Shown here in pieces: positions 1-64,000 of a stretch of DNA of 64,000 nt. Origin of the DNA: Sphingobium sp. 66-54 (GTDB lineage: Bacteria > Pseudomonadota > Alphaproteobacteria > Sphingomonadales > Sphingomonadaceae). The translations under genes and the position numbers were made by a program. The stretch spans positions 6,446 through 70,445 of the forward strand of contig MKWI01000019.1 of the NCBI GenBank assembly GCA_001899715.1. Direction: 5' to 3'. Numbering within the stretch: position 1 is the first letter of the stretch; the number at the start of each line of letters is the position of its first letter. The notes below the pieces were generated by a model. That model was not told where the DNA came from. It ran no database searches and saw nothing but the letters and a program-made list of their open reading frames with translations.

Positions 1-885
1 ATTGGCTGCTCCTCGCGCTTCCCTTATTATGTCGAGAGTTATGGCTTCCACACCATCCACGGTCGCGCGCCGGCGGTGGCGACTGGCGTGAAGCTCGCCA
101 ATCCCGATCTGGACGTGTGGATCATCACCGGCGACGGCGATGGGCTGTCGATCGGCGGCAACCACACCATGCACGTGCTGCGCCGCAATCTCGATTGCCA
201 GATCCTGCTGTTCAACAACGAGATTTACGGGCTGACCAAGGGCCAATATTCGCCGACGAGCCGCGCGGGGACGCGCAGCCCCTCGACGCCGTTCGGCTCG
301 GTCGACTATCCGGCCCGGCCGGCTGCGTTCGCGCTTGGCTCTGGCGCGCACTTCATCGCGCGGGCCTATGATATCTCGAAGCAACTGCCGGACGTGCTGA
401 CCGCCGCCTACAACCACAAGGGTGCGGCGTTCGTGGAGATTTTCCAGAACTGCATCGTCTACAACAAGGACGTGTTCGCCGACTTCACCGAGAAGAAGAA
501 TGCGGACGAGGGCCAGCTCTGGGTCGAGCACGGCAAGCCGATGCTGTTCGCCAAGGGTACCAAGGGCATCGCGCTCGACCGCGAGGCGCTGGCACTCAAG
601 GTAGTCGATGTCGTCGATGGCGATTGGCGGGCGGCGGACGTGATCGTCCACGATGTCGCCAACCGCTCGGTGGCACATATGCTGGTCGAGATGCCGTTCG
701 GGCCGTTCCCGATGGCGCTCGGTGTCATCTATGACGATCCCGCTACCAGCTTCGAGCAGGCTGTGGTGGAGCAGAACGAGCAAGGCGCTCGCGGCAAGAC
801 CCCGGATCTCCAGAAACTGGTCAGCCAGGGCCAGACATGGACCGTGAAGGCGGACGCGGATGCGGCGAAGGGGCCGGCGCTGTAG
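1..885 (+). CDS. korB: 2-oxoacid:ferredoxin oxidoreductase beta subunit (5' truncated by window)
   Basis: Frame open from base 1 (IGCSSRFPYY..GFHTIHGRA); TPP-binding GDGDG..NN motif; GQYSPT; CIVYN. Confidence 0.92.
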   Translation: MGCSSRFPYYVESYGFHTIHGRAPAVATGVKLANPDLDVWIITGDGDGLSIGGNHTMHVLRRNLDCQILLFNNEIYGLTKGQYSPTSRAGTRSPSTPFGSVDYPARPAAFALGSGAHFIARAYDISKQLPDVLTAAYNHKGAAFVEIFQNCIVYNKDVFADFTEKKNADEGQLWVEHGKPMLFAKGTKGIALDREALALKVVDVVDGDWRAADVIVHDVANRSVAHMLVEMPFGPFPMALGVIYDDPATSFEQAVVEQNEQGARGKTPDLQKLVSQGQTWTVKADADAAKGPAL

Positions 886-986
886 GGACGTGGGCATGCT
901 CCCGCCATGAATGAGTGGCCGGTTCCGCGTGCTCAAACCCGCCCTCGCCAAACGAGGGGAAAGTAAGGAGCTGCGCCTCCGACTAT

Positions 987-1143
987 CGTCACCCCGGACT
1001 TGATCCGGGGTTCCCGCTTCCTTCTCCACCGATGATGGAACGCGGCGCAGGTGGTTTTAAGGTCCGCCTTCTACCCCTATTCTGCGCTCAAGCGCTGAAT
1101 CGGCCCGTGTTCGGAAAGCGGGACCCCGGAGTCCGGGGTGACG
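987..1143. repeat. REP-like inverted pair of palindromic units
   Basis: CGTCACCCCGGACTTGATCCGGGG-TTCCCGCTT (987-1019) and the near reverse complement AAGCGGGACCCCGGAGTCCGGGGTGACG (1116-1143), intergenic. Confidence 0.7.
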
Positions 1144-1257
1144 GAATCGACTGTGGCTGCTCCACAATCTGGACCGGACCGCCCGGACGCTGCCCGCCGT
1201 CCGGCAAAGCTGCGGACTATATTGACCTGCGCCTGAAAGCTGCCCCAAGGCAGGCGT

Positions 1258-2250
1258 ATGGATAATCTCACCCACAGTCTGGCCGGCTGGGCGCTTGGCC
1301 AGACCGGCCTCAAGACAAAGACGCGCAAGGGCCTCGCCGCGTTGATCCTCGGCGCGAATATGCCGGATCTCGACGTGTTCTTCGGCTGGGTGAGCTGGGC
1401 GCCGCTCTCCACCCACCGCGGGTTCACCCATAGCCTTGTCGGCGGGTCGGTGCTGATGCCGCCCTTGCTCGCCGGCTTGCTCTGGCTGCTCGACCGCTGG
1501 CAGCTTTCGCGCGGGCGAACATTCCGTAGCGGGCTGCCGATGCATGCCGGATGGCTGTTGGCGCTTGCCTATCTGGGAGCGTTCACCCATCCACTGCTCG
1601 ATTTGCAGACAACCTATGCGGTTCAGCTCCTGTCCCCGTTCGAGACCTTGTGGTTCCATACCGAGACGCTGTTCATCATTGATATCTGGATCTGGATGGG
1701 ACTGGGGTTCGCGATATGGCTTTCCCGAAAGAGGGAGAAAACCGGCGGTCAATGGCGTCGGCCGGCCATTGCCGGCCTTATCGGGCTTTGCGCCTATGTC
1801 TCTGCAAACGGGGCGATCTCCCTCTTGTCCCGTTCTGCCCTCATCGCAACGCCGCCCTACCCACAACCGGATATTCTGTTCGCTGGCGAGCAGCCGGCAC
1901 TATTCTGGAAACGCACGCTGATCTGGCGGCAGGATGGGATGATTGGCCGGGCCAGCTATGATCCGCTGCGCAGCCTGACAGCGGTGTTCAACCCTCAGCC
2001 GCCGGTGCCGGACAATATGAGCGACCCATTGGTGCGTCGGGCGATGACCGCCAATCGCGATATTGTCCGCTTCATGCGCTGGTCGACCATGCCGATGGCG
2101 CATATCGAGCGCGGGCGCTGCACCGCGACGGTGCTGTTCAGCGATGCCCGCTTCGGGGAGCCCCGGCCGGGCGATCGGTTCCTGCGGCAGGTCACGCTGC
2201 CGGTGGCAGGGGAGGGCTGCGGCGCTGCCGGTGGAATGGATCGAGAATAA
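1258..2250 (+). CDS. Membrane metal-dependent hydrolase (YdjM/DUF457-like)
   Basis: MDNLTHSL, PDLD, HRGFTHSL, HPLLD motifs; TM segments. Confidence 0.88.
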   Translation: MDNLTHSLAGWALGQTGLKTKTRKGLAALILGANMPDLDVFFGWVSWAPLSTHRGFTHSLVGGSVLMPPLLAGLLWLLDRWQLSRGRTFRSGLPMHAGWLLALAYLGAFTHPLLDLQTTYAVQLLSPFETLWFHTETLFIIDIWIWMGLGFAIWLSRKREKTGGQWRRPAIAGLIGLCAYVSANGAISLLSRSALIATPPYPQPDILFAGEQPALFWKRTLIWRQDGMIGRASYDPLRSLTAVFNPQPPVPDNMSDPLVRRAMTANRDIVRFMRWSTMPMAHIERGRCTATVLFSDARFGEPRPGDRFLRQVTLPVAGEGCGAAGGMDRE

Positions 2251-2272
2251 CCGGGCGGCGCGTTAGCACACC

Positions 2273-2440
2273 GTGGGTCAAGACGACTGTCGCTGGACGC
2301 CTGGACGATATCCGTCTGCCTCCGAGCCAAGCGGAGACGGGTTCGGCATGAGGTCCCGTTGAAACCGCCTTGTCGAGCCGGAACCTGCCAACAGCGGCTC
2401 CGGCCGTATCGTCCAGGGTGGTGCCCCACGTCTTGCTCGC
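2273..2440. ncRNA. Candidate structured RNA, identity unknown
   Basis: Intergenic; 2273-2285 pairs with 2429-2440 and 2300-2310 pairs perfectly with 2407-2417, with inner hairpins. Confidence 0.4.
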
Positions 2441-2497
2441 CCCACTTCCTCCCGAGAGGCCATTGTGCTCGGCGCGGGAAGCTCCCATTATGCAGAC

Positions 2498-3769
2498 ATG
2501 ACCGTCCACAGTCCGCCAGCGGGGCGCCAGCGTGCCTTCTTGCGCAAGTCCGGTGCGCGCATGCGGCGCGGGCTGTGGCGACTGGTGCCCGAGCGCATCT
2601 TCCGACCGCTGATCGACCGGATCGACGAGCGGCTGTTAACCGGATCGCTGGAACTGCATCTGCCGGACGGCTCGATCCGGCTGCTCGGCGCCAACGAACC
2701 GGGCTTTTCCGCCATCGTCCATCTGGAGAGCTGGCGCGCTCTCGCCCGGCTCGCCCTCAGCGGCTCGACCGGCTGGTATCGCGCTTGGGCTGCGGGCGAC
2801 TGGTCCAGCCCCGATCCGGTCGCGTTGTTTGCGCTGTTCGCCGCCAATGCCCGCTCGCTGGGGAACAGCGCCCGCTCGTCCGGTCTGCCGCGCCTCATCG
2901 GCAAGCTTAAGCTGCACGGGAGGCGCAACAGCCGACGCGGGGCGCGGCGCAACATCGCCGAGCATTACGACCTCGGCAATGATTTCTACACGACCTGGCT
3001 GGACCCGAGCCTGACTTATTCCAGCGCCCGCCCGGCTTACCCCAACGAGTCGCTCGAACAGGCACAGATACGCAAGATCGACGCTCTGCTGGATCGGCTC
3101 GACCTGAAGCCGGGCGACCGGCTGCTGGAGATCGGCTGCGGCTGGGGAAGCCTTGCGCAGCAGGCGCTGGAGCGTGAGCGCATCGGCTATCTCGGTCTCA
3201 CCCTTTCGCATGAGCAGCGCGACCATGTGCTCGCCCGGCCCGCGATCCACGCGGCGGGAGGTGGAGCAAGCGTGCTGCTCCAGGACTATCGCGACGTGCA
3301 AGGCACGTTCGACGCCATCGCCAGTGTCGAGATGGTCGAGGCGGTCGGCCAGCATTATTGGCCCGCTTATCTGGAGAGCGTCGCGCGGCTGCTGCGGCCG
3401 GGCGGCAAGGCGGCGATCCAGTTCATCAGCATCGACGATGAGATTTTCCCGGCTTACGCGGCGCGGGCCGACTTCATCCAGCGCTATATCTTTCCCGGTG
3501 GCTTCCTGCTCTCCGAGCGGCGCTTCCGCGAGATTGCCGAGCGCGCCGGGCTGGAATGGCGCGACCAGCAGCGCTTCGGTCTCGATTATGCCTGGACGCT
3601 GCGCAAATGGCGCGAGCAGTTCGATGCGGCGGTGGAGAATGGGCATCTGCCAGCACGATTCGACCAGCATTTCGTCGATCTGTGGCGCTATTATCTCATG
3701 TATTGCGAGGGCGGCTTCGCGGGGCGCGGCATTGACGTCTCGCAGGTGACTCTCGTGAAATCGGCGTGA
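2498..3769 (+). CDS. cfa: Cyclopropane-fatty-acyl-phospholipid synthase family SAM methyltransferase
   Basis: HYDLGNDFY, LEIGCGWG, EMVEAVG, YIFPGG, YYLMYCEGGF motifs; start placed at ATG 2498. Confidence 0.88.
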   Translation: MTVHSPPAGRQRAFLRKSGARMRRGLWRLVPERIFRPLIDRIDERLLTGSLELHLPDGSIRLLGANEPGFSAIVHLESWRALARLALSGSTGWYRAWAAGDWSSPDPVALFALFAANARSLGNSARSSGLPRLIGKLKLHGRRNSRRGARRNIAEHYDLGNDFYTTWLDPSLTYSSARPAYPNESLEQAQIRKIDALLDRLDLKPGDRLLEIGCGWGSLAQQALERERIGYLGLTLSHEQRDHVLARPAIHAAGGGASVLLQDYRDVQGTFDAIASVEMVEAVGQHYWPAYLESVARLLRPGGKAAIQFISIDDEIFPAYAARADFIQRYIFPGGFLLSERRFREIAERAGLEWRDQQRFGLDYAWTLRKWREQFDAAVENGHLPARFDQHFVDLWRYYLMYCEGGFAGRGIDVSQVTLVKSA

Positions 3770-3778
3770 AACCGGGCG

Positions 3779-6139
3779 TCAGGTCGGCGGTATAGCCGCG
3801 TCGATCTCCCGCTTTATCCGCTCGATCTGCTCCGTCATGGCCGGCAGGCGCGGCGCTTCCTCATCGAGAATGGCAAGGAATGCCTCCCGCTTCCAGGCCC
3901 TTGGGCGGGTGGGATCGGACAAGGCATCGCGCGGCATGGTGGAGAGCAATATGTCGATCAGCCGATCAGCACCATGCAGGCGGCCCCAGAGATAGTCGTT
4001 CTCCCGATAGGCGCGGCTGAAGAAGGCGCCGAAGCTGTTGAACTCGATCCCGCGCAACGTCGCCGCCGCGCCGCCCGAGCGGATAGCCACGGCATCGTCG
4101 GGCGAGATGCGATCGACCTTGATCGGGTCATATTCGTCCAACCCTTCGCCCTGAAGCAGCGTCAGCGTCGCGACATCGTAGAAGGGAAAGCCCAGATAGG
4201 TCTTGAGCAAGGCGCGGCGTTCGTCCGGCTCGATGAGCATGACGGCGGCGGCAAAACGCGCGTCGACCATATCGTCGAGTGTCCGCAGGTCGCGCAGCCG
4301 CGTGATGGTTTCGAGCATGCCGGTCAAGTCGTTGAGTGCCCGGCGGGCCTGCTCGCGGGCCGTGGCATTGAACCAGCCGGCCTGCTGCCGCTCCGAATAG
4401 AGCGTGATCGCCTCATAGAGCATTTCCAGCATGGTCTCGCGGCCGGCGCGGCGGGGTTCGTCATCCTCGTCCGCGCGCGCGGCGGCGGAGAGGCGCCGGG
4501 TGAGGAAGCGCAGGCGGCGGACACGGAAGGCGATGTCGTGGCTACGGTAGAAGGCGATCAGTTCCTCGCTGGCGCCATCGGCGGTGCCGTGGCCGACGCG
4601 ATCTACGCCATTGGCGTGCAGGTGGGTGCGTAGAGCCCGCAGCAGTTTCTCCTTGGCCATGGGTGAAGTCTCGCCGGCGAGCGCGGCGATTAGCGTCGCT
4701 AAGTCTTCGACGATGCCGGAATATTTGAGATAGCCATAAGCCGGATAGGCATAGCCGGCGGCCTGCGCGGCTTTCTGCTGCATCCGACCCCGCCAGTGGG
4801 CAAGACGGCGCGCGGTGGGGCGGATCAGGAAGGGCGTGCGGCCGAGCGTGCGGTCGACCGTCCGCTCGATGTCCGGCCGCAGCGCTTCGAAGATATGCTG
4901 CATGCGGCGGATGCGCGTCGAGCGCTCGGTAATCAACTCCAGATTGTCACGGATCGGCTGCTCGCGCGGAATCTCGCTGACCGCGCCGAAGATGGTGCGG
5001 AAGAAGCCAGGGACCAGCCCCTCGCCGGTGATCCGGTGGCGCAGTGGCGAGGTGAGGCGGAAGCCTCCTACGCTGGGAGACGGCTCGATATAGACAAAGC
5101 GGCGGTCGACCGGGCGGCGCGCGGGCCGGTCGCGCAGCGCGTCGATTGCCTGAGCGAAGGGCGCATTGGCCAGCACCGATCCGTCGATGAGCACCGCGTC
5201 CTCCGCGTTGCCGGCCTCGCTATGCTGGGGCAGCACTCTGCGCAGGAAGGTATCACGCCCCGCCCACGGCCGCTTGCGCTCGGCAAGCACCGCGTCCAGC
5301 TCGCGCACGGTGAAGGGCGGGAAGGCGCCGGGGAAGCTGGCGGTTGCGCGCGCCGCGAAAACCAGTTCGCTCGGATCGGCAAGCTGACGCGGGCGGATGC
5401 CGCGCGCATGGAAGCTGATCGTCAGGCGATGCTCTGTCTCGGTGATCTCGGGCGGGCTGTTGAGGCGCAGCACCTCCTCATGGCCGGTGAAATCGGTGGC
5501 GGTCACGTAGAGATCGAGCGGGTGATTGTCCGGCAGCAGCGGCTCGCCCGGTTCGCCCCCGGCCATGGCGTCGAACGCGTCGAGAATCAGCCGGGAGAAG
5601 CCCTTGCCGCCGAAGGGTGGGGCGAACCAGCGGGCGCGCACGAAGTTGGAAAGCTTGCGGCGGACCTCCTCGCGCATCTCCGGCGCCACCGTGCGGTCGA
5701 CCGTATCGCCGCGCCGGCGCAGCAGCAGCCAGAGGAACGGCGCCGCCCAGAATTTGGTGAAGCGCGAGAGCGGGCGCGCGTCCGGGTCGAGCAATATGTC
5801 GGCATCGGCGCAGCGCAACCACAGGTCGGTCAGCGGGTCGAGCGACTGGCCGGTCTCGATGGCGTGGGCAAGGAACACGCCGTTGATGCCACCCGCGCTG
5901 GCGCCCGCGATGATATCCGGCAGCACACGCAGCTTGAGGTTGGCCTCAGCCCGGCAGGCGGCGAGGATCTTGCCGTAGACCGTATCGTCGGGGCCGGCCG
6001 GCTGCTCCCCATCGTGGCGGCAGAAGTCCCGGCTTGCGCGTGCAAGGCGCCATATTTCCTTGGTGACGCCGTGCATATAGACGGCGAGGCTCACGCCACC
6101 GTAGCAAACGAGCGCAAGCCTCAGTTCCTTCTCCCGCAT
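3779..6139 (-). CDS. Patatin-like protein (DUF3376-type C-terminus)
   Basis: YGGVSLAVY, GASAGGIN nucleophile elbow, DGSVL, NDYLWGRL. Confidence 0.88.
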   Translation of the reverse strand: MREKELRLALVCYGGVSLAVYMHGVTKEIWRLARASRDFCRHDGEQPAGPDDTVYGKILAACRAEANLKLRVLPDIIAGASAGGINGVFLAHAIETGQSLDPLTDLWLRCADADILLDPDARPLSRFTKFWAAPFLWLLLRRRGDTVDRTVAPEMREEVRRKLSNFVRARWFAPPFGGKGFSRLILDAFDAMAGGEPGEPLLPDNHPLDLYVTATDFTGHEEVLRLNSPPEITETEHRLTISFHARGIRPRQLADPSELVFAARATASFPGAFPPFTVRELDAVLAERKRPWAGRDTFLRRVLPQHSEAGNAEDAVLIDGSVLANAPFAQAIDALRDRPARRPVDRRFVYIEPSPSVGGFRLTSPLRHRITGEGLVPGFFRTIFGAVSEIPREQPIRDNLELITERSTRIRRMQHIFEALRPDIERTVDRTLGRTPFLIRPTARRLAHWRGRMQQKAAQAAGYAYPAYGYLKYSGIVEDLATLIAALAGETSPMAKEKLLRALRTHLHANGVDRVGHGTADGASEELIAFYRSHDIAFRVRRLRFLTRRLSAAARADEDDEPRRAGRETMLEMLYEAITLYSERQQAGWFNATAREQARRALNDLTGMLETITRLRDLRTLDDMVDARFAAAVMLIEPDERRALLKTYLGFPFYDVATLTLLQGEGLDEYDPIKVDRISPDDAVAIRSGGAAATLRGIEFNSFGAFFSRAYRENDYLWGRLHGADRLIDILLSTMPRDALSDPTRPRAWKREAFLAILDEEAPRLPAMTEQIERIKREIDAAIPPT

Positions 6140-6179
6140 CGCCTACAGATAGGCGGGGCGCGGGGCGCTTGTCGACCCG

Positions 6180-6890
6180 TCAGACGGGCAGAGTGAATTC
6201 GGCCCAGATCGGCAGGTGATCGGAGGCGCGGCGGGCGAGCGGCGTCATATGCACGCCGCAGTCCGCCAGCGTCAGCTCGCCGCGCCACATGATGCGGTCG
6301 AGCGAGGCGACCGGGCGGCGCGCGTGGAAGCTGCGGCCGCATGGCGCGATCTCGAAATGCCGGCCGAAGTCCGAGAGGCAACCGCGCCCGCTGCTCCATT
6401 CGTTGAGGTCGCCCATCAGGATCGTCCCGATCGCCGGATCATGTTCATGGCGATGCTCGACCTGACTGACCAGGGCGGCGGCCTGACGGCGGCGCCACAG
6501 GCCGGAAAGGTCGAGGTGCATGCCGACGATGCGCAGCCGCTGGCCCCGCACGTCCAGGCTGGCGGTGATCGCGCCGCGCGGCTCCAGGCAAGGGAGGTGA
6601 ACGACATCGCCCGCCGCCTCGTCAAGATGATCGCGGCGGACGAGCAGGGCGTTGCCGTGCCAGCCCATGCTCTCCGCGCGGGTGGGGATGGGGACGGCGC
6701 GATAGTCCGAATGCGTCTCCAGCAGCCGGTCGGGCAGCACGGCGTGGCGCGGGCCGAAGCGGCGGTCCGCTTCCTGCAAGGCGATGACGTCGGCATCCAG
6801 TTCGTTGAGCACGTCGATGATGCGTTCCGGCGCACGGCGCCGATCGGTGCCGATGGCCTTGCGGATATTGTAGGAGGCGACCTTGACCAT
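6180..6890 (-). CDS. Endonuclease/exonuclease/phosphatase family protein
   Basis: SYNI, LQE, GDLN, SDHLP motifs. Confidence 0.88.
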   Translation of the reverse strand: MVKVASYNIRKAIGTDRRRAPERIIDVLNELDADVIALQEADRRFGPRHAVLPDRLLETHSDYRAVPIPTRAESMGWHGNALLVRRDHLDEAAGDVVHLPCLEPRGAITASLDVRGQRLRIVGMHLDLSGLWRRRQAAALVSQVEHRHEHDPAIGTILMGDLNEWSSGRGCLSDFGRHFEIAPCGRSFHARRPVASLDRIMWRGELTLADCGVHMTPLARRASDHLPIWAEFTLPV

Positions 6891-6942
6891 TGGCTCCCTG
6901 ATTGCCGTTTCCCTCGCCTGCGCGCAAGAAAATCGCGCTGGC

Positions 6943-6957
6943 GTTCGTGGTTCGTTC
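6943..6957. promoter_or_regulatory. LexA (SOS) box upstream of radA
   Basis: GTTC-GTGGTTC-GTTC, an exact GTTC-N7-GTTC, 16 nt before the radA ATG. Confidence 0.6.
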
Positions 6958-6973
6958 TGATATGGGGAGCGGC

Positions 6974-8341
6974 ATGGCCAAGGTCAAACGCCGTTTTGTC
7001 TGCCAGAGTTGTGGATCGGTCGCCTCGCGTTGGCAGGGGCAGTGCGACGATTGCGGCGAATGGAACACTCTGATCGAGGAAGCGCCGCCAACGGCCTTCT
7101 CGGTCAAGCATGATCTACAGGATGGCGGCCGGCCGATCGAGTTGGTCGGGCTGGACAGCGACGGCGCGCTGCCCGCGCGGCTCGGCACCGGGCTGGCGGA
7201 GTTCGACCGGGCGCTGGGCGGCGGGCTGGTCGCGGGATCGGCCACGCTGATCGGCGGCGATCCGGGGATCGGCAAGTCGACCCTGCTGTTGCAGGCGGCG
7301 GCGCGGCTGGCGCGCGCGGGCCGGCAGGTGGTCTATGTAAGCGGCGAGGAGGCGGCCGATCAGGTGCGGTTGCGCGCCCGCCGGCTCGGCCTTGGCGATG
7401 CGCCGGTGCAGCTCGCCAGCGCCACCTCGGTGCGGGACATATTGACGACGCTGGGGCAGGCGGCAGGGACGGACCTGCTGGTGATCGACTCGATCCAGAC
7501 GATGCACAGCGACATGATCGAAGGCGCGCCCGGCACGGTGAGCCAGGTGCGGGCGTCGGCGCAGGAGTTGATCCGCTTCGCCAAGAAAGGCGGGGCGGCG
7601 CTGATCCTCGTCGGCCATGTCACCAAAGACGGTTCCATCGCCGGGCCGCGCGTGCTGGAACATATGGTCGATACGGTGCTGAGCTTCGAGGGTGAGCGCA
7701 GCCACCAGTATCGCATCCTGCGCGCAATCAAGAACCGCTTTGGCGGCACCGACGAGATCGGCGTGTTCGCCATGGCGGAAGAAGGCTTGCAGGAGGTCGG
7801 CAACCCTTCTGCCCTGTTCCTCACCGACCGCGACGAGCGCGTGCCGGGCGCGGCGGTATTCCCGGCACTGGAAGGGACGCGGCCGGTGCTGGTCGAGATC
7901 CAGGCGCTCACCGTGCGGCTGGCCAGCGGTGCCACGCCCCGGCGCGCGGTAGTCGGTTGGGATAGCGGCCGGCTCGCCATGATTCTCGCGGTGTTGGAGG
8001 CGCGCTGCGGGCTCAGTTTCGCGAGCTGCGAGGTCTATCTCAACGTAGCGGGCGGCTATCGCTTGCAAGACCCCGCGGCCGATCTGGCGGTCGCTGGCGC
8101 GCTCATCTCCGCGTTGTCCGAGCGGCCGGTACCCAAGGACGCGGTGCTGCTCGGCGAGATCGCGCTCTCCGGCGAGATCCGGCCGGTCGCCCATGCCGGG
8201 CTGCGGCTGCGTGAGGCGGCCAAGCTGGGCTTCCAGCGCGCCCTGCTTCCTGCCTCCAGCGCGAAGCTGGCGAACGGGCTGGCGACCTCCGGCTTCACCC
8301 GGTTGAGCGAGCTTGTTGACCATATGCTCGGGCGCGATTAG
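6974..8341 (+). CDS. radA: DNA repair protein RadA/Sms
   Basis: C4 zinc finger, Walker A GGDPGIGKS, KNRFG motif, Lon-like C-terminus. Confidence 0.97.
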   Translation: MAKVKRRFVCQSCGSVASRWQGQCDDCGEWNTLIEEAPPTAFSVKHDLQDGGRPIELVGLDSDGALPARLGTGLAEFDRALGGGLVAGSATLIGGDPGIGKSTLLLQAAARLARAGRQVVYVSGEEAADQVRLRARRLGLGDAPVQLASATSVRDILTTLGQAAGTDLLVIDSIQTMHSDMIEGAPGTVSQVRASAQELIRFAKKGGAALILVGHVTKDGSIAGPRVLEHMVDTVLSFEGERSHQYRILRAIKNRFGGTDEIGVFAMAEEGLQEVGNPSALFLTDRDERVPGAAVFPALEGTRPVLVEIQALTVRLASGATPRRAVVGWDSGRLAMILAVLEARCGLSFASCEVYLNVAGGYRLQDPAADLAVAGALISALSERPVPKDAVLLGEIALSGEIRPVAHAGLRLREAAKLGFQRALLPASSAKLANGLATSGFTRLSELVDHMLGRD

Positions 8342-8350
8342 CCAGCCGCT

Positions 8351-8905
8351 ATGACCGCGCTCGATATCGCCGTTCTCCTGCTTATCGGCGGCCTCGCCAT
8401 TCGCGGTTTCATCGCCGGGTTCGTCACCGAATCGCTGGGGCTGGCGGCGCTGGTCGGCGGCATCGTCGCCGTGCGGCTGTTCCATGCGCCCGTCACCGCG
8501 CTGTTCACCGGCTGGGTCGGCTCGGAATATGGCGCGGCGCTGATCGCCTTCGTGCTCGTCTTTGGGGTCGTTTTCGTCCTTGGGAAGATGCTGGCCAAGG
8601 CCATCGGCGGGAAGACCAAAAGCTCGATGCTGGGCATGGTCGACCGGCTGCTGGGGCTGGGGTTCGGCGCTATCAAGGGCCTGCTGGTGGCGACGATCTG
8701 CTACGTGCTGTTCACCATCGGCTATGACGCCCTATATGGCGTGGAGAGCAACCGACCGGACTGGATGCGCCTCTCGCGCTCCTATCCGCTGCTCAGCGCG
8801 AGCGGATCGGCAATGAGCGAATGGATCGCGGAGAACAGCCGCCAGGGCGGATTGCTGGGTAATGTGATGCCGGACGAGAAGGAAGATACCGGCGATGGCG
8901 AGTGA
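8351..8905 (+). CDS. cvpA: CvpA family membrane protein
   Basis: D-x10-RGF..E, DRLLGLGFG motif; follows radA. Confidence 0.85.
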   Translation: MTALDIAVLLLIGGLAIRGFIAGFVTESLGLAALVGGIVAVRLFHAPVTALFTGWVGSEYGAALIAFVLVFGVVFVLGKMLAKAIGGKTKSSMLGMVDRLLGLGFGAIKGLLVATICYVLFTIGYDALYGVESNRPDWMRLSRSYPLLSASGSAMSEWIAENSRQGGLLGNVMPDEKEDTGDGE

Positions 8906-9359
8906 GGCGAAGACGGGAAGCGGAACGCTCTACAGCATCGACGTGCTGCGCGTGGCGGCAAGCGTAGCCGATTTCCCTCCGCTCGCCGCCGCCGATGCCA
9001 TCGAGGAGCGTCGCTCGCCGACTTGCGGCAGCCGCATGACCGTCTCGCTCCGGCTTGATGATGAGGGGCGGATCGCCGCGATCGGTCTCGATGCCAAGGC
9101 GTGCGCGCTGGGGCAGGCGGCCGCCGCCATATTGGCGAATGGTGCAGCCGGTGCCGACCGGGCCGCCATCGAGCAGGCGAGCGAAGCATGGCGCGCCTAT
9201 CTCGCCAGCGAGAGCGAGACCCTGCCCGACTGGCCGGGGCTGGCGTTGCTGGCCGCCGGGCGCGATTATCCCGCGCGCCATCCCTCCATGCGTCTGGCGT
9301 TCGAGGCGGCAGCGGCCGCCCTCGCACATGTGCTAGCGGATCGTTCCGCGCATGGCTGA
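8895..9359 (+). CDS. NifU/IscU-like Fe-S scaffold protein
   Basis: SPTCGS, ACALGQA motifs. Confidence 0.8.
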   Translation: MASEAKTGSGTLYSIDVLRVAASVADFPPLAAADAIEERRSPTCGSRMTVSLRLDDEGRIAAIGLDAKACALGQAAAAILANGAAGADRAAIEQASEAWRAYLASESETLPDWPGLALLAAGRDYPARHPSMRLAFEAAAAALAHVLADRSAHG

Positions 9360-11157
9360 CCCGGCGGCGGCTGTCTCCGCAACGGAGCTGCTGCTGAGCG
9401 AGGGCGTCATCATGCTGGGCGTTGCCCTGGTCCTCGTCGTTCTGTTCCGCCGGCTGGGGCTGGGCGCGACGCTCGGCTATCTTATTGCCGGCGCGCTGAT
9501 CGGTCCGCACGGCTTTGCCCTCGTCGGCGGCGGCGAGAGCAAGATGCACATCGCCGAGATCGGCATCGTCCTGCTGCTGTTCCTCGTCGGGCTGGAACTC
9601 AACCCGACGCGGCTGTGGCGGCTGCGGCACGATATCTTCGGCCTCGGTGTGTTGCAGGTGGCGCTGTGCGGCGTCGCGCTGGCGGCGGTCATCTATCTGA
9701 TGACCGGCTTCACGCTCGGCGCGGCCATCGCGCTGGGCCTGCCGCTCGCGCTCTCCTCCACCGCGCAGGTGCTGCCCGGCCTCAAGGAGAGCGGACGGAT
9801 CAACTCACCTTTTGGTGAGAAGGCCTTCGCCATCCTGTTGTTGCAAGACCTCGCCATCGTGCCGCTCATCACCATCATCGCCGCGCTCTCGCGCGCACCG
9901 GCCGATCCCCACGCGCCGCCGGGCTGGATGCTCGGCCTCTACACGGTCGGCGCTATTATCGGGCTGGTACTGGCCGGGCGGTTCATCCTGCAACCGCTGC
10001 TGCGGCTGATCGGGCGGCTGGGCGAACGCGAACTGTTCGTCGCCATCGGCCTGTTCGCGGTGCTGGCCTCGGCCGCGCTGATGCAGGCGCTCAACCTGTC
10101 CACCGCGCTCGGCGCCTTCATCGCCGGCGTGATGCTGGCGGATTCGCCGTATCGGCACGAGATCGAATCGGACGTGGAGCCGTTCCGCACCATCCTGCTC
10201 GGTCTGTTCTTCGTGGCGGTCGGCATGGTGCTGGACCTTGGCGTCATCGCGCGTCAGCCTTTCTTCATCATCGGCATGGCGTTGGCGCTGGTGGCGGTGA
10301 AGGTGCTGCTCATCACGCCCATCGCGATGCTGTTCGGCGTGCCGCGCTGGCAGGCTCTCGGCCTCGGCCTGCTGCTCAGTCAGGGCGGTGAACTCGCCTT
10401 CGTGCTGTTTGATCAGGCGCGCGGCGCCCTGCTTATCGCACCCGAGGCAGCCAGCATGTTCAGCGCGGTGGTAACGCTGTCGATGATGTCCACGCCATTC
10501 CTGCTGATGATCGCGCGCCGGCTCGAATTTTCCGACGAGGAAGGCGATGGGGATGGACTGGACGGCCCGGAAAAGGCGCCGCGCGGCACCGCCATCGTCA
10601 TCGGCTACGGCCGGTTCGGCCAGACGGTCGCGCAGATGCTGATGGGGCAGGGTTGCGGCGTGACGCTGATCGACCGCAAGCCGGCACAGATCGAGCTGTC
10701 CAGCCAGCTCGATATCAAAGTCTATTATGGTGACGGTACTCGCCTCGACCTGCTGCGCCGCGCCGGCGCGGAGGAGGCGACGCTGCTGATCTTCTGCCAT
10801 GACGACCGTCATTTCGGCCCCGGCACTCTCGCACCAATCCTGGAAGCCTTCCCGCAGGCTGCCGTGCTGGTGCGGACGTTCGACCGGAGCCACCTGATCG
10901 CCGTGCATGATCTGCCGCTGGCCGGCACGGTGCGCGAAGTGTTCGAGTCGGCCGTGGCGATGGGCCGGGCAGCGCTCACCCGCCTGGGGCTCGACGAGAC
11001 TCAGGTAAACGAGATCGAACGGCAGTATCGCGCCAATGACCGCAAGCGGCTCGACGTGCAGATCGCCTCGGGGCTGATGGCCGCCAAGGAATTGCTGTTC
11101 CGCCCCGGACGGACGATGGTACTGCCGGAAAAGCAGGTGTTGGGAGACGACGCATGA
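9352..11157 (+). CDS. KefB/KefC-type cation:proton antiporter with TrkA-N domain
   Basis: Multi-TM CPA2 core (GLELN, LSSTA, LLQD, LSQGGE); GYGRFGQ Rossmann domain. Confidence 0.9.
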   Translation: MADPAAAVSATELLLSEGVIMLGVALVLVVLFRRLGLGATLGYLIAGALIGPHGFALVGGGESKMHIAEIGIVLLLFLVGLELNPTRLWRLRHDIFGLGVLQVALCGVALAAVIYLMTGFTLGAAIALGLPLALSSTAQVLPGLKESGRINSPFGEKAFAILLLQDLAIVPLITIIAALSRAPADPHAPPGWMLGLYTVGAIIGLVLAGRFILQPLLRLIGRLGERELFVAIGLFAVLASAALMQALNLSTALGAFIAGVMLADSPYRHEIESDVEPFRTILLGLFFVAVGMVLDLGVIARQPFFIIGMALALVAVKVLLITPIAMLFGVPRWQALGLGLLLSQGGELAFVLFDQARGALLIAPEAASMFSAVVTLSMMSTPFLLMIARRLEFSDEEGDGDGLDGPEKAPRGTAIVIGYGRFGQTVAQMLMGQGCGVTLIDRKPAQIELSSQLDIKVYYGDGTRLDLLRRAGAEEATLLIFCHDDRHFGPGTLAPILEAFPQAAVLVRTFDRSHLIAVHDLPLAGTVREVFESAVAMGRAALTRLGLDETQVNEIERQYRANDRKRLDVQIASGLMAAKELLFRPGRTMVLPEKQVLGDDA

Positions 11158-11510
11158 TCGCATCCATCGCGGCCGTGAGCGCGGCCATCGCCATCGGATT
11201 CTCGGCCTTCGGCGCCCATGGCGCAGCCAATGCGCAGGCGGCCGAATGGCTGCGGACCGGCGGCCTCTATCAGCTCATCCACGCCGTGGCGGTGGTGGCA
11301 CTGGCGCTGACTCCCGGCAGCGGCGAAGGCACGATGAACGGCCCCAACGCGATCCTGCTCGCCGGCAGCGCGCTGTTTGCCGCGACGCTTTATGCCATGG
11401 CGTTCGGCGCGCCGCGCTGGCTGGGTGCGATTACCCCGATTGGCGGCCTGTTGATGATTCTCGGCTGGCTCTGGCTCGCCTGGCGCCTCGCCGGCAGCCG
11501 GCTGGGCTAA
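11154..11510 (+). CDS. DUF423 membrane protein
   Basis: AFGAHG, YQLIHA, ITPIGG motifs. Confidence 0.85.
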   Translation: MIASIAAVSAAIAIGFSAFGAHGAANAQAAEWLRTGGLYQLIHAVAVVALALTPGSGEGTMNGPNAILLAGSALFAATLYAMAFGAPRWLGAITPIGGLLMILGWLWLAWRLAGSRLG

Positions 11511-11517
11511 GCCGTGT

Positions 11518-12621
11518 TCAGCCGCGAACTTCGTCGAGGAACGCGGCAACGTCGGCCAGGTCCACATCCTTGGCAAGATAGGTCTGTCCAATCCCGCGCG
11601 CGAGCAGGAAGGGGAGGGTGCCGCCGCTCATCTTCTTGTCGTGCAGCATATGGTCGACAAGCCGCGCGCCGGGCGCATCCACCCCGGCATCACGGAGCGA
11701 GGCGGGCAGGCCGGCAGCGCGCAGATGGGCAACGACCCGTCCCGCGTCCTGTCCCGAACATTCGCCGCGCCGCAGCGAATAGCTAAAGGCCAGCGCCATG
11801 CCAGCCGCGACGCCCTCGCCGTGCAGCAGCCGGTCGGAAAAGCCGGTCTCCGCCTCCAGCGCGTGGCCGAAGGTGTGGCCGAGATTGAGCAGCGCGCGCC
11901 TGCCGCTGGTCTCGCGCTCGTCCTGCGCGACGATGGCGGCCTTGGCGGCGACGCTCCGCGCGATGGCATAAGCGCGTGCATCCGGGTCTCCGGCGAGCAG
12001 GGCAGGGCCGTTCGCTTCGCACCATTCGAAGAAAGCGACATCATCGATCAGGCCGTATTTGACCACCTCGGCATAACCCGCGCGCACCTCGCGCGCGCCG
12101 AGCGTGTCCAGCGTCTCCGGGTCGATCAGCACCAGCGATGGCTGGTGGAAGGCACCCAGAAGGTTCTTGCCCGCGCGACTGTTGATCGCCGTCTTGCCGC
12201 CCACCGAGCTGTCGACCTGCGCGAGCAGGGTGGTCGGGATCTGGATGAAAGCGCAGCCGCGTTTGACGATGGCAGCCGCGAAGCCGACCAGATCGCCGAT
12301 CACGCCGCCGCCCAGCGCGATGACATGATCGCGCCGCTCGATGCCGTGGGCGATCATCCGGTCGGTCAGTGCCTCCAGATGCGGCCAGCTTTTGGTTGCC
12401 TCGCCGGCCGGCAGGGTGACAAGTTCGGCCGCCAACCCGGCACGGCGTAGCGCGGTATCCAGCCGGGGCCATTGCGCCGCCGCGACATGCTCGTCAGTCA
12501 CGACCAGAAACGGCCGGCCGGATGCGTAGGGCACCAGCGCCTCGCCCGCCCGATCGAGCAAGCCGCTCTCGATGCGGACATCATAGCTGCGTGCGCCGAG
12601 CGAGACGGGAACGATTGTCAT
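11518..12621 (-). CDS. aroB: 3-dehydroquinate synthase
   Basis: GGGVIGD, PTTLLAQVDSSVGGKT, LNLGHTFGHA. Confidence 0.98.
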   Translation of the reverse strand: MTIVPVSLGARSYDVRIESGLLDRAGEALVPYASGRPFLVVTDEHVAAAQWPRLDTALRRAGLAAELVTLPAGEATKSWPHLEALTDRMIAHGIERRDHVIALGGGVIGDLVGFAAAIVKRGCAFIQIPTTLLAQVDSSVGGKTAINSRAGKNLLGAFHQPSLVLIDPETLDTLGAREVRAGYAEVVKYGLIDDVAFFEWCEANGPALLAGDPDARAYAIARSVAAKAAIVAQDERETSGRRALLNLGHTFGHALEAETGFSDRLLHGEGVAAGMALAFSYSLRRGECSGQDAGRVVAHLRAAGLPASLRDAGVDAPGARLVDHMLHDKKMSGGTLPFLLARGIGQTYLAKDVDLADVAAFLDEVRG

Positions 12622-13157
12622 TGGCCGATCGCCTTCAGGATCTTTTCCACGGTTGCGTCATGCGGCGAATCCGAACTCATGATGCGGATCGGCGCCTGTG
12701 CGTAGAAAGGCGCACGCGCGCTGGCGAGCCCCATCAGCACCTCGCGCGGGTCGCGATCCTTGAGCAGCGGACGGCCATCGCGGCGGGAGACGCGCTCGAC
12801 GAGAATGTCGATGTTCGCATCCAGCCAGATCGCGGTCGCCTTCTCCAGGATGAGCCGGCGCGTATCGTCATTGACGAAAGCGCCGCCGCCGGTAGCCACG
12901 ACCTTGGGCGTGCCGTCGATCAGCCGCGCGATAACGCGCCGCTCGCCGTCGCGGAACTGCGCCTCGCCGTAGGTATCGAAGATTTCCTGGATGCTCATGC
13001 CGGCGGCGCGCTCGATCTCGTCATCGGCGTCGACGAAGGGCAGGCTGAGCCGCGCGGCCAGCCGCCGGCCGATGGTCGACTTGCCGACGCCCATCAGCCC
13101 GACGAGGACCAGCGAGGTGCGCGCGGCCTCTTGCGCATATTTATCGTTTCGCCCCAT
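12618..13157 (-). CDS. aroK: Shikimate kinase
   Basis: GLMGVGKS Walker A, DADDEIE, FRDGE, ATGGGA, RPLL. Confidence 0.96.
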   Translation of the reverse strand: MGRNDKYAQEAARTSLVLVGLMGVGKSTIGRRLAARLSLPFVDADDEIERAAGMSIQEIFDTYGEAQFRDGERRVIARLIDGTPKVVATGGGAFVNDDTRRLILEKATAIWLDANIDILVERVSRRDGRPLLKDRDPREVLMGLASARAPFYAQAPIRIMSSDSPHDATVEKILKAIGQ

Positions 13158-13250
13158 GACCTGCGCGGCTATACAGCCGCCGACGCCCGAGGCAACGGCG
13201 AACGTCCGCCCTCGCATCCCTGAAAGACGGTAAGGCCCGAAAAGATCATC

Positions 13251-13424
13251 ATGAAAATTAGCCGCAACGATCCTCTCCGCCGCCGCAGGCACCCCCTGTC
13301 GCTGATCGTCTGGATCGTCCCGCTGCTCATCGTCCTGCTGCTGGTGCTCTCCTGGTGGAAGGGCGGCGAGCAGCCGGTGACGCAGATCGAAACGCCGGTG
13401 CCCGCCGACCAGCTCGGCAAATAG
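13251..13424 (+). CDS. Small single-pass membrane protein, 57 aa (not in ORF track)
   Basis: MKISRNDPLRRRRHPLSLIVWIVPLLIVLLLVLSWWKGGEQPVTQIETPVPADQLGK; fills the intergenic gap. Confidence 0.75.
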   Translation: MKISRNDPLRRRRHPLSLIVWIVPLLIVLLLVLSWWKGGEQPVTQIETPVPADQLGK

Positions 13425-13432
13425 GCCGAGCG

Positions 13433-15277
13433 GTGCAGGTCCCTCGGACATATTGGCTGGCCGGGCTGAGCGCGCTGGCGCTCGCCATCCCCGTGCTGGC
13501 GCAAGGCGGGCCGGAATCGCTGCTGCCCGAAGGATTCGGCGAGCCGGCGCCCGCGCCGAGCGCGCCCCGATCCCAGCCGACGCCGACACCAAGTCCCCCG
13601 GCTACGCCAGCACCGGCGGCTCCCGGCCCGACGCCTACAACTGCCGCCGCACTGAACGAGGCCGCAGCGGCGTTGCCAGGCGGCGCATCGAACGCGGCGG
13701 AGGGCGATGAGATCGCCGAGAAATATGACCTCCCGCCCTCCGCCCGCCGCTCGCTGGACCTGATCGGCCCGCTGACGCCCGACCTGGGCGGGCTGGACGC
13801 CGGCGCATTCGGCCGCGACCATGGCAAGGACCTCGCCGCGATCATGCGGGTGACGCGCGCCCCCTTCCTCTCGCGCTGGGCGAGCATCCTGCTGCGCCGT
13901 GCCCTCATCTCGCAGACCGAAACGCCGCGCGATATCGGTGGTGCGGACTGGACGGCGGATCGGGCCTGGCTGCTGCTGCGCATGGGCGAGGCGGACAATG
14001 CCCGGCTGCTGGTCCAGAGTGTCGATTCGGACCAGTATACGCGGCGCCTCTACGCGGTCGCGATGCAAGCCCATCTGGCAGCGGCTGATCCGGCCGGCCT
14101 GTGTCCGCTGCTGCCGCGTGCGCGGGATTTCACCGATGAGCCGGGCTGGTTCATGGCGCAGGCGATCTGCGCCTCCTTCTCCGCCGATCAGGGCACGGCC
14201 AGCGCATTGCTCAACCAGGCGCAGCGGCGCGGCATTGCGCGGGGCATCGACTACCGCCTCGCCGAAAAGACGGTGGGAGCGGGACCAAATAGCCGCCGCT
14301 CGGTCAAGATCGAGTGGGACGGCGTCACCAACCTCACGAGCTGGCGGTTTGGCCTCGCCAGCGCGACCAACGTACCGATTCCCGCAGCGCTTTACACCAC
14401 GGTCGGCCCGCAGGTGCGCGCATGGGAGGCGCGGGCGCCGCTGCTCACGCGCACACAGCGCTCGCCGGGCGTTGCCGTTGCCACGCGGCTCGGCGTCTTT
14501 TCCGGCATTGCCTCGCGCGATTTCTACGCGGAATTGGCCGACGAGGAGGATGCCGACGATGCTGTGACCGCGCGCGGCGAGCTGTTGCGCACGGCCTATA
14601 CGGGCGCCTCGGCCGCCGAGCGGATCGGCGCCATGCGGCAATGGTGGACGGGTGCGTCCGCCGATGGCTGGTGGGCCGGGCCGGGCGACGTCCATTACGG
14701 CAACCTGCCGGCGCTGGCCCGCGCCGCAGCGGTCCTACCGGCGACGGAGGCGGCCGGCGCGGATACGCCCTGGCTGATCGCGGCGATGCTCTCGGGCGGC
14801 TATGACAATCAGGCAGCGCGCTGGAGCGCGGTCGTGAACCGGCTCGACGGCGCGGCGCGGGAACGAAGCTGGGCGCTGCTGGCGACTGGCCTGCCGAGCC
14901 CGCAAATCGGTCTCACTGGCGATCGGATCGGGAGCTTCGTCTCGCAGGACGAGAGCGAGGGCAAGCAACTTGGCCGCAGCCTGGTCGCCGCGCTTGCCGG
15001 TCTCGGCCGCCTGCCTGCAAGCGACCGGGCGCAGCTTCTGCGCGATAATGGCATCGAGACAGCGCCACGCACCCGCTGGCAGCGCGCCTTGATGGCGGCG
15101 GCACAGCGGCGCGAGGCGGGCACGGTGGCGCTGCTCGCGGCGGTCGGCATGCAGGGCTCCAACTGGCGCGCGTTGCCGCCGCAGCATCTCTATTTCATCG
15201 TTGCGGCGCTCGATCGGGCCGGCCTCAACCCCTATGCCCGCATGGTCGCGGCCGAGGCGATGGCCCGGATCGGATGA
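13433..15277 (+). CDS. Exported hypothetical protein, alpha-helical with a Pro-rich linker
   Basis: Signal-peptide-like N-terminus; long ORF overlapping the xerD start (ATGA). Confidence 0.75.
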   Translation: MQVPRTYWLAGLSALALAIPVLAQGGPESLLPEGFGEPAPAPSAPRSQPTPTPSPPATPAPAAPGPTPTTAAALNEAAAALPGGASNAAEGDEIAEKYDLPPSARRSLDLIGPLTPDLGGLDAGAFGRDHGKDLAAIMRVTRAPFLSRWASILLRRALISQTETPRDIGGADWTADRAWLLLRMGEADNARLLVQSVDSDQYTRRLYAVAMQAHLAAADPAGLCPLLPRARDFTDEPGWFMAQAICASFSADQGTASALLNQAQRRGIARGIDYRLAEKTVGAGPNSRRSVKIEWDGVTNLTSWRFGLASATNVPIPAALYTTVGPQVRAWEARAPLLTRTQRSPGVAVATRLGVFSGIASRDFYAELADEEDADDAVTARGELLRTAYTGASAAERIGAMRQWWTGASADGWWAGPGDVHYGNLPALARAAAVLPATEAAGADTPWLIAAMLSGGYDNQAARWSAVVNRLDGAARERSWALLATGLPSPQIGLTGDRIGSFVSQDESEGKQLGRSLVAALAGLGRLPASDRAQLLRDNGIETAPRTRWQRALMAAAQRREAGTVALLAAVGMQGSNWRALPPQHLYFIVAALDRAGLNPYARMVAAEAMARIG

Positions 15278-16203
15278 GCGGCGGGGGCGCAGAAGCGGCG
15301 CCCGTCAGCGCGCGCGACGCGACCATGATCGACCGTTATCTCGCCATGCTCGCAGCCGAGCGCGGCGCTACCCGCAACACGCTGCTCGCCTATCGCAACG
15401 ACCTGACGGACGCCGCGCGTCACCTGCGCGCTCTCACGGATGCCACGCAAGTCTCGCTTGGGGAGCTTGGCGGGCTCTGGGCGGAGCTGTCGCCCGCCAG
15501 CCTTGCCCGCAAGGCATCCGCGCTGCGCGGGTTCTTCGCCTTTCTGGAAGCCGAATCGATCCGGCCCGACAATCCGTCCGATGCGTTGCCGCGCCCCAGC
15601 CTACGCCGGCCCTTGCCCAAGGTGCTGAGCCACCGCGATGTCGACGCGATCTTCGCCGTGATCGACGCCCGTCTCGCCCGTACGCCGGTCAATCCGCTCG
15701 ATCTGCGGCTCTCCGCTCTGATCGAGCTGCTTTACGGCTCGGGCCTGCGCGCGAGCGAGCTCGTCTCGCTGCCGGCTCGTGCGCTCGCCACCGACCGACC
15801 GTTCCTCATACTGCGCGGCAAGGGCGGACGCGAGCGATTGGTGCCGATCTCGGACCGGGCGCGCGCCGCCGTGGCCGCGTGGCGCCCGCATGTGCCGACG
15901 GAAGGCCCGTGGTTGTTCCCCTCCGGCAAAGCGCATCTGAGCCGCGTCCGCCTGTTCCAGATCGTGCGCGCGCTGGCAGCGGAGGCGGGGATCGACCCGC
16001 TACGGGTGAGCCCGCATGTGCTGCGCCACGCCTTCGCAACGCATCTGCTGGAGGGCGGCGCGGACCTCCGCGCGTTGCAGGCGATGCTCGGCCATGCCGA
16101 CATCGCGACGACGCAGATCTACACCCATGTCGACGCGGAACGGCTCGTCGCGCTGGTCAACGCGCGTCATCCGCTCGTTGACCTCGCGCCGCGCGCGTCC
16201 TAA
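15274..16203 (+). CDS. xerD: Chromosomal tyrosine recombinase XerD
   Basis: LYGSGLRASE, GKGGRER, SPHVLRHAFATHLL, LGHADIATTQIY; next to accA. Confidence 0.9.
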   Translation: MSGGGAEAAPVSARDATMIDRYLAMLAAERGATRNTLLAYRNDLTDAARHLRALTDATQVSLGELGGLWAELSPASLARKASALRGFFAFLEAESIRPDNPSDALPRPSLRRPLPKVLSHRDVDAIFAVIDARLARTPVNPLDLRLSALIELLYGSGLRASELVSLPARALATDRPFLILRGKGGRERLVPISDRARAAVAAWRPHVPTEGPWLFPSGKAHLSRVRLFQIVRALAAEAGIDPLRVSPHVLRHAFATHLLEGGADLRALQAMLGHADIATTQIYTHVDAERLVALVNARHPLVDLAPRAS

Positions 16204-16212
16204 CGCGCGGCG

Positions 16213-17154
<942 letters not shown>

Positions 17155-17236
17155 CGGCCGGGAACGCGCGGGCTCCGGTTTGCATTTCGCAAACGGCGGA
17201 TTATTCTGCGCGGGCACGCTAGGAAAAGGGAGCGCC

Positions 17237-18721
17237 ATGGCACGCGGCTATGTGAGATTTTGCCTTGGCGCGGCGGCGCTCGCCGGTGGCCTGACGCTGG
17301 CGGCGACCGGCACAGCCCAGCAGCGCCAGATCCAGACCGTCAACGCGATGAGCCAGGCCGAGCGCGCGGAAGGCGCCAAGGCCCACCCGGAGCTTCTGGC
17401 GGAATTCGGCGGTCTCTACGATGGCCCACAAGCAGCCTATGTGACCAGCGTCGGCCGGCGGATCGCCGTACAGTCCAGCCTGTCGAGCCAGCAGAACGAC
17501 TTCACCATCAGCCTGCTCAACTCGTCGGTGAACAACGCCTTCGCCATTCCCGGCGGCTATGTCTACGTCACCCGCCAGCTCATGGCGCTGATGAACGACG
17601 AGGCGGAGTTGGCCGGCGTGCTCGGGCACGAGATTGGCCATGTCGCCGCCCAGCACGGCAAGAAGCGGCAGAGCGCGGCGCAGCGCAACAGCATCCTCGG
17701 TGTGCTGGGGCAGGTGCTGGTCGGCGTGGTCGCCGGCGACTCGGGGCTGGGGCAGGTGCTCCAGCGCGGCATCGGCACCGGCGCGCAGCTTCTCACCCTC
17801 AAATTCTCCCGCACGCAGGAATATGAGGCGGACGATCTCGGCATCCGTTACCTTGCCAAGGCGGGCTATGACCCCAGGGCGCTTTCCTCCATGCTTGCCT
17901 CACTGGCCGCGCAGACCACGCTGGACAGCCGGACGCAGGGCCAGAGCAGCGGGATCCCCGAATGGGCGAGCACCCACCCCGATCCCGCCTCCCGCGTCAA
18001 GCGCGCGCTGACCAACGCACAGGCGACCGGATCGCGCAGCACCGTGCGCAATGCGGAGGTCTTCCTCTCCAATCTGGACGGCGTGCTCTACGGCGACGAC
18101 CCCAAGGAAGGCATCGTCTCCGGCCAGCAGTTCCTGCATCCCGCCTTCAAGCTCAAATTCACCGCGCCCAACGGCTATGCCATCCAGAACGGCACCAGCG
18201 CGGTCTCCATCGTCGGGCAGACCGGGCAGGCGCAGTTCAGCGGGACAGCCTATAACGGCGACCTCACCGCCTATGTACAGGGCATCTTCACCCAACTGGC
18301 GGGGCAGGGGCAGCGGCCCTCCATCGAGGTTCGCCGCAGCAGCATCAACGGCCTGCCGGCGGCGTGGGGCGCGGCAAGCATGAGCAATTCGCAGGGCAAG
18401 CGGCTGGACGTGACGGTGGTCGCCTACCAGTTCGGCCCATCGACCGCCTATCACTTCATCGTGGTGAACCCGGCGGGGCAGGGGCTGGGCGCACTCGGCA
18501 GCCTGGTCAATTCGGTGAGCCGGATGAGCGACACTGAGGCAAGCGGTGTCCGGACCCGGCGAGTGCGGCTGGTGACGGTCAGGAACGGCGACACCGCCAA
18601 CAGCCTCGCGGGGCGCATGGCCTATACCGACTACCAACTCGATCGCTTTCTGGTGCTCAACGGTCTGGCCGCCAATACGCCGCTCAAGGCCGGCAGCCGG
18701 GTCAAGATCATCACCTACTGA
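17237..18721 (+). CDS. Exported M48 metalloprotease with C-terminal LysM-like domain
   Basis: NAFAIPGG, HEIGH, E..AD, STHP; C-terminal VTVRNGDT..LNGL. Confidence 0.88.
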   Translation: MARGYVRFCLGAAALAGGLTLAATGTAQQRQIQTVNAMSQAERAEGAKAHPELLAEFGGLYDGPQAAYVTSVGRRIAVQSSLSSQQNDFTISLLNSSVNNAFAIPGGYVYVTRQLMALMNDEAELAGVLGHEIGHVAAQHGKKRQSAAQRNSILGVLGQVLVGVVAGDSGLGQVLQRGIGTGAQLLTLKFSRTQEYEADDLGIRYLAKAGYDPRALSSMLASLAAQTTLDSRTQGQSSGIPEWASTHPDPASRVKRALTNAQATGSRSTVRNAEVFLSNLDGVLYGDDPKEGIVSGQQFLHPAFKLKFTAPNGYAIQNGTSAVSIVGQTGQAQFSGTAYNGDLTAYVQGIFTQLAGQGQRPSIEVRRSSINGLPAAWGAASMSNSQGKRLDVTVVAYQFGPSTAYHFIVVNPAGQGLGALGSLVNSVSRMSDTEASGVRTRRVRLVTVRNGDTANSLAGRMAYTDYQLDRFLVLNGLAANTPLKAGSRVKIITY

Positions 18722-18742
18722 GGCGAATTTTCCCGCACAATG

Positions 18743-18774
18743 AAAAAGGCGGCGACACCTGGGTGCCGCCGCCT
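18743..18774. terminator. Intrinsic terminator between the convergent M48 and flp genes
   Basis: AAAAAGGCGGCGACAC-CTGG-GTGCCGCCGCCT hairpin; U-tract on the minus strand. Confidence 0.7.
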
Positions 18775-18810
18775 CGCTTTGTCCGAGGAGTCGTCGAACA
18801 AAAATATCTA

Positions 18811-18984
18811 TTACTGGCTGTTCGTCAGGCCGTTGTTGACCTTGTTGAACGTATTGCTGAGGTTGCTGCCAAGCTGACCCATGGCAACAATCGCGGCAAC
18901 CGCGATGAGGGCCGCGATCAGACCGTATTCGATCGCCGTGGCACCCTTGTTGTTCTTGAAAAACTTGCGAATGAACGTCATCAT
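18811..18984 (-). CDS. flp: Flp type IVb pilin 1
   Basis: G/ATAIEYGLIAALIA Flp motif. Confidence 0.95.
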   Translation of the reverse strand: MMTFIRKFFKNNKGATAIEYGLIAALIAVAAIVAMGQLGSNLSNTFNKVNNGLTNSQ

Positions 18985-19110
18985 GAACCTCCTCAAATAC
19001 TCAATTCATCATCTGCCCCGCAGCATGCATTCATCTGCATGCACTACGCTGTTTAGAGAGAAAATGATTTAAAAATCGCTAATCCGATTCTGGTTGTGAA
19101 GAATGGATGC

Positions 19111-19281
19111 TTAATGATTGGTAACTTCATTCGCGACATGGTTCCACATACCGGTCGTTTTACTGGCAACCTCCGTCAACACACTCACCATGGCGAGCAC
19201 GATCAGCGAGATGATGAGGCCATATTCCACGGCGGTCGCGCCATGCTCGGCAGCCAATAGCTTGCGGAAGAAGGCGCGCAC
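19111..19281 (-). CDS. flp: Flp type IVb pilin 2, 56 aa, GTG start (not in ORF track)
   Basis: MRAFFRKLLAAEHG/ATAVEYGLIISLIVLAMVSVL..NH; AGGGG RBS. Confidence 0.9.
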   Translation of the reverse strand: MRAFFRKLLAAEHGATAVEYGLIISLIVLAMVSVLTEVASKTTGMWNHVANEVTNH

Positions 19282-19362
19282 CGAAATTCCCCTGCGACGA
19301 TACGGGTCGGCCGGTTATGTAAGGTCCAATCCGTTAATAATTGATAGAGATGCCCGCCCGAC

Positions 19363-19779
19363 ATGATGTCCACTTCCACTATTCCACCCCTCCTCGTCGT
19401 GGCGGCCGCGCTGATCGACACGCAATCGCGGATTTTCGTCCAGCAGCGGCCGATGGAAAAGAATATGGGCGGCCTGTGGGAATTCCCCGGCGGCAAGGTC
19501 GAGCCGGGCGAGACGCCGGAACATGCGCTCATCCGCGAATTGAACGAGGAACTGGGGATCGAGACGGAAACCGCCTGCCTGGCCCCCGCTACCTTCGCGA
19601 CCGGCCAGATCGGCGAGCGGCCGCTGCTGCTGCTGCTCTATGTGTGCCGCAAATGGCGCGGCATGGTCTCGCCGACCGAGGCGAGTGACAGCCGCTGGTT
19701 GCGCAGCCACGAACTGTTCGCGCTGGAGATGCCGCCGGCCGACCAGCCGCTCGTCGCGATGCTGGATGCGCTGCTCTGA
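19363..19779 (+). CDS. mutT: NUDIX (d)NTP pyrophosphohydrolase
   Basis: [27 protein letters not shown] Nudix box. Confidence 0.9.
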
Positions 19780-19792
19780 CCGACCGCCCGCT

Positions 19793-20641
19793 CTAAATCC
19801 GTGACTTCAGCGCATCGGCTAGCGACACCCTTGCACTGCCCCGCCGCGCCGGCTTGGGCTGGCTGGCGCTGGGGCGCCACCCGCTGCCATGGAGTATCTC
19901 GAACCGCTCGGCGATGCGCCCATCAGGGTCGGCACCGAGCGCAAACTGCTCGGCCGCGCGCGCCAGCCCGGCGCGAGTGAGGGGCGGGGGAGGCGAGGTG
20001 AGGCACTGGGCCGCGCCCATCCCGCGCAAATCGGCCAATAGCCCGAATAGCGAATCGTAACGCACGTCGAGCGGCTGATGGTCGGCAACCGGCATAGCGA
20101 AGCCCGCGCGCGTCAGCAGGTCGCCCAGCGCCCGTACATCGACTTGCGGATGGACGCGCTGCGCCGGTCGATCACCGTCCGCCGCGAGCAGGGCTGCGCG
20201 CAGCCGAGGCAACGACCCGGCACCGATGAAGCTCAGCAGCAACAGACCGTCCGGTTCCAGGATGCGGTTAAGGCCGAGCAGCGCCCCCGGCAGATCGTTG
20301 ATCGCATCCAGCGTGCCGCAGCATAGCGCAAGATCGAACGCGCCATCCTCATACGATAACTGGTCCTCGCGGATCGGTGCGCCGCCGCAGCGCGCCGCCC
20401 AGACCGGGCCGGGGTCGGCGCACGTCACCGTGCAGCCGAGCGCTGTCAGCGCGTCCCCAAGCCGTTGGTCCGGGCAGCCGATCACCAGCGCGCGATGGAA
20501 GACCCGACTTACGTCGCCAAGGCGTTCCAGCATGTCGTCGGCCATGGCGGCATAGAGGAAGTCGTGCGCCGGGAATGTCGCCGCCGCGCGGTCCCGCCGG
20601 CGGGCGCGCAGTTGCTCGTTGAAGATGTGGGGAACGCTCAT
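19793..20641 (-). CDS. SAM-dependent methyltransferase (BioC/NDUFAF5-like)
   Basis: Divergent from comF; NDLPG, L.PDGL, GDLL.RAGFAMPV.D motifs. Confidence 0.8.
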   Translation of the reverse strand: MSVPHIFNEQLRARRRDRAAATFPAHDFLYAAMADDMLERLGDVSRVFHRALVIGCPDQRLGDALTALGCTVTCADPGPVWAARCGGAPIREDQLSYEDGAFDLALCCGTLDAINDLPGALLGLNRILEPDGLLLLSFIGAGSLPRLRAALLAADGDRPAQRVHPQVDVRALGDLLTRAGFAMPVADHQPLDVRYDSLFGLLADLRGMGAAQCLTSPPPPLTRAGLARAAEQFALGADPDGRIAERFEILHGSGWRPSASQPKPARRGSARVSLADALKSRI

Positions 20642-20685
20642 GGGCGGGCTTGTGCGCCGTCCGGCCGCGTGGAACAAGATGCGCG

Positions 20686-21432
20686 ATGCCTGCCGCTGTC
20701 TTTTTTGAACGCGCCTTCCAACCGCTGCTCGATTATGCCCTGCCGCCGCGCTGCGCCGCCTGCGGCACCATCGTCGCGCAGCCTGGCACCTTCTGCGCCG
20801 ATTGTTGGAGCACCATCGCCTTCCTCGGCGAGCCGATGTGCGCCTGCTGCGGCGTCGACCTGCCCACCGTCATCGGACCAGACGGCCTCTGTGGAGCCTG
20901 CCTCGCCACGCCGCCGCCCTATGACCGGGCCCGCGCGGTCCTCCGTTACGGCGATGTCGGGCGGGCGGTGGCCCATCGCCTCAAATATGGCCGCCGCCTG
21001 AGCCTCGCCGGCGTGATGGCCGCGCATATGGCGCGTCTGATCCCCGAGGAAGAGCGCGCACAGGCGCTGCTCGTGCCGGTGCCACTGCACCGCTGGCGCA
21101 TCTGGTCGCGCGGTTTCAACCAGGCCGCGCTCATCGCCCGCCATCTGGGCAAGCGAACGGGCGTTGCCGTAGAGGTCGACCTGCTGCGCCGCACTCGTCA
21201 CACGCCGCCGCTCCATTCTCTCGATGCACGCGAGCGGATGCGGACCGTCAGCGGCGCCTTCGCACTGGCACGGGACGCGCAGGCGCGGCTACGGGGGCGC
21301 GCCGCGATCCTCATCGACGATATCTGGACGACCGGCGCCACCGCGACCGCCTGCGCCCGGCTGCTCCGCCGGGGCGGTGCCGCCCGAGTGGAAATCCTCT
21401 GCTGGGCCCGCGTGCCGCGCCCCGGCGATTGA
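20686..21432 (+). CDS. comF: ComF family protein
   Basis: Double zinc ribbon, VPVPLH, RGFNQA, LIDDIWTTGAT. Confidence 0.92.
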   Translation: MPAAVFFERAFQPLLDYALPPRCAACGTIVAQPGTFCADCWSTIAFLGEPMCACCGVDLPTVIGPDGLCGACLATPPPYDRARAVLRYGDVGRAVAHRLKYGRRLSLAGVMAAHMARLIPEEERAQALLVPVPLHRWRIWSRGFNQAALIARHLGKRTGVAVEVDLLRRTRHTPPLHSLDARERMRTVSGAFALARDAQARLRGRAAILIDDIWTTGATATACARLLRRGGAARVEILCWARVPRPGD

Positions 21433-21490
21433 CTTTTTTCGCCCGCTTCCCAACATCGCATAAACAGGACGAAACGGGACGTATGCTGCC

Positions 21491-21748
21491 ATGCCTCAGG
21501 TCGAGATTTATACGCGCGCCTTCTGCGGCTATTGCGCGCGGGCACGGGCGTTGCTGCACGACAAGGGCGTGGCGTTCGAGGAATATGATGGCACCATGGG
21601 CGGCCCCGTTCGCGCCGAGATGATCCAGCGCGCCAACGGCCGATCCACGTTCCCGCAGATTTTCATCGGCGGCGCCCATATCGGCGGCTGCGACGACCTC
21701 ATGGCGCTCGAAGCCGCCGGCAAGCTCGACGCGCTGCTGGAGGCATGA
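21491..21748 (+). CDS. grxC: Glutaredoxin 3
   Basis: CGYC active site, TFPQIFI, GGCDDL. Confidence 0.95.
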   Translation: MPQVEIYTRAFCGYCARARALLHDKGVAFEEYDGTMGGPVRAEMIQRANGRSTFPQIFIGGAHIGGCDDLMALEAAGKLDALLEA

Positions 21749-22584
21749 CCGGGCAGGCGATGAAGATCGCTCTTCTCCAGATGAACGCGGGCATCGACCC
21801 GGCGGCCAATGCACGCGCGCTCGTCGATGCGGTGCGCGCGGCGGCAGCGGGCGGCGCGGATATGCTGTTCACGCCGGAAATGTCCGGCTGCCTCGATCGT
21901 GATCGGGAGCGCTCCGGCGCCGTTATCGTCACCGAGGCGGACGACCCGGTGCTTGCGGCGTTGCGTGCGGCGGCACGGGAAGCGGGCCTGTGGGTCCATC
22001 TCGGCTCATTGGCGCTTAGCGATCCGGCGAGCGGCAAGCGGCGCAACCGCGGCTTCCTGATCGACGCGCAGGGCAAGATCCGCGCGCGCTACGACAAGAT
22101 CCACCTGTTCGACGTGGATCTGCCTGGCGGCGAAAGCTGGCGGGAATCGAACAGCTATGTGGGCGGCAATCGCGCGGTGATGGCGCGCACGCCCTGGGGC
22201 AATCTCGGCCTCACCATCTGCTACGATCTGCGCTTCCCCGATCTGTATCGCGCCTTGAGCAATGCCGGCACGGACATCATCTCGGTGCCCGCCGCCTTCA
22301 CCGTGCCGAGCGGAGAGGCGCACTGGCATGTGCTGCTGCGCGCACGCGCTATCGAGTCCTCCGCTTTCATCGTCGCAACCGCGCAGGTCGGCTTGCACGA
22401 GGACGGCCGGCGGACCTATGGCCATAGCCTGGTGGTCGATCCGTGGGGGACGATACTGCTCGACGCGGGCACGCAGCCGGGCCTGTACTGGGCTGATCTG
22501 CCGCTGGACCGCATTGCCGAGGTGCGCGGGCGCATCCCCTCTCTTGCGCACAGACGTGCGATAGAAGATGTTGTTATCTCATGA
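21745..22584 (+). CDS. Carbon-nitrogen hydrolase (Nit1-like)
   Basis: PE, YDKIHLFDV, ICYDLRFP catalytic triad motifs. Confidence 0.93.
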   Translation: MTGQAMKIALLQMNAGIDPAANARALVDAVRAAAAGGADMLFTPEMSGCLDRDRERSGAVIVTEADDPVLAALRAAAREAGLWVHLGSLALSDPASGKRRNRGFLIDAQGKIRARYDKIHLFDVDLPGGESWRESNSYVGGNRAVMARTPWGNLGLTICYDLRFPDLYRALSNAGTDIISVPAAFTVPSGEAHWHVLLRARAIESSAFIVATAQVGLHEDGRRTYGHSLVVDPWGTILLDAGTQPGLYWADLPLDRIAEVRGRIPSLAHRRAIEDVVIS

Positions 22585-23066
22585 TTTCATTCGATCTCAA
22601 ATGTGATGGCGGCCATGTGTTCGAGATCTGGTTCCGGTCCAGCGCGGACTATGAGAGCCAGCGCGCCGGCCGGCAGATCGCCTGCCCTTATTGCGGCGGG
22701 CAGGATGTCTCCAAGGCCGTGATGGCCCCTGCGGTCGGCGCCAAGGGAAACCGGCGGTCGGAGGTGCTGCCGGTCGACACGCCGTCCCCATCGCACGCGG
22801 TTGCGACAATACCCGATGCGCAATCTATCCATCGAATCAAAGCATTGATAAACGAACTTGCTGAAGCGCAGACACGGGCGCTGGCGGATTCGCAATGGGT
22901 CGGCGCCGCCTTTACCGAGCGTGCACGCGCCATGCATTATGGCGAGGCCGAGCAGGCCGCAATCCACGGGACGGCCAGTCTTGAAGAAGCGCGCGCGATG
23001 GCGGAGGAAGGGCTGGCCGTGGCGCCGCTGCTTGTCCCCATCGCTCCGCCCGATCAGACTAACTGA
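22581..23066 (+). CDS. DUF1178 family protein
   Basis: C..GH.FE.WF, CPYCG, KAVMAP.V, ARAMHYGE. Confidence 0.88.
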   Translation: MISFDLKCDGGHVFEIWFRSSADYESQRAGRQIACPYCGGQDVSKAVMAPAVGAKGNRRSEVLPVDTPSPSHAVATIPDAQSIHRIKALINELAEAQTRALADSQWVGAAFTERARAMHYGEAEQAAIHGTASLEEARAMAEEGLAVAPLLVPIAPPDQTN

Positions 23067-23091
23067 CCGCCAGTCTCACGGTGCGGCGCGA

Positions 23092-23118
23092 TTGACAGGC
23101 CATTGCACGTAGCATAGC
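23092..23118 (+). promoter_or_regulatory. Host tRNA-Arg promoter (now upstream of attL)
   Basis: TTGACAGGC-N12-CATAGC, ending 32 nt before the tRNA 5' fragment. Confidence 0.7.
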
Positions 23119-23150
23119 CAAACTGCCGCCTTGCGGCCGCCGCAAGGCAC

Positions 23151-23189
23151 GCGCCCGTTGCTCAGCCGGATAGAGCATCAGATTCCTAA
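23151..23189 (+). pseudogene. attL: 5' half of tRNA-Arg(CCT)
   Basis: 38/39 identical to 62097-62135; stops after the anticodon loop (TTCCTAA). Confidence 0.93.
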
Positions 23190-23241
23190 GCGTGGATCTT
23201 CCGCTGATTTTCTGTTTAAAATCAACTGCAAGTCTATCTGA

Positions 23242-23260
23242 TGTGCCCGGCGGTGTGCCC
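23242..23260. repeat. Integrase arm-type sites (left)
   Basis: TGTGCCC at 23242 and 23254; the same motif recurs near attR. Confidence 0.65.
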
Positions 23261-23262
23261 AG

Positions 23263-24297
23263 CTATGCGCGTTTCCGCTTTTTCTTTGGCGTGAGCAGCG
23301 CTGAAACGCGGTCGAAAGCGGTTGTCTGGCCGATAGGTTTCACGTGCGCGTAGCGCATCGTGACGCTGACACTGCTATGAGCGAGGGCCTCGCAGATATC
23401 GGCCAGATCGGCACCGTTCTGGCGCGCCCAGCTACCAAAGGTATGGCGCAGATCGTGGAAGCGAAAGTCCACCATTTTCGCATCCTTTAGGGCGGCGGCC
23501 CAGCGCCGGCGAAAATTGGTGGTGTCAAAGACAGGCCCGGTGCGCCCATCGGCGGGCGTGCGAGCCAGCGCGGCTCGCAGCGGGGCGCCAAAGCGTGCGA
23601 TGATAGGCTTGCGCCCTTTACTGCGCGGTATGGTGATGGTGCCGCCGGCAAGGTCGACCTGATGCCATTTCATCGCAAGGATGTTGCCGCGCCGCAGGCC
23701 CGTGGTGACGGCAGTGAGGATGATCGGCCGCAGCGATGCATGGGCGGCGGTCATCAGGCGCTCAAACTCTTCGGCGGCGGCGAAGCGCACGCGGTGCTCC
23801 GGCTCCGGGACGCGCAGGCGCTTGAAGGCGAGGGCGGGAAAGGGCTGACCGTGCACGTCGCGCATGTGGTTGAGCGCGGCCTGGAGATAGGCGAGATCGC
23901 GATTGACTGTCTGCGCGGCCACAGGCCGGCCGGGCCTGTCATCGAGCGGGATATTCCCGCCGCGCCTCCGAGCCCGAAAATCCAGTATCATCGCGTTGGT
24001 GATGTCCATCACCAAAGTGTCGGCCCCGAACACTTCGGTCATACGTTCTAGCTGGCGAAATATCTGGTCGCCGCTTTCAGTGTGTTTCGCGTGGTCGTTC
24101 CAATAGGCCCCGAAGCAATCGCGGACGCGCCAGCCTTCGCGCGGTGGGCCGGACTTGCTTAGTCGGAGATATATCTCGGCTTCGGCGATGCGGGCCGCGC
24201 GTTCTTCCGTCGCGCCCGTGCTTCCTCGAAATCGACGAGTCCCGATGGTGATTGAATACCACCAGTAGGGTGACTTTGCGCGGCGATAGAGTGGCAT
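23263..24297 (-). CDS. int: Phage tyrosine integrase
   Basis: TTGLRRG, K, FHDLRHTFGSW, AHSSVSVTMRY catalytic residues; adjacent to attL. Confidence 0.95.
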   Translation of the reverse strand: MPLYRRAKSPYWWYSITIGTRRFRGSTGATEERAARIAEAEIYLRLSKSGPPREGWRVRDCFGAYWNDHAKHTESGDQIFRQLERMTEVFGADTLVMDITNAMILDFRARRRGGNIPLDDRPGRPVAAQTVNRDLAYLQAALNHMRDVHGQPFPALAFKRLRVPEPEHRVRFAAAEEFERLMTAAHASLRPIILTAVTTGLRRGNILAMKWHQVDLAGGTITIPRSKGRKPIIARFGAPLRAALARTPADGRTGPVFDTTNFRRRWAAALKDAKMVDFRFHDLRHTFGSWARQNGADLADICEALAHSSVSVTMRYAHVKPIGQTTAFDRVSALLTPKKKRKRA

Positions 24298-24470
24298 TGA
24301 CGGCGGCTTTCGATAAGGCGGCGAAGGTCCGCCAGATCATAGAGCGGCTTTCGACCGATCCGAACATACGGCAGCTCACCGTCAGCGCGCAACTTGCGCA
24401 GGAAGCGGGGGCTACAGCGGAGCGTTCGCGCCGCTTCGCTTTCAGTCAGAAGTTTGACCGGCTCGCTCAT
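24159..24470 (-). CDS. xis: Excisionase-like HTH protein
   Basis: LLTESEAARTLRCS..LPYVRIGRKPLYD MerR-like HTH; overlaps the int start. Confidence 0.8.
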   Translation of the reverse strand: MSEPVKLLTESEAARTLRCSPRFLRKLRADGELPYVRIGRKPLYDLADLRRLIESRRQCHSIAAQSHPTGGIQSPSGLVDFEEARARRKNARPASPKPRYISD

Positions 24471-25156
24471 GTCTCAATGTCGCGCGGCGGGATCCAGTAG
24501 ATCGGAGCGAAGGGCTGGCCGCGATCGTCAACGTGGGGTCGCCGGCGCTTGTCCCACAGCACCCACATGTAATCGATCTTGCCGCGCGCATATGCCTTGT
24601 CGCCGAGCGCCTCGATCTGGTCGCCGGGCGGCATCGAGGGGCGCTCGCACAGGATCCACACGCCCGCCGGCGTCAGCTCGCTGAACAGGCGATAGCGGCC
24701 TTGGCTGGCGAGCCATTTGAGCGGGAGAAGCGTGGCGACCTGATGGGTTGCAATCTCCAGTGCCCGGCGGGCGAAGCGTTCTGCAAGACCAAAGGCCATT
24801 TGCCCATTCTGGTAAGAGAAGGGTGGATTGCAGATGATCGACAAATCCCCGCCGCCTTCGAGCAAGCATCGCTGATTGCCAAGGAAATCATGCGCGCCGA
24901 GGAAGTGCGGCGCGCCGCGATCGAACATATCCATGCCGAATGCGGCGATGCCCCGGCCGCGTAACGCGCGGACGATGTTGCCTTGGCCGCAGCAGGGATC
25001 GAGCACCGTGACATCGTGGTCTATCGGCGCGGAATCGAGCAGCCGTTCGGTCACCCATTCCTGCTCGACATACCAATCCCAGGGATGGCGTTTGACCTTC
25101 TTGCCAGCGCGACGGCGGCGCGATTGCGAAACGCCGGTGGAGAGTTCGCCGCTCAT
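24467..25156 (-). CDS. Amino (N6A/N4C) DNA methyltransferase-like protein
   Basis: DPCCGQG (motif I) and NPPF (motif IV). Confidence 0.75.
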   Translation of the reverse strand: MSGELSTGVSQSRRRRAGKKVKRHPWDWYVEQEWVTERLLDSAPIDHDVTVLDPCCGQGNIVRALRGRGIAAFGMDMFDRGAPHFLGAHDFLGNQRCLLEGGGDLSIICNPPFSYQNGQMAFGLAERFARRALEIATHQVATLLPLKWLASQGRYRLFSELTPAGVWILCERPSMPPGDQIEALGDKAYARGKIDYMWVLWDKRRRPHVDDRGQPFAPIYWIPPRDIET

Positions 25157-25653
25157 AGCCCGACCCCTTCCGGCGTGGGCCAGTTCCACAAGCCTTGCTT
25201 TCCGCGCATGGGGATCGGTTCCGGCCATCGCTCGATGTCGAGCATCGGCCAGCCCCAGTTGGCATGGTCATCCCGGTCGCTGTCGTTGGCACGCGGCACG
25301 CCGAATTGCTCGGCGACGGCTGTGCCGATCACCGGCTCGCCCACTACGGCGGTGCCGATGCCGGCGGCCATCGGGAGTTCACCCTCAAGCGCGCGATTGA
25401 GCACCGGGATCGCGCGTTCCGGAATGAGGCAAGTCTCTGCGGCGGCCCGCGCAATATCGTCCGATCTGTCCCGTAAGGCCAAGACCACCAGAAGATCATT
25501 GACTTCATCCCGGTCGATCCTCCGCGCGGCTGCGTGGATCACGATGCGCTGGCCAATCAGCGAGCGAGGAACGCGCCACCCGCGAAATTCGTAGGGCTTC
25601 GCGCCTGCAACGATGAGCGACGCCCACGGCTGCCAGATGGTGAGCGTCTTCAT
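25153..25653 (-). CDS. ASCH domain protein
   Basis: LTIWQPWASLIVAGAKPYEFRGW, IVIHAA, P.PMRGKQGLW. Confidence 0.85.
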   Translation of the reverse strand: MKTLTIWQPWASLIVAGAKPYEFRGWRVPRSLIGQRIVIHAAARRIDRDEVNDLLVVLALRDRSDDIARAAAETCLIPERAIPVLNRALEGELPMAAGIGTAVVGEPVIGTAVAEQFGVPRANDSDRDDHANWGWPMLDIERWPEPIPMRGKQGLWNWPTPEGVGL

Positions 25654-26468
25654 GCCGCCAACCTTTCCATATCCGTGAGAAGCTGCTCGCCCCACTGTTT
25701 GGCCATCGCGGCTGCGAGGCCGGGAAAGGTTTCGCTGCGCCGGCGTGCACGATCCGGACCGGGCGGTTCGCGATGCACGCGGCTCCATGCTTTATGTTCG
25801 GCTGTCCCCGGCCGAGGCGGCGTGAGCCTGTTGGTTGGGTGCAGATCGGGCAGGCCGATCAATTCCAACCCTGTCGCCTTGAAATATGGATCGCCGAACC
25901 ACCATGGCTGGACGAACTGGGTCCGGCCGCGCCGCGTCATCTCGATCGCATAGCGATGCATGACCGGGTTTTCGATCGCGCGGCGCTGGATCTGGCGGGC
26001 GTCGCGAAGTGTGCGATAGAAGTCTGCGGCCTCGCCCAGTTCGGCCCAGCGCTGGGGATCTGGCCCATTTACCTTCTTCCCGCCGATATAGAGCCATTTC
26101 ACGCCGGAGTTGCAGAGGATCGTGCAGGGCGGGTGCATCACGGCGAGTAAGTCCCAGCCACCATCGAGATGGTTGCGAACATCATCGCGGATATGGCGGT
26201 TACTTCCATCGTCTGCCGGTTCGGTGTCACATGACCATGCGTCAAAGCCGCGCGCGATAAACGCCCGCCGAACAACGCCGCTACGTTCGCAGCGCCGGGG
26301 TTCGCCGGCGGTGAGCAGGTCCCAATCCTGCTCGGCCTCATCCATCGAGGCGCAGGCGCGGCCGTGCATGCCGCACAGGATGCATTCGGCGCGGAAAGCG
26401 AGCGAGCCTGTTTTCTGGTCCTTTTCGATCATGAACGCGGGCAGATGGTCGCAGGGGCGGTCACTCAT
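25650..26468 (-). CDS. Phage C5-cytosine methyltransferase-like protein with Cys-rich N-terminal domain
   Basis: CERSGVVRRAF..WSCD, HPPC catalytic motif, IENP, QPWWFG, RSETFPG. Confidence 0.7.
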   Translation of the reverse strand: MSDRPCDHLPAFMIEKDQKTGSLAFRAECILCGMHGRACASMDEAEQDWDLLTAGEPRRCERSGVVRRAFIARGFDAWSCDTEPADDGSNRHIRDDVRNHLDGGWDLLAVMHPPCTILCNSGVKWLYIGGKKVNGPDPQRWAELGEAADFYRTLRDARQIQRRAIENPVMHRYAIEMTRRGRTQFVQPWWFGDPYFKATGLELIGLPDLHPTNRLTPPRPGTAEHKAWSRVHREPPGPDRARRRSETFPGLAAAMAKQWGEQLLTDMERLAA

Positions 26469-26688
26469 GGCCGATCTCCTTAACTTCGAGGATAAGGGCG
26501 CCGTGGAAGGCCGTTGCTCGTTTGCCTTTCGACCGGAGCGCTTTTTGGCCGAGCCGCTTGAGCAATTCGTCGATGTCGAGAGAGACGCCGATCAGGCACG
26601 GCACGCCGACATTTATGATCTCATGGGGTCCAATCTGGCGCGGGACCATGATATCCGCACGGAAGCCGTCTCGGAGTGTCCGCCCCAT
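26461..26688 (-). CDS. Phage hypothetical protein, 75 aa
   Basis: MGRTLRDGFRADIM..KEIGHE; overlaps both neighbours (translational coupling). Confidence 0.65.
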   Translation of the reverse strand: MGRTLRDGFRADIMVPRQIGPHEIINVGVPCLIGVSLDIDELLKRLGQKALRSKGKRATAFHGALILEVKEIGHE

Positions 26689-26948
26689 CACTTCTCTCCA
26701 TAGCCCATGGCGGCGAGCGCCTTGGCCACCAGGTGCCAGACATGCAGATCGAGGCGGCGGTGTCCGGTGACGCTGCCGGTGCGCTGTGGCCGGCCCTTGT
26801 CGAGCTGCGCGGCCGATCGGCCATGGAGCGTGCGGCACGAATAATTGCCGACGCGCTCGGTGCCGCCCTCGTTGCAGATGTGCATGCGGGCCAGTTCGGA
26901 TTTCTCGCCAGTGACGGCGGACCATAGTTCTACGCGGATGACGATCAT
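26688..26948 (-). CDS. Phage hypothetical protein, 86 aa
   Basis: AAGAAGG RBS; coupled to the downstream gene. Confidence 0.75.
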   Translation of the reverse strand: MIVIRVELWSAVTGEKSELARMHICNEGGTERVGNYSCRTLHGRSAAQLDKGRPQRTGSVTGHRRLDLHVWHLVAKALAAMGYGEK

Positions 26949-26989
26949 AGTTGGTGACCTTCTTGCGGATGAGGGGATGTCGGGCGGGA

Positions 26990-27559
26990 CTAGAACGGTA
27001 TGCCGTCGCCATCTGCCGGCGAGGGGCTCGGCGCCGGAAGTGCGGTCGCTGGCAGGTTAGCGGCGACGCTAGGAGGAAGGCCGTAGATGCTGGTGGGCGC
27101 CCTCTTGAACGCGGTGAACGCGCTGCAAGGTGTGAGCTGGTAAATGGACTGTCCGCCGATCATAACCGGAGCGAGCAGCTCGCCCTGGAAGATCGGTTCG
27201 ATCTGGGCGAACTTGGTGCCGAACCGCTCGACCTCGGACAGACGGCCCACCAGTGTGCGGTGTCCCATGACTTCGACGATGGCATAATCGCCCTCGGGAA
27301 GCGCTTCCTCGACGGTAGCGTTGAGCGCAGGCAGATCCAGATCAGTGAAGGCGATGACCTGCGCGGCCCGGATGCGCTCGACCTCCTGGATGGCGTTCAG
27401 CGAGCTGTTCGTAAGGTGCAGAGCGCCGTCGATCAGATGATCGTGCTCGGGCTCCCAATCGTCGACGATCGATTCACAGCCAAAAGCGGCGGCAATGAGA
27501 TGTTTATTGCTGGTCTTCCCACAGGCCATGGGTCCGTGGACGATGACGGTATTTGCCAT
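26990..27559 (-). CDS. Phage protein with N-terminal P-loop
   Basis: GPMACGKT; AAGGAAG RBS before ATG 27559. Confidence 0.7.
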   Translation of the reverse strand: MANTVIVHGPMACGKTSNKHLIAAAFGCESIVDDWEPEHDHLIDGALHLTNSSLNAIQEVERIRAAQVIAFTDLDLPALNATVEEALPEGDYAIVEVMGHRTLVGRLSEVERFGTKFAQIEPIFQGELLAPVMIGGQSIYQLTPCSAFTAFKRAPTSIYGLPPSVAANLPATALPAPSPSPADGDGIPF

Positions 27560-27603
27560 TTCAGCTTCCTTTGCTTGTTGTTGAAGGGGGCGGGGCGGGG
27601 CTT

Positions 27604-28227
27604 TCACGCGGCCCATCCGTCGCTCTGGCCGGTGGTTTCGGCGTAGGCGCCGCGTGGGGCATCCTCGATCGGTACGAAGCGCTCGCGATGGCGGGCATAG
27701 GATTCGCGGAAGGTTTGCCGTTCGGCCTCGGTCAGATCGGCGGGGCGATAGCGCTTGTGGTCGAGTTCCTCGGGCCACCATCGGCGGGCCTGCACCCAAT
27801 AGAAAAAATGGGCAGCCTCGAAGCGTTCAAGCTGGTGGCGGAGAGCGATGGCCGGGCGCTCGCCATCCGCGATGGCCTGCGGATAATAGCGCCGGCGCAG
27901 CGTGATTTCGCGCCGTAGCTCCGCCACGATCTCCGCCCAGGTGAAGCGCGCCAGGCGCTCATCGGCTTTCGATCGCAGCTCCTGCCAATAGCGCATGTCC
28001 GGCGAGGCAAGATGCGTGTCCGCATTGATATCGGCATGGACGGCAGCCAGCACGTCGATGCGCCATTCGGCCTGCGCCGTGCTCATCTTGCCGTTGCCGA
28101 CGCGGCGCGGGTAGCTATCCCGCCGCAGGTGCAGTTCGCGGGCCAGTTCCTCGACAATCGCGCGGAGCGGGATGGTGAGCGGATCGGCGCTATCGACCGA
28201 CATGATGGGGTGGAAGGGCGCGCTCAT
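27604..28227 (-). CDS. Phage hypothetical protein with internal duplication
   Basis: Two copies of EL.RE..LRR..YP. Confidence 0.7.
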   Translation of the reverse strand: MSAPFHPIMSVDSADPLTIPLRAIVEELARELHLRRDSYPRRVGNGKMSTAQAEWRIDVLAAVHADINADTHLASPDMRYWQELRSKADERLARFTWAEIVAELRREITLRRRYYPQAIADGERPAIALRHQLERFEAAHFFYWVQARRWWPEELDHKRYRPADLTEAERQTFRESYARHRERFVPIEDAPRGAYAETTGQSDGWAA

Positions 28228-28868
28228 TGCACCGTCTCCTGGGCGAGCACGGTGCGGCGGCCGGTGTGATCGGGCGCGGAGACGACGCCTTCGCGCTCCA
28301 TGCGCTCGATCAGGCGGGCAGCGCTGTTGTAGCCGATGGCCAATTGGCGCTGGAGCCAGCTGGTGGATGCCTTGCCATGCTCTCGGACGAGCAGCGCGGC
28401 CTCGGTATAATCCGGCTCGGGCTCCGCCGCCTCGCAGTTGGCGAAACGCTGTTCGGGGTCTTCCCGGCCGGCGCCGTCGACGCCCATGCCAAGGGCGTCC
28501 TGGTATGTTTCCAGCAAGCTCTCGAATTCGCGGAGCGAGTGCCCGTCCATGCGCCGCCGCTTGACGATCTCGCGCATCACCTTGGCGTCATAGCCGGTGG
28601 CTTTGGCCTCGGCGTAGACATCCTTGATATCGTCGGAAATGCCGCGCTTTTCTTCTTCGAGACGCTCGACACGCTCGATGAGCAGGCGCAGCCGATCGGC
28701 GGCGGAATCGCCGGTGGCGCGGGCTGCCGGCGTACTCTTTCTCGCGCAATCCGGGCAGACGAGGAAGGTGGCGTTGGTGAGGGTGGATGCGTGGTTCTCC
28801 CAGCCCTCGGGCAGCGCATCGGGCGAGCCGTGGGCGGTGCGATCGCAGCGGGCGCAGACGAGGCTCAT
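28224..28868 (-). CDS. Zn-ribbon-GapR(DUF2312)-FtsK-gamma fusion protein
   Basis: CARC..CPDC; RLRLLIERVERLEEEK..DIKDVYAEAK..GYDAKVMREIVK (GapR); ASTSWLQRQLAIGYNSAARLIERMEREGVVS (FtsK gamma). Confidence 0.85.
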   Translation of the reverse strand: MSLVCARCDRTAHGSPDALPEGWENHASTLTNATFLVCPDCARKSTPAARATGDSAADRLRLLIERVERLEEEKRGISDDIKDVYAEAKATGYDAKVMREIVKRRRMDGHSLREFESLLETYQDALGMGVDGAGREDPEQRFANCEAAEPEPDYTEAALLVREHGKASTSWLQRQLAIGYNSAARLIERMEREGVVSAPDHTGRRTVLAQETVQ

Positions 28869-29092
28869 TGGCTCTCTCCCGCGTCGGGCATGTAGCGCTC
28901 CCCACAAAAGGGGCAGAATGTGTGTGCGAATATTTTGGGCTTACCGCTCCGGCTTTCTCTCCGGCCGTTGTCGCGGCGCTGGAGGTTTGTGCAGGTTTCG
29001 GCGGTCAGCGTGCCGCCCCGATACATGATGGCGATTTCAAGCTTGTGGTCAGGCAGCTTTGCTTCGATCTCCGTGATGCAGTTGCAGCTCAT
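28865..29092 (-). CDS. Small Cys-rich phage protein
   Basis: MSCNC..FCPFCG; coupled to neighbours. Confidence 0.75.
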   Translation of the reverse strand: MSCNCITEIEAKLPDHKLEIAIMYRGGTLTAETCTNLQRRDNGRRESRSGKPKIFAHTFCPFCGERYMPDAGESQ

Positions 29093-29490
29093 GGCCGATC
29101 TCCCAGCGTTCCGGGGTTGCGGGCGAGGGCGGCGTAGCGGCGCAACTCATCGGCGAGAGCATCGGCCTGATCGGGCTCGATCAGGAAGGTGAGCGGCTGA
29201 TGCTGGGTGGTGACGCGCAGCGGGTTGAGCGCGACCAGCCATCTGAGGCCATCCCGTGCGGCATGGACGCTGATCGGCGGTTCGATGGGTTGACCGGCCT
29301 CTAGCCCGCCCTTCGGCTTGGTGGGTGGCAAATGGCCAAATGGTGCGGCGGCAACGCAATCTGGGCACCGGAGCGCACCGTCCTTGAAATACTTCCAGCC
29401 CAGTGGAATCGCGCGGGCGTGCTGGCCGATATGTTCTCGCCCGCATCGCGTGCAGACGAATGTGCAGGCGTCGATTATGGCCTTGCTCAT
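29089..29490 (-). CDS. Zn-ribbon phage hypothetical protein
   Basis: CTRC..IPLGW..CPDC. Confidence 0.7.
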   Translation of the reverse strand: MSKAIIDACTFVCTRCGREHIGQHARAIPLGWKYFKDGALRCPDCVAAAPFGHLPPTKPKGGLEAGQPIEPPISVHAARDGLRWLVALNPLRVTTQHQPLTFLIEPDQADALADELRRYAALARNPGTLGDRP

Positions 29491-29639
29491 AGCTGGATCA
29501 CTCCGTTGTAAACGAGGGTTAGGGCGGCGCCGATCATGGCGACGAAGGCCAGCACGCCGGCGGTTTCGGCAAGGCCGGGAATTTCGTGGCGGTGGCGGCA
29601 GAACAGGCAGGCGCATCGCCCGCGCGCATGGTCACGCAT
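29487..29639 (-). CDS. 50-aa Cys/His plus TM peptide (not in ORF track)
   Basis: MRDHARGRCACLFCRHRHEIPGLAETAGVLAFVAMIGAALTLVYNGVIQL; overlaps both neighbours. Confidence 0.6.
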   Translation of the reverse strand: MRDHARGRCACLFCRHRHEIPGLAETAGVLAFVAMIGAALTLVYNGVIQL

Positions 29640-32310
29640 GGTCGCTTCTCCGGTTGGTTGTGGGGGTTTTCGGCCGCTCGAAAATCCAGCAATGCTGGGA
29701 CTGGCCGCTGATCGTATTGACGCTGTCCGCGCGGATGAACCGGCGGGATTTCGAGCCTTTCAGGTGACGTTTGAGGTCCTGCTCGTGGGGCGGGACGAGG
29801 TTGCGGGCGCGGCACCGTTCCTCGAAATGCGGCAGCGAAACGGCGATCAGTTCGTCATCCTTGCGGTGGCGGTTGATCCTGTGCTCGGGGGGCGTGTTCT
29901 CGTCCTCGCGACCTTCGATGTAATCGAACAGTTCCCAGAAGCGCGCCACCACGGGATGATCGGCGGATAGCGCCGAGCGGCGCTCGACGGCCATGGCGTA
30001 GATGCGTTCGATGGTTGTGGCCCGCGCGTCGTCGGGGACGGGCACGATGGCGCGCAGCGCATCGAGGCCGGCGGCGAGCTGGGCGTGGTTCTTGACGATG
30101 CGGACGTTACGGATCTGCCCGCGCCGGTCCATCTCCGCCTCATGCTCGGCATAAGCGGCGCGGAACGCCTTGAGATAATCCGCCTCGCGCCGGACCATGT
30201 GGACCATGAAGCCGGAGACATCCTCGATCGGCCAGTGCTCCAGCTTGGCGGCGGCGATCTTGGTTTGCGTGGTGAAGCCGGCCTTGTCGAAATGGAGCTG
30301 CATGATACGCTCCAGCACGGCCGGGCTGGCGTCTACCGGGTTGTTCTGCTCGATGACGATGGCGCCACGGAAAGGCGGCTCATAGGTCTCGTTGCCGCCG
30401 TTGCGCACGCCGCGCGAGCGCACCGAGCGGCCGTTATAGGCGGTTTTCAGTTCTTCCCATTCGAACCGGCGGCTGTGGCTGGCCTTGTCGTCGTCGCGGT
30501 CGCCCTCCAGCAACACCACGGGAAGGTTGCCGACCTTGCCGAGATTGCGCGCGATGGCGGCGCTGGTGGCCTTTTGCGGGTCAAAGCCCTCATAATCGCC
30601 GCGACCCGCCGTTTTCCACAGGAACTCGAACAGCGTCGATTTGCCGGTGCCGGGCAGGCCGGTAGCCTCCAGAAAGGGGAGGCTCTTGTGCAGCGCGCGG
30701 ATCTGCTCCGCGAAGAAGCTCATCACCCAGAAGCTGGTGGCGATCAGCCCGTTGGTGCCGAACGCCGTCCAGACGACAGGCAGCCATTCGGTATCGAGCC
30801 GATCGGGATCATAGTCGATCGACAGCATCCGCTCGCTGGTGCGCAGCTTGAGCGACATCTTGCCGAAATCGAAATAATCTTCGTCGTTGATGCGCTGGAC
30901 GCGGCCTTGCCGCACGGCGATTTCGCCGAACACCCACGCCTCATGGTCCCGGCTGTAGCCGGTGAAATCGAGCGTCTCCACTTCGCGGATACCCCTTTTG
31001 CCTTTTTGAAGATCAATGATTTTTTCGAGCTGGCGGGTGCTGCCCACCCACTGCGCGCCGGGCGCCACGCCGAGCAGGCGCTTCTTGAACTCCGGCCCGG
31101 CCGCCATCGCCGCCGTGGAGAAAGCCGCCTTGGCCGGCCGGCGGCCGGAGGGCGTATCGACCCGGAGATAATAATGGCTCTCGTCCGTGGCCGCGTCGGT
31201 CTGAAAATAGAGGATACGGAAGGCGCAGCTCGCGATTTCGTCGATATCGGCGCAGGCGCGCGCGGCGGCCTTTTCCGTCACGCCCTCGGCCGTCATCACC
31301 TCGGCGATGCGGGCCCGGTTGAAGCTGGCCCACCAGGTGCGGCTGTCGTGGACGAACGAGAAGCTGCCCCACTTCTTGCGATCGAAGATCAGACACGCCT
31401 TTTCAGTGGCGTTGGGCGCGATCATCACCTCGCCGTGCCAGAGATATTCTTCCAGATCGGCGGGGGTCAGCCGCCCGCGCTGATGCAGGTCGTTCCAATC
31501 TACCTTGTCGCCTTCGCCTTCCGGCAGCGGCGTGGCGGCAGTGGCGAGCCATCCCTCGTCCCGCGCGCGCTTGACGAACTCGATGCTCTTTTCCCGCCCG
31601 GCCTTGCCGACATCGAAGGCGAAGATGAGCAGCGGCCCGGCGCCGATCTCCAGCTCCGCCATGGTGCGGCGCAGCTCGGCCAGCGCGATCTCGGGATAAT
31701 TGTAGCAGGACATGGCGGAGGCGGAGACCTCGCCATTGCTGGTGAGGGCGAAGGAATCGAAGATGCCCTCCGCGATCCAGATGCGCGGCGCGCGTGCCAG
31801 CGCCTCCATGGTGACGGCCGGCGCCGTCCACCACTGGCCGCCATATTCCTTGCCCCACGCAAACCGCGCCTTCCGGTCGAACCGGCCGGGCTGGTCGATC
31901 AGCCGTTCCCACCAGCTCCCGCCGGGCAGCGGAAAGCGCACCGTGGCGCTGGCCTGGCCCGTCTCCCGATCGACATAATTTTCTTGGCTGTAGCTGCCGC
32001 GCAGCCCGCGCAGATCGAAGCCGCGCGCGTGGGAGAGGTAGGCGTCGGCGGCTGCGTTGGGGTTGGCCTCATCCGCCTGATAGCGTTTCGACCAATTGTC
32101 GAAAATATCGGAATAGCGCTCTTTAACATGCTGTTCCCAACCGCATTTATTCGCCCGGTCGCAGCGCAGCACCCAGGGCGATTCCGCATTGGTGAACAGC
32201 TCTTTGCTGCCGCATTGCGGGCATTTGCCTTTGCGCAGCCAGCCACCGCTCGCCACGAATTTGAATTCGGCGAGGCGCTCCAGCACTTCTTTTCGAATAT
32301 CGTCGCGCAT
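29632..32310 (-). CDS. Zn-finger/TOPRIM primase-helicase replication protein
   Basis: CPQCG..C.R.NKCG; AEGIFD; AFDVG (TOPRIM); GLPGTGKS Walker A. Confidence 0.88.
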   Translation of the reverse strand: MRDDIRKEVLERLAEFKFVASGGWLRKGKCPQCGSKELFTNAESPWVLRCDRANKCGWEQHVKERYSDIFDNWSKRYQADEANPNAAADAYLSHARGFDLRGLRGSYSQENYVDRETGQASATVRFPLPGGSWWERLIDQPGRFDRKARFAWGKEYGGQWWTAPAVTMEALARAPRIWIAEGIFDSFALTSNGEVSASAMSCYNYPEIALAELRRTMAELEIGAGPLLIFAFDVGKAGREKSIEFVKRARDEGWLATAATPLPEGEGDKVDWNDLHQRGRLTPADLEEYLWHGEVMIAPNATEKACLIFDRKKWGSFSFVHDSRTWWASFNRARIAEVMTAEGVTEKAAARACADIDEIASCAFRILYFQTDAATDESHYYLRVDTPSGRRPAKAAFSTAAMAAGPEFKKRLLGVAPGAQWVGSTRQLEKIIDLQKGKRGIREVETLDFTGYSRDHEAWVFGEIAVRQGRVQRINDEDYFDFGKMSLKLRTSERMLSIDYDPDRLDTEWLPVVWTAFGTNGLIATSFWVMSFFAEQIRALHKSLPFLEATGLPGTGKSTLFEFLWKTAGRGDYEGFDPQKATSAAIARNLGKVGNLPVVLLEGDRDDDKASHSRRFEWEELKTAYNGRSVRSRGVRNGGNETYEPPFRGAIVIEQNNPVDASPAVLERIMQLHFDKAGFTTQTKIAAAKLEHWPIEDVSGFMVHMVRREADYLKAFRAAYAEHEAEMDRRGQIRNVRIVKNHAQLAAGLDALRAIVPVPDDARATTIERIYAMAVERRSALSADHPVVARFWELFDYIEGREDENTPPEHRINRHRKDDELIAVSLPHFEERCRARNLVPPHEQDLKRHLKGSKSRRFIRADSVNTISGQSQHCWIFERPKTPTTNRRSDHA

Positions 32311-32400
32311 GGGGGTGGGCTGGTCTCGCAGGCAAGGGGAGAGCGTCTCCGGCGAGAGGGCTCGCCGGCGGGTGATGGGTCGCGGATGGATGGGGAGGGG

Positions 32401-32763
32401 CTAGGCCGGTGGATCGTCGCCGCCATCCCGACACAGGTCGAGCAGCGACATCTGGCCATATTCATGGCCGGGGGGCTTGGTCTCCTCGATGTGCGGCAGG
32501 CGAAATTCAGGTGAGATGCCAGACGGCGAAATGACCGCGACGATGGAGAGCATCGACTTCCACGTCATCGAGCAGGCGATGTTGCCGCAGTAATAATAAA
32601 GCTGGCGGACCGTGGGCGTGAGTTCTTCGGACGTGCGCACGAAGGAGCGCGATCCGCAGACCGGGCATTTCATCATGGGCATGCGCCCCCGGTCGCGAAA
32701 TGCGCGCGATGCCGTCATGGGGGCCCAAACGGTGCTGTGGTCAAACTGAACGGCGCTGTTCAT
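32401..32763 (-). CDS. ogr: Ogr/Delta-like zinc-finger late activator
   Basis: CPVCGS.S.VRTS..L..YYYCGNIACS.TW..I..ISPSG; start uncertain. Confidence 0.88.
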   Translation of the reverse strand: MNSAVQFDHSTVWAPMTASRAFRDRGRMPMMKCPVCGSRSFVRTSEELTPTVRQLYYYCGNIACSMTWKSMLSIVAVISPSGISPEFRLPHIEETKPPGHEYGQMSLLDLCRDGGDDPPA

Positions 32764-33226
32764 CCTGCCCCCCAAGATAATCCGAACCGCCCAGGCGCGC
32801 GGCCATGGCGGTGAGCGATGCCACGCCCTCCTCGATTTCGAGTAGCGCGCGGGTGAGCAGGCGCCGGTCGCCGTGCCGCTCGATCGCGGCCATGGCGGCG
32901 GCAATCGCCTCGCCCGTCTCGCGCGCGGCATCGCCGGCGGCGGCGATCATCTCGCCCAGCGACGCGCGGTTTTCGTCACCGCCCATTTCGAGCTGGAGCG
33001 CGTAGCATTCGAGCAGCGGCGCCCCCGCGCCCCCGGCGCGCTGATAGGCCGCATCGAGCCGCCGCGCATCGCGCATGCTGATCTCGCGCTCGATATCGGG
33101 GTCGGAGAGCTTGCGCACCGCGCTCTCGCTCTTGCCGAGGATCTGCGCGCAGCCATCCATGCCGATCTGCCCGGCGATGCGCATCAGCGCGCGTTCAAAG
33201 GTGAGGGGCTGCCGCTCCTTCGTCAC
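32741..33226 (-). CDS. CII-like phage regulatory protein
   Basis: N-terminal HTH-like GKSESAVRKLSDPD; position downstream of cro. Confidence 0.55.
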   Translation of the reverse strand: MTKERQPLTFERALMRIAGQIGMDGCAQILGKSESAVRKLSDPDIEREISMRDARRLDAAYQRAGGAGAPLLECYALQLEMGGDENRASLGEMIAAAGDAARETGEAIAAAMAAIERHGDRRLLTRALLEIEEGVASLTAMAARLGGSDYLGGQDEQRRSV

Positions 33227-33528
33227 GCGCGGCTTCTCCAGTCGCTGCCCATGAAGATGGTGCCCGGCGGCGGGGGGACGTTGCCGCCGGGCACTGCCGC
33301 TGCGCTGGCGGACGGGGGCACTGTGGGAGGTGTGCCGTCCCCCGGCGCGGCGGCGAGGCGCGCAAGAAGATCGCGGGTGTGGCAGGCGAGCGCATCGGCA
33401 TCGTCCCAGCCATCGCCGTTCAGATAGGCGCAGTTCTCATCATCGCTATCGACACGGGTGTGCCAGTCGGCCCAGCCCTGCAAAACGTGGCGAACTTCCC
33501 GTTCCAGTTTGGCTTTCTTGCCGGTCAT
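33223..33528 (-). CDS. Phage hypothetical protein
   Basis: Coupled ORF in the early operon. Confidence 0.6.
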   Translation of the reverse strand: MTGKKAKLEREVRHVLQGWADWHTRVDSDDENCAYLNGDGWDDADALACHTRDLLARLAAAPGDGTPPTVPPSASAAAVPGGNVPPPPGTIFMGSDWRSRA

Positions 33529-33701
33529 GACGGCACCTTCATGCATGGCACGATGCCGGCGCAGTCGCTGCGGCACACCGGGCAATCGCAGGGCTCACGC
33601 TCGGCCCGCCGTTCGCGCGGGGCGGGCGTATGGAACATGCGGTGCCCGCGCGGGGTGCGCTGGGCAGGACCGGGGCGGCCGGTGACGCGGAGCGGGATCA
33701 T
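33525..33701 (-). CDS. 58-aa Cys-rich peptide (not in ORF track)
   Basis: ..EPCDCPVCRSDCAGIVPCMKVPS; ATGA overlaps at both ends. Confidence 0.6.
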   Translation of the reverse strand: MIPLRVTGRPGPAQRTPRGHRMFHTPAPRERRAEREPCDCPVCRSDCAGIVPCMKVPS

Positions 33702-34063
33702 GCGGCGGGCCTTTCGATGGAGAGAGCAGGGCCGGGCAAACAGGCGTCGGCGCCGATCTGGCGCAGCATGCGCGCCGCCGTCTTGCCGCAGCGTCTGGCC
33801 GGCATGGTGACGATCATCATGGGCCGGTGCGCCCGCCCGGCGGCGATCGCCGCGCGGGCGGAGGCGGTGAGCGCAATCGGCTGATCCGCCGCGCTCTGGC
33901 GCAGATTGCCGAGATTGCGCTGGGTGGAGATCGCCTTGCGAATGTCCACGCCGCGCGCGGGCACCGCCTCGCGCAGCGCCGGCATCGCGATCGACCCGCC
34001 AGCATCGAACGCGGCATTGAGGATGAGCAACTCCAGCGGGTGCTGGTCGGTGGGATGCGTCAT
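33698..34063 (-). CDS. Phage hypothetical protein (possible winged helix)
   Basis: Coupled to cro by an ATGA overlap. Confidence 0.6.
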   Translation of the reverse strand: MTHPTDQHPLELLILNAAFDAGGSIAMPALREAVPARGVDIRKAISTQRNLGNLRQSAADQPIALTASARAAIAAGRAHRPMMIVTMPARRCGKTAARMLRQIGADACLPGPALSIERPAA

Positions 34064-34383
34064 GCCACCGCGCTCCCGTCCAAAACGGGCTGCCGATTGG
34101 ACTGGCGCCCGAAGCTGCGCGCCGACATGATCGGCGCGCAGTCCGTGGGAGGCTCGGGATCGGTGGGAAACGTGGAATGGTCGATGGGGTAAATGTCGGG
34201 GCGAAGCAGGTGGCGGGAGACGCCCGTGGCTGCCTCGACCTTGAGGACTTGCTCGGCGGGCAGCCGCTTGGAACTCTGTATCCACTTCCACACGGCGGTG
34301 CCGGAAACCTCGCAGATGCGTGCCAGCGCGGCGTTGCTGCCGGCGGCGTCGCGCGCTGCGAGCAGGGCTTGGTAGGGTGTCAT
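34060..34383 (-). CDS. cro: Cro-like (YdaS-type) HTH regulator
   Basis: AALARICEVSGTAVWKW..VEAATGVSRHLLRPDIYP. Confidence 0.88.
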   Translation of the reverse strand: MTPYQALLAARDAAGSNAALARICEVSGTAVWKWIQSSKRLPAEQVLKVEAATGVSRHLLRPDIYPIDHSTFPTDPEPPTDCAPIMSARSFGRQSNRQPVLDGSAVA

Positions 34384-34388
34384 TGCGT

Positions 34389-34469
34389 CAACCATGGTGG
34401 CGATATTGACAACCAAAGTTACTACAGTCAACCACCAAAGTTGATACTGTCGCGCATCAACCAAAGTTG
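34389..34469. promoter_or_regulatory. cI/cro operator array, four sites CAAC-N4-GTTG
   Basis: CAACCATGGTGG 34389, CAACCAAAGTTA 34410, CCACCAAAGTTG 34432, CAACCAAAGTTG 34458. Confidence 0.8.
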
Positions 34470-34481
34470 CGACAATAAGCC

Positions 34482-35000
34482 ATGATCCGGGGAGACAGGA
34501 TTCGTGAGCGATTAAACGCGCTTGACCGCTCGCAGGGCTGGCTTGCGCGTGAGATAGAGGTGTCGCCCCAGGCGATCAGCAAGATGGTGTCTGGCAAGGT
34601 TGGCGATTCGCCGAAGCTCTATCAGATCGCCCGCGCGCTGGAGACGAGCGTAGAATTTCTCATCGGCGAGAGCGACGACGCATCACCCCAACGAGTGGCC
34701 GAGGGGCGCGGTGGCTATCGTGCCGAACCGCTCGCGAAGACCGGCCGGGTTCAATATGTGTCCATGGCAGTGGCGATGCCTAATGAAAATGCCCTTGCTG
34801 ATATGATGGAAAGCCTGCTGGCGCTCGTGCCTGAAAATGCAACGCGGGTTGAAGCCGCGCGAATTCTCGCTCAGCGGCTGCCAGCTGGCTTTGCAGCGAT
34901 CGGACCTGTTCAGCCCGCTGCGGGCACGGAGACAATGACTGCATCCGCAAAGTCTGCTCGATCTCCCGCCACAGGTCGTTCCTCGCGGCAACGATCGTAG
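34482..35000 (+). CDS. cI: CI-like XRE repressor lacking an S24 peptidase domain
   Basis: N-terminal XRE HTH (SQGWLAREIEVSPQAISKM..IARALETSVEFL); divergent from cro; no GDSM/K catalytic motif. Confidence 0.85.
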   Translation: MIRGDRIRERLNALDRSQGWLAREIEVSPQAISKMVSGKVGDSPKLYQIARALETSVEFLIGESDDASPQRVAEGRGGYRAEPLAKTGRVQYVSMAVAMPNENALADMMESLLALVPENATRVEAARILAQRLPAGFAAIGPVQPAAGTETMTASAKSARSPATGRSSRQRS

Positions 35001-35070
35001 CGCATCGCACGCTGCACCGTTCGCAGTTCAATTCGCAACCAGGTGTCAGCCTCATAGCCTGCGCACTCAC
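34780..35070 (-). CDS. Cys-rich 96-aa protein, candidate SOS-induced antirepressor
   Basis: GTG start 7 nt after GAGG; CxxxCxxCxxxC motif then a coiled coil; LexA box immediately upstream. Confidence 0.6.
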   Translation of the reverse strand: MSAQAMRLTPGCELNCERCSVRCATIVAARNDLWREIEQTLRMQSLSPCPQRAEQVRSLQSQLAAAEREFARLQPALHFQARAPAGFPSYQQGHFH

Positions 35071-35085
35071 TTCTTCCCCTCCCTT

Positions 35086-35100
35086 GTTCTCTATACGTTC
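35086..35100 (-). promoter_or_regulatory. LexA box overlapping a -10-like TATAGA
   Basis: GAAC-GTATAGA-GAAC on the minus strand (exact GAAC-N7-GAAC). Confidence 0.75.
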
Positions 35101-35201
35101 CATCTTTGGCTAATGCGGGAGGAGTAGGAAAGTCGTAAACGCGCTGGCAATTCGCGGGGGGAAATGGCAGCGGTCTGGCGTGAGTAGGGGAGGGGTGCAC
35201 G

Positions 35202-35384
35202 ATGAAGTTTGGCGATTGGCCGTGTCCACAGTGCCGCAAGCCATCGAGCCTGCTGGCGACGCGTTGCCCGCACTGTACGGTTGTCTGGACCAAGGATGAG
35301 CGTCGTGGCCGCATCAAGGAATTCTGGCTAGCCGTTGTCTGCTTGATCGTGATCGTGGTTGCTTTGGCATTCTGGCTGTCCTAA
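35202..35384 (+). CDS. Zinc-ribbon plus C-terminal TM protein, 60 aa
   Basis: CPQC..CPHC, hydrophobic tail; GGAGG RBS. Confidence 0.75.
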   Translation: MKFGDWPCPQCRKPSSLLATRCPHCTVVWTKDERRGRIKEFWLAVVCLIVIVVALAFWLS

Positions 35385-35390
35385 ATAATC

Positions 35391-35437
35391 GTATATACAA
35401 TTAGCTCTTGCGGTCTCCTAGCTAATTGTATATACAA
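35391..35437. promoter_or_regulatory. brnTA operator/promoter inverted repeat
   Basis: Perfect 16-bp IR GTATATACAATTAGCT-N13-AGCTAATTGTATATAC; TTGTATATACAA palindrome 5 nt before the ATG. Confidence 0.8.
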
Positions 35438-35442
35438 TCGGC

Positions 35443-35691
35443 ATGGATATCGAGTTCGATCCCGCGAAAGACGCTCTCAACATCGACAAGCATGGCGTTT
35501 CGCTCGCCCGCTTCGTGGATATGGACGTGGCGTCGATCGTCGAGGATGATCGGTTCGATGAACCCCGCCTGCGCATCTACGGGCAGCTTGACGGCATCTG
35601 GCACTGCGCCGCCGTCACGATCCGGGCCACGGCATATCGTGTCATCAGCCTGCGCAGGGCACACGCAAAGGAGATCAGGCGCCATGTCTGA
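35443..35691 (+). CDS. brnT: BrnT family toxin
   Basis: EFDPAKDALNIDKHGVSL, DEPR..G, RVISLRRA..KE. Confidence 0.92.
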   Translation: MDIEFDPAKDALNIDKHGVSLARFVDMDVASIVEDDRFDEPRLRIYGQLDGIWHCAAVTIRATAYRVISLRRAHAKEIRRHV

Positions 35692-35935
35692 CAAGCCGGT
35701 CAAGTTCGACCATGACAATCCCGAGTGGACCAAGGAGGATTTTGCGCGCGCGAAACCGCTTTCGGCCTATCCCGATCTGGCGGCAGCCATGAAGAAAGCG
35801 CGCGGTGCGCAGAAGGCGCCGACGAAGAAGGCCGTCTCGATCCGGCTCGATGCCGATCTGGTGGATCGCCTGCGCGCGTCCGGCCGGGGCTGGCAGGGGC
35901 GGGTGAATGAGCTGCTGCGCCGGGCGCTGGATTAG
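35684..35935 (+). CDS. brnA: BrnA family antitoxin
   Basis: DNPEWT.EDFARA, K.AVSIRLDADLVD..GRGWQGRVNE.L. Confidence 0.92.
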   Translation: MSDKPVKFDHDNPEWTKEDFARAKPLSAYPDLAAAMKKARGAQKAPTKKAVSIRLDADLVDRLRASGRGWQGRVNELLRRALD

Positions 35936-36948
35936 CGCGCCGCCTCCAGCTCCAGCTCTGTCAACAGGCCGCCTTGCGCGTCCATCTTGTGCGTGGCGGC
36001 CTCGACCAGCCATGAGCGGCCGTTGATCTCGTCCTTATAGCCGGTGAGCGTCACCGGAATTTCCGGGAAGATATCCGGCCGTCCGAGCGCCAGCGTGATG
36101 CGAGCCTTGGCGACCCGGCGCTGGATGCGGCTCGCTTCGGCCGCCGCTGCCTGTTGTGCGTCCGCCTCGCTCGCATAGACCTTGCGCAGCCGCTTGGGTT
36201 TGCCTTCGCCGCCGCCGTCATGCGTCACGGTCTTGCGGGTGCCGCTCGCCTTGTCATGCCAGCTCGCTGTGACGCCGCCATATTTCTCCCGCTCGACCCG
36301 CTCATAGTCGATGCGGGGCGCGTCCCGCCGGTCGATCTCGATCGTCGGCAGCGCCGTGCCGCTGGCGGTGCGCCCGCTGCCGACCGGGGCGAAGATCAGC
36401 GTGCCGCCCTTGACTGTGGCGACGGCGTCGAACCGCCGGCCGAGCGCCGCGAGCAGCGCCGCATCGCTTTTGGCGCCGGAGCCGAGCGCGGGAATCGTCT
36501 TGCCGCCCAGCGCGTCGTCCACCTTGGCGGTGAGGCCGTTGGCGCCGGCGATGGTGTCCACGATCTCCTTCACCGTCTTGCCGACGAAGCTGCGCTCGCG
36601 CCGCACGCGGAAGGCATCGGTGAAGTCGGCGGAGCGCGCGCGGATGGTGATGATGTCCGGCGGGCCGGAGAACTTGGCTTCATCCACCTTGAAGCTGCCC
36701 TTGTCGATCAGGCCGGTGGGCAGGTTGCTGCCATCCCTCCATCCCATGCTGACCTTGAGCATGGCGCCGGCCGGCGGGATGGCCAGCGCGCCATCCTTGT
36801 CGTGCAGCACGATATCGAGCTGATCCGCCGCTTCCGATCGTTTCTCGCTGATCGCGAGCGAGATCAGGCGCGGGTCCATGGTGGCGGTCAGGTCGCGGCC
36901 ATCCATCGTCACCTGCCAGCCCGCGCGCGGATGGCGATAGCCGCTCAA
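35932..36948 (-). CDS. D: P2 gpD-like tail protein
   Basis: Last gene of the tail operon; DQLDIVLHD, TI.ARSADF motifs. Confidence 0.88.
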   Translation of the reverse strand: MSGYRHPRAGWQVTMDGRDLTATMDPRLISLAISEKRSEAADQLDIVLHDKDGALAIPPAGAMLKVSMGWRDGSNLPTGLIDKGSFKVDEAKFSGPPDIITIRARSADFTDAFRVRRERSFVGKTVKEIVDTIAGANGLTAKVDDALGGKTIPALGSGAKSDAALLAALGRRFDAVATVKGGTLIFAPVGSGRTASGTALPTIEIDRRDAPRIDYERVEREKYGGVTASWHDKASGTRKTVTHDGGGEGKPKRLRKVYASEADAQQAAAAEASRIQRRVAKARITLALGRPDIFPEIPVTLTGYKDEINGRSWLVEAATHKMDAQGGLLTELELEAAR

Positions 36949-37319
36949 TCCACGCGCTCCAGCTCAAGGCTGAAATCGGCCTTGCGGGCGAAGCCGTCGA
37001 CCAGAAACAGTTCGCTGGTCAGCTCCAGCGAGAGGATGACGCACTGCCCCAGCACTTCGCCCCGGCCCGAGAGCAATGGGTAGCTCTCGCCGGTATCCGC
37101 CATCTCGCGGATCCGCGCGATGCTGGAGTAGCTGCCGGCAACGCCGGGATAGAGCGCGCCGGTCAGGCTGATCGTTTCATCGCCCGGCCCGACATATTGC
37201 GCCGCCGGCCGCGCGCCGAACCGCTCGGACTTGGCATGGCGCCAGTTCCACGCCTGGCGGAGCTGCTGGTAGGGCAGGGTGCCGATCTCGAAGAGGAATG
37301 TGTCAAGGGACATCATCAT
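36945..37319 (-). CDS. U: P2 gpU-like tail protein
   Basis: MSL..F.F....PYQ.L..W.H..R.G.RPA.QYVGPGDE.I.L.G. Confidence 0.9.
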   Translation of the reverse strand: MMMSLDTFLFEIGTLPYQQLRQAWNWRHAKSERFGARPAAQYVGPGDETISLTGALYPGVAGSYSSIARIREMADTGESYPLLSGRGEVLGQCVILSLELTSELFLVDGFARKADFSLELERVD

Positions 37320-37323
37320 CGGC

Positions 37324-39552
37324 TCAATCCTCATCCGCGAAGGCACTGCGCCGCCGCGCACCCGCGTGCTCGTCAAGACCGCGCAGGATGCGCTCGACCT
37401 CGGCGGCGATATCCTGCGCGCTCTGCCCCGGCGCGGCGTTGATGGTGATAGCGATCGGGCCGAACGATCGCGCGGCCCCGGTCGATGCCGCCGCCGGCGC
37501 GGCGGCGCGCGTCAGCGGCTCCAGGCGCGGCGCGGCAATGACGCGATCGGCCATCGTCTGCGCCGCCGCCGCCGGTGCGCCCTGCGCCTGCGCGATGCCC
37601 AGCGCCAGCCCCCCGGCGATATGGTGGCCCATCCCCATGAACACGCGGCTCGGGCTGTGGATGCCGAGCACATTTTTGAACCACCCGACCACCTTGCCGG
37701 CAATTCCGGTGATGAGACTGCGGATCGCCTCGACCCGCGCGCTAATGCCGTTCCACAGGCCCTGCATCATCATTGCCCCTGCCCGTGCGAACTCGACATG
37801 CAGGCCGATGAACCATTGGACGCCGCTCGACATCCATGCCTTGAAGCCGGCCCATTTGCCCTGCACCCACGCGATTCCCGCGCCGAAGGCGGCCTTGATC
37901 GTGTCCCAGTTGCGATAGACGAGATAGGCGGCGGTGCCGACCGCGATGCCGATGCCGACGATCAGAGCCACCAGCGGATTGGCAAGCATCATCGCCCCGG
38001 CCGTCACCACGCCACGGCCAAGGAACAGGGCCGCCGTGCGCATCAGGCCGAAGGCGGTGGCCACGGCGGGGCCGCTGCGCATGATGAGGCCGAACAGGCT
38101 GGCGAATGGCCCCAGCGCGGAGCCAAGCAGGAACTGGAGCGCGCCCAGCCCGATGCGCAACGCGCCGAAGCCCGCGACCAGCCCCACCAGCGTGCCGGAG
38201 AGGCGCGGATTGGCCGCGCTCCATGCCACGAAACGATCGCTCAATTTGACTGCCGCTTCCGTGATGCGGACGAACGGCGGCAGCAGCACCGGCCCGAGCG
38301 TGATGGCGAGGCGCTGGAGATTGCCCACCAGCGTGCGCGCCTGCACCGCCGCGTCTTCGCTGCGCCGGGCAAAGGCTGCGTCGATCGCGCCCTTGCTGCC
38401 CAGTGCCTCCGCGCGGATCCGGCGATACTCCTCCATATTCTGGATGAGGGGGCGCAAGGCCTGCTGCGCCTGCATGTCGCCAAAGAGAAAGCTGATGCGC
38501 GAGAGGTCGCCACCCAGCGTCTTCTTCGTGATCTCGGCAATGGCTTCGAGCGGGGTCTTGCCCTTCGCGTAAGCCTGCTTGAGCGCTGTCGGCAGATCGG
38601 TTCCCATCTTCTTGAATTTCTGGATGGTTTCCTTGGTGTTGATCTTGGCCAACAGGTTTTGTAGGTTAGTCGCGGCGCTGGCGGAATCGCCCGTGCCTTG
38701 CCGCGCGATCTGGGCGGCGGCCGCCAGATCGGCCACCGCCGCCACGCCGCTCTGGCCAAGGGCCTGCGCCTGCGCGGTGAGCGTCGGGAAATATTGGGCC
38801 ATGTCGCGGATCTCGAAGGCACCGGCATTGCCGGCCGCCGCCATGATCTCCAGCGCGCGGGCGTTCTGCGCGATCGGCACCTTGAGGTTCTGGAAGTTGG
38901 CGAAGCTCGCCTGCGCCAGATCGGCGATTTCGGCGCGATAGGCCGTGGCGACCTTGCCGATCGGCGCGATCATGCGGGTGGCTTCCTGCGGGGACATGCC
39001 AAAGCCCGCGAGCACGTCCACGCCGGCGCGCATATTCTCGGGCAATTGCTTCGCCGCGCGCGCCGCCGCGATGATGTTCGCCTGCAGGCCCGCCGTGGCC
39101 TTGCGGGAGAGGTCCGCCTTGAGCGCGATATCCGTCATGCCGCTCTGGAAATCGGCCGCGCCCTTGCCGGCGATCAGCAGCGGCGCGAGGATGGCCGCGC
39201 CGGCAAACATATTCTGCTGGCCCGCTGCCTTGAGCGATTCCCCGCGCGCCTTCACCGCATCGACCTGCGACTGGATCTTGAGCAGGCGCACCTGCTTCTC
39301 CATCTCGCTGTTGGTGCGGGCGATCTGCGTCTTGAGCGCCGCCTCCCGGTCGAGCAGCGCGGAAACGTTGCCGCTCGACCGTCCCAGCTCCGCCTGCACG
39401 CCGCGCAGCTCGCGGTCGAGATCGCGGGCCTCGCGCTTCATGCCGGCGAGCCGCTGGCTGCCGGACTGGGCGAGGCCCACGATACCCTTGAGCGAGCCGG
39501 AGAGCCGGTCCACCGTGGCGAAGCTCACTACCAGGCGCAGCATGTTGCTCAT
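37324..39552 (-). CDS. T: Tape measure protein
   Basis: 742 aa, Ala/Gly-rich, NAGAFEIRDMA motif, HSPSRVF near the C-terminus. Confidence 0.93.
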   Translation of the reverse strand: MSNMLRLVVSFATVDRLSGSLKGIVGLAQSGSQRLAGMKREARDLDRELRGVQAELGRSSGNVSALLDREAALKTQIARTNSEMEKQVRLLKIQSQVDAVKARGESLKAAGQQNMFAGAAILAPLLIAGKGAADFQSGMTDIALKADLSRKATAGLQANIIAAARAAKQLPENMRAGVDVLAGFGMSPQEATRMIAPIGKVATAYRAEIADLAQASFANFQNLKVPIAQNARALEIMAAAGNAGAFEIRDMAQYFPTLTAQAQALGQSGVAAVADLAAAAQIARQGTGDSASAATNLQNLLAKINTKETIQKFKKMGTDLPTALKQAYAKGKTPLEAIAEITKKTLGGDLSRISFLFGDMQAQQALRPLIQNMEEYRRIRAEALGSKGAIDAAFARRSEDAAVQARTLVGNLQRLAITLGPVLLPPFVRITEAAVKLSDRFVAWSAANPRLSGTLVGLVAGFGALRIGLGALQFLLGSALGPFASLFGLIMRSGPAVATAFGLMRTAALFLGRGVVTAGAMMLANPLVALIVGIGIAVGTAAYLVYRNWDTIKAAFGAGIAWVQGKWAGFKAWMSSGVQWFIGLHVEFARAGAMMMQGLWNGISARVEAIRSLITGIAGKVVGWFKNVLGIHSPSRVFMGMGHHIAGGLALGIAQAQGAPAAAAQTMADRVIAAPRLEPLTRAAAPAAASTGAARSFGPIAITINAAPGQSAQDIAAEVERILRGLDEHAGARRRSAFADED

Positions 39553-39556
39553 CGCG

Positions 39557-39691
39557 TCACCTGCCTTTTGCCGGCACGTTCATGCGGTTCCACGCGCGCA
39601 CCGCCGCGTTGCGCCAGTAGAGCAGGGCGGTCATGTCCAGCGCGGCGATTTCGGCCAGCGGCCAGTGGAAAATGGCGGCGATCTCGGCCAT
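39557..39691 (-). CDS. E': gpE' segment (C-terminal part of the E+E' frameshift product)
   Basis: MAEIAAIFHWP..L.YW...A; in the -1 frame relative to E downstream of the T7 run. Confidence 0.85.
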   Translation of the reverse strand: MAEIAAIFHWPLAEIAALDMTALLYWRNAAVRAWNRMNVPAKGR

Positions 39692-40026
39692 CAGGTCCCC
39701 AACAAGGTCTGGACCTGATCCCGCATCGCCGATGTCATAAAAAAATCGAAGATAGCGCTCCCAAACGCGGCCAGATCCTCGATCTCCAGCGCCTCTACCT
39801 CATGGGCCACCAGCGGCGGCTCTGAAATGCGCGGGATGAGCGCGATCAGCGCGTTGACATCGGCCCGCGCGCAGTCCTGCAGGTTGAGGCCGCGCAGCTC
39901 GCCAGCCACCGGCTTGCGCACGGTCACTTCGCCGATGAGCGTGTCGCCTCGGCGGACCGGATTTTCCAATGTGACCAAGGTGCGCTTGGGGCCGGTATCG
40001 GCCACGGGGGGGGGCTGATCTGTCAT
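39691..40026 (-). CDS. E: Tail assembly chaperone gpE
   Basis: VTLENPVRRG..VRKP..GELRG..RIS.P; DFF slippery site (A7 at 39739-39745). Confidence 0.9.
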   Translation of the reverse strand: MTDQPPPVADTGPKRTLVTLENPVRRGDTLIGEVTVRKPVAGELRGLNLQDCARADVNALIALIPRISEPPLVAHEVEALEIEDLAAFGSAIFDFFMTSAMRDQVQTLLGT

Positions 40027-40103
40027 GCGGATGGTGTCCTGCGCGGATGCTCATGTCCCCGCCCCGGCGCGTCCGCGTTTGCACGCCGGGGCGAAGCTGG
40101 TTG

Positions 40104-40619
40104 TCAGATGCCGAGGATGGCGCGCGATTGCGCCAGGCGGTCGACCCCGTTCACGCGGCAGATCATGTTCGGCACGTCGATGTAGATCTTCTCCCGGCCG
40201 TCGATGGTCATCTGGTAGAAGCTGCACAGCGTCGTCACGGTCCGTTCGCCCAGCTCGCCGGGCTTCTGGGTGCCGTCCTCAATCGACGAGTGGCGTCCCC
40301 GCACGGTGATTTCCACGGCCTTCATCTGGCCGGTTCCGTCATCCTGGTGGGCGCCCACCCAACGGATCATTTCGCTGTCGATGGTGGCGCCGCCGAAGCC
40401 GTCATAGACGCGCTCCATCAAGCCGCCCGGCTTCCACTCGAACGTGATGGGATCGTCCGCCATGCCGAGGTCGATGGCCAGCGTGCCGTCCAGCCCGCCG
40501 CCGCGATAATTCTCCATTTTGCGGGCGAGCGGCGGCACGGTGACCTCCGGTATCTCGCCGACGCATGTCACGCCGTTGAGAAACATGTTCATATTTTTGA
40601 GGACGGAGGGGAGGCCCAT
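40104..40619 (-). CDS. FII: Major tail tube protein FII
   Basis: LP..LKN.N.F, YRGGG.DG, VNGVDRLA..RA.LG. Confidence 0.93.
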   Translation of the reverse strand: MGLPSVLKNMNMFLNGVTCVGEIPEVTVPPLARKMENYRGGGLDGTLAIDLGMADDPITFEWKPGGLMERVYDGFGGATIDSEMIRWVGAHQDDGTGQMKAVEITVRGRHSSIEDGTQKPGELGERTVTTLCSFYQMTIDGREKIYIDVPNMICRVNGVDRLAQSRAILGI

Positions 40620-40657
40620 GGGTCGATCCTTTCAGGAGTGAGGGGAGCGCGCGCCGA

Positions 40658-41776
40658 TCATCCGAGCTGGTCGGCAATCGTGGCGTAAAAGCGGTCCGTG
40701 ATGCGCTGGTTGAGCAGGATCGCCTCGGCCGGCGCGCAGGGCGTATACTCATAGTCGATGGTGATGCTGCCGCCCGCCAGTGCCTCGGGCGGGTTGGCGG
40801 CGGCATCGAACCAGCAATGGGCGCCGACGATGCGCCCCTGCGATTGCAGCGCCCGGAATCGCGCATTGACGGTAGCGACGATATCCTTGACCAGCCCGGC
40901 GCTGATTGGCTTGTCGATCGCCCAGAGCAGCCCGTTGGCAATCTCGTCCTGCAGCACCTGCCCCGTGCGCACTGCGCTTTCGAAGGCAAAGAGCGGCTCG
41001 GCGGACATCGTCCGGTTGCCCCAGAAGCGGAAGCCGTTGGCGCGGATCAGCGTGGTGATATTGGCATCGTTGAGCAGGCTGGCGGTGGAGGCGCCACCGA
41101 GTAGATCGAAATCCACCGGGGTCTCGATGCCGGTCACGCCATTAATGGCCACGTTGGAGAGGGTCTTGTGCCAGCCCGTTTCGCTGTCGATCCGCGCCCG
41201 CAGGCCGAGCGCGCGCGCGGCGGCGCTGCCGGTGAAATCGCTGAACTCCGGCCAGAGCAGCATCAGCTCGCGCGCGCTGAAATCATCGGCGGCCGTGATC
41301 GCCTCCGCAGCGGTGGCACCGGCGGCGGCGCAGTAGGCGAAGCCGCGCAGCTTCTGCGCCACGGTGATGAGGTCGTTGATGACCGGCGCCGTGTCGAGGC
41401 CCGGCGCACCAAGGATGCGCGGACGCACGCCGAGCGTGCTCTCCGCCATCCGCAGCGTCTGCACGCCGGCCTGCACCGCCGCCTCTGTCGCTTCCTCATC
41501 TTCGCCCGGCTCGACGCGCGTGACAACGACGATCGGACTGCTCTGGTCGGCAATCGCATCGAGCGCGTTGGCCAGCGTGCCGTCCGACGCATCCGTTCCG
41601 GCCTTGGCCAGCGCCCCGGCCACGTCCGTCACCAGCACGGGTTTGCCGGCCGGGAACGCCACGGCGTCCGCATCCGTCGAGAGCGCGACCAGGCCGATCA
41701 CGGCGGTGGAGACGGCGGCGATGGCGCGCGCGCCGCTATTGATCTCATTGACCTTGATGCCGTGGATGATGGGCAT
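40658..41776 (-). CDS. FI: Tail sheath protein FI
   Basis: HGIKV.E, PRILGAPGLD, GWHKTLSN, GFRFWGNRT. Confidence 0.95.
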   Translation of the reverse strand: MPIIHGIKVNEINSGARAIAAVSTAVIGLVALSTDADAVAFPAGKPVLVTDVAGALAKAGTDASDGTLANALDAIADQSSPIVVVTRVEPGEDEEATEAAVQAGVQTLRMAESTLGVRPRILGAPGLDTAPVINDLITVAQKLRGFAYCAAAGATAAEAITAADDFSARELMLLWPEFSDFTGSAAARALGLRARIDSETGWHKTLSNVAINGVTGIETPVDFDLLGGASTASLLNDANITTLIRANGFRFWGNRTMSAEPLFAFESAVRTGQVLQDEIANGLLWAIDKPISAGLVKDIVATVNARFRALQSQGRIVGAHCWFDAAANPPEALAGGSITIDYEYTPCAPAEAILLNQRITDRFYATIADQLG

Positions 41777-41779
41777 GAC

Positions 41780-42145
41780 TTACGTCCTTTGCTGACGGGC
41801 GCCCGCGAGCGCGATGGTGAGGTTGATGGGCTGGCGACCAGGCAGGTCTGTGCGCGTGCCCTCGATAATGAGCGAAAGGCCGCCGTCCGCGCTGCCGCTG
41901 CCCACGGCCACGCGGTCCAGCTTCACGCGGGGTTCCCATCGCGCGATGGCGCCGGCGCTGGCGGCCGAGATGAGCTGGCGTGTGGCGGCATTGAGGGGCG
42001 CGTCGACCAGCTCGAACAACCGCGATCCATAAGCCCGGCGCATGACGCGCGAGCCGATCGGCGTCGTGAGAATGTCGGCGATCGACTGCGCGATATGCGC
42101 CTCGCCCTCGATGCGCTTGCCGGTGGCCCGCTCCATGCCGCTCAT
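41780..42145 (-). CDS. W: Baseplate wedge gpW (gp25-like)
   Basis: HI.QSI.DILTTPIGSRVMRR.YGS, WEPR. Confidence 0.92.
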   Translation of the reverse strand: MSGMERATGKRIEGEAHIAQSIADILTTPIGSRVMRRAYGSRLFELVDAPLNAATRQLISAASAGAIARWEPRVKLDRVAVGSGSADGGLSLIIEGTRTDLPGRQPINLTIALAGARQQRT

Positions 42146-42705
42146 ACCGGCGCCCCCGACTGGCCGCTGCCGGGCTGCACCTGCCCGTGCTTGTGGCCCT
42201 TGAGGCTTTTGCCGCCACCGACCACGTCCGTGTCGGCGGTGAAGGTGCCGGTCATGGTGCCGTCGCCATTCACCGCGATGTTGCCAGTGATGGTCACATC
42301 GCCGGTGATGGTCACGCCTTCCGGCGCGGTGATGGTCGCCTTGCCGCCCGCCAGCGTGATCGCCAGCTCATGGCCCTCGGGGTCATAGTCGATGGTGGTG
42401 CCGTCCGGCATCAGCAGCCGTGCGCGGCCGTCATCGGCCGGGGCGGGGAAGGCGGTGGAGTAGAGGCCGCGCAGGACGCAGCCGTGGGCAATATCGCCCT
42501 CCGCGCAGAGCAGCAGCACCTGCTCGCCCTCGCTCGGTGGCACCCAGCAGCGGAAGCCGCCGGCCAGCTCCAGCCATGGCACGGGAGGCGATGTGACATC
42601 GCCGAGCGTCACGGTCACGCGCGCGGCGGCGAGGTCCACCGTCTCGACCGTGCCGAGGCGGATCAGATCGCCGATGAGGCCGGAGAGTTCATCCTGTTGC
42701 GCCAT
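42142..42705 (-). CDS. V: Baseplate spike gpV
   Basis: LIRLGTV, PS.GEQV, YDP..H.L, SL.GHKH; start 42705 preferred, 42717 possible. Confidence 0.92.
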   Translation of the reverse strand: MAQQDELSGLIGDLIRLGTVETVDLAAARVTVTLGDVTSPPVPWLELAGGFRCWVPPSEGEQVLLLCAEGDIAHGCVLRGLYSTAFPAPADDGRARLLMPDGTTIDYDPEGHELAITLAGGKATITAPEGVTITGDVTITGNIAVNGDGTMTGTFTADTDVVGGGKSLKGHKHGQVQPGSGQSGAPV

Positions 42706-42751
42706 GCGGTCCGTCATCCGCGACCGGACATGGGCGCGCTACAGCGCGGCA

Positions 42752-42772
42752 TTGTGAGAGCGCCTATCACAA
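42752..42772. promoter_or_regulatory. Late-activator (Ogr-type) box 1
   Basis: TTGTGA-GAGCGCCTA-TCACAA, identical at 46358 (inverted) and 57347. Confidence 0.85.
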
Positions 42773-42778
42773 GACTGC

Positions 42779-42979
42779 CTATGCGATGGCGCCGGCGGCG
42801 ATCTTGGCGAGCACGCCGCTGGCGACCTCCGCCACCCGGCTCTTGGTGGCCGCCGCATCGTAGCTGCCGTCCGCCTTGAGCACTGCGTTCACCGCGCGCG
42901 CGTGGCGGACGGATTGATGCGTAAAAGTGACGGACACGCTTCGCGTCGACTTATCGTAGCTACCGATCGTGAATTTCAT
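42779..42979 (-). CDS. Small tail-region protein, 66 aa
   Basis: MKFTIGSYDKSTRSVSVTF..; coupled to the fibre chaperone gene. Confidence 0.7.
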   Translation of the reverse strand: MKFTIGSYDKSTRSVSVTFTHQSVRHARAVNAVLKADGSYDAAATKSRVAEVASGVLAKIAAGAIA

Positions 42980-43380
42980 GGGACGATTCCTTCGGTTGGA
43001 GGGACAGGCCAGACGGCGGCGGACGCATCGCCACCGCAGGTTTCGGGCAGGGCGCGCAGCGCGGTGCGGTAATCGGCCCACGCCGCGCGCTCGGCTTCGC
43101 CGATCGGGAAATCGGCGATCTGGGTGCGGTCGCTCGCGGCGAGCAGCCGGTTGCGGCGCCGACGCAGCAGCATCATGGCGATGGCGGGCGGCGGGGCCGG
43201 TGGGGCGACGGCAACGGGGCGGCCATCGGCATCCGGCACGATGGTCCGCCCCTCGCTTTGCAACGCCATCAACTCGGCGTGGCGCGCGTCGGAGACGGCC
43301 AGCGCATCCGGCGGGATCGCGGCATTGAGATCGACATGGTAGAAGGCCCGCGTCGACGGGCTATAGCGAAAGCCGGTCAT
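42976..43380 (-). CDS. Tail fibre assembly chaperone
   Basis: YSPSTRAFY, LRRRRNRLLAASD..D.P..W..YR.ALR.LP..WP..P. Confidence 0.85.
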   Translation of the reverse strand: MTGFRYSPSTRAFYHVDLNAAIPPDALAVSDARHAELMALQSEGRTIVPDADGRPVAVAPPAPPPAIAMMLLRRRRNRLLAASDRTQIADFPIGEAERAAWADYRTALRALPETCGGDASAAVWPVPPTEGIVP

Positions 43381-44876
43381 TTACCCTTCGCCTCCCAGCT
43401 ATAGGTGCACATGAAATCGGCGCCGTTGATGATCGTGAAGCCGGCCGTGGTAACGCTGCCGGTGAGCATCCCGCCATATTCCTCGGCGGTGGTGATATTA
43501 ATCATCTGCGCCGAGCACTGGACGTGAGGGGCGGCGTCGAATGAGAAGGGAAACGCGACATAGACGGACTGGTTGGCGGCGATCGTGACCTGTGACCAGC
43601 AGCGCTTGTAGCCATCCGCATAGACGCGGCGGCCGGTCGTGGCGCCTATGAAGTCGGTTACGCGATCGTAGGCGCTGCCGTGATAGCCATCCAGCAGATC
43701 GGCATCGAAGCCCGACCCCGAGCCGTCCACGGTGAGGAGCTTGGTCTTGACATCCGCCGCCGTGTAGGCCGCGCTGTCGAGCGGTGTGTAGCCGAGGCGG
43801 GCGGGGATGTTCGCGTAATAGCTGCCGTGCTGGCCATCGAGCATGTCCGCATCGAGACCCGAGCCCGACCCGTCATTGGCGGAATCCCAGACCTGGTTGC
43901 CTTGCCGCCAAATGCTTCCCGACCAATCCGCTCGCCCGTCCGCCCAATATTTCCAATAACCATATTGCGCCGTTTCGTTGGCGTTTAAGACCTGAAAATA
44001 GGCGAGGCCGGTGCCTGGATTTGCCGCCAGCCTAATCCCTCCGGTTGTGCCGTCCGCCGGCGTGCGCGCCAGCACAATGCCGAAACGCACGTCCTGCCCG
44101 TCAGTCCACCCCTTCCCATCGAGCAGATCGGCATCGAGGCCCGAGCCGGACCCGTCCACGGTGAGGAGCTTGGTCTTGATGTCCGCTGCCGTATAGCTGG
44201 CGGCATTAAGCGGCGTGAAGCCGAGGCGGGCGGGGATGTTCGCGTAGTAGCTGCCGTGCTGGCCATCGAGCAGGTCCGCATCGAGGCCCGAGCCCGACCC
44301 GTCATTACTCGCGCGCCACACGTCCGCGAGTATGCCGCCGAACCACGCGAGCACGCTGGTCTTGAGCTTTCTGGGTGTGACGATCCGCGCGTCATCCTCG
44401 CCGGCGTCGCTCTCCGCCTGGGTGGCGATCTCCGCCACGCCTTTGACCGTCTCCGTGGCGGGAGGATTGATGAAATCGGTATCGCCGAACGTGATGGCAG
44501 CAGCGTCGATTTCGGTAAAGGCGATGTCATTGGCGAGCAGAAAGATCGTGGCCGCTGTCTTTTCCACGATCGGTTCGGCCTGCCCGTAGAGCGCGAACAG
44601 CGTGCCGTCCTGCAGATAGAGGCCGAACGCGCGAACCGTATAGGCATCCGCGCTCGCATCCTGCGCGACCATGTGGATGGTATCGTCCGCCACCACCGCG
44701 CCGCCGACCTGGTCGATCCGCTTGAACTCGCCGGCGAGCGCGGTCAGCGCCGGGTCGGCGGCCACGGCGGTCGCGGTGAGGCCGAGCTGGGCGATCGTCA
44801 CCGGCGCCGTGCCGGTGTTCTGCGCGTTGACGATGGCGGCGCGGCCGGCGTTGGTGACGGTGAGTTGCAGGGGCAT
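43377..44876 (-). CDS. H: Tail fibre protein H
   Basis: P2-H-type N-terminus (TNAGRAA, EFKR, PPATET.KGV), GSGLDAD.LDG repeats, gp53-like C-terminus. Confidence 0.88.
   Translation of the reverse strand: MPLQLTVTNAGRAAIVNAQNTGTAPVTIAQLGLTATAVAADPALTALAGEFKRIDQVGGAVVADDTIHMVAQDASADAYTVRAFGLYLQDGTLFALYGQAEPIVEKTAATIFLLANDIAFTEIDAAAITFGDTDFINPPATETVKGVAEIATQAESDAGEDDARIVTPRKLKTSVLAWFGGILADVWRASNDGSGSGLDADLLDGQHGSYYANIPARLGFTPLNAASYTAADIKTKLLTVDGSGSGLDADLLDGKGWTDGQDVRFGIVLARTPADGTTGGIRLAANPGTGLAYFQVLNANETAQYGYWKYWADGRADWSGSIWRQGNQVWDSANDGSGSGLDADMLDGQHGSYYANIPARLGYTPLDSAAYTAADVKTKLLTVDGSGSGFDADLLDGYHGSAYDRVTDFIGATTGRRVYADGYKRCWSQVTIAANQSVYVAFPFSFDAAPHVQCSAQMINITTAEEYGGMLTGSVTTAGFTIINGADFMCTYSWEAKGK
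43687..44306. repeat. Two ~191-bp direct repeats in the tail fibre gene
   Basis: 43687-43877 and 44116-44306, offset 429 bp (143 codons). Confidence 0.85.
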
Positions 44877-44885
44877 GGGATCCTC

Positions 44886-45419
44886 TCAAGCCGCCATGTC
44901 GAGGCGGACATAGGCGCAGGGCCGCGCGGCGCCGACGATGCCGATGGCGCCGGACGCGGCGAGCGCGAGCGTGAATTCGAAAGGGCGCGAGAGCGGCTTG
45001 GCTTGCGCCACCTGCCGCGTTACATCCTCGACATAGCCGGCGCTCGGCGCGCCGCCGTCGACCGTGGCCAGCGCCAGCATCAGGGCGAAGGTGCCGGGCT
45101 CGCCGGGCGGATCGGCCTCCCACCATTCGCGGATGACGATGCTGCCGCCGAACGCGGCCACCGCCTCGCGCACCGCCGCCACCGTGCCTTTGCGCCGGTG
45201 GACCGCGATCGAGCGGGCCACCACTTGCCGGCGCACCGCCTCCGGCCAGTCGGGGTCCCAATCGTCGACGGAGAGGGCGAAAGCGAGCCAGGGCAGCAGC
45301 GCGGCCGGGCAGCTCTCCGGCCGCATGAGGTCGCGGAGCGGCACCGGCAACGGGGCGGCGGTCGCGGCCTGCTCAAGCGCCTGCTCTAGCGGCGAAGCAT
45401 TAGGTGGCAGCAGGGTCAT
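44886..45419 (-). CDS. I: Tail protein I
   Basis: LLPPNAS.LE, CP..LLPWLA..SVD.W, HRRKGT..AV. Confidence 0.93.
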   Translation of the reverse strand: MTLLPPNASPLEQALEQAATAAPLPVPLRDLMRPESCPAALLPWLAFALSVDDWDPDWPEAVRRQVVARSIAVHRRKGTVAAVREAVAAFGGSIVIREWWEADPPGEPGTFALMLALATVDGGAPSAGYVEDVTRQVAQAKPLSRPFEFTLALAASGAIGIVGAARPCAYVRLDMAA

Positions 45420-46312
45420 TCGGCCACGCCGCCGGCCGCGAGCGTGATGCCGGTGCAGTGCGGCGCCTTGCTGGCGCTGATGACGATATCGGCGGCCGGG
45501 GCGGTCAACTCGACATTCTGCACGCCGGCGACGTGCAGCGCCGCGAAGATCGCGGAGCGCGTCACGTCCATGCCGTTGCGCTGAAGGCTGGCAGCAAGCG
45601 CCTGCGCGCGCGCCAGCGCCTCGGCCATGACCACCGACGCGTCCGGGCCGGGATAAGTGGTGATCTCCGCCTCGATCGCATAGGCCACGATCTCGGTTGA
45701 GAGCACGGTCAGCCGATCGGCGATCGGCCGCACGCGCTCATCGGACAGCGCGGCCTCGACCGCGTCGAGCAGGGCGGGCGATGCGGTGCCGTCGCCAACG
45801 CGAGACAGCACATAGACGACAACTTCCGCCGGCGCGGGCGAGACGACCGAGGCGTCCAGCACATCGCTATGCGCCGCGAGCGCGTGCGCGATATAGGCAC
45901 CGGCCGGCCCCGCGACCGAGAAGCCCTCGGGCGCCAGCACGATCCGCCGGCGGAAATCGTCATCGCTTTCCATGATCGCCGGCGTGCCGTCTTCGCCGGC
46001 CGGCACCAGCTCAAGCCGCGCGACGCCGACCAGCGCGCCGAGATGATCGAGATCCGCGCCCAGCGCATAAGCGACCATGCCCGCGCGCGCCGCATCGTTG
46101 ACCCGCTGGAGATCGAGCATGCGGAAATAGGCGCACACCTGCAGGATGCGCACCGCCGGATCGCTCTCGATACTGTCGTCGAAATCCGGGATGAACTGCC
46201 GCAGCCGCGCCAGCATCTGGCCATAGATGGCCTCATAGCTCAACGGCTCCACCACCGCCGGCGCCGGCAGGCGCGAGAGGTCGATGGCCGAGAAGGTCGC
46301 GGTGTCCGTCAT
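45416..46312 (-). CDS. J: Baseplate protein J
   Basis: IDLS.LPAP, ESDP, DLDHL, FSVAGP..AY..HA, VRP..D. Confidence 0.94.
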   Translation of the reverse strand: MTDTATFSAIDLSRLPAPAVVEPLSYEAIYGQMLARLRQFIPDFDDSIESDPAVRILQVCAYFRMLDLQRVNDAARAGMVAYALGADLDHLGALVGVARLELVPAGEDGTPAIMESDDDFRRRIVLAPEGFSVAGPAGAYIAHALAAHSDVLDASVVSPAPAEVVVYVLSRVGDGTASPALLDAVEAALSDERVRPIADRLTVLSTEIVAYAIEAEITTYPGPDASVVMAEALARAQALAASLQRNGMDVTRSAIFAALHVAGVQNVELTAPAADIVISASKAPHCTGITLAAGGVAE

Positions 46313-46357
46313 GCCCCGAGCAAAGCCGCTCGGGCGCGGCGGCGCATCCGGCAACAT

Positions 46358-46378
46358 TTGTGATAGGCGCTCTCACAA
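46358..46378. promoter_or_regulatory. Late-activator box 2 (bidirectional: J and the plus-strand operon)
   Basis: Reverse complement of box 1; 46351-46380 is identical over 30 bp to the reverse complement of 57345-57374. Confidence 0.85.
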
Positions 46379-46454
46379 TGCGAGCCGCTGGAAAGCGGCC
46401 CGCGCCGGCGGACGATGGCCCCGATCAAGCATCCGTTCGGGGAGTGTCCGGCTC

Positions 46455-46769
46455 ATGGCAGTCGTCTACATCACGCGCTACAGCATCAACGCTCGCAACT
46501 GGGCTCGCCTCACCAGCGGGCAGGCCATTGCGGTGCTCGGCGGCCAGATCGGCGATACCGTCACGGTCGAACCGGGCGCCGAGCCGACCGAGCCGGATCC
46601 GGCCGCGCGCGACAGCCTTTACCGGATCCGCGTCGACGGCGGGGCGTGCCGCATGCGCATCGGCAAGGAGGCGCTGGCGGACGCGCAGAGCGAACCGTTG
46701 TTCGACGGCGATGATGAGCTGCGCTTCCTGCTGCCGGGCGAGCGCATCTCTCTGGTCGCGGCGAACTGA
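46455..46769 (+). CDS. 104-aa predicted beta-rich protein, possible virion decoration base
   Basis: GGGGAG RBS; coupled (TGATG) to the large downstream gene. Confidence 0.7.
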   Translation: MAVVYITRYSINARNWARLTSGQAIAVLGGQIGDTVTVEPGAEPTEPDPAARDSLYRIRVDGGACRMRIGKEALADAQSEPLFDGDDELRFLLPGERISLVAAN

Positions 46770-49700
46770 TGCTGGGGTCTCCAACACGCGGGCGCCGCGC
46801 TCGCCCGCCGCGTGCCCGCGCTCTGCGTGCCAGCGTGCCGACCGCCACGGGTACGATCTGGCACGTGCCGACGCTCGGGCTGCTGGCGCCGGTCACATGG
46901 GCCAGGGCCAGTGGCCACGCCAATCTCTCGCTCACCGCCGCGACCGGCGCGATCGCCGCCGCGACGGCGCTGGCGGCGGGTGAGAACCAGGCGATTGCCG
47001 GCACCGCCACCGGCGCGGACGGGGTGGTGATTCCGTGGGCCGCGACACTGGTCGGCGCGGTTGCCCGGCCAGCCGCGCCGACGATCGGGCTGGAGCCGGG
47101 AGATGGGCAGATCGTGGTCACGGTGACGGACGGCGCCGATGGTGGCGCGCAGATCACCCACCACCGCCTCTATCTCGGTACCGCGAGCGGCGATCTGGCG
47201 GTGCTGGCCACCGTGGCGGCGGCCGATACCCACATCATCGACGATCTGACCAACGACGCGGAAGTGTTCGTGCAGGCCAGTTCGATCAACAGCGCGGGCG
47301 AGGGGCCCCGCTCCGAAGAAAAGAGCGTCACGCCCCGCGCGCCGATCCTGCTCGGCCTGCCGACGCTCACCCCGGCGACGATCGCCGAGGGCGCGGCACC
47401 TGGCACGCCGGTCGGGGCGCTCGGCAATATTCTGACCGGGGCGGACGTCACTCTTTCCAGCGATGCCGGTGGCCGCTTCGCGCTGACCGGCGATGGCAGG
47501 ATCGTCGCCGGGCTGACCGCCACCGATTACGAGACCGCGCCGGACCACGCTTACGAGATCGGGATCACCCAGACGCTGGAGACGGCCGCCAATTCGCCAC
47601 GCACCGATCTGCTCGCCATCGCGGTGACAGATGTCGAGGAAGCCCCCGCCGAGGCCCCCTCCATCGCCTTCGCGGATGGCATCTTCACCAACACCAACGG
47701 CGATCTAGGCCAGTGGTATCGCGATGACACAGCAATCTCTGGCGAGACCGGGGCTACCTACACTTACGTCGAGGCAACCGACGCGGGTCGCGCGATCTCG
47801 CAATATGTTGACGGCGTTCGGTCGATCAACGTCTTCGTCCAGCAAGCAGCAGGGCTGCCGATTTACAGCGATGATTTCAGCTACCCGACCAATGACAAGC
47901 TGGTCTCGCATGGTTGGACCGGCCTACCGGTAGGCGGCGACACCCAGTTCAATAAATATATCGCAAACGCTTCTGGGAAGGCATCCTGCGCGTCGCTCTC
48001 GACCGTTGGCGGCGACCGGCCGATAGTCATCCGCGACACGGGCAGCGTCACGCACTTTATCGAATGGGACGGCGGCAACACCGCTTGGCGTGTCGTTCTC
48101 GCGGGCGTTGATAGCAAAAACTACATGATGATAGCTGGAGGGACGTATCCGGGCGTCTATCAGGTCGTTGGCGGCGCCACCACGAACTTCCAGGGTATCA
48201 GCAACGCCCTGAAAATCGCCAACGCGGACGTGGCAGGCAACCGCTTCCGCGCTGAAATTCTCTCGAACGGCTCATTCCGCATATTGTTTAAAGCGGTCGG
48301 AGATCCCGAGTTCAAGCCCTACTCTCTGGTCAATCCAGCGGGGGCTGACTCTGCTCAGACGGACGTGAGTTACCCAATCAACGCCGCCTTGCTGGCGGGC
48401 ACATTCATTGGTTTAGGCGGCAGTACGTCAGGAACGGCCACATGGGACAATGTGGCGTGGGGTTCGATGCTCCGGCCGATCATCATCAACAGTGTCTCAA
48501 TCGCCGAGGATGGCTCGATCCAGCTTACTGGCACGGCGACCCGCTTCACGGCGGCGCTTGCGCTCATTCAGGATGCGGACACGGGCGAACTTATCGCCGA
48601 TTGGACGCCGGTCGATGGCGCGGCTCCCAACTACACAGTTGTGGCCCCGCTTCCGGTTGAGGCGCAGGGCCGGAATATCCGTGCATGGCTGACGGACACA
48701 GTTCACCCGGAAGATGCCGCATCCGTTACGATTTCGGTTCCATATCACGACGAAATCCGTCCGCTTGTGTTCGGCATGAACAGCAATGGAGTTGTTAGTT
48801 ATAGTGCCCACGATATTGTAAGAGACCGCGGACGTGTTATCTCTTGGAGATATAAAGACAGTGTATCAGGCCGTCACAACTATGTCCCAGACAGCGAAAA
48901 GAATGAAGATGGGTGGCCTATAGTCCATCCTTCTGAAACAAGCGTAACTGTTGCTCAAGGGCAGCCTACCACCTTTGATAGTTTTGCGGCTGTCGTTTGG
49001 GAAGGCAGCAATTGGCATATCGGCACTAGACACGGTGTTTGGGATTGCAGTCTGAATGCTCCTGCAACCATATCAAAAGATAGCGGCACTGGTGTTACCA
49101 TCAATGTTCTTTCTAATACCTCGTTTACTCTTGATGCAGGGTCGGATGAAGGACAGTCAATCAACTATTCGGTCCTGTTAAAGAACCCGACCGTGCCGCC
49201 GGAAGGCTTCCAGCTTTCTGTTATGCAGGCAGATGACCCGCATCCTGAAAAGATGTTCACAGACAGCGCCGCCACAATCTGGCACGCCAATACCTTCGGC
49301 GGCGAACTCTGGTGGCGCGACATGAAGGACAGCGGCGCAGAGGATGCGCCGGCATCCGGCAGGCTATTCCGCCGCCTTATGGCCACCCCCGAAGCGGCAG
49401 CCGCTCGCTACACCGAGCTTGGTCAGCACACATTCCACAACTTTGCCTGGAGCGACGTGGCCTTCCGCTTCAACGAAGTGGTCAAGCCGTGGCTCGATAA
49501 TTGGAAGCTGCTCGCGAACCCGGCCGCAAAACTCAACGTCGAGGTTAGCAACGAGGACTGGAACACGGCATACGCCGCCAAGATGGAGGGCATGATGACC
49601 CATGCCAGCCAGATGCGGATGCTGGAGGGCGTAACGATCCCGGCGGGTGTCACAGTCACCAACGAGCGGGCCAATGTGAACCCGTCAACCGGTGTCACTG

Positions 49701-50605
49701 CGCGCGCGTTTGAGCCGGGCGAGTGGTTCTACTGCCGAACCGTTGATAGCTTGGACTCTTCAAAGAACTATCAAAACGTTCTCATCGAAGTCATCGCATC
49801 GAGCACAGTAGCCGCAGGTGCAATCGTGGACGTGCGCGACAATGCCGATTTTGCTGTCAAAGCGCTCCATTCCGGTTTGATGCAAGGTGCACGTCGATTG
49901 CAGGCCAGTCTCCAGAAGCAGGTGGGTCTATACGGCAAGACCAACGTCGGCGCGCGCTTCTCCAGCACGCTTGGCGCATGGAAGGGCGACAGCGTCTCCA
50001 CCATCGTGGACGCATTGCTCTATGGCGATAACTGGCAAGGCATCGACTGGTATTCGCCCAGCTTTTACGCAGGTAGCGGCGACAAATACGGCACGTTGCC
50101 GTGGCATCTTGACCATACAAGCGATCTTAGCTCGTTTAAGAATGGTTTCTTCGCTGAGTGGCGCTCAACGACCGATGAGATGATCTCGAAGCTTGTAACG
50201 CTCAAGCATGGCGTGCTGAATGCGCTTGTCGCTGCCGGTGTCCCGCCTGCGCAATGTCCGCGCATGGGGCAACTTTACGAGGGTGGCAACCACAACATCA
50301 TTGTCGATCCGGGCGGCGGTAGCGCTATGTCGCAGACGGATCGGGATGGCGTGTTGGCTGCGCTTGAAGCCTGTCTCATCGACGCACGCGCAGGCGATGA
50401 GGTCACTTACGAACTTGCGCAACTTCGCACAAAGATTGGCGGCGTCTGCGTCTGGTTCAGCGATGTGGAGCGTCCATTTTGGAACAGTAACCAGCTCCAG
50501 TTCTTCGGCATCCGCAAATATGCGACTGATGGCGCGTGGAACAACGGCGGGGCGGATGAACAGCGCTATGCCGCTGCCGTCGCGGCGTTCGCGGAGGCCG
50601 GATGA
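46769..50605 (+). CDS. 1278-aa FN3/cadherin/Ig-like plus putative clan-GH-A glycoside hydrolase protein
   Basis: FN3 (~aa99-190, ..SINSAGEGPRSE..VTP), cadherin-like (DYET..TDVEE), QWYRD..ISG.TG.TY, C-terminal GMN..D.WP..EVSNEDWN..YEGGNH. Confidence 0.7.
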   Translation: MLGSPTRGRRARPPRARALRASVPTATGTIWHVPTLGLLAPVTWARASGHANLSLTAATGAIAAATALAAGENQAIAGTATGADGVVIPWAATLVGAVARPAAPTIGLEPGDGQIVVTVTDGADGGAQITHHRLYLGTASGDLAVLATVAAADTHIIDDLTNDAEVFVQASSINSAGEGPRSEEKSVTPRAPILLGLPTLTPATIAEGAAPGTPVGALGNILTGADVTLSSDAGGRFALTGDGRIVAGLTATDYETAPDHAYEIGITQTLETAANSPRTDLLAIAVTDVEEAPAEAPSIAFADGIFTNTNGDLGQWYRDDTAISGETGATYTYVEATDAGRAISQYVDGVRSINVFVQQAAGLPIYSDDFSYPTNDKLVSHGWTGLPVGGDTQFNKYIANASGKASCASLSTVGGDRPIVIRDTGSVTHFIEWDGGNTAWRVVLAGVDSKNYMMIAGGTYPGVYQVVGGATTNFQGISNALKIANADVAGNRFRAEILSNGSFRILFKAVGDPEFKPYSLVNPAGADSAQTDVSYPINAALLAGTFIGLGGSTSGTATWDNVAWGSMLRPIIINSVSIAEDGSIQLTGTATRFTAALALIQDADTGELIADWTPVDGAAPNYTVVAPLPVEAQGRNIRAWLTDTVHPEDAASVTISVPYHDEIRPLVFGMNSNGVVSYSAHDIVRDRGRVISWRYKDSVSGRHNYVPDSEKNEDGWPIVHPSETSVTVAQGQPTTFDSFAAVVWEGSNWHIGTRHGVWDCSLNAPATISKDSGTGVTINVLSNTSFTLDAGSDEGQSINYSVLLKNPTVPPEGFQLSVMQADDPHPEKMFTDSAATIWHANTFGGELWWRDMKDSGAEDAPASGRLFRRLMATPEAAAARYTELGQHTFHNFAWSDVAFRFNEVVKPWLDNWKLLANPAAKLNVEVSNEDWNTAYAAKMEGMMTHASQMRMLEGVTIPAGVTVTNERANVNPSTGVTARAFEPGEWFYCRTVDSLDSSKNYQNVLIEVIASSTVAAGAIVDVRDNADFAVKALHSGLMQGARRLQASLQKQVGLYGKTNVGARFSSTLGAWKGDSVSTIVDALLYGDNWQGIDWYSPSFYAGSGDKYGTLPWHLDHTSDLSSFKNGFFAEWRSTTDEMISKLVTLKHGVLNALVAAGVPPAQCPRMGQLYEGGNHNIIVDPGGGSAMSQTDRDGVLAALEACLIDARAGDEVTYELAQLRTKIGGVCVWFSDVERPFWNSNQLQFFGIRKYATDGAWNNGGADEQRYAAAVAAFAEAG

Positions 50606-50874
50606 TGACCGGCGAACGCGAACTTGGGGCCAAGCTGGATCGCGCGCTGGGCCGGCTCGATGCGATCATCGCGACCCAGACAGAGCAGAGCGAGAAGTTC
50701 GACCATCTCTCGGAACGGGTGGCGAAGGTTGAGCAAGGCGTCTGCGACACGCGCGACGTGGTGGCCGCCTGGACGGCAGCCAAGACCTCGATGCGCTTCA
50801 TCAAATGGGTTGTTGGGCTCGCCGGCGCGGTTGTCGGCCTGTTCTTCGCTCTCAAAGGAGGGCTCGGCAGATGA
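50602..50874 (+). CDS. Probable holin (coiled coil plus C-terminal TM)
   Basis: Directly upstream of the lysozyme; single C-terminal TM. Confidence 0.5.
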   Translation: MMTGERELGAKLDRALGRLDAIIATQTEQSEKFDHLSERVAKVEQGVCDTRDVVAAWTAAKTSMRFIKWVVGLAGAVVGLFFALKGGLGR

Positions 50875-51350
50875 GCAACCTCAAACTCGCAGTCACGGCC
50901 GTGGGCGGTGCCGGCATCACCGCTGCGCTGCTCATCGCCACGCCGGTCATCCAGAAATGGGAGGGCACCCGGCTCGACCCATACAAGGATATCGTCGGGA
51001 TCAACACGGTCTGCACCGGTGAGACGCGGGTCCAAATGCGGCGATACACGCCGGGCGAATGCGCCGCGATGCTCCGCCGAACGCTGGAACTGGACTATGC
51101 GCCGGCGGTGCTCAAGGCCGTGCCGGCGCTCAAGAACCGGCCCAACCAGTTCGCCGCCGCCATCTCGCTCACTTACAATATCGGTGAGGTCGCGTTTGCC
51201 CGCTCGACCGTGGCGCGGCGCTTCAATACCGGCGACTGGCGCGGGGGTTGCGACGCCTTCCGCATGTGGGTCAATGCCGGCGGGCGACGCATTCAGGGCT
51301 TGGTCAATCGGAGGGAGGACGAGCGCAAGCTCTGCCTCACGGGGTTGTGA
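50871..51350 (+). CDS. GH24 lysozyme with SAR-like N-terminus
   Basis: E-x8-D-x5-T triad (WEG..YKD..INT), YNIG, GL.NRR..E; Gly/Ala-rich N-terminal helix. Confidence 0.93.
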   Translation: MSNLKLAVTAVGGAGITAALLIATPVIQKWEGTRLDPYKDIVGINTVCTGETRVQMRRYTPGECAAMLRRTLELDYAPAVLKAVPALKNRPNQFAAAISLTYNIGEVAFARSTVARRFNTGDWRGGCDAFRMWVNAGGRRIQGLVNRREDERKLCLTGL

Positions 51351-51352
51351 CC

Positions 51353-51856
51353 ATGCTGCTCACTCGCTTCGCGCCGCATCTCGGCGTAGCCGCGATTCTC
51401 GTCATCGCCGCCCTATCGACCGGCCTCGCGCTCACTCGTGGCAAATTGGTGGACGCGCGCCAGGACCTGCGCGTTGAGAAGGCACTGCACGAGACCGATA
51501 CCGCCAACTTCAAGGCCGCGCAGGCGAAGGCCAACGCCGACTGGCAGGCCGAAATGGCCCGCGTCCAAACCGTCAATCGGAGACTGAACGATGAAGCCGA
51601 TCGCAGGGCCGATGCTGGCCGCGCTGACTATGCTGCTCGCGTCATGCGGCTCCCCGCCGCCACAGCCGATCCCGGTCTATCCAGCGACCGTGAGATGCCC
51701 GGCCCCGGAAGCGCCCCGAGCCCTGACGGACCCGGTGGAGATTCCATCCTTCTTGCGCGCGCCGATGCCCTGATCTGCGCGACCAACACCGCCCGGTTGC
51801 AGGCGGCTCACGAGTGGGCGCTAGTCTTGGCGGATCAGACGAAGGCTACCCGGTAG
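51353..51856 (+). CDS. Rz: Rz-like i-spanin
   Basis: N-terminal TM, coiled coil, C-terminal Cys; after the endolysin. Confidence 0.8.
   Translation: MLLTRFAPHLGVAAILVIAALSTGLALTRGKLVDARQDLRVEKALHETDTANFKAAQAKANADWQAEMARVQTVNRRLNDEADRRADAGRADYAARVMRLPAATADPGLSSDREMPGPGSAPSPDGPGGDSILLARADALICATNTARLQAAHEWALVLADQTKATR
51591..51773 (+). CDS. Rz1: Rz1-like o-spanin embedded in Rz
   Basis: Lipobox LASC, Pro-rich mature part, +1 frame within Rz. Confidence 0.8.
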   Translation: MKPIAGPMLAALTMLLASCGSPPPQPIPVYPATVRCPAPEAPRALTDPVEIPSFLRAPMP

Positions 51857-52350
51857 CGACGACGCCGCAGCACCGCGCCTGCCAGCGCGAAACCGCCGAT
51901 CATCATGGCCCATGTTGCCGGCTCTGGCAGAGGGTAGAGCTTGCCGAACGAAACCGATGGATTGGTGTCGGATCGAATGAAATCATTATCAGGGGTCAGG
52001 CGAATCTTATTGAATGTAAGACTAACAAATTCAAAATCCTCGCCATCGCCGTAGCTATAAAAGCCGTATCCTGATCCTGTGTACCAATTACCATCTGAAT
52101 GTGACGATTGGCTATCGTCAAATGTAAAGTTAGCTTCCCCGGAATACCATCCACCACTACCATAGCTAAGCCTAAATACGCCAATATCGAAGCTAGAGAT
52201 GCACGATGTTTGAGTGCAATAGCCATAAAGCAGCGCGGATGATGTGCCTCTAGAAGACAGAGCGCTGCCACTTATCTCTATAAATAATTCTGCCTGCGCA
52301 GGCATCGCCGCTACGCCGCCCAACAAGGCGGCGATCAGTAGTTTTCGCAT
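51835..52350 (-). CDS. PEPxxWA-CTERM exported protein (moron)
   Basis: Signal peptide (..PAQA), C-terminal LPEPATWAMMIGGF..G..LRRRR; low GC; GGAGG RBS. Confidence 0.92.
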   Translation of the reverse strand: MRKLLIAALLGGVAAMPAQAELFIEISGSALSSRGTSSALLYGYCTQTSCISSFDIGVFRLSYGSGGWYSGEANFTFDDSQSSHSDGNWYTGSGYGFYSYGDGEDFEFVSLTFNKIRLTPDNDFIRSDTNPSVSFGKLYPLPEPATWAMMIGGFALAGAVLRRRRYRVAFV

Positions 52351-52439
52351 AGTCACCTCCCACAGTGATGAGGAGGTCATGACACCCTGCCGGCGAGTCG
52401 GTCAAATCTGGTTAACGTCCCGTTATGGGATCAGCGCCG

Positions 52440-53129
52440 TCAGCCCAGATGCCCCGCCTCATCAAGATGGTCGATGGTCGCATCGAGCAGCATGGCCCGG
52501 TCGCGCGCGGTGAAGCCGAACAATTGCCGCTCGGCATAGCGGATTGCGGGCGATGCGGGCGAGGGCCGGTCGAACAGGCCGAACTGGTGGATGCGCGCGA
52601 CGGCGGCCACGCGGCCGGCAAAGGCCACGAACGCCTCCTGTGCGGTCGCGTCCGCACGCATGGCGCCGCTGCGCCGGATCTTGCGGAACATGGCGCGCTG
52701 GCGGACGGTGGGGCGGCGAAGCTGGCCGGCGCCCTTGTTCTGCTCGCCCTGCTCGACGGGAAGCCAGCGAGTGACCTTGCGCCATTCGAAAGACCGCAGG
52801 CCGCCCGCCTCCACGTCATAGCCGGTCATCAGCGGCCCTTGCCGCGTCCAGCTATGCATGGTGACGAGGCGCGGCGGGCCGGAGCCGCCGGCGGGGTAGA
52901 GGAACTTGACCGCATAACCGCCCGGCACCGGATCCTGTGGCCGCTTGCGCGGTTCGAACCGCGAGCCATCCGGGTTCTTCTGGGCCGTGATGCGCTGCTG
53001 CTGGCTTTTGCGCAGGGACCGCGCCATCTTGCGGAGCAGGCTGCGCCGCTCGGCCGGCTTGAGCGAGGCGAGGATGGCGCCGGCGAAGCGCTCCAGCTCG
53101 CCCAGATCATCGGCGCCCAGATCGGCCAT
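52440..53129 (-). CDS. S: Tail completion protein S with internal insertion
   Basis: LR.SQ..RI..QKNPDGS.FEPRK, ARIHQFG, Y..RQL.GF. Confidence 0.9.
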   Translation of the reverse strand: MADLGADDLGELERFAGAILASLKPAERRSLLRKMARSLRKSQQQRITAQKNPDGSRFEPRKRPQDPVPGGYAVKFLYPAGGSGPPRLVTMHSWTRQGPLMTGYDVEAGGLRSFEWRKVTRWLPVEQGEQNKGAGQLRRPTVRQRAMFRKIRRSGAMRADATAQEAFVAFAGRVAAVARIHQFGLFDRPSPASPAIRYAERQLFGFTARDRAMLLDATIDHLDEAGHLG

Positions 53130-53659
53130 CAGGGATCCGGGGGCAGGGGATAGCCCACCAGCAGCGCGCCATCGTGGAAGATGCGCTTGAGCAGTGCGAT
53201 GGGATCGGCCGGCGGGACGCCGGGGAGATCGAGCGGCGATCCTTCGTCGACCACGCGCGGCTCCTCGCGCAGCGTCATCGTAAAGCTGCCGTCCTCTTGC
53301 GGCGCCACATCCACCGCCTCGGTCATCGGGAGCTGGATGGTGATGTCCACCGCGCCATTGTCGACAATATCCAGCTCGAAGCGGATCGCGCTGTCCGCCC
53401 GCTCATGGTTCTGGAGCACGGCCGGCTCATAGAGGCGCAACCAGAGCAGCAGCGGCAGGAAGAACGCCGCCGGCTGCCCCCGGAAGCCGAGCAGGTCGAT
53501 CTGGAGCTGCGCATCATACTGGAAGCCGAGATTGGCGCCGTAACGCCCACGCAACCGGCCGCCGGTCATGTAGATGGCGAGCTTGTCGGGATCGCGCGCC
53601 AGCTCGGGCAGGGCCTCGACCAGATAGGCGCGCAGGGCCTCGTGCTTGGGGGGCGCCAT
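53129..53659 (-). CDS. R: Tail completion protein R
   Basis: K..ALR..L..A.PEL..DP..L, LL.WLR..P. Confidence 0.88.
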   Translation of the reverse strand: MAPPKHEALRAYLVEALPELARDPDKLAIYMTGGRLRGRYGANLGFQYDAQLQIDLLGFRGQPAAFFLPLLLWLRLYEPAVLQNHERADSAIRFELDIVDNGAVDITIQLPMTEAVDVAPQEDGSFTMTLREEPRVVDEGSPLDLPGVPPADPIALLKRIFHDGALLVGYPLPPDP

Positions 53660-53665
53660 GCGGGG

Positions 53666-53884
53666 TCAGTCCCAGAGATGCACAATGGCGCGGGCCGGCG
53701 CCTCCGGGGTGAGCAGCAGGGGCAGGGAGACGGGATGCCCCTCCGGCAGCACCGGGCCAAGCGCGGCGATATCGCGGTTGAGATCGAGCACCTGCTCGAC
53801 TGTGCCGGAGCCAGCGCCAAGCACGCGCCACACCAGCGCGTCGACCGTTTCGCCCTGGAGCGCGGTGGCGGTGAAGGTGGTCAT
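53666..53884 (-). CDS. X: Tail protein X
   Basis: ALQGETVDAL.WR..G..EQVL..N..A..LPEG..V.LP..V.LWD. Confidence 0.92.
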   Translation of the reverse strand: MTTFTATALQGETVDALVWRVLGAGSGTVEQVLDLNRDIAALGPVLPEGHPVSLPLLLTPEAPARAIVHLWD

Positions 53885-54381
53885 CAGATCAACTCCACCG
53901 CGGTACGGCGCTGGCCGAGGATGGCACGGATGGCGTGGACGCCGTTGCGGCGATGATCGTCCGGCGTCATCGCCTGATGCTCGATCTGGCTTACGCCGGT
54001 GCCGGTGGCCGTCACGTCGCGGTGCGTCTCGATCAGGTCGGCGGCGGCGAAGGCATGCACTGCGCGGCGCCACAGGATGGCGAGGCGGCTCTCACTGGCT
54101 GTCTCGCCCGCGCCATGTGTGATCGCCTCGGCCGGCACGTCCGCCAGCGTGACATGGCCTTCCGCCTCGCGCACGGCGCGCCAGTCCGCCAGATTGTCCG
54201 CCGTGATGATCGCCGCGCCGAGCAGCGCCTCAACAACGCGCGGGTGCGGGATATCCTGATTGCCGATGCGCATCGCATCGCGGAAGCGGTTGATGTCGAT
54301 CGACGGCCAGAAGCTGCCCACCGAAACGATGGCGCCGGCGGGGCTAGCGGGCGAGGGGGGCGAGGCGATAAAACCGGACAT
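53884..54381 (-). CDS. L: Head completion protein L
   Basis: FWP.ID...FR..MRI, RDV.AT..G, AI..ILG..R..VELI. Confidence 0.9.
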   Translation of the reverse strand: MSGFIASPPSPASPAGAIVSVGSFWPSIDINRFRDAMRIGNQDIPHPRVVEALLGAAIITADNLADWRAVREAEGHVTLADVPAEAITHGAGETASESRLAILWRRAVHAFAAADLIETHRDVTATGTGVSQIEHQAMTPDDHRRNGVHAIRAILGQRRTAVELI

Positions 54382-54482
54382 GGGTCCTCCGCTCAAAAAT
54401 GCGGGGGGTGGGGATCAGAGCCGGACGGTTGCGCGAGCGCGTGTTCGGTTCGTCACCGCCCCCCGGCGCCGGGGGCGCAAGC

Positions 54483-55226
54483 TCAGTCGTTCGCAGCGCG
54501 GACCTTGGCCTCTAGCTGCTCGATATCCTTTTTGACGCCGCATTTCTTATCGAGCTGCAGCGCGCGGCGGAAGGCGGCAAGCGCCTCAAGCTGGGCCGAT
54601 TCCCGGCCGCCAGCGGGCGCGCTCTCGGGGTGCTCGACAAGGCGGGCATAGGCCCGGCGCAGCGAGCGCCCGCGCGCCTTGAACAGCTTCGCCCGCACCT
54701 GGTCGGGCATGTCATGCTCGGCGGTGAGCGCGTTGGCCTGGTCGATGATGGCGAGCGAAAATTCATGCCCGTCGCGATCCATCGCCAGCGCGGCCTCGGC
54801 GACTTCCTCGGCGATCAGCGTGGCGGCCTGGCGCTGCATGCGCTGGGGCATGGCGAGGCCGAAGCGCAGCACATGCGCTGCGATCTCAAGGCCGGCCGCG
54901 AAATCGCCGATATCGAAGCGCCAGATCATCATGGTCGCCACGATCTCGTCCTGCACCGCCTTGCCGCTCTGCGCGGAGGCGTCCAGCGTGGCATCGACGT
55001 GATGATCGTAGCTGACAATCATCTCGCGCTTGAGCGCGATCTTGCCCTCGACCGATTGCACCTCGCGCAGCCGCGCCAGATCCTTGCCCAGCTCGGCGAG
55101 CAGCAGCTCATAGGCGCTCGCCTCCGGTCCATCCTTGGGGCGGGCGGCGGCGACCCCCTCGGGCGCTTTGGCGGCGGCCTGCCGGGCAAGGATTTTCTGG
55201 CGATGGCGGGCGGCGGGGGAAAGCAT
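54483..55226 (-). CDS. M: Terminase endonuclease subunit M
   Basis: SPA.RH, QDEI....MIWRFD.G, DMPDQVRAKL.K, GVKKDI. Confidence 0.92.
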   Translation of the reverse strand: MLSPAARHRQKILARQAAAKAPEGVAAARPKDGPEASAYELLLAELGKDLARLREVQSVEGKIALKREMIVSYDHHVDATLDASAQSGKAVQDEIVATMMIWRFDIGDFAAGLEIAAHVLRFGLAMPQRMQRQAATLIAEEVAEAALAMDRDGHEFSLAIIDQANALTAEHDMPDQVRAKLFKARGRSLRRAYARLVEHPESAPAGGRESAQLEALAAFRRALQLDKKCGVKKDIEQLEAKVRAAND

Positions 55227-55309
55227 GCGGATCGTCCTAATGGATACGGGAGATTGGGGAGATCAGGCTGGCGAACCGGCCCGATCTCCCCGCTTCGTCG
55301 CGGTGGTTA

Positions 55310-56338
55310 TCAGGGGATCTCTTCCTCGGGCACGAACGGCTCGATATTCTCGATGAGGCAGGCGAAATCATAATCCTCGATGACGTACGCGTCGTTCGAA
55401 GACTGATAATCCTCGATCCGGTCGCGCTCCGGCACATCCTTGATGTGGCGGCGGCGCGCGCCTTCCTGCTCGTAAATCGAGAGGTTGTCGTAGCGGGTGA
55501 TGAGGATCGAGCCCGCCGGGACGTAAGGCACGCGTTCGGCGGGCAGGCCGCCCAGGCGCTTGGTGGAGAGGATCACGTCCCGCGCGAGCTGCTCGGTCGG
55601 GTCGATCGACTGGTTGACGAGCGGAAAATATTTGTCATGCAGCAGGTCGCGGCTGACGATCGCCACCAGCTCGGTATCCTCACTTGCCCAGGAGGGCAGG
55701 AGCTGCGCCACGGCATCATAGACCAGCGCGTCGAGGGTCGCATAGTCGCCGCCCACGCCATAGGTCACCTTGCCGGCCTCGGCGCCCTCGTCCATCACAT
55801 GCGAGGGGCGATCGGTCCGCAGCTTCTGCAGCCAGCCAATATTGACATCCTGCCGGAGCTGGTTGGTCGCCGCATCGCTGGTGGCCGCGTGCGAGGTGCC
55901 GTTGAAGCCGACAAGGATCTTGTCGAGCGCCTGACGGCGGGTGATGAGGTTCTGGATACGCGTCTCGAAATCGGCGAATTTCGCCCACGCGTCCAGCAAC
56001 GCATAGCGCAGGTGGGTGTCCGAGTTGTTCTGGAAGCACTCGTAGGTCACCTTGTCCATGCCGGAGGGCGACGTGGTCTTGCGCGTGCCTTCGCCGGACG
56101 TGTCCGTGGTGGACACCAGCGGCGAACCGACCGAAAGGCCCAGAACCTCGCCCTTCATTTCGAGCACCGGGACGATGTTGATCCGCTGCAGGAACGCGCT
56201 CGATTCCTGCATCTTGTTGATGAGCGTCTGCTGGACGGACGGGTCCACCGAAAATTTGAGGGTGGCGTCGGAGACGCCGTTGAGCAGGGCGATCTGCTCG
56301 GCGAAGGCGTTGAAAAGCTCGCGTGTATCGTTACGCAT
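55310..56338 (-). CDS. N: Major capsid protein N (P2 family)
   Basis: FSVDPSVQQTL, LDAWAKF, QDVNIGWLQK, Y.S.NDAYVIEDY. Confidence 0.96.
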   Translation of the reverse strand: MRNDTRELFNAFAEQIALLNGVSDATLKFSVDPSVQQTLINKMQESSAFLQRINIVPVLEMKGEVLGLSVGSPLVSTTDTSGEGTRKTTSPSGMDKVTYECFQNNSDTHLRYALLDAWAKFADFETRIQNLITRRQALDKILVGFNGTSHAATSDAATNQLRQDVNIGWLQKLRTDRPSHVMDEGAEAGKVTYGVGGDYATLDALVYDAVAQLLPSWASEDTELVAIVSRDLLHDKYFPLVNQSIDPTEQLARDVILSTKRLGGLPAERVPYVPAGSILITRYDNLSIYEQEGARRRHIKDVPERDRIEDYQSSNDAYVIEDYDFACLIENIEPFVPEEEIP

Positions 56339-56382
56339 GATTGGCTCCGGTCAGATGAGGCGCGCGCGGAAATTGGGGTGGA

Positions 56383-57270
56383 TCAGCACTCGGCGCGGGC
56401 GCGACCGTTGCCGCCGCTGGCGGCGGGGCGTGACATATGGCCGGTGGCCGGCGTCTTCTCGATCTTCGCCTGCAGGGCGGAGAAATCCTCCGCCATCTTG
56501 GCGATGCGGGTATCCTGCGCGGCAAAGCCCTTCTGGATACCCTCGGTCAGCTTGGTGATTTGCTCACCGAAACCGGAAACGAAGGCCGCGATCTGCGCAT
56601 TGGCGTTGGCCGAAAGGTCGGCGCCGCTGCCGCCGGTGGGTGGCGTGCCGAGAACCGGCTGCTGCTGTTGCGGTTGCTGCGCAGGCTGCTGCGCCGGCGG
56701 CGCCTTGCCGAATTCGGCAAAGAAGCTCTTGATGCCCGCCAGCACGCCGCCGGCGATATCGGAGGCGGGCGTGCCGGCCTCGAAGCTAAGGGCGATCGGC
56801 TCTTCCTCGACCTGCAGGAGATTGTCCTTCCGCTTCTCGTCCCGGCTGAATTTCAGCACTTCGGTGCCGAGCGAAGCGGGGGAATCGGTGAAGGCGAGGC
56901 CGACCAGATAGGCTTTGCCGGTCTGCGCGAAATTGGGGTGGATCTCGACGCTCGAATAGAGCTTCTGCCCGGCCTCGTTATAGGCCCTGGCCTGATCCGT
57001 CACGTCGAGCTGGGCGAACAGCGCCAGCTTCTTCTCGGTCTTGCCGCCAATCGCAAGGTCGATTTCCTCGGCCTTGACCGCGTCGACCGTCCCCCAGGCG
57101 TTGAAAGGCGCCTCGGGCGAGAAACCGCGCAGATGCTCGCAGTTGATCCGCGCGGCATAGGTGGCGGTGTTGTAGCTGTCCGCCATCTGCTGGATCTGGT
57201 CGCGGGTGATTTCCCGCCCGTCGACGGTGGCGCCCTCTACGGCAACGCGGAAATACTGGGTTTTCGCCAT
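56383..57270 (-). CDS. O: Capsid scaffolding protein O
   Basis: FRVAVEGATVDGR.I, INCEH, YLVGLAFTDSPASLGTE. Confidence 0.95.
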   Translation of the reverse strand: MAKTQYFRVAVEGATVDGREITRDQIQQMADSYNTATYAARINCEHLRGFSPEAPFNAWGTVDAVKAEEIDLAIGGKTEKKLALFAQLDVTDQARAYNEAGQKLYSSVEIHPNFAQTGKAYLVGLAFTDSPASLGTEVLKFSRDEKRKDNLLQVEEEPIALSFEAGTPASDIAGGVLAGIKSFFAEFGKAPPAQQPAQQPQQQQPVLGTPPTGGSGADLSANANAQIAAFVSGFGEQITKLTEGIQKGFAAQDTRIAKMAEDFSALQAKIEKTPATGHMSRPAASGGNGRARAEC

Positions 57271-57346
57271 GTTGAGGCTCCTTGGCGGTCGGCGTGAATG
57301 TGCCGCCATTCGCCGTTCCCGCCGGGGCAAAAACAACCGCCTCTCA

Positions 57347-57367
57347 TTGTGAGAGCGCCTATCACAA
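57347..57367. promoter_or_regulatory. Late-activator box 3 (bidirectional: O and P)
   Basis: TTGTGA-N9-TCACAA between the divergent O and P genes. Confidence 0.87.
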
Positions 57368-57415
57368 ATGTTGCACGGCGAAGCAGGGCGGCGGCTGTCG
57401 CATCGTCCGGCGGCC

Positions 57416-59233
57416 ATGGACGCCCCCGTCATCCCTGTGCCCGAGGCAATTCCTTACGACGCCAGGCGCATCGCCCGCGCTTATTACTGGCGGGGCTGGG
57501 ACGTGACGAACATCGCCGGGGCGCTGAACCTCAAGCGCTCGACGGTGCAGAGCTGGAAGGACCGGGACGGGTGGGACAATGATCCGGTCATTCGCCGGGT
57601 CGAAGATAGCTGCGAGATGCGGCTCAATCAGCTCATCTTCAAAGAGGACAAGACCGGCAAGGATTTCAAGGAAATCGACCTGCTCGGCCGCCAGATCGAG
57701 CGCATGGCGCGAGTGCGCCGCTATGGCGAACCGGGCGGGCACGAGGGCGACCTCAACGAGAAGGTGGCGAACCGCAACGCCGGGCCGAAAAAGCCGAAAA
57801 CGCCGCCGAACACCATTACCCGTGAGGATTTCGCCAAGATCAAGGCGGCGTTTCTCGATTGTCTGTTCGGGCATCAGGAGACGTGGTGGGCGAATATCAG
57901 CCGGCGCACGCGGTTCCTGCTCAAGAGCCGCCAGATCGGCGCGACCTTCTACTTCGCGCGCGAAGCTTTCATCCGCGCGATGGAGACCGGCAACAACCAG
58001 ATCTTCATTTCGGCAAGCCGGGCGCAGGCCAATATCTTCCGGCAATATATCGTCGAGTTCGTTTTCGAGCAGACGGGCAAGATGCTCAAGGGCGATCCGC
58101 TGATCGTCCATCGCGGGTGGGAGGATGAGGGCGGCGAGCCGGCGCAGCCCGTCACCTTCTATTTTCTCGGCACGAACTACCGCACGGCGCAGGGCTATCA
58201 CGGCGACGTGTATCTGGACGAAGTGTTCTGGATCTACGGTTTCGAGCAGATCAACAAGGTCGCATCGGCCATCGCCACCCAGGCGCGCTACCACAAAACC
58301 TATTTCTCGACGCCGTCCACCGTGGCGCACGAGGCCTATGCCATGTGGACAGGCGAGCGCTACAACCGCAAGCGCGAGCGCAAGGAGCAGATCAAGCTCG
58401 ACACTAGCCATAGCGCCATCGCCATGGGGTCGCTCGGCCCCGATCGCATCTGGCGCCACATCGTCACGCTGGACGACGCCATTGCCGGCGGCTTCGACCT
58501 GATCGACCGGGACGAACTGGAGCTGGAATATTCGCAGGACGAGTTTGACAATCTCTTCCTCTGCCAGTTCGTCGACGACAGCCAGTCGAGCTTTCCGCTG
58601 GCGCTGCTGCGCCCCTGCATGGTCGATAGCTGGGATGTCTGGAAGGACTTCCACCCCTACGACCTCATGCCGTTCGGCGAGGGCGAAGTGTGGATCGGTT
58701 ATGATCCGGCCGAGAGCGCGGACGGCGACAACGCCAGTTGCGTCGTCGTGGCGCCACCGGCGGGCGGCAAGGGCAAGTTCCGCGTGCTGGAGAAATTCCA
58801 GTGGAAGGGCAAGGATTTCGAGGCGCAAGCCGAGGAGATCAAGAAGCTGACCCGCAAATATCGCGTGACGGAAATCGCGATCGACAGCACGGGTATGGGC
58901 ACGGCCGTGCATCAGCTCGTGGTCAAATTCTTCCCGATGGCGCGGCGCATCGACTATTCGCCGCTGGTCAAGACCCAGATGGTGCTCAAGGCAAAGAACG
59001 TCTTCGCCAAGCGCCGCATCGAGTTTGACGCGGGGTGGAGCGATCTGGCGGCGGCGCTGATGTCGATCCATCCGCAGCTCACCAAGGGACAGAAGCAACT
59101 CACCTATGTCGCGCGGCGCAGCGAGGCGACCGGCCACGGCGATCTCGCCTGGGCGCTGCTGCATGCCCTGTATTGCGAGCCGATGGACGGCCTGATCACG
59201 CACGGAAAATCCAGAATGGAGATATTGGGATGA
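57416..59233 (+). CDS. P: Terminase ATPase subunit P
   Basis: N-terminal HTH, LKSRQIGAT Walker A, YLDE, GYDP, H.DLAWA. Confidence 0.96.
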   Translation: MDAPVIPVPEAIPYDARRIARAYYWRGWDVTNIAGALNLKRSTVQSWKDRDGWDNDPVIRRVEDSCEMRLNQLIFKEDKTGKDFKEIDLLGRQIERMARVRRYGEPGGHEGDLNEKVANRNAGPKKPKTPPNTITREDFAKIKAAFLDCLFGHQETWWANISRRTRFLLKSRQIGATFYFAREAFIRAMETGNNQIFISASRAQANIFRQYIVEFVFEQTGKMLKGDPLIVHRGWEDEGGEPAQPVTFYFLGTNYRTAQGYHGDVYLDEVFWIYGFEQINKVASAIATQARYHKTYFSTPSTVAHEAYAMWTGERYNRKRERKEQIKLDTSHSAIAMGSLGPDRIWRHIVTLDDAIAGGFDLIDRDELELEYSQDEFDNLFLCQFVDDSQSSFPLALLRPCMVDSWDVWKDFHPYDLMPFGEGEVWIGYDPAESADGDNASCVVVAPPAGGKGKFRVLEKFQWKGKDFEAQAEEIKKLTRKYRVTEIAIDSTGMGTAVHQLVVKFFPMARRIDYSPLVKTQMVLKAKNVFAKRRIEFDAGWSDLAAALMSIHPQLTKGQKQLTYVARRSEATGHGDLAWALLHALYCEPMDGLITHGKSRMEILG

Positions 59234-60276
59234 GCGGCAACAACCTCGACGTGAAAACGGCGGGCGGCCTCCAGATGTTCAGCTTCGGCGATGCGGAGAG
59301 CGTGCTCAACCGGCGCGAGCTGCTCGCCCATGTTGAATGCATGTGGACCGGCCGTTGGTATGAGCCGCCGGTGCCGCTCAAGGCGCTGGCGCGCTGCTAC
59401 CGGATCTCGCCGCACCATTCGAGCGCGATCGTGGTCAAGCGCAACCTGCTGCTCAAGCATTTTCGGCCGTCCAAATGGCTCAATCGCACCGATTTCGGCA
59501 AGTTCGTGCTGGATTATCTGGTGATGGGCAATGCCTATCTGGAGCGGGTCGATAATATCATCGGCCGGCCGATGACGCTCAAGCACAGCCTCTCGCTCTA
59601 TACGCGGCGGGGGAAGGGGGAAGGGGAGTTCTACTTCCTGCCCAACGGCACCGCCGGGGCTTGGGGTGCGCTCGGCCAGGCGCATCCGTTTGCGGAGGGC
59701 AGTGTCTGCCATCTTGCCGAGCCGGACGTGGCGCAGGAGATTTATGGCCTGCCGGAGTATCTCTCGGCCCTGCAATCGGCCTTTCTGAACGAAAATGCGA
59801 CGCTGTTCCGCCGGCGCTATTATCTGAACGGCGCGCATGCCGGCTTCGTCTTCTACCTCAACGAGCCGAGCATGGACCCCAATGACGTGGAGAGCATCCG
59901 TGAGGCACTGCGCGGCGCGCGCGGGCCGGGGAATTTTCGCAATCTGTTCATCAATGCGCCAGGCGGCAAGAAGGATGGCGTGCAGATCATCCCGATCAGC
60001 GAGGTGGCCGCAAAGGATGAGTTCCTCGGCATCAAGGGCACCACGCGCGATGATATCCTCGCGGCGCACCGTGTTCCGCCCCAGCTCATCGGCGTGATTC
60101 CGCAGAACAACGGTGGCTTCGGTGACGTTGGCAAGGCCAATAACGTGTTTTTCGGCAACGAGATCGTGCCGATCCAGATGCGCATGCTCGAAATCAACGA
60201 CTGGCTCGGCGCGGAGGCCGTGGCGTTCGATGCATATCAGCCCTCCGCCGGCGCGGCGGCCAGCAACACCCCGTAA
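59230..60276 (+). CDS. Q: Portal protein Q
   Basis: FSFGD.E, WYEPP, YGLPEY, FRRRYY.NGAHAG, AHRVPP.L.G. Confidence 0.96.
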   Translation: MSGNNLDVKTAGGLQMFSFGDAESVLNRRELLAHVECMWTGRWYEPPVPLKALARCYRISPHHSSAIVVKRNLLLKHFRPSKWLNRTDFGKFVLDYLVMGNAYLERVDNIIGRPMTLKHSLSLYTRRGKGEGEFYFLPNGTAGAWGALGQAHPFAEGSVCHLAEPDVAQEIYGLPEYLSALQSAFLNENATLFRRRYYLNGAHAGFVFYLNEPSMDPNDVESIREALRGARGPGNFRNLFINAPGGKKDGVQIIPISEVAAKDEFLGIKGTTRDDILAAHRVPPQLIGVIPQNNGGFGDVGKANNVFFGNEIVPIQMRMLEINDWLGAEAVAFDAYQPSAGAAASNTP

Positions 60277-60420
60277 CCAGCGGGGGAGCGGGCGCTGCAA
60301 CGCCCGCCCCAGGCAACATCTCCTTGTCTCAAGCCATGAGGGTGCATGCGCCCTCGACTCGCCCGCTCACCCTGCAGGGCGGCGAGAACGTCTAGTGAAC
60401 GAAAGCAAGGAGTCGAGTCT

Positions 60421-61215
60421 GTGTTATTGGAACCCGTGGCACCCGTTCGCCCTATCGCCGCATGGATCGGCGGTAAGCGCAAGCTGGCCAAGCGCCTGGT
60501 CGCGCGCATCAACGCGATCGAGCATGACAGCTATGTCGAGCCGTTTGTGGGCATGGGCGGCGTCTTCCTGCGCCGCGATCATCGCCCGCCCTGCGAGGTC
60601 ATCAACGACTGGAGCGAGGATGTGTCGACGCTCTTTCGCGTGATCCAGCGCCATTTCGTTGCCTTCACCGAAATGGTCCGCTTCCAGATCAGTTCACGCG
60701 CGAATTTCGAGAAGCTGGTGGCGACGGATCCGCGCACCCTGACCGATCTGGAACGCTCGGCGCGCTTCCTCTACCTGCAGCGCCTCGCCTTCGGCGGGAT
60801 GGTCTCGGTAAGGCGGTTCGGAACATCGCCGGGGGTGGGGGCGCGCTTTGATGTGACCAAGGTCGCTCCGATGATCGAAGCGCTTCATGAGCGCCTGGCC
60901 GGCGTCACTATTGAGCGGCTGCCATGGCAGTCACTCATTGCGCGATGGGATCGGCCCGGCACACTTTTCTATCTCGATCCACCCTATCATGGCTCCGAGC
61001 GAGATTATGGCGCGGACATGTTCGGCCGCGACCAGTTCGCGGAGATGGCGGCTCAACTCGCCAGCATCCGTGGCCGCTTCATCATGAGCATCAACGACCA
61101 TCCCGAGATCCGCGAGCTGTTCGCGCGATTCTCGATCGAGGAAGCCGAAACCAGTTACACGGTCGGCGGCCAGGCCAAGGCCAAGACTGTCCGCGAGCTG
61201 ATTATCACGGGCTGA
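60421..61215 (+). CDS. D12-class DNA adenine methylase (Dam-like)
   Basis: WIGGK, YVEPFVGMGGVF, FYLDPPY; GTG start after AAGGAG. Confidence 0.9.
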   Translation: MLLEPVAPVRPIAAWIGGKRKLAKRLVARINAIEHDSYVEPFVGMGGVFLRRDHRPPCEVINDWSEDVSTLFRVIQRHFVAFTEMVRFQISSRANFEKLVATDPRTLTDLERSARFLYLQRLAFGGMVSVRRFGTSPGVGARFDVTKVAPMIEALHERLAGVTIERLPWQSLIARWDRPGTLFYLDPPYHGSERDYGADMFGRDQFAEMAAQLASIRGRFIMSINDHPEIRELFARFSIEEAETSYTVGGQAKAKTVRELIITG

Positions 61216-61384
61216 CACAGCCCCGCAGGGCGGCCGCAGAGCGCGCGGCCGCCCGCCATCCCCCCCGCGCATCATCGCATCGCCCAGACGCGCCCCAGCG
61301 GGGCGCCAGCGCCGCCCTGCGCCCATCGCCAACCCCCAGCGCCCACCCGCCGGGGGCCTCGCCACGTCGACCCCGCGCGCCGCG

Positions 61385-61403
61385 CTTGGCTCCCCCCCTC
61401 GCC
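61385..61403 (-). other. Candidate cos site
   Basis: Minus strand GGCGAGGGGGGGAGCCAAG resembles the P2 cohesive end GGCGAGGCGGGGAAAGCAC (13/19, P2 sequence from memory); lies downstream of portal. Confidence 0.55.
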
Positions 61404-61580
61404 TGCACGCTTACCCTGTCGCATTTGACGCATCGGCCCACTTTCGATGCGGCCAGCGTGCCCGCCCCATAGACCTTGTTTCGAACGGGTGGCGCTGTGA
61501 CGCGGTCAAACGCGGGTCGCTGCTATTCAGCGCGGCGCGGAATTTTGCGCGGACGCATTGATGCGAAGGGGAGGGGCATC

Positions 61581-61836
61581 GGGGAAAACCTAATATTCCT
61601 GATCTCTATCAGCTACTTATACCAACCGACTGATAACGCTGAAAAAAAATGTTAGGTTGCGGACCTAATATCTTCTCACATTTCGAGGCCGGTTTTCTCA
61701 TCTCACTGATATTAAAGAGATTTTCTAATCATAAATATTAGATTGAATGAACCTAATCTGGTGAGATTTAGGTGAGAAAAATGTTAGGTCAGAAATGGCG
61801 GAAATCCGCCAATGTTAGGAATATTAGGTTTTTCCC
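61581..61836. repeat. AT-rich iteron array, candidate replication origin
   Basis: 8 exact CCTAA/TTAGG cores, AATGTTAGG x3, 19/20 terminal inverted repeat. Confidence 0.55.
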
Positions 61837-61970
61837 ACGCTCTCCCTGAACATTTTTCGGGTAGGGCGATGCGTGTAACAATGAGGTCTATTTCACTCTC
61901 ATGTTGGTGAGACTTCATTGCCAGTGACTATGCGAGCGGGAGAAACTGCAGGTGGCGGGCGAGGGGAGAG

Positions 61971-62020
61971 TGTGCCCGAAAGTGTGTCCTGACTGTGCCC
62001 GGATGTGCCTTTCCGTGCCG
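61971..62020. repeat. Integrase arm-type sites (right)
   Basis: TGTGCCC 61971, TGTGTCC 61983, TGTGCCC 61994, TGTGCCT 62004, CGTGCCG 62014. Confidence 0.65.
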
Positions 62021-62037
62021 CTTTGTTCCACTTTGCG

Positions 62038-62064
62038 TTGACAGGCTTAGGGCTCTAACATAGC
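62038..62064 (+). promoter_or_regulatory. Phage-supplied tRNA promoter
   Basis: TTGACAGGC-N12-CATAGC, 32 nt before the tRNA, same geometry as 23092-23118. Confidence 0.72.
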
Positions 62065-62096
62065 GGGATCGACGGAAATCAGCAGATTTCGAATGC

Positions 62097-62173
62097 GCGC
62101 CCGTAGCTCAGCCGGATAGAGCATCAGATTCCTAATCTGGGGGCCACAGGTTCGAATCCTGTCGGGCGCACCA
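62097..62173 (+). tRNA. tRNA-Arg(CCT), includes the attR core
   Basis: Full cloverleaf: GCGCCCG/CGGGCGC acceptor, TAGCTCAG..GGATAGAGC D arm, anticodon CCT, GGTTCGAATCC T arm, encoded CCA. Confidence 0.97.
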
Positions 62174-62448
62174 TTTCCATCTTAATAAGCAGGCGCGGGG
62201 AGGCCGGATCTCCGCCCGCCGATGGAGGCCGCTTTACAGCGCCGATCCCGATTTTAACGCGATTTAAGCATGCGGCGCATAAGGCCATCCTCATAGGGCG
62301 GGGCGCGGGAGCATTCTGCACGGCTGATCGGGCGCTTTGCCTCGGTCTGCCGCGCGGAACCCCATCAGGCCCCGAGCTTGGAATGCGTTCGATTGACTTG
62401 GCCCAAAGGCAGATGTCATAGCCCCGGCGCGCAGGACGGAGACAGATT

Positions 62449-63540
62449 TTGGCGATCAACGTTGCGGTGATAGGCCTTGGCAAAATGGGTCTATCCCATC
62501 TGGCCATCGTGAATGCGCTTGAGGATTTCAAAGTTACCGCGATTTGCGATTCCGCTGCCCTGGTGGGCCAGGTCATCGAGAAATACGGCCACATGCGCTA
62601 CGTCGCCAAATATGACGACGTTCTGGCGCTGCCGGACCTCCACGCGATTATCATCGCCACGCCGACGACCGCTCACGCGCCCATGGTGCGGCAGGCGCTG
62701 GACCGGGGTCTGCACGTCTTCTGCGAGAAGCCGCTGACGCTGACCGCGAGCGAAAGCGAGGCGCTGGCCGAGCTGGCCGCGAGCAAGGGCCTGATTGCCC
62801 AGGTCGGCTATCACAATCGCTTCATCGGCACGTTCAACGAGGTGAAAAGGCTGATCGAGCAAGGCGCGCTCGGCCGCGTCACCCATGTGCAGGCGGAGGC
62901 TTATGGGCCCGTCGTGCTCAAGCCCTCCAAGCCGACATGGCGGGGCAAGGCGGGGCAGGGGGGCGGTTGCCTCTACGATTATGCCGCGCACCCGCTCAAT
63001 CTGGTGAACTGGTATTTCGGCCAGCCGGAGAGCTGCACCGGCGCTCTGCTCAAGAGCGGGTTTTCAGCCGAGGTCGACGACGAGGTTTATGCCACGCTGA
63101 GCTTTGCTGGCGGCGTGACCGCACAGCTCTCGGTCAACTGGTCCGACGCCTCTGTGCGCAAGATGACCACCCGTATCTCGATCTGGGGTGAGGGGGGCAA
63201 GATCTTTGCGGACCGGCAGGAAGTGCAGGTGTTCCTCACCGGAAACGCGCCCATTCCCGAGGGCTATGGCGAGGGCTGGACGGTCCGATACATCACCGAG
63301 CTGACCCCGCCGGTAAGCTTCTACCTGCGCGGCGAGGAATATAGCGCCCAGCTTGAAAGTTTCGGCCGCGCCATTCGCGGCATCGAGGCACGCGCCGGCA
63401 ATGATTTCGCGTCGGCGGCGGAGACGGATGCGACGATCGAGATGATCCGCGCCGTCGCGCTCGGTGAGCGTTTCACAGGCGCGGTCATGGCTCAGCCGCG
63501 CCGTTCCGCGGGTATGCTCGGAAGGTTGCTGGGGCGATGA
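62449..63540 (+). CDS. Gfo/Idh/MocA family oxidoreductase
   Basis: VIGLGKMG, IATP, HVFCEKP, GGGCLYD..H; TTG start. Confidence 0.9.
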   Translation: MAINVAVIGLGKMGLSHLAIVNALEDFKVTAICDSAALVGQVIEKYGHMRYVAKYDDVLALPDLHAIIIATPTTAHAPMVRQALDRGLHVFCEKPLTLTASESEALAELAASKGLIAQVGYHNRFIGTFNEVKRLIEQGALGRVTHVQAEAYGPVVLKPSKPTWRGKAGQGGGCLYDYAAHPLNLVNWYFGQPESCTGALLKSGFSAEVDDEVYATLSFAGGVTAQLSVNWSDASVRKMTTRISIWGEGGKIFADRQEVQVFLTGNAPIPEGYGEGWTVRYITELTPPVSFYLRGEEYSAQLESFGRAIRGIEARAGNDFASAAETDATIEMIRAVALGERFTGAVMAQPRRSAGMLGRLLGR

Positions 63541-64000
63541 TCGACACCGTACGCAGCACATCCCGGCTGGGCTTCGGAAGCTGGCAGCAATCCCGGCTCA
63601 TGAATGCCTGGGTCGACAGCCTGACCGTGCAGGAAATCGTCGAGCGGCTGGACGAGGATATTCTGTTCACCCTCAACCCGGATCATCTCTACCATCTCCA
63701 GCGCAATCCGGACTTCGCCGTCGCCTATACGCAGGCGACCATGGTCTCGTCGGACAGCAAATATGTCTATTGGGCGCTTGGGTTGCTTGGCCGGCGGATC
63801 AAGCAGAAATCCTCGGGTTCGGACATCGTCCCGGCCTATTGGCGCCATCATGCCGCCAATCCGGCGGTGCGCATCTTCCTGCTCGGCGCCCGGCCGGGCA
63901 TCGCCCGCATGGCACAGGAGCGGATCAACGGTATCTGCGGCCGCGAGGTCGTCGTGGGCGCGCATGGGCCATCGTTCAATTTCGTGAACGATGAAGCGGA
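63537..64000 (+). CDS. WecB/TagA/CpsF glycosyltransferase (3' truncated by window)
   Basis: TLNPDH, SGSD, IFLLGA, VVGAHGPSF. Confidence 0.85.
   Translation, partial: MIDTVRSTSRLGFGSWQQSRLMNAWVDSLTVQEIVERLDEDILFTLNPDHLYHLQRNPDFAVAYTQATMVSSDSKYVYWALGLLGRRIKQKSSGSDIVPAYWRHHAANPAVRIFLLGARPGIARMAQERINGICGREVVVGAHGPSFNFVNDEA

Follow-up and report, generated by a model that had tools for sequence, protein, structure and literature searches.

The closest described counterpart of the integration event analysed here is an element that reportedly resides in Mesorhizobium loti. It recombines with the 5'-distal part of its tRNA target and must therefore bring the front end of the gene, and its report (Zhao and Williams 2002) is cited, in the relevant passage of PMC6563490, as the bacterial precedent for this rare mode, in line with a first-pass annotation made from the sequence alone, which had mentioned one report of a 5'-restoring element, in M. 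loti. The canonical element, as described in the excerpted part of PMC1635311, carries the 3' part of the tRNA gene next to its integrase gene (int) while the host retains the promoter and the 5' part; the same part summarises the classification of tRNA-integrating elements by sublocation (Williams 2002, NAR 30:866). The assumption behind prophage finders and textbook accounts is that a tRNA integrator brings the 3' end with it (PMC1635311), and reversed elements are therefore mis-bounded or missed. The reversed mode itself is already known (Zhao and Williams 2002), and the prophage described below is a further case of it.

The prophage and its bounding repeat

The window, that is, the whole 64-kb stretch of DNA analysed, is part of a Sphingobium-type chromosome and contains a P2-like prophage between host genes (Table 1). 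The prophage body encodes two methyltransferases, a primase, a repressor, a tail module, a 1278-aa cargo ORF, a head module, the terminase, the portal and a Dam methylase. The assignment to the P2-like phages (Peduoviridae) is based on PHROG matches and on the gene order, in which the portal and terminase genes diverge from those for the scaffold and the capsid and contractile tail genes are present. Judged from its sequence, the 39-kb prophage looks complete, with int, xis, repressor and structural modules intact. The integrase scores against PF00589 (87.8 bits) and PF24624 (30.6 bits) both exceed the cut-offs, and the motifs HDLRHTF and MRYAHV, with the conserved HxxR and the tyrosine, are seen in the alignment. 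The position of the excisionase-like gene is occupied by an HTH_17 gene in three relatives (L048, L049 and L057).

Table 1. Coordinates of the features of the locus within the window
Feature	Position	Strand	Basis or remark
Host DUF1178 gene, left flank	22581..23066	+	Pfam PF06676, E 1e-44
Orphaned host promoter-like element, TTGACA / 17-nt spacer / TAGCCA (TTGACAGGC-N12-CATAGC)	23092..23118	+	
Perfect 21-nt palindrome in host leader, GCCTTGCGG-CCG-CCGCAAGGC	23128..23148	+	Unique in window
attL identity block, displaced tRNA-Arg(CCT) 5' half, positions 1-39, T at position 9	23150..23189	+	Sequence and repeat search
P2-like myovirus prophage body, ~38.9 kb	23190..62095		PHROG and Pfam matches
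Terminator-like hairpin and T-run, tRNA sense, start of P' arm	23192..23214	+	
Two TGTGCC direct repeats, putative P'-arm arm-type integrase sites	23242..23259	+	
Tyrosine integrase with arm-binding N-terminal domain	23263..24297	-	PF00589 E 9e-25, PF24624 Int_N E 6e-7, phrog_1 E 2e-54
Excisionase-like small DNA-binding protein	24159..24470	-	phrog_66, E 1e-8
Primase	29632-32310		PHROG/Pfam
Repressor	34060-34464		PHROG/Pfam
Tape measure	37324-39552		PHROG/Pfam
Sheath	40658-41776		PHROG/Pfam
Major head protein	55310-56338		PHROG/Pfam
Scaffold	56383-57432		PHROG/Pfam
Large terminase	57368-59233		PHROG/Pfam
Portal	59035-60276		PHROG/Pfam
Dam methylase	60346-61215	+	
Five phased TGTGCC-type direct repeats, putative P-arm arm-type sites	61971..62019	+	
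Conserved box CCGCTTTGTTCC, between arm sites and -35 element	62018..62029	+	
Phage-borne promoter-like element, TTGACA / 17-nt spacer / TAGCGG	62038..62064	+	Conserved TTGAC-N17-TA
Phage-borne leader, 32 nt, with weak inverted repeat 62075-62090	62065..62096	+	
attR identity block	62096-62135		
Intact chimeric tRNA-Arg(CCT)	62097..62173	+	Phage-derived 5' half 62097-62135, host 3' half 62136-62173
Host GFO/IDH/MocA oxidoreductase, right flank	62449..63540	+	Pfam

ARAGORN calls a single tRNA in the window, tRNA-Arg(CCT), on the + strand at the end of the prophage distal to int. A repeat search of the window links this gene to the opposite end of the prophage by a 40-nt direct repeat, 98% identical, which comprises one base and tRNA positions 1-39 and has the last base of the anticodon loop as its 3' end; its lone mismatch, T23159 versus A62105, falls at tRNA position 9. 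The repeat that bounds the element thus corresponds to the front portion of the gene and not to its 3' portion. The canonical 3' part beside int is absent, as the sequence past the anticodon loop at attL is non-tRNA and ARAGORN finds no tRNA near int. The first-pass annotation had described a truncated copy (23151-23189) as the 5' half behind the host promoter and placed the intact gene at the far end, fed from inside the prophage; both descriptions are confirmed, the former lying beside the integrase gene and the latter, preceded by prophage DNA, being the only intact copy in the window. The T9 of the attL stub is present in all the lysogen contigs among the matches listed (L036, L037, L039 and L041; 4 of 10 similar places), and A is found in the empty site of contig L040, to which the tRNA 5' half at attR is identical.

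The empty site and the two promoter modules

In the Sphingomonadaceae, tRNA-Arg(CCT) has DUF1178 as its conserved neighbour (synteny across L001-L016), and a promoter-like element equally placed after the DUF1178 stop is present in L001, L002, L003, L034, L049, L050, L053 and the empty site L040. The arrangement expected of prophage-free relatives, a host promoter followed by a whole tRNA, was found in L040 and in the relatives L002 and L003, each with DUF1178 upstream. In the metagenome contig L040, the DUF1178 gene, promoter and palindromic leader are identical to those of the window and are followed by the tRNA, which has A9, is unbroken and continues into TCTGGGGG. The empty-site evidence is this one 1.3-kb contig, which ends inside the tRNA, and the scan found no longer empty site. 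The host-leader palindrome (fold -17 kcal/mol; z -3.1 and -3.9 against shuffles) is shared with L040, absent from other hosts and specific to the host species. Native host leaders extend 9-11 nt after the -10 hexamer, and the host species of the window alone has 30 nt because of the gain of the 21-nt palindrome.

The motif TTGACAGGC-N12-CATAGC is present at 23092-23118 and 62038-62064, with no other exact copy in the 64 kb and an expected number of matches in the window of 0.07 even with two mismatches permitted; both copies end 32 nt 5' of tRNA position 1, exactly as had been noticed earlier. Neither the orphaned host promoter nor the phage-borne one is called by a simple sigma-70 scan of the E. 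coli type. The distance between TTGAC-N17-TA and the tRNA is fixed in 7/8 phage or fossil copies, the exception being PP496355 (TTGCGC), and the phage leaders measure 30-33 nt after the -10 hexamer in 7/8 copies irrespective of host or tRNA, that of PP496355 (tRNA-Pro) being only 8 nt.

The claims built on the resemblance of the two promoters fared unevenly. Both leaders had been said to carry a hairpin, and both sequences are present, with the host palindrome significant; the phage leader with GAAATC-AGCA-GATTTC (62075-62090), at -5.7 kcal/mol (z -0.95 and -0.67), is no different from shuffles and its minimum-energy fold bypasses the stem. The proposal that the phage preserves host promoter spacing and leader structure finds no support in the different lengths of native host and phage leaders. 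The resemblance of the two promoters is mostly a matter of the common TTGAC-N17-TA consensus, beyond which the match consists of a few bases absent from other family members. The equal 32-nt spacing of the two copies is, on comparison of these sequences, judged to be a coincidence.

Repeats of the arm type are present on both attP arms and are conserved in relatives. TGTGCC-N6-TGTGCC occurs in the whole window only at the two prophage ends, in the P' arm (23242) and at 61971, and in the relatives compared a pair of such repeats, or of near-matches, separates the tRNA half from int. Four P-arm repeats stand at -126/-114/-103/-93 from tRNA +1, with offsets within 1-3 nt of these in L031, L058, L046 and L052; the overall layout of the phage-borne arms is constant in 7/8 copies, and five copies keep fixed repeat offsets. 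The CCGCTTTGTTCC box is identical in L031, L033, L046, L051 and L052 and near-identical in L058, and may bind an accessory protein or act as an UP-like element. The terminator-like hairpin of the P' arm is equally placed in the attP of L051 and L052 and is not called at L049.

Integrase relatives and the origin of the polarity

In three unintegrated relatives, L051 (a 41.9-kb contig with a PAPS-reductase-like gene past attP), L052 (a contig of 40.4 kb in which spanin and GH19 endolysin genes lie past attP) and PP496355 (a circular GenBank phage), attP is flanked on both sides by phage genes and contains the tRNA 5' half only. The attP of L051 and L052 comprises integrase-arm repeats, the conserved box, a TTGAC-N17-TA promoter, a leader and the tRNA 5' half. 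Homologous attR arms occur in L031, L033 and L046 and further attL cases in L034, L048, L049, L050, L053, L055, L057 and L059, and in the relatives the identity block always ends 0-4 nt past the anticodon loop. A survey of integrase homologues for orientation, as suggested by the first-pass annotation, revealed the tRNA 5' half only in 13 of the 14 informative ones, with four tRNAs targeted. The annotation had named two observations that would speak against it; in the relatives, however, the 62038 promoter is not host sequence, and attP does hold the promoter and the 5' half. Reversed integration is a property of this Sphingomonadaceae phage integrase clade. A mode regarded as rare is the rule across this whole clade of phages of sphingomonads, and its recognisable attP module provides a sequence signature for finding further reversed elements.

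The fourteenth informative homologue has a complete tRNA gene in attP. A complete tRNA stands at each end of the prophage IMGVR_UViG_3300048927_000415, which has an integrase nested within the clade; the sister phage in the same host species (L059) is without the tRNA 3' half. A complete tRNA gene in attP is likely the ancestral state, and the ancestor of the clade was most likely a phage whose attP was a complete tRNA gene of its own. At the other extreme is a fossil, L001, in which an orphan host promoter is followed by 1.4 kb, a phage-type promoter and the tRNA; the phage-type promoter reads TTGACACAT...CTTAGC against TTGACAGGC...CATAGC in the L001 host promoter. A further possible fossil is the left side of L048, where the leader is long and of the phage type.

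A fuller scenario, in which the clade began with a complete tRNA and promoter as attP, loss of the 3' half fixed the polarity, and decaying prophages repeatedly and permanently replace host tRNA promoters because the phage promoter module remains behind, is tentative and is given a little less than an even chance. L001 serves as the example of such replacement, and L048 may be another. The natural series of whole tRNA, 5' half only and fossil makes the origin of target-gene polarity testable.

Proposed mechanism, alternatives and known systems

It is considered highly probable that a P2-like temperate phage entered tRNA-Arg(CCT) through its tyrosine integrase in the reversed mode, placing the host 3' half behind a promoter, leader and 5' half of phage origin. 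Recombination would have taken place in the anticodon loop, where the identity block has its 3' edge. The attP of this phage, a reconstruction from attL and attR, would consist of five phased TGTGCC repeats, the CCGCTTTGTTCC box, TTGACA-N17-TAGCGG, the 32-nt leader and tRNA positions 1-39, followed by the small terminator-like hairpin, two TGTGCC sites and the integrase gene on the opposite strand. Because of this layout, integration would strand a dead remnant of the host gene, consisting of promoter, leader and 5' half, next to int at attL, and the three corresponding phage segments would be fused to the host 3' half at attR. The phage promoter would drive the restored tRNA, and the P'-arm hairpin would stop transcripts from the orphaned promoter before their antisense entry into int. 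From this anatomy it follows that host tRNA expression would depend on phage DNA. In the more tentative scenario given above, the orphaned promoter of a lysogen would also yield a terminated RNA of leader and 5' tRNA half, and this RNA could be functional in itself.

The phage promoter and leader could instead have been adapted to, or copied from, the host's own tRNA-Arg promoter, given the identity of spacing and of 15/15 specified bases in one host-phage pair and, in the tRNA-Thr group, the 16-mer CCCCGACATAGGCGAA common to the L048 left-side promoter and the L051 phage promoter. This is improbable, as the long phage leaders accompany both Arg and Thr targets while hosts other than the palindrome species have short ones, the fossil phage-type promoter of L001 is not a copy of the L001 host promoter, and the 72-nt upstream regions outside the motif align poorly (42/72 with gaps); the insignificant phage-leader hairpin and the possibly fossil leader of L048 also argue against copying. 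Read-through from the + strand Dam methylase operon, with the TTGACA element serving only as protein-binding DNA of the P arm, is favoured by the tRNA-strand orientation of the Dam gene, the absence of a call by the E. coli-type scan and a -10 hexamer, TAGCGG, that is weak by E. coli standards. Conservation of TTGAC, the 17-nt spacer and TA at their fixed distance amid diverged surroundings, their presence before native host tRNA genes, the AT-rich, non-coding upstream DNA of L031 and L033, and the L001 module that still precedes its tRNA with no phage operon left make this quite improbable.

That the prophage is fixed, no longer excises and survives as a frozen scar is unlikely but carries some weight. 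It accords with the T9 shared by all lysogen contigs among the matches listed, with the contigs of runs X1 and X2, which show no branch at the repeat and no attP/attB sign, and with viral and metagenome scans that found no attP junction of this phage; the complete-looking gene set, the intact sites on both arms and the empty site circulating within the same species (L040) point the other way, and the question concerns present activity only and not the arrival of the element. The complete tRNA in the attP of one clade member allows an origin by normal 3'-restoring integration with rearrangement, or by homologous crossover with a complete phage-borne tRNA gene, to be considered. The phage DNA is, however, non-tRNA from 23190 onward, likewise in 12 independent relatives, and the empty site and attP sites fit a simple one-step site-specific event, so that such an origin is extremely improbable. 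Reversed site-specific integration thus interpreted appears, from sequence comparison, to offer a concrete case of chromosomal tRNA expression passed to phage-derived regulatory DNA, sometimes permanently, and is relevant to the choice of integrases and attB sites in genome engineering.

The locus shares with canonical tRNA integrators a tyrosine integrase, int beside attP, an identity block bounded at the anticodon loop and restoration of the gene, but its block reaches from the 5' end to the loop, and a promoter has to be supplied by the element. The lambda-type attP is resembled in the Int_N domain (PF24624) and in putative phased arm repeats, five on P and two on P', although in the P arm here the arm sites are separated from the core by a promoter, a leader and half a tRNA gene. 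P2 itself integrates outside tRNA genes. The prophage has in common with P2-like phages the divergence of portal and large terminase from scaffold and major capsid, a contractile sheath, baseplate, tape measure and primase, but its integration module is also common to unrelated phage bodies (L052 and PP496355). The 5'-distal integrators of another domain of life, as presented in the passage concerned of PMC6563490, use their targets with the same polarity and are set apart, by description, in integrase types and promoter logic. Compared with the element of Zhao and Williams (2002), the present case is a P2-like phage whose clade targets four tRNAs, has a conserved promoter module and includes an intermediate with a whole tRNA.

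Prophage ends, empty host site and gene content

The only tRNA gene detected in the window by ARAGORN is a tRNA-Arg(CCT) at the right prophage end (attR), and its 5' half recurs as a stub at the left end (attL). The two copies form a 40-nt direct repeat, composed of one base followed by tRNA positions 1-39, whose 3' limit coincides with the final base of the anticodon loop. The 5'-half prophage integration proposed in the first-pass annotation is real, and its main point was correctly read. The single mismatch in the repeat lies at tRNA position 9 (T23159 versus A62105). The stub carries T at this position in all the lysogen contigs recovered, including those identical to the window (among them L036, L037, L039 and L041), and A is present in the empty site and at attR. 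Most simply, T9 is a mutation in a fragment that is now functionless and may represent plain drift; it recalls the tRNA-fragment 'damage' discussed for satellites (PMC10111431). Excision via the anticodon loop would restore a tRNA gene with U9, not A9. An Rfam search of the attL region returned nothing real.

The window is a chromosome segment (GC ~65%) of a Sphingobium-like member of the Sphingomonadaceae, in which the nearest genome match of the left-flank protein, at 79% identity, is a Sphingobium MAG. The DUF1178 gene on the left flank is a conserved neighbour of tRNA-Arg(CCT) across the Sphingomonadaceae, and since in the prophage-free genomes L002 and L003 a TTGAC promoter-like element and a whole tRNA come after its stop codon, the element at 23092 belongs to the host. 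An identical DUF1178 protein is encoded on a Logan contig (L040), together with the promoter and palindromic leader seen in the window; behind them lies a tRNA without interruption, with A9, that continues beyond the anticodon loop into TCTGGGGG. Judged by its sequence, this single short contig is an empty attB from the same species. An exact 55-nt pattern of host leader and whole tRNA gave 0 matches in the JGI metagenomes. In several Sphingomonas and Rhizorhabdus genomes (L004, L006, L008, L009, L011), the DUF1178-adjacent tRNA-Arg(CCT) is encoded on the other strand, usually with tRNA-Gly(CCC) after it, so these lineages have inverted or rebuilt the locus.

The prophage between the two repeats spans ~38.9 kb, with a gene set that looks complete in Pfam and PHROG searches and a P2-type layout, in which the large terminase and portal genes on one strand face the scaffold and major head protein genes on the other.

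Features of the prophage, its ends and its flanks in the window
Feature	Position	Strand	Remarks
DUF1178 gene	22581-23066		left flank
Host promoter-like element	23092		
Host-side palindrome	23128-23148		
Left copy of repeat	23150-23189		attL stub
Hairpin with T-run	23192-23214		tRNA sense
Integrase (int)	23263-24297	-	Phage_integrase and Int_N domains
Excisionase-like gene	24159-24470		
DNA methyltransferase	24467-25228		near int
DNA methyltransferase	25650-26468		near int
Primase	29632-32310		
Repressor	34060-34464	-	
Three tandem repeats	34410-34482		22-26 nt, CAACCAAAGTT...
Two AT-rich repeats	35379-35438		23 nt
Contractile-tail module	35932-46357		
Tail-fibre gene	43377-44876		
Internal direct repeat	43687-43877, 44116-44306		191 nt, 88% identical
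1278-aa ORF	46769-50605	+	between baseplate and head modules, strand opposite
Dam-type methylase	60346-61215		near attR; third DNA methyltransferase gene of the prophage
Phage arm	61940-62096		
Phage promoter-like element	62038		
Phage-side inverted repeat	62075-62090		
Right copy of repeat	62096-62135		attR
tRNA-Arg(CCT)	62097-62173	+	intact
GFO/IDH/MocA oxidoreductase	62449-63540		right flank

The 1278-aa ORF matched nothing in Pfam, PHROGs or PADLOC, and its one NCBIfam match, to an MXYO-CTERM family, was below threshold; it is likely to be cargo with no assigned role. GC dips to 0.57 around this ORF, at 48-50 kb. The tandem repeats, which overlap the 5' end of the repressor gene and extend upstream, and the AT-rich repeats 1 kb beyond them look like operator sets of an immunity region. 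The tail-fibre gene contains a long internal direct repeat. An exact-protein look-up of the right-flank oxidoreductase gave no record. The idea that the tRNA supplies codons to the phage was dropped, AGG use being alike, at 1.8 per 1000 in host and 2.2 per 1000 in phage genes.

Phage arm, attP and targets of the integrase clade

Relatives were sought using two queries, the integrase and the phage arm upstream of the intact tRNA. In the viral contigs L031 and L033, AT-rich phage DNA leads into a window-type arm and then a whole tRNA-Arg(CCT). In this arm, four phased TGTGCC/TGTGAC repeats precede the box CCGCTTTGTTCC, after which come TTGAC and, across a spacer of 17 nt, a hexamer beginning with TA, and then a 32-nt leader. 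The same arm is joined to tRNA-Thr(TGT) in L046, and these three are matching attR ends (Arg for L031 and L033, Thr for L046). Two phage-sized contigs (L051, L052) carry the integrase mid-contig with phage genes on either side, which include spanin and GH19 endolysin genes in L052 and a PAPS-reductase-like gene in L051. In both, the arm runs into the 5' half only of tRNA-Thr(TGT), beyond which lie a T-run hairpin, a pair of arm repeats and int, and neither contig contains a complete tRNA; these regions are attP sites. The same arrangement is present in a circular GenBank record (PP496355), with an integrase 43% identical to that of the window, a tRNA-Pro(TGG) 5' half, a leader of only 8 nt and TTGCGC at -35. 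The expectation of the first-pass annotation that attP carries the promoter together with the 5' half is thereby borne out at the level of the family. PP496355 is labelled 'Microcystis phage Mvi-Yong1342-1', the region read has 59% GC and its integrase module is of sphingomonad type; the host label looks doubtful, a heterotroph from the culture seeming more likely. The tRNA fragment is unannotated in the record, with a hypothetical CDS drawn across it, and no paper describing PP496355 was found in the literature.

The polarity extends across the clade, as 13 of the 14 integrase homologues with readable context carry the tRNA 5' half only; loci whose contigs end 15-48 nt past int (L027-L030) were left out of the survey. 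The targets are tRNA-Arg(CCT) in the window, L034, L049 (Sphingobium sp. H39-3-25), L050 (Sphingopyxis sp. SE2), L053, L055 and L059; tRNA-Thr(TGT) in L048 (Novosphingobium guangzhouense), L051 and L052; tRNA-Arg(TCT) in L057; and tRNA-Pro(TGG) in PP496355. As the identity block in the survey loci always ends 0-4 nt past the anticodon loop, the crossover may be placed in or just before this loop, on the model of the anticodon-loop class of canonical integrases.

Promoters and leaders on the two sides

The motif TTGACAGGC-N12-CATAGC occurs exactly twice in the window (0.07 expected even allowing two mismatches), both copies finishing 32 nt ahead of tRNA position 1, and the motif copies, the spacing and both inverted repeats are all present as first described. 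Eight phage-borne and eight host upstream regions were aligned on tRNA +1 for comparison. Fifteen of these 16 regions, all but PP496355, have TTGAC and, after a spacer of 17 nt, a hexamer in which TA starts at the first or the second base. This pattern resembles the alphaproteobacterial sigma-70 consensus CTTGAC-N17-CTATAT. A promoter scan of the E. coli type called neither of the window elements, a result that is discounted because the -10 consensus it demands differs from that of native tRNA promoters in sphingomonads. In five of the eight phage copies, the arm repeats fall at about -127, -115, -104 and -94 from tRNA +1 (+/-2 nt).

The equal spacing had been taken to mean that the phage preserves the spacing of the host promoter, a claim that fails on comparison with relatives. 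The phage leader after the -10 hexamer measures 30-33 nt in seven of the eight copies, regardless of tRNA or host, versus 9-11 nt in native host genes; the host leader reaches 30 nt only in the species of the window, because a 21-nt palindrome has been gained there. That both spacings come to 32 nt is thus coincidental, the two leaders having separate histories. The window pair also shares AGGC and CA..C beyond the consensus, which the family members TTGACGGCG, TTGACACAT and TTGACGGTG do not; these extra bases are treated as chance, at most local. Nor is the proposed preservation of leader structure borne out: the host-side palindrome, of which the window holds no second copy as a dispersed repeat, folds into a strong hairpin, at -17 kcal/mol with z between -3.1 and -3.9, whereas the phage-side leader folds no better than shuffled sequences (z -0.95, -0.67), its best fold lacking the stem of the inverted repeat. 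Leader folds are significant in some phages (z -2.7 in L058; about -1.8 in L051, L052 and L001) and not significant in the window, L031 and L046.

Fossils, a whole-tRNA phage and the proposed mechanism

In L001, a Sphingobium MAG and the closest genome, the host promoter remains in place after DUF1178, with no recognisable tRNA half beyond it. A low-GC stretch of 1.4 kb that includes a PEP-CTERM-type ORF comes next, then 72 nt that are 53/72 identical to the phage-borne promoter and leader of the window, and then the tRNA. This tRNA, as its upstream sequence indicates, is now fed permanently by phage-derived DNA. Another fossil may lie on the left side of L048, given its long phage-type leader and the 16-mer it has in common with the L051 phage promoter. 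A second integrase gene in L001 (8190 onward) has the same orientation as the tRNA and starts ~130 nt downstream of it, in the usual position of 3'-side islands; the same tRNA gene has therefore been used from both sides.

The fourteenth survey case is an entire prophage of 38.3 kb (IMGVR_UViG_3300048927_000415), both ends of which carry a complete tRNA-Arg(CCT). Its left tRNA combines the host promoter and 5' half with a phage-borne 3' half, and its right tRNA combines the phage arm, promoter, leader and 5' half with the host 3' half; its attP therefore holds an entire tRNA gene. The sister phage L059, in the same host species with a 100% identical host side, is without the 3' half, and the integrase of the whole-tRNA phage is nested within the clade (65.5% identity with the L049 integrase). 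Most simply read, the clade goes back to a phage whose attP was a complete tRNA gene with a promoter of its own, the 3' half having later been lost in most members. In this double-tRNA lysogen (L058 236-312, L060 7631-7707), the phage 5' half (GCGCCCA) and the host 3' half (TGGGTGC) together produce a G3:U70 pair in a tRNA-Arg(CCU), and the other chimeric tRNA has an A7:C66 mismatch. G3:U70 is the main alanine identity element.

In the proposed mechanism, Int would contact the TGTGCC repeats via its Int_N domain, with strand exchange in the anticodon loop. The TTGACA element would transcribe a pre-tRNA with a leader of ~25 nt, to be removed by RNase P. The hairpin with a T-run beyond the stub, which also occurs in tRNA sense in L051 and L052 and was not called in L049, would end transcripts from the orphaned host promoter before antisense entry into int, and in the free phage the same hairpin would end those from the phage promoter. 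A search for attL/attP junctions gave 0 matches in viral contigs and 0 in metagenomes. In the excision check, made at the level of assembled Logan contigs, runs X1 and X2 have the look of pure lysogens, and the picture in X3 is ambiguous.

What the analysis adds is the clade-level picture: a conserved attP module that bears a promoter, a set of four tRNA targets, an intermediate with a whole tRNA, and fossils in which promoter replacement can be seen. The window element itself belongs to a rare, already known kind of integration that restores the 5' end, for which Zhao and Williams reportedly provided the precedent of a reversed-mode element in 2002.

Follow-up and report, generated by a model that had tools for sequence, protein, structure and literature searches.

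[quoted passage not shown] Small repressor antagonists are also encoded by the TF-smORF modules of plasmid-like phages, in which a small family-less protein inactivates cI without proteolysis; these modules are SOS-independent additions, and cI is still proteolysed on DNA damage (PMC10432266). The locus described herein, from Sphingobium sp. 66-54, differs from those of Tum, AntC and the Gifsy proteins in its placement: a 96-aa open reading frame, which we refer to as ORF96, lies inside the immunity region and runs antisense over the 3' end of the repressor gene cI. We propose a three-part induction cassette, which would consist of a two-helix C-terminal domain (CTD) of CI instead of an S24 domain, the antisense ORF96, and an operator for the host LexA. 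ORF96 is probably, at moderate confidence, a LexA-repressed antirepressor acting on the CI CTD.

The window, by which we mean the whole 64,000-nt stretch of contig MKWI01000019.1 that was analysed, has a G+C content of 65.7% and contains a P2-like prophage of ~38 kb (Table 1). The Cro/Apl-like gene is the first of the early leftward operon and is divergent from cI, and its synteny is kept in relatives.

Table 1. Features of the prophage and its immunity region, with positions in the window.
Feature	Position	Strand	Remarks
Integrase	23263-24297	-	Prophage
Primase	29632-32310	-	Prophage early region
Ogr/Delta zinc-finger gene	Within ORF 32401-32931	-	Pfam match at aa 88-133
Further early genes		-	Followed by the immunity region
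Cro/Apl-like gene, YdaS-type HTH	34060-34383	-	Pfam YdaS_toxin 5e-15; phrog_35
Three CI-operator-like direct repeats CAACCAAAGTT(G/A)	34410-34469	+	cI-cro intergenic, at 34410, 34432 and 34458
cI	34482-35000	+	172 aa; stop codon ends at 35000
CI HTH, aa 1-62	34482-34667	+	Pfam HTH_3
CI disordered linker, aa 64-92		+	AF2 pLDDT <50
CI two-helix CTD, aa ~95-142	34764-34907	+	AF2 helices 102-113 and 122-139
CI unconstrained tail, aa 145-172	34914-34997	+	AF2 pLDDT ~35; dN/dS 1.6 in CI frame
ORF96	34780-35070	-	96 aa; GTG start 35070-35068; protein begins MSAQAMRLTPGCELNCERCSVRC
ORF96 unconstrained part, aa 73-96	34783-34854	-	Read-through of CI CTD coding sequence
ORF96 constrained part, aa 1-72	34855-35070	-	
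Dual-coding core	34855-34908	both	ORF96 aa 55-72 QVRSLQSQLAAAEREFAR opposite conserved CI stretch ARILAQRLPAGFAAIGPV
Cys cluster C12-x3-C16-x2-C19-x3-C23	35002-35037	-	Presumed metal site (Zn or Fe-S)
ORF96 Shine-Dalgarno AAGGGAGGGG	35076-35085	-	5 nt ahead of GTG; read from sequence
LexA-box-like direct repeat GAAC-GTATAGA-GAAC	35086-35100	-	GTTCTCTATACGTTC, = GAACGTATAGAGAAC on coding strand; 15 nt before ORF96 start
Conserved motif CTTTCCTAC	35124-35132	-	23 nt upstream of box in window
BrnT/BrnA, then gpD, gpU and tape measure protein		-	Past immunity region
P2-type capsid, terminase and portal			Prophage
D12 adenine methyltransferase			Right end of prophage

The original prediction held that CI combines an XRE-type HTH with the lack of an S24 autopeptidase, and this was confirmed with Pfam, which matched HTH_3 only and found no Peptidase_S24 in CI. 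The AF2 model of CI, from which the boundaries beyond the HTH in Table 1 are taken, was built with a 28-sequence alignment. Judged by this domain content, CI cannot cut itself. Homologues of the repressor bear the name Sphingobium in public records.

Past cI on the minus strand, the strong Shine-Dalgarno sequence and the 96-aa ORF that had been predicted were both present in the sequence, and the coordinates agreed with the claims that the four clustered Cys residues lie outside cI and that the remaining 221 nt are antisense to the cI 3' end. A 107-aa version of the ORF, obtained mechanically from an ATG at 35103, was rejected; the extension is not conserved, relatives align from the GTG position, and starting at this ATG would place the LexA-type box inside the coding sequence.

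ORF96 belongs to a family of approximately 70 distinct members encoded by P2-like prophages of Sphingomonadales. A word-index protein search with ORF96 gave no matches, and relatives came from an exhaustive phmmer search of 1.84 billion representatives, which returned 26 representative clusters, typically of 96 aa. Pattern scans of viral, genomic and metagenomic collections with tblastn confirmation found ~90 ORF96 loci, including loci from Sphingobium spp., Croceibacterium xixiisoli and a Sphingomonas parapaucimobilis replicon in which PGAP left ORF96 unannotated. On a more distant contig (L002), whose CI is 50% identical, there is likewise an antisense 96-aa ORF with the same four Cys and GAACGTAACAGGAAC in front. 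In an alignment of 24 members the four Cys are the only invariant columns, while P10, RDDLWR and AERxFxRxRP are strongly conserved. The start codon is GTG or TTG in 55 of 69 members and all of them overlap cI, features that account for ORF96 having been missed by annotation pipelines; an SD-like purine run precedes 50 of the 69. Cultured carriers include Sphingobium abikonense NBRC 16140, S. aromaticivastans DSM 105181 and C. xixiisoli S36. Sequencing runs that contain the window sequence were DNA metagenomes only, a search on the S. abikonense locus gave no RNA runs, and a literature search found no paper on the ORF96 system in Sphingomonadales.

ORF96 had no match in Pfam, PHROGs or NCBIfam, no significant match in a PDB sequence search (best E 0.011), and just one match in a tblastn search of 50,697 phage records, which was a member of its own family. 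Similarity to Tum/DinI-related or Ant/KilAC proteins was not detected in any of these searches, so that the claim that ORF96 is unrelated to Tum and AntC holds at the sequence level. The fold matches for ORF96 in the PDB were generic helical hairpins and were set aside as non-specific.

Closely related phages carry an S24 domain where the window carries the cassette. The repressor P0003 ends in an S24 domain, yet its HTH and linker share 74% identity with those of CI. Its contig (L095) aligns with the window over three segments, at a nucleotide identity of 80-88%, the first covering cro, the operators and CI residues 1-86, and the second and third extending from the BrnTA operator onward and through gpD. 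Window positions 34741-35390 are replaced in L095 by 431 nt of S24 coding sequence. We found three more S24-type siblings with the same P2-like synteny, and the ORF96 family profile, which gave 1e-37 with positive controls, detected an ORF96 homologue in none of the four S24-type siblings. By these alignments, one position of a shared phage backbone is occupied either by the cassette or by the S24 domain, as natural alternatives, and this alternation is the strongest indirect argument that the cassette ties CI to the damage signal.

The repressors opposite ORF96 were recovered at 67 of the 69 loci, and all 67 form a single cluster and share one CTD (consensus PSEaAL.DMF.SLLaLVP..AT..EAA.ILAQRLP.GFAAIGP). 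The repressor and ORF96 overlap by ~155-245 nt in all 67 loci and by 206-245 nt in nearly all. S24 is absent from every one of these repressors, as judged with a local profile built from S24-bearing homologues, which aligns only to the HTH part where it matches. The DNA-binding domains of these repressors are of at least four unrelated types, and the window-type N-terminal domain is limited to 7 of 69 loci, against 67 of 69 for the CTD. Because ORF96 stays similar whichever of these unrelated domains is present, the shared CTD is its more likely target. ORF60, the divergently transcribed 60-aa zinc-ribbon/TM neighbour of ORF96, was dropped as a candidate part of the module, as it occurs at 1 of 69 loci only.

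Because the overlap partly forces the linkage between ORF96 and the CTD, this linkage is weaker evidence for an interaction than it would be for separate genes. The overlap alone would yield it if ORF96 were an accessory protein induced by SOS without any action on CI, and found on the cI end through overprinting. Such a protein might modulate RecA or LexA as DinI and GIL01 gp7 do, inhibit division, or serve in defence or exclusion. This would suit the cI-gpD interval, a cargo hot-spot with BrnTA, ORF60, SNase and DUF2846 genes in relatives, and a prophage that has a second gene with a LexA-type box, the methyltransferase. However, cargo changes from locus to locus while ORF96 accompanies the CTD in 67 of 69, and the cassette is an exact alternative to S24 in otherwise near-identical phages. 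Without a link between ORF96 and CI the S24-less phages would also have no visible induction route, as a scan of ORFs in the prophage early region recognised no other antirepressor. We therefore consider an accessory role unlikely, and favor an antirepressor acting on the CTD.

The exact LexA-type box that had been predicted at 35086-35100 was present as described, in the form GTTC-N7-GTTC. This sequence is the alphaproteobacterial LexA motif (PMC8565304, PMC9578287, bioRxiv 2025.01.26.634973). A search for a LexA characterised in Sphingomonadales gave no result in searchable papers. Exact GTTC-N7-GTTC sites occur three times in the window versus 1.06 expected, and 12 of 100 shuffles reach three; as this count is not significant alone, the case for the box rests on its placement and conservation. 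All three exact sites are found 4-20 nt upstream of a gene start. The two others precede host radA, by 4-16 nt, and the prophage methyltransferase gene, by 20 nt, and both have the box-SD-start layout seen at ORF96.

Co-conservation of the Cys motif, the box and an S24-less cI had been set beforehand as a refutation test, which the original interpretation withstood strongly; the comparative evidence thus supports it. Across the family the Cys residues are invariant, the exact box GAAC-N7-GAAC is found in 63 of 69 distinct members, with one mismatch in another three, and S24 is present in 0 of 67 repressors. The box ends mostly 15-20 nt ahead of the ORF96 start in the 69 members. Information content, taken over 67 distinct upstream regions, is ~2 bits at each of the eight half-site positions and 0.1-0.3 in the flanks, giving an extended consensus of A-GAAC-GAAtCag-GAAC-A, in which the A at spacer position 3 is conserved. 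The spacer of the window box had been read as covering a -10-like TATAGA. This part of the original prediction did not hold, as the spacer is not conserved (family consensus GAATCAG); TATAGA was also rejected as a -10 element on the grounds that transcription initiated at that point would leave the Shine-Dalgarno sequence out of the transcript. The box is not immunity-specific, because the N-terminal domains of the paired repressors are of four or more unrelated types and because the CI repeats CAACCAAAGTTG differ from it and are confined to the cI-cro interval. A role of the box as a CI operator was likewise rejected, there being no copy of these repeats near ORF96. Taken together, the box is very likely a LexA operator, as predicted from its motif and position.

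Upstream of the box, the motif CTTTCCTAC is in register in most of the 67 distinct upstream regions, is present as a single copy in the window, and is the only shared upstream element besides the box; it is a possible promoter element for ORF96. A sigma-70 scan found no promoter for ORF96. A terminator-like match on the minus strand (34860-34842) lies inside ORF96 at chance level and was discarded, as was sequestration of the Shine-Dalgarno sequence by pairing of CUCCUCCC with GGGAGGGG in the window, for which the mean z-score over 67 leaders was 0.07.

The ORF is retained in a minority lineage consisting of L012-L015 and, by sequence similarity, P0064. L012-L015 also retain the Cys4 motif and the CTD but are without the box, and in these loci the start of a divergent GerE/LuxR-type regulator gene lies 11 nt away. 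LexA control thus does not extend to the whole family, and this lineage suggests by analogy that the antirepressor may be wired to other inputs. The same lineage could be taken to mean that GAAC-N7-GAAC is itself bound by a factor other than LexA, either a host regulator or a conserved phage protein, which would respond to a signal other than DNA damage. The conserved CTTTCCTAC at a fixed distance upstream and the non-significant box count in the window would be compatible with such a factor, and LexA binding of the box is a prediction. The half-sites and spacing are nevertheless identical to those of the published alphaproteobacterial LexA motif, which is also found ahead of host radA; the box occurs irrespective of immunity type, and the cassette that carries it stands in place of S24, a RecA-responsive module. 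We judge a non-LexA factor to be quite improbable, and retain LexA as the predicted regulator of ORF96.

Whether ORF96 acts as a protein is addressed by its substitution pattern. Median NG86 dN/dS values were calculated over pairs of 61 gap-free members, with codons numbered in ORF96. Codons 2-29, which are largely beyond the cI stop so that a CI-frame value is not applicable, gave 0.30 in the ORF96 frame, and codons 30-54 gave 0.35 in the ORF96 frame and 1.61 in the CI frame. The relationship is reversed toward the other end of the overlap, where codons 73-95 gave 1.58 and 0.29, respectively. In between, codons 55-72 gave 1.06 in the ORF96 frame and 0.47 in the CI frame, with dN and dS both low in both frames. 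Raw counts of synonymous and non-synonymous changes agree with these ratios, and the pattern indicates that ORF96 is protein-coding and constrained over ~72 codons. Base composition switches frame as well: GC3 in the CI frame drops from ~0.8 to ~0.45 past position ~34785, and GC3 in the ORF96 frame climbs to 0.6-0.8 over 34875-35054. This switch coincides with the dN/dS reversal, and given also the conservation across the family, ORF96 is almost certainly a real gene under purifying selection.

Read from these ratios, the final 24 codons of ORF96 arise as a by-product of the CI CTD and, conversely, the final ~28 codons of CI as one of ORF96, while ~18 codons are truly dual-coding. The DNA of this dual-coding core is nearly invariant, and it lies inside the sole stretch with nucleotide similarity to the distant relative L002.

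The convergent overlap with cI in 67 of 67 loci with a recovered repressor is also what would be expected if the main effector were an antisense RNA, or the collision of RNA polymerase with cI transcription, and the protein were secondary. However, ORF96 codons 2-54, most of which either face the CI tail that is free of constraint or lie beyond cI, are under strong purifying selection at the protein level, and none of the four Cys varies; an RNA-only role would conserve neither the Cys nor the protein. Furthermore, no conserved RNA structure was found in the 67 leaders. As selection acts on the protein, antisense transcription or collision is not the main function, and we give an RNA effector very little credence. 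A last alternative is that, in a GC-rich genome, the antisense ORF and the match to the box both arose by chance. Antisense ORFs are common in the window, most gene callers overlook ORF96, and the first word-based search with the protein was empty, but this explanation has a negligible probability and is already refuted by the comparative data (family-wide conservation, a dN/dS of 0.3, invariant Cys and a conserved box).

AF2 models ORF96 as a helical hairpin (H21-46 and H50-73, pLDDT >90) with a disordered tail. The Cys region has low AF2 confidence, as expected of a metal site, and its C-x3-C-x2-C-x3-C spacing points to a Zn or Fe-S site. Searches of Pfam and the PDB found no homology of the Cys4 motif to zinc-binding anti-sigma (ZAS) or radical-SAM-like families, for which the motif compared is H/C-x3-C-x2-C, while that of ORF96 is an invariant C-x3-C-x2-C-x3-C.

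Having weighed these alternatives, we propose the following mechanism for ORF96 as an antirepressor of CI. The GAAC-N7-GAAC directly before the ORF96 ribosome-binding site would serve as the host LexA operator. In the lysogen, LexA bound at the box would silence ORF96, while CI would hold the three CAACCAAAGTTG operators. On DNA damage, active RecA would lead to self-cleavage of LexA and ORF96 would be made. ORF96 would consist of an N-terminal Cys4 metal site and the helical hairpin; binding of the hairpin to the CI CTD would break the oligomerisation or cooperativity needed for repression, the Cro-side early operon would then fire, and the prophage would be induced. Transcription running convergently into cI may contribute as well. 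In this scheme we infer the antirepressor activity, CI binding and metal binding of ORF96 and the binding of LexA to the box, and antisense or transcriptional interference on cI is equally putative.

A broader and more tentative version of this proposal, which we think rather doubtful, is that the repressor tail and the antisense antirepressor form a portable unit, overprinted on the repressor 3' end and joined to unrelated DNA-binding domains, with LexA as its input in most cases and a GerE/LuxR-type regulator elsewhere, and with the Cys4 cluster acting as a second sensor of redox state, iron or zinc. If the Cys4 cluster were such a sensor, derepression by SOS would not suffice for induction unless the metal or redox state were permissive as well.

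If ORF96 is an antirepressor, a widespread group of P2-like prophages would gain a first mechanism of induction, their hosts being the Sphingomonadales of soil, plants and bioremediation, and a new family would join the short list of LexA-controlled antirepressors. The swap between S24 and the cassette provides a natural experiment in two ways of linking a repressor to DNA damage. The cI/ORF96 pair is also a clean antisense gene overlap, in which constraint passes between frames over ~18 shared codons, and as the first 23 codons of ORF96 are outside cI in the window, genetics is possible without touching the repressor.

Among known systems, CI and Tum of phage 186 are close in logic. Both phages are temperate, 186 is also of the P2 family, its repressor is without an autocleavage domain, and Tum is a small antirepressor gene under host LexA; this logic, common to N15 AntC and the Gifsy antirepressors, is the one that we propose for ORF96. 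The proteins themselves differ, as Tum has a DinI-like half whereas ORF96 has the Cys4 cluster and helical hairpin with no sequence similarity to Tum, and the putative binding target of ORF96 is the CTD. Satellite P4 also derepresses a P2-family prophage with a small protein, epsilon, which binds the non-cleavable C repressor; epsilon is satellite-encoded and is not known to be LexA-controlled, and a search of the phage collection found no similarity between epsilon and ORF96.

The architecture resembles that of SinR/SinI of Bacillus subtilis, where the repressor, of the XRE-type HTH class, has a C-terminal oligomerisation domain that is small and helical and to which a small helical antagonist binds. 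SinR is among the fold matches of the CI model, including the SinR-SinI complex 1b0n, and the likeness is one of architecture only (in AF2, two helices in the CI CTD and a hairpin in ORF96). SinI is homologous to the SinR CTD, whereas comparison of the two family alignments with hhalign found no similarity between ORF96 and the CI CTD (probability 0.2%), which excludes simple SinI-style mimicry by homology. SinI also differs in having neither a Cys cluster nor LexA control.

With the TF-smORF modules, and Qtip of VP882, ORF96 shares being a small, unannotated, family-less protein that would inactivate cI without proteolysis. Expression in those modules is set by a dedicated adjacent regulator, a divergently transcribed transcription-factor gene that activates the small ORF, and L012-L015 may resemble them further, having a divergent GerE/LuxR-type gene instead of the LexA box. 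Unlike them, the ORF96 module replaces S24 and mostly has a LexA box, and the divergent neighbour in the window is the ORF60 cargo gene, not a transcription factor. Lastly, repressors of the lambda/P22 S24 type have the same N-terminal domain, operators and backbone in the sibling phages, and differ by the S24 Ser-Lys peptidase domain that is absent from the window CI and from the 67 paired repressors. ORF96 is thus a new protein family in a new gene arrangement, set within a known regulatory logic.

Sites of the GTTC-N7-GTTC type also stand before genes other than ORF96, the 96-aa four-Cys putative antirepressor encoded antisense to the cI 3' end. Within the prophage, GAACGTCTAGTGAAC is followed by the SD sequence AAGGAG and then by the start of a D12-class methyltransferase gene, the same box-SD-start layout as for ORF96, which makes it another prophage gene that, like ORF96, is probably under LexA control. 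The early region has two more DNA-methyltransferase-like genes, adjoining the integrase (phrog_799, phrog_757), so the prophage codes for three methyltransferases. In the host DNA of the window, GTTCGTGGTTCGTTC lies immediately 5' of the radA start, which is consistent with the motif being a host SOS operator. L096, an S24-type sibling phage, carries a cargo ORF between cI and gpD (5044-5538 including the box), with GAACTATTCGGGAAC approximately 40 nt 5' of its start.

Features discussed here; coordinates refer to the window unless another contig is named
Feature	Contig	Coordinates	Strand	Remark
radA site, GTTCGTGGTTCGTTC		6943-6957
radA (host)		6962 or 6974 to 8341	+	ATG
Two methyltransferase-like genes		24467-26468		early region
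CTTTCCTAC motif		35124-35132	-	conserved
ORF60		35202-35384		divergent from ORF96
ATCGTATATACAATTAGCT / AGCTAATTGTATATACAAT repeat		35388-35438
BrnT/BrnA pair		35443-35691, 35684-35935	+	toxin-antitoxin
D12 gene site, GAACGTCTAGTGAAC		60386-60400
D12-class N6-adenine DNA methyltransferase gene (prophage)		60421-61215	+	GTG
GAACTATTCGGGAAC box	L096	5044-5058		ORF start 5098
GerE/LuxR-type gene	L012	3509-4318
GerE/LuxR-type gene	L015	4440-5306

Around the ORF96 box itself, CTTTCCTAC is found at a fixed distance 5' of the box in most of the 67 distinct loci (23 nt in the window, where the motif has a single copy); it cannot be matched to a sigma-70 promoter or to an RNA structure. The spacer consensus across the 67 related loci is GAATCAG, and in about half of them the spacer includes GANTC, the sequence that CcrM methylates in Alphaproteobacteria; GANTC is not present in the window's own box. 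Many related loci (e.g. L073, L018 and L037) also share CTTGTCCACAAGGAAATTTCC, which comprises two short palindromes and is placed approximately 60 nt 5' of the box, between ORF96 and the divergent gene; this element is not present in the window.

ORF60, which combines a CxxC...CxxC zinc ribbon with a C-terminal transmembrane helix, falls within the swapped 650-nt segment, yet only 1 of 69 related loci has it; we therefore rejected it as part of the module and consider it cargo. Ahead of the BrnT/BrnA pair lies an inverted repeat of 19 nt, ATCGTATATACAATTAGCT / AGCTAATTGTATATACAAT. This repeat is probably the operator of the pair and is kept in the S24-type sibling phage L095.

In the variant on the Logan contig L001 (96% identical), 36 nt of the disordered CI linker are deleted in frame (relative to window ~34700-34735); ORF96 and the box are unaffected, in agreement with the linker serving as a flexible tether. 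The group-2 relatives (L012-L015), members of the ORF96 family, have no LexA box, and a divergent GerE/LuxR-type HTH gene begins 11 nt away from the start of the ORF, whose promoter must therefore lie within that gene. In group-2, the GerE/LuxR-type gene may provide another input to the same putative antirepressor.

Follow-up and report, generated by a model that had tools for sequence, protein, structure and literature searches.

A putative late polysaccharide depolymerase encoded ahead of the lysis genes of a P2-like prophage

To our knowledge the canonical P2 gene set contains no depolymerase, and the 64,000-nucleotide stretch of Sphingobium DNA analysed here (the window) raises the question of what a 1278-residue modular protein, encoded with a small partner directly before the lysis genes of a complete P2-like prophage, does for the phage. 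We conclude that it very probably represents a new type of enzyme that cuts polysaccharides, carried on a stalk of adhesion-type domains, and hold with good confidence that it is a GH-A-like polysaccharide hydrolase made late. The full reading that we favour, and consider somewhat probable, is a late polysaccharide depolymerase that serves as an auxiliary on the virion and additionally acts as free enzyme at lysis. Polysaccharide cutting is an established phage strategy; here it would be carried out by an undescribed enzyme family.

An accessory gene pair and the lysis operon

The pair comprises a 104-aa gene (positions 46455..46769, forward strand) and a 1278-aa gene (46769..50605, forward strand), exactly where the original prediction had placed them, joined by a one-base TGATG overlap. 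Both are genuine coding genes: the first because its in-frame GC3 is 0.83 and a homologue, likewise of 104 aa and with 44% identity, occupies the equivalent position in Sphingobium prophages, the second because it has homologues and a confidently predicted fold. GGGAG lies 10 nt upstream of the 104-aa gene's ATG. Its beta-rich product, a candidate adaptor or chaperone, matched nothing in Pfam, PHROG, NCBIfam, the PDB or phage records. The sequence of the 1278-aa gene region was recovered only from metagenome DNA runs. The P2 genes O, N, M, L, R, S, J, I, H, V, W, FI, FII, E, T, U, D and P, together with the chaperone and portal genes, all lie elsewhere in the window, which bears out the proposal that the pair stands outside the canonical P2 set; it is an extra, probably late gene pair of the prophage. 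The nearest prophages with the same gene order belong to Sphingobium, which makes a Sphingomonadaceae setting plausible.

The stop codon of the 1278-aa gene overlaps the start of a holin-like gene (ATGA at 50602; 50602..50874, forward strand), whose 90-aa product has one C-terminal transmembrane segment (hydropathy peak at residues 66-84) and PHROG matches limited to groups of unknown function. A second ATGA overlap, at 50871, leads into a SAR-type lysozyme, the endolysin (50871..51350, forward strand; Phage_lysozyme, GH24; Pfam E 1.8e-33, PHROG endolysin E 1.7e-50), with a Gly/Ala-rich N-terminus that resembles a signal-anchor-release segment by hydropathy. Beginning 3 nt past the endolysin stop, the next gene (51353..51856, forward strand) has an N-terminal transmembrane segment and contains a further ORF (51591-51773) with the lipobox LLASC; family-model searches gave no match, and position and features suggest an Rz-like i-spanin with an embedded Rz1-like lipoprotein.

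This operon is likely to be expressed late: copies of one dyad precede late operons, and a gene for an Ogr-type activator is present in the prophage. The 19-bp dyad TGTGATAGGCGCTCTCACA (46359..46377), a candidate late-promoter activator site, lies in the divergent intergenic region between J and the 104-aa gene. Perfect copies occur ahead of V (42753-42771) and in the interval that separates O from P (57348-57366), placing identical dyads ahead of the capsid-scaffold operon, the baseplate-spike operon and the 104-aa gene operon. The copy before the 104-aa gene has 31 nt in common with the O-side copy, and the distance from dyad centre to ATG is 87 bp for both the 104-aa gene and O. Related prophages have equivalent dyads, with phage-specific centres, at the same three places, and the positions are conserved in two other P2-like prophage lineages. 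The Ogr/Delta-type zinc-finger late activator (32401..32682, reverse strand; Pfam PF04606, E 5.9e-15) probably activates a promoter beside the 46359-46377 dyad, which would yield a single transcript running from the 104-aa and 1278-aa genes through holin, endolysin and spanins. The stop/start overlaps, the common dyad and the Ogr gene thus lend sequence-level support to the earlier proposal of late expression and co-transcription with the lysis genes.

No signal peptide was evident in the 1278-aa protein by hydropathy, as anticipated, and residues 17-23 form a beta strand of a sandwich domain in the predicted model. Because it has no export signal, the protein would leave the cell only on the virion or at lysis. 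The first alternative to our reading takes the second route alone: a free lysis-accessory enzyme, never in the virion, made with the lysis proteins and released at burst, which digests capsule, exopolysaccharide (EPS) or floc matrix so that progeny escape and neighbouring cells are stripped. Such an enzyme would add one more envelope-layer component to lysis, a logic comparable to that of mycobacteriophage LysB and of the soluble TP-84 depolymerase form. Consistent with such an enzyme, the 1278-aa gene is translationally coupled to the holin-like gene, its lack of a signal peptide makes release dependent on lysis, and a lysis cassette is no further than one or two genes away both in the window and at the related loci L001, L005, L008, L015 and L016, although endolysin types vary among the window and these loci (GH24, GH108, M15 and GH19). 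In all three P2-like lineages the gene accompanies the lysis cassette and stands apart from the fibre genes H and G; in L016 it shares one block with the lysis genes and follows them. The GH18-like depolymerase of TP-84 is likewise encoded directly before holin and endolysin and has soluble forms, but it also occurs in virions (PMC10131341). Gene adjacency is, however, weak evidence, as many phages place the lysis cassette after the last tail gene, and in L008 an opposite-strand gene separates the relative from the lysis genes. In podophage-like contigs, moreover, the relatives follow collar and beta-helix tailspike genes and have conserved, anchor-like N-termini: three have a common 52-residue N-terminus that is ~75% identical, compared with ~31% over the remainder of the protein. 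A purely free enzyme also leaves the conserved N-terminal module and the small partner hard to account for, and we consider it unlikely. By analogy with the podophage-like relatives, we regard attachment to the virion as an evenly balanced prospect.

Mosaic N-terminal and middle modules

Residues 1-295, comprising a beta-sandwich, an FN3-like and a cadherin-like module, would form the stalk and docking end of the auxiliary depolymerase. The N-terminal beta-sandwich (residues ~11-100; 46769..47068, forward strand; seven strands, pLDDT 74-96), a candidate docking module, shares 43-57% identity with the N-termini of proteins from Sphingobium prophages and with that of P0005, a Mu-like prophage's SASA-esterase protein; the N-terminal 193 residues recur on P0005. 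The FN3-like module (residues ~101-193; 47069..47347, forward strand) is 48% identical to P0005, matches the fn3-annotated P0004 and P0007, and is missing from the Sphingobium homologue; its best PDB match, a neogenin FN3 domain, was non-significant, and the fold matches of its low-confidence model were tandem FN3 and cadherin pairs. The cadherin-like module (residues 199-294; 47363..47650, forward strand) matches, over residues 199-291, the 'protocadherin' repeats of Brevundimonas phage Gurke (BLAST E 2e-14), in a protein that carries PF00028, as well as Caulobacter and Brevundimonas jumbo-phage proteins. The domains that the original prediction had listed are thus borne out only in part: the cadherin-like module is supported by sequence and the FN3 module by homologues and folds, whereas Pfam reported no domain anywhere in the 1278-aa protein, even at E <= 10.

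The lower-G+C part begins with a small Ig-like module (residues 296-350). Next come a domain of ~200 residues that models poorly and may be concanavalin/LamG-like, and then a beta-sandwich (residues 568-654). All three fall within 47654..48730 (forward strand), where pLDDT is good only at residues 300-350 and 580-660. Residues 210-687 are 42% identical to P0002, and relatives have Laminin_G_3 or a GH54-type ArabFuran-catal domain at the corresponding place. The G+C content of the gene falls from 0.72 over residues 1-295 to 0.574 over residues 296-1278, with a minimum of 0.473 over residues 701-800. The homology is mosaic as well: P0002 has a counterpart of the middle part, and the catalytic domain is found behind differing N-termini. 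Because of the G+C step at residue ~295 and the mosaic homology, residues 1-295 appear native to the prophage lineage and residues 296-1278 swapped in by recombination, in agreement with the swapped-in effector first suspected from the G+C drop.

In our reading the N-terminal sandwich, aided by the 104-aa partner, would attach the enzyme to the virion, where it would serve as an auxiliary depolymerase, with surplus free enzyme released at lysis. In Sphingobium prophages the partner and the N-terminal domain are conserved as a pair, which speaks for this reading. Against it, L016 has neither of the two, and the N-terminus does not resemble H, this prophage's P2-type fibre. A different attachment, the head spike of the original prediction, would have the 104-aa protein as a base on the capsid, from which a long Ig-like stalk projects the enzyme much as T4 Hoc or the RcGTA head spikes project. 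A beads-on-a-string build of Ig-like, FN3 and cadherin domains is typical of head decoration proteins, the dyad and 87-bp spacing match those of the capsid-scaffold operon, and the P0005 gene sits in the head module of its prophage, between the portal and Mu F head genes, a placement that also speaks against our virion reading. Yet neither the 104-aa protein nor the N-terminal 660 residues significantly matched any chain of the solved-structure library searched, so that the GTA head-spike analogy gains no support from sequence; the small proteins encoded upstream in L004 and L016 bear no relation to the 104-aa protein, and the podophage relatives lie among tail genes; capsid decoration is therefore quite improbable.

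A predicted GH-A-like catalytic domain

The C-terminal 624 residues (residues 655-1278; 48731..50602, forward strand) were modelled by AlphaFold2 with a mean pLDDT of 89.5 and a pTM of 0.90 as a (beta/alpha)8 barrel of eight alternating strand-helix units (DSSP strand order) with two inserted beta subdomains. The top Foldseek matches were GH26, GH10, GH1, GH53, GH51 and GH5 (best E 4.6e-4), weak matches with TM at most 0.42; all of the top 50 PDB matches were glycoside hydrolases or carbohydrate-binding modules (CBMs), mostly of GH-A families, and GH31, GH13 and PgaB-type barrels were also among the fold matches. The first insert, a seven-stranded beta-sandwich (residues ~738-820; 48980..49228, forward strand; DSSP strands at 84-166 of the model), is less conserved than any other block of the family alignment and falls at the G+C minimum (0.47). 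It has weak fold matches to CBM-type domains and is a candidate carbohydrate-binding element.

Across 17 aligned proteins (16 relatives and the 1278-aa protein, about 17-39% identical), the sole invariant columns are R850, E929, Y1170 and E1171, with N928, W931, N932 and H1175 at least 90% conserved. Arg850 (49316..49318) ends barrel strand 2, Asn928-Glu929 (49550..49555), the candidate acid/base, directly follows strand 4, and Tyr1170-Glu1171 (50276..50281), the candidate nucleophile, lies in strand 7, all on the forward strand. The original prediction had picked out the same glutamates from the motifs S-N-E-D-W-N and Y-E-G-G (E929 and E1171 codons starting at 49553 and 50279) and proposed a TIM-barrel enzyme with paired glutamates; the predicted barrel, its GH-A nearest folds and the invariance of both residues at strands 4 and 7 argue for that proposal. 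The barrel most likely acts as a beta-glycanase of the retaining type, in which Glu929 would be the acid/base and Glu1171 the nucleophile, and would cut host-surface polysaccharide (EPS, capsule or O-antigen) while the inserted beta-sandwich and the LamG-like domain grip the substrate. Sequence searches of Pfam, NCBIfam, PHROG and the PDB gave no match for the domain, and a family profile matched no Pfam or NCBIfam GH model and no PDB chain either. Because its relatives form only 18 clusters among 1.84 billion proteins, it probably represents an uncurated GH-A-like family.

The weak structural matches, including the GH31, GH13 and PgaB-type barrels, the silence of GH sequence models and the adjoining peptidoglycan-degrading genes would also suit a binding module, an enzyme for peptidoglycan or another substrate, or a different barrel merely resembling GH-A, but this is very improbable, as the invariant residues are the exact GH-A catalytic set at strands 2, 4 and 7, both glutamates would not stay invariant at such low identity in a domain that only binds, and the prophage already carries an endolysin.

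Comparison with known systems

The putative hydrolase resembles clan GH-A (the '4/7 superfamily', including GH26 mannanases/lichenases, GH10, GH53, GH5 and GH1), the source of most of its best PDB fold matches, in its predicted (beta/alpha)8 barrel, Asn-Glu after strand 4, Glu in strand 7, and conserved strand-2 Arg and strand-6 Tyr. It differs from the clan in matching no Pfam or NCBIfam GH model or PDB chain by sequence, in its low TM scores, and in having both the early seven-stranded insert and an ~80-residue beta subdomain between strands 4 and 5. Because of the latter, E929 and E1171 are 242 residues apart, far wider than in typical GH-A enzymes.

Among phage tailspike and tail-fibre depolymerases are P22 gp9 and those of Sf6, K1F and Klebsiella phages. 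Like these, the 1278-aa protein is predicted to be a late protein with a lineage-specific N-terminus and an exchangeable, carbohydrate-active C-terminal part, and its relatives adjoin beta-helix tailspikes and have conserved short N-termini. In contrast to them, it has no beta-helix and no sign of trimerisation, carries its barrel on an Ig-like stalk, and is encoded in the lysis operon of a P2-like phage; it also appears to be monomeric, with a beads-on-a-string build that sets it apart from known trimeric fibres. T4 Hoc exemplifies Ig-like decoration domains on a phage structural protein, and here too tandem Ig-like, FN3 and cadherin-like modules occur on a putative late phage protein, with a cadherin-like repeat common to the Caulobacter and Brevundimonas jumbo-phage proteins. 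Unlike in Hoc, the modules carry a large enzyme domain, and there is no recognisable capsid-binding domain.

TP84_26, the depolymerase of Geobacillus phage TP-84, is a large protein of 112 kDa that ends in a glycoside hydrolase domain; its gene immediately precedes those for holin and endolysin, and it is reported both as soluble enzyme and in virions (PMC10131341). The 1278-aa protein matches it in size class, predicted C-terminal hydrolase domain and gene position. TP84_26 is, however, GH18-like rather than GH-A and belongs to a siphovirus of a Gram-positive thermophile (PMC10131341), and our analysis found no sequence relationship between the two. For TspA and the head spikes of GTAs, the database searches, as distinct from a direct sequence comparison, detected no similarity to the 1278-aa protein. 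RcGTA TspA is set apart by its description as a calcium-dependent, trimeric, detachable tailspike with an inter-subunit active site (bioRxiv 10.64898/2026.07.19.739414). TspA nonetheless offers a parallel for our reading: an alphaproteobacterial phage-like element in which a matrix-degrading enzyme, co-regulated with the particle genes, is loosely tied to the particle and has a beta-sandwich N-terminal domain (bioRxiv 10.64898/2026.07.19.739414).

Predicted fold and family of the putative catalytic domain

The catalytic domain of the 1278-aa protein (residues 655–1278) was modelled with AlphaFold2 from the family alignment, giving a mean pLDDT of 89.5 and a pTM of 0.90, and DSSP assigned eight strand–helix units to the model. 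R850 marks the end of the second barrel strand, N928–E929 comes directly after the fourth (model strand 268–272), Y1100 lies on the sixth, and Y1170–E1171 falls within the seventh (model strand 514–520). In clan GH-A enzymes the acid/base glutamate is preceded by asparagine at the C-terminal end of strand 4, and the nucleophile glutamate sits at the end of strand 7, about 5 Å away. The predicted strand placement of these residues is the clan GH-A ('4/7') arrangement, with E929 as candidate acid/base and E1171 as candidate nucleophile. The modelled barrel carries two inserts, a seven-stranded β-sandwich after the first barrel strand (residues ~738–820) and a β subdomain between strands 4 and 5 (~954–1032).

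A Foldseek comparison of the C-terminal region with the PDB, as suggested in the original prediction, returned GH-A-type matches with weak scores: the top 50 consisted only of glycoside hydrolases and carbohydrate-binding modules, mostly GH26, GH10, GH1, GH53, GH51 and GH5, with a best E of 4.6e-4 and TM scores of at most 0.42. The BFVD viral fold library yielded no convincing match to the model. The models show neither a trimeric β-helix nor another intertwined trimer: the catalytic part folds there into one compact barrel within a single chain, and the N-terminal part into individual β-sandwiches. The barrel fold, the glycoside hydrolase matches and the placement of E929 and E1171 thus lend model-based support to the central proposal of the original prediction, a GH-A-like enzyme. 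We read the domain as a GH-A-like barrel outside the curated families (Pfam, NCBIfam, PHROGs), probably a retaining β-glycanase.

At the sequence level, Pfam (E ≤ 10, in three pieces), PHROGs, NCBIfam and PDB sequences did not usefully recognize the 1278-aa protein, and Pfam and NCBIfam glycoside hydrolase models had no match in the catalytic domain of this protein or of any of its 16 relatives. Searching PDB sequences with the whole protein and its halves returned nothing, and the family profile found nothing there below E 0.7. An exhaustive HMMER search with residues 661–1278 against 1.84 billion representative proteins recovered only 18 clusters, nearly all of them proteins of ~700–1370 residues with the domain at the C terminus, together with two short fragments. 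A word-indexed search came back empty when queried with only the catalytic domain, missing even the parent protein itself, and one with the family alignment returned a single protein; given the 18 clusters from the exhaustive search, both outcomes reflect limits of the index, not absence. Scans of representative genomes found no relatives, one metagenome scan found none and the other one known locus and a short contig only, and viral-contig scans returned only the four Sphingobium-type prophages. In the 17-protein alignment the only invariant columns are R850, E929, Y1170 and E1171, with N928, W931, N932, K1146 and H1175 conserved in at least 90%. One family member, P0025 (1043 aa), is directly followed in locus L006 (4046–6181) by a 711-aa protein with weak BNR/sialidase-type repeats, on short contigs; judged by these repeats, the latter may be a second glycan-active protein in tandem with P0025.

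A putative hydrolase and lysis block in the late region

The window contains a complete P2-like prophage in which O (scaffold), N (capsid), M, L, R and S occupy the (-) strand at 57270–52440 and J, I, fibre H, the fibre chaperone, V, W, sheath, tube, E, tape measure, U and D the same strand at 46312–35932, with terminase P and portal on the (+) strand from 57368. Between S and J lies a (+)-strand block that P2 does not have in such form, comprising the 104-aa gene (46455–46769), the 1278-aa gene (46769–50605), a 90-aa holin-like gene (50602–50874), a Phage_lysozyme endolysin with a signal-anchor-like N terminus (50871–51350) and an Rz-like gene with an embedded lipoprotein ORF (51353–51856). 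The genes adjoin through TGATG at 46769, ATGA at 50602, ATGA at 50871 and a 2-nt gap at 51351–51352. The original prediction has the coordinates, both glutamate motifs and the two glutamate codons exactly right, and its placement of the protein outside the canonical P2 late set was borne out, every canonical function residing in another ORF of the window and no PHROG matching.

In P2, V and W lie between S and J. Here they are found at 41780–42717 (-), after the fibre chaperone and ahead of the sheath gene, the S–J gap being filled by the (+) block, and the same order recurs in L008, a Sphingobium prophage, and in L016, a third P2-like prophage lineage. Fibre H (43377–44876, (-) strand) has internal repeats: its translation shows multiple occurrences of the motif DGSGSGLDADLLDG and two of a longer unit that ends in GSYYANIPARLG(F/Y)TPL. 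Just past D, at the edge of the tail operon, is a BrnT-type ribonuclease toxin gene (35443–35691 (+), Pfam E 3.7e-14).

On sequence grounds, both the 104-aa and the 1278-aa gene are real. The smaller has coding-type codon-position G+C (0.68/0.57/0.83), GGGAG 10 nt 5' of its ATG, and a 104-aa homologue with 44% identity at the same place in the Sphingobium prophages; its product has no homology to the small upstream proteins of L016 or of L004, a Mu-like prophage. Every part of the 1278-aa protein has homologues, and its C-terminal part is modelled with high confidence. Antisense ORFs across the 1278-aa gene are the usual artefacts of high G+C. A 120-aa antisense ORF (46425–46787) was considered as gpW and rejected, as it has no GPW_gp25 match and codon-position G+C favours the (+) strand; the real gpW, with a GPW_gp25 match, is at 41780–42145.

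A 19-bp dyad, TGTGATAGGCGCTCTCACA, occurs in three copies without mismatch, before V (42753–42771), between J and the 104-aa gene (46359–46377) and between O and P (57348–57366). The copy before the 104-aa gene has 31 nt in common with the O-side copy, the distance from dyad centre to ATG is 87 bp for both the 104-aa gene and O, and J and P start about 56 bp from the dyad on the opposite side, so that the two divergent regions (O/P and J/104-aa) match in layout. The two other P2-like prophage lineages have dyads at the same three places, identical in their arms but with central sequences of their own, and this retention of arms with change of centre suggests phage-specific activator/site pairs. 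The three places correspond to those of Ogr-dependent late promoters in P2. The P2 late-promoter site is TGT-N12-ACA; the window dyad is TGT-N13-ACA, and the exact P2-type dyad is absent at the operon of the 104-aa and 1278-aa genes. The prophage does have the P2-type combination of a putative activator dyad ahead of its late operons and a gene for an Ogr/Delta zinc-finger protein (Ogr_Delta, E 5.9e-15). A scan for sigma-70 promoters and terminators stayed at chance level, and the window sequence was found only in bioreactor and wastewater metagenome DNA runs, with no RNA run among them. Because of the three dyads at late-promoter places, their spacing and the Ogr/Delta gene, the 1278-aa gene is likely expressed late, as one unit with the lysis genes. 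The three identical dyads offer a testable late-promoter map for this prophage group.

A mosaic protein and its relatives in other phages

The N-terminal part of the 1278-aa protein is assembled from modules of differing distribution. Residues ~11–100 form a confident β-sandwich in the model, and residues 1–100 are 43–57% identical among the window protein, the N termini from Sphingobium prophages and P0005 of the Mu-like prophage, an 872-aa protein with a SASA-type esterase and Laminin_G_3 body. The following module (~101–193) is common to P0005 and absent from the Sphingobium homologue; PF00041 (fn3) gave no Pfam match even at E ≤ 10, and the module appears FN3-like, without formal assignment, from 41–48% identity to fn3-carrying proteins, a sub-threshold NCBIfam match over residues 100–191 and fold matches of a low-confidence model. 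Residues 199–291 resemble a cadherin-like repeat common to Brevundimonas and Caulobacter jumbo-phage proteins, aligning with eight repeats in a phage protein that carries precomputed PF00028 (41–46% identity, E 2e-14); PF00028 itself had no direct Pfam match in the 1278-aa protein. The FN3 and cadherin labels given originally are therefore reasonable by transitive similarity, although Pfam calls neither. The model of residues 1–660 has a mean pLDDT of 49.8 and is good in no more than three short stretches; its fold matches therefore give weak support to tandem β-sandwiches. As to the originally proposed analogy with the base and fibre of RcGTA head spikes, no chain in the solved-structure library matched the 104-aa protein or these N-terminal 660 residues significantly.

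Beyond this stalk, residues ~296–687 are 42% identical to P0002, from an unrelated prophage, and at the junction near residue 296 G+C falls from 0.72 to 0.574, reaching a minimum of 0.473 over the inserted β-sandwich. The homology mosaic and the G+C step confirm the earlier suspicion of a swapped-in C-terminal part; by sequence, the stalk would be native to the prophage lineage and the enzyme end from elsewhere. In the Mu-like prophage (L004, 1211–3829), P0005 lies between the portal and Mu F genes, is 48% identical over the N-terminal sandwich and FN3 module, and follows an unrelated 92-aa gene. As the body of P0005 differs, the N-terminal module bears different carbohydrate-active enzymes in different myovirus types.

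Phage genomes of several kinds encode the catalytic domain. In four viral contigs and a number of Sphingobium genomes one finds, as in the window, J and divergently the 104-aa gene with a 1190-aa protein, followed in the Sphingobium prophages by an opposite-strand PEP-CTERM gene and then a holin and a GH108 endolysin. In L016 the order is a holin-like gene, an M15 endolysin, a spanin-like gene, a 223-aa protein, the enzyme, without its N-terminal 295 residues, and an Acyl_transf_3 acyltransferase. The P0002 gene stands directly ahead of a 57-aa gene and Phage_lysozyme. On podophage-like contigs, relatives come after a collar protein and a β-helix tailspike or pectin-lyase-like protein and before the lysis genes, and in three of them a 52-residue N terminus is ~75% identical, the rest ~31%; by analogy, such a conserved N terminus would be the usual signature of a virion anchor. 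This N terminus and an FN3 module are within a single long protein in L009 and L015. In L005 they are in a 194-aa ORF (9420–10004) before the gene of the relative P0008 (10001–13009), and as the C-terminal tail of that ORF appears to be read in the wrong frame, a frameshift, whether real or a sequencing error, has probably broken the gene in two.

Some neighbouring genes touch on surface polysaccharides. The Acyl_transf_3 gene directly 3' of the enzyme gene in L016 (13313–14413) is likely a moron for O-acetylation of surface polysaccharide, as found in phages whose receptor is the polysaccharide. Convergent with the lysis operon of the window is a gene with a PEPxxWA-CTERM/PEP-CTERM sorting signal (51835–52380 (-), G+C 0.51, NCBIfam E 5e-13), and in L008 a similar gene (13537–14076) separates the holin from the large gene. 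Proteins of the PEP-CTERM type serve as substrates of exosortases and are linked to EPS and the formation of flocs, so that this moron may be part of the same surface-polysaccharide theme. Between the lysis genes and S, L008 also encodes a 469-aa protein, an AAA_30/UvrD_C_2 helicase-like protein and a protein kinase (15799–19683), which may be defence cargo; in locus L014, different large genes occupy the same spot.

Proposed mode of action and comparison with known depolymerases

The predicted enzyme end, the exchangeable carbohydrate-active bodies on a common N-terminal module and the podophage relatives on the tailspike side all speak for a depolymerase of host-surface polysaccharide. Sphingans as its substrate are a guess drawn solely from the Sphingobium relatives. 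Hydropathy indicates no export signal, so the protein could act outside the cell only from the virion or after lysis. In the scheme that we favour, the N-terminal sandwich and its 104-aa partner would display the enzyme on the virion, and any surplus would go free at lysis. The depolymerase of Geobacillus phage TP-84 is reported to be both displayed on virions and freed in surplus at lysis, and its gene lies directly before holin and endolysin (PMC10131341), as does the 1278-aa gene.

Virion attachment is the weakest step of this proposal, because none of the three P2-like lineages has the gene among the fibre genes, all keeping it with the lysis cassette, L016 lacks both the N-terminal module and the 104-aa partner, the N-terminal homologue of the Mu-like prophage sits among head genes, and the N terminus shows no similarity to fibre H of the same prophage. 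These points make a purely free enzyme, released at lysis, a serious rival to virion display, one that we hold possible if rather unlikely, with the shared N-terminal module and the anchor-like N termini of the podophage relatives on the side of display. A broader reading, which we advance as doubtful, is that P2-like prophages of Sphingomonadaceae and other floc- or biofilm-formers have added a dedicated matrix-degrading lysis step, in which the lysis operon would supply a GH-A-like glycanase, built as a single chain and belonging to an undescribed family. Released free or loosely tethered through an Ig-like stalk and small adaptor, this enzyme would dissolve the EPS around the burst cell and strip neighbouring cells. 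If so, it would be a soluble phage 'public-good' depolymerase, a kind that the authors describing the RcGTA tailspike TspA consider, to their knowledge, not to be phage-encoded (bioRxiv 10.64898/2026.07.19.739414), and the neighbouring morons (PEP-CTERM, acyltransferase) would have a share in this surface-polysaccharide interplay. Capsid decoration, for which the head-gene setting of the Mu-like homologue might speak, is improbable.

Phage enzymes that depolymerize polysaccharides attract interest as tools against biofilms and because they determine host range. Should activity be confirmed, the protein would probably be the founding member of a new glycoside hydrolase family whose substrate comes from the EPS or LPS of environmental Alphaproteobacteria. 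For a P2-like phage the gene is an unusual accessory, kept with the lysis cassette and not the tail genes across three prophage lineages, and this linkage provides a clean system for asking whether free matrix-degrading phage enzymes act at lysis. A phage-encoded modular polysaccharide depolymerase is already known, as is a hydrolase gene beside lysis genes, for which TP-84 is the precedent. To our knowledge, almost all characterized phage depolymerases are trimeric β-helix tailspikes, whereas the predicted catalytic fold here is a single-chain GH-A-like barrel with two inserts, without a Pfam, NCBIfam or PHROGs entry or a solved relative, in a family as rare as 18 clusters in 1.84 billion proteins. 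What is new is this catalytic family of very few members, outside curated models and solved structures, the predicted barrel-on-Ig-stalk build in one chain, and the steady presence of the gene, next to that of a small conserved partner, within the lysis operon of one lineage of P2-like prophages.
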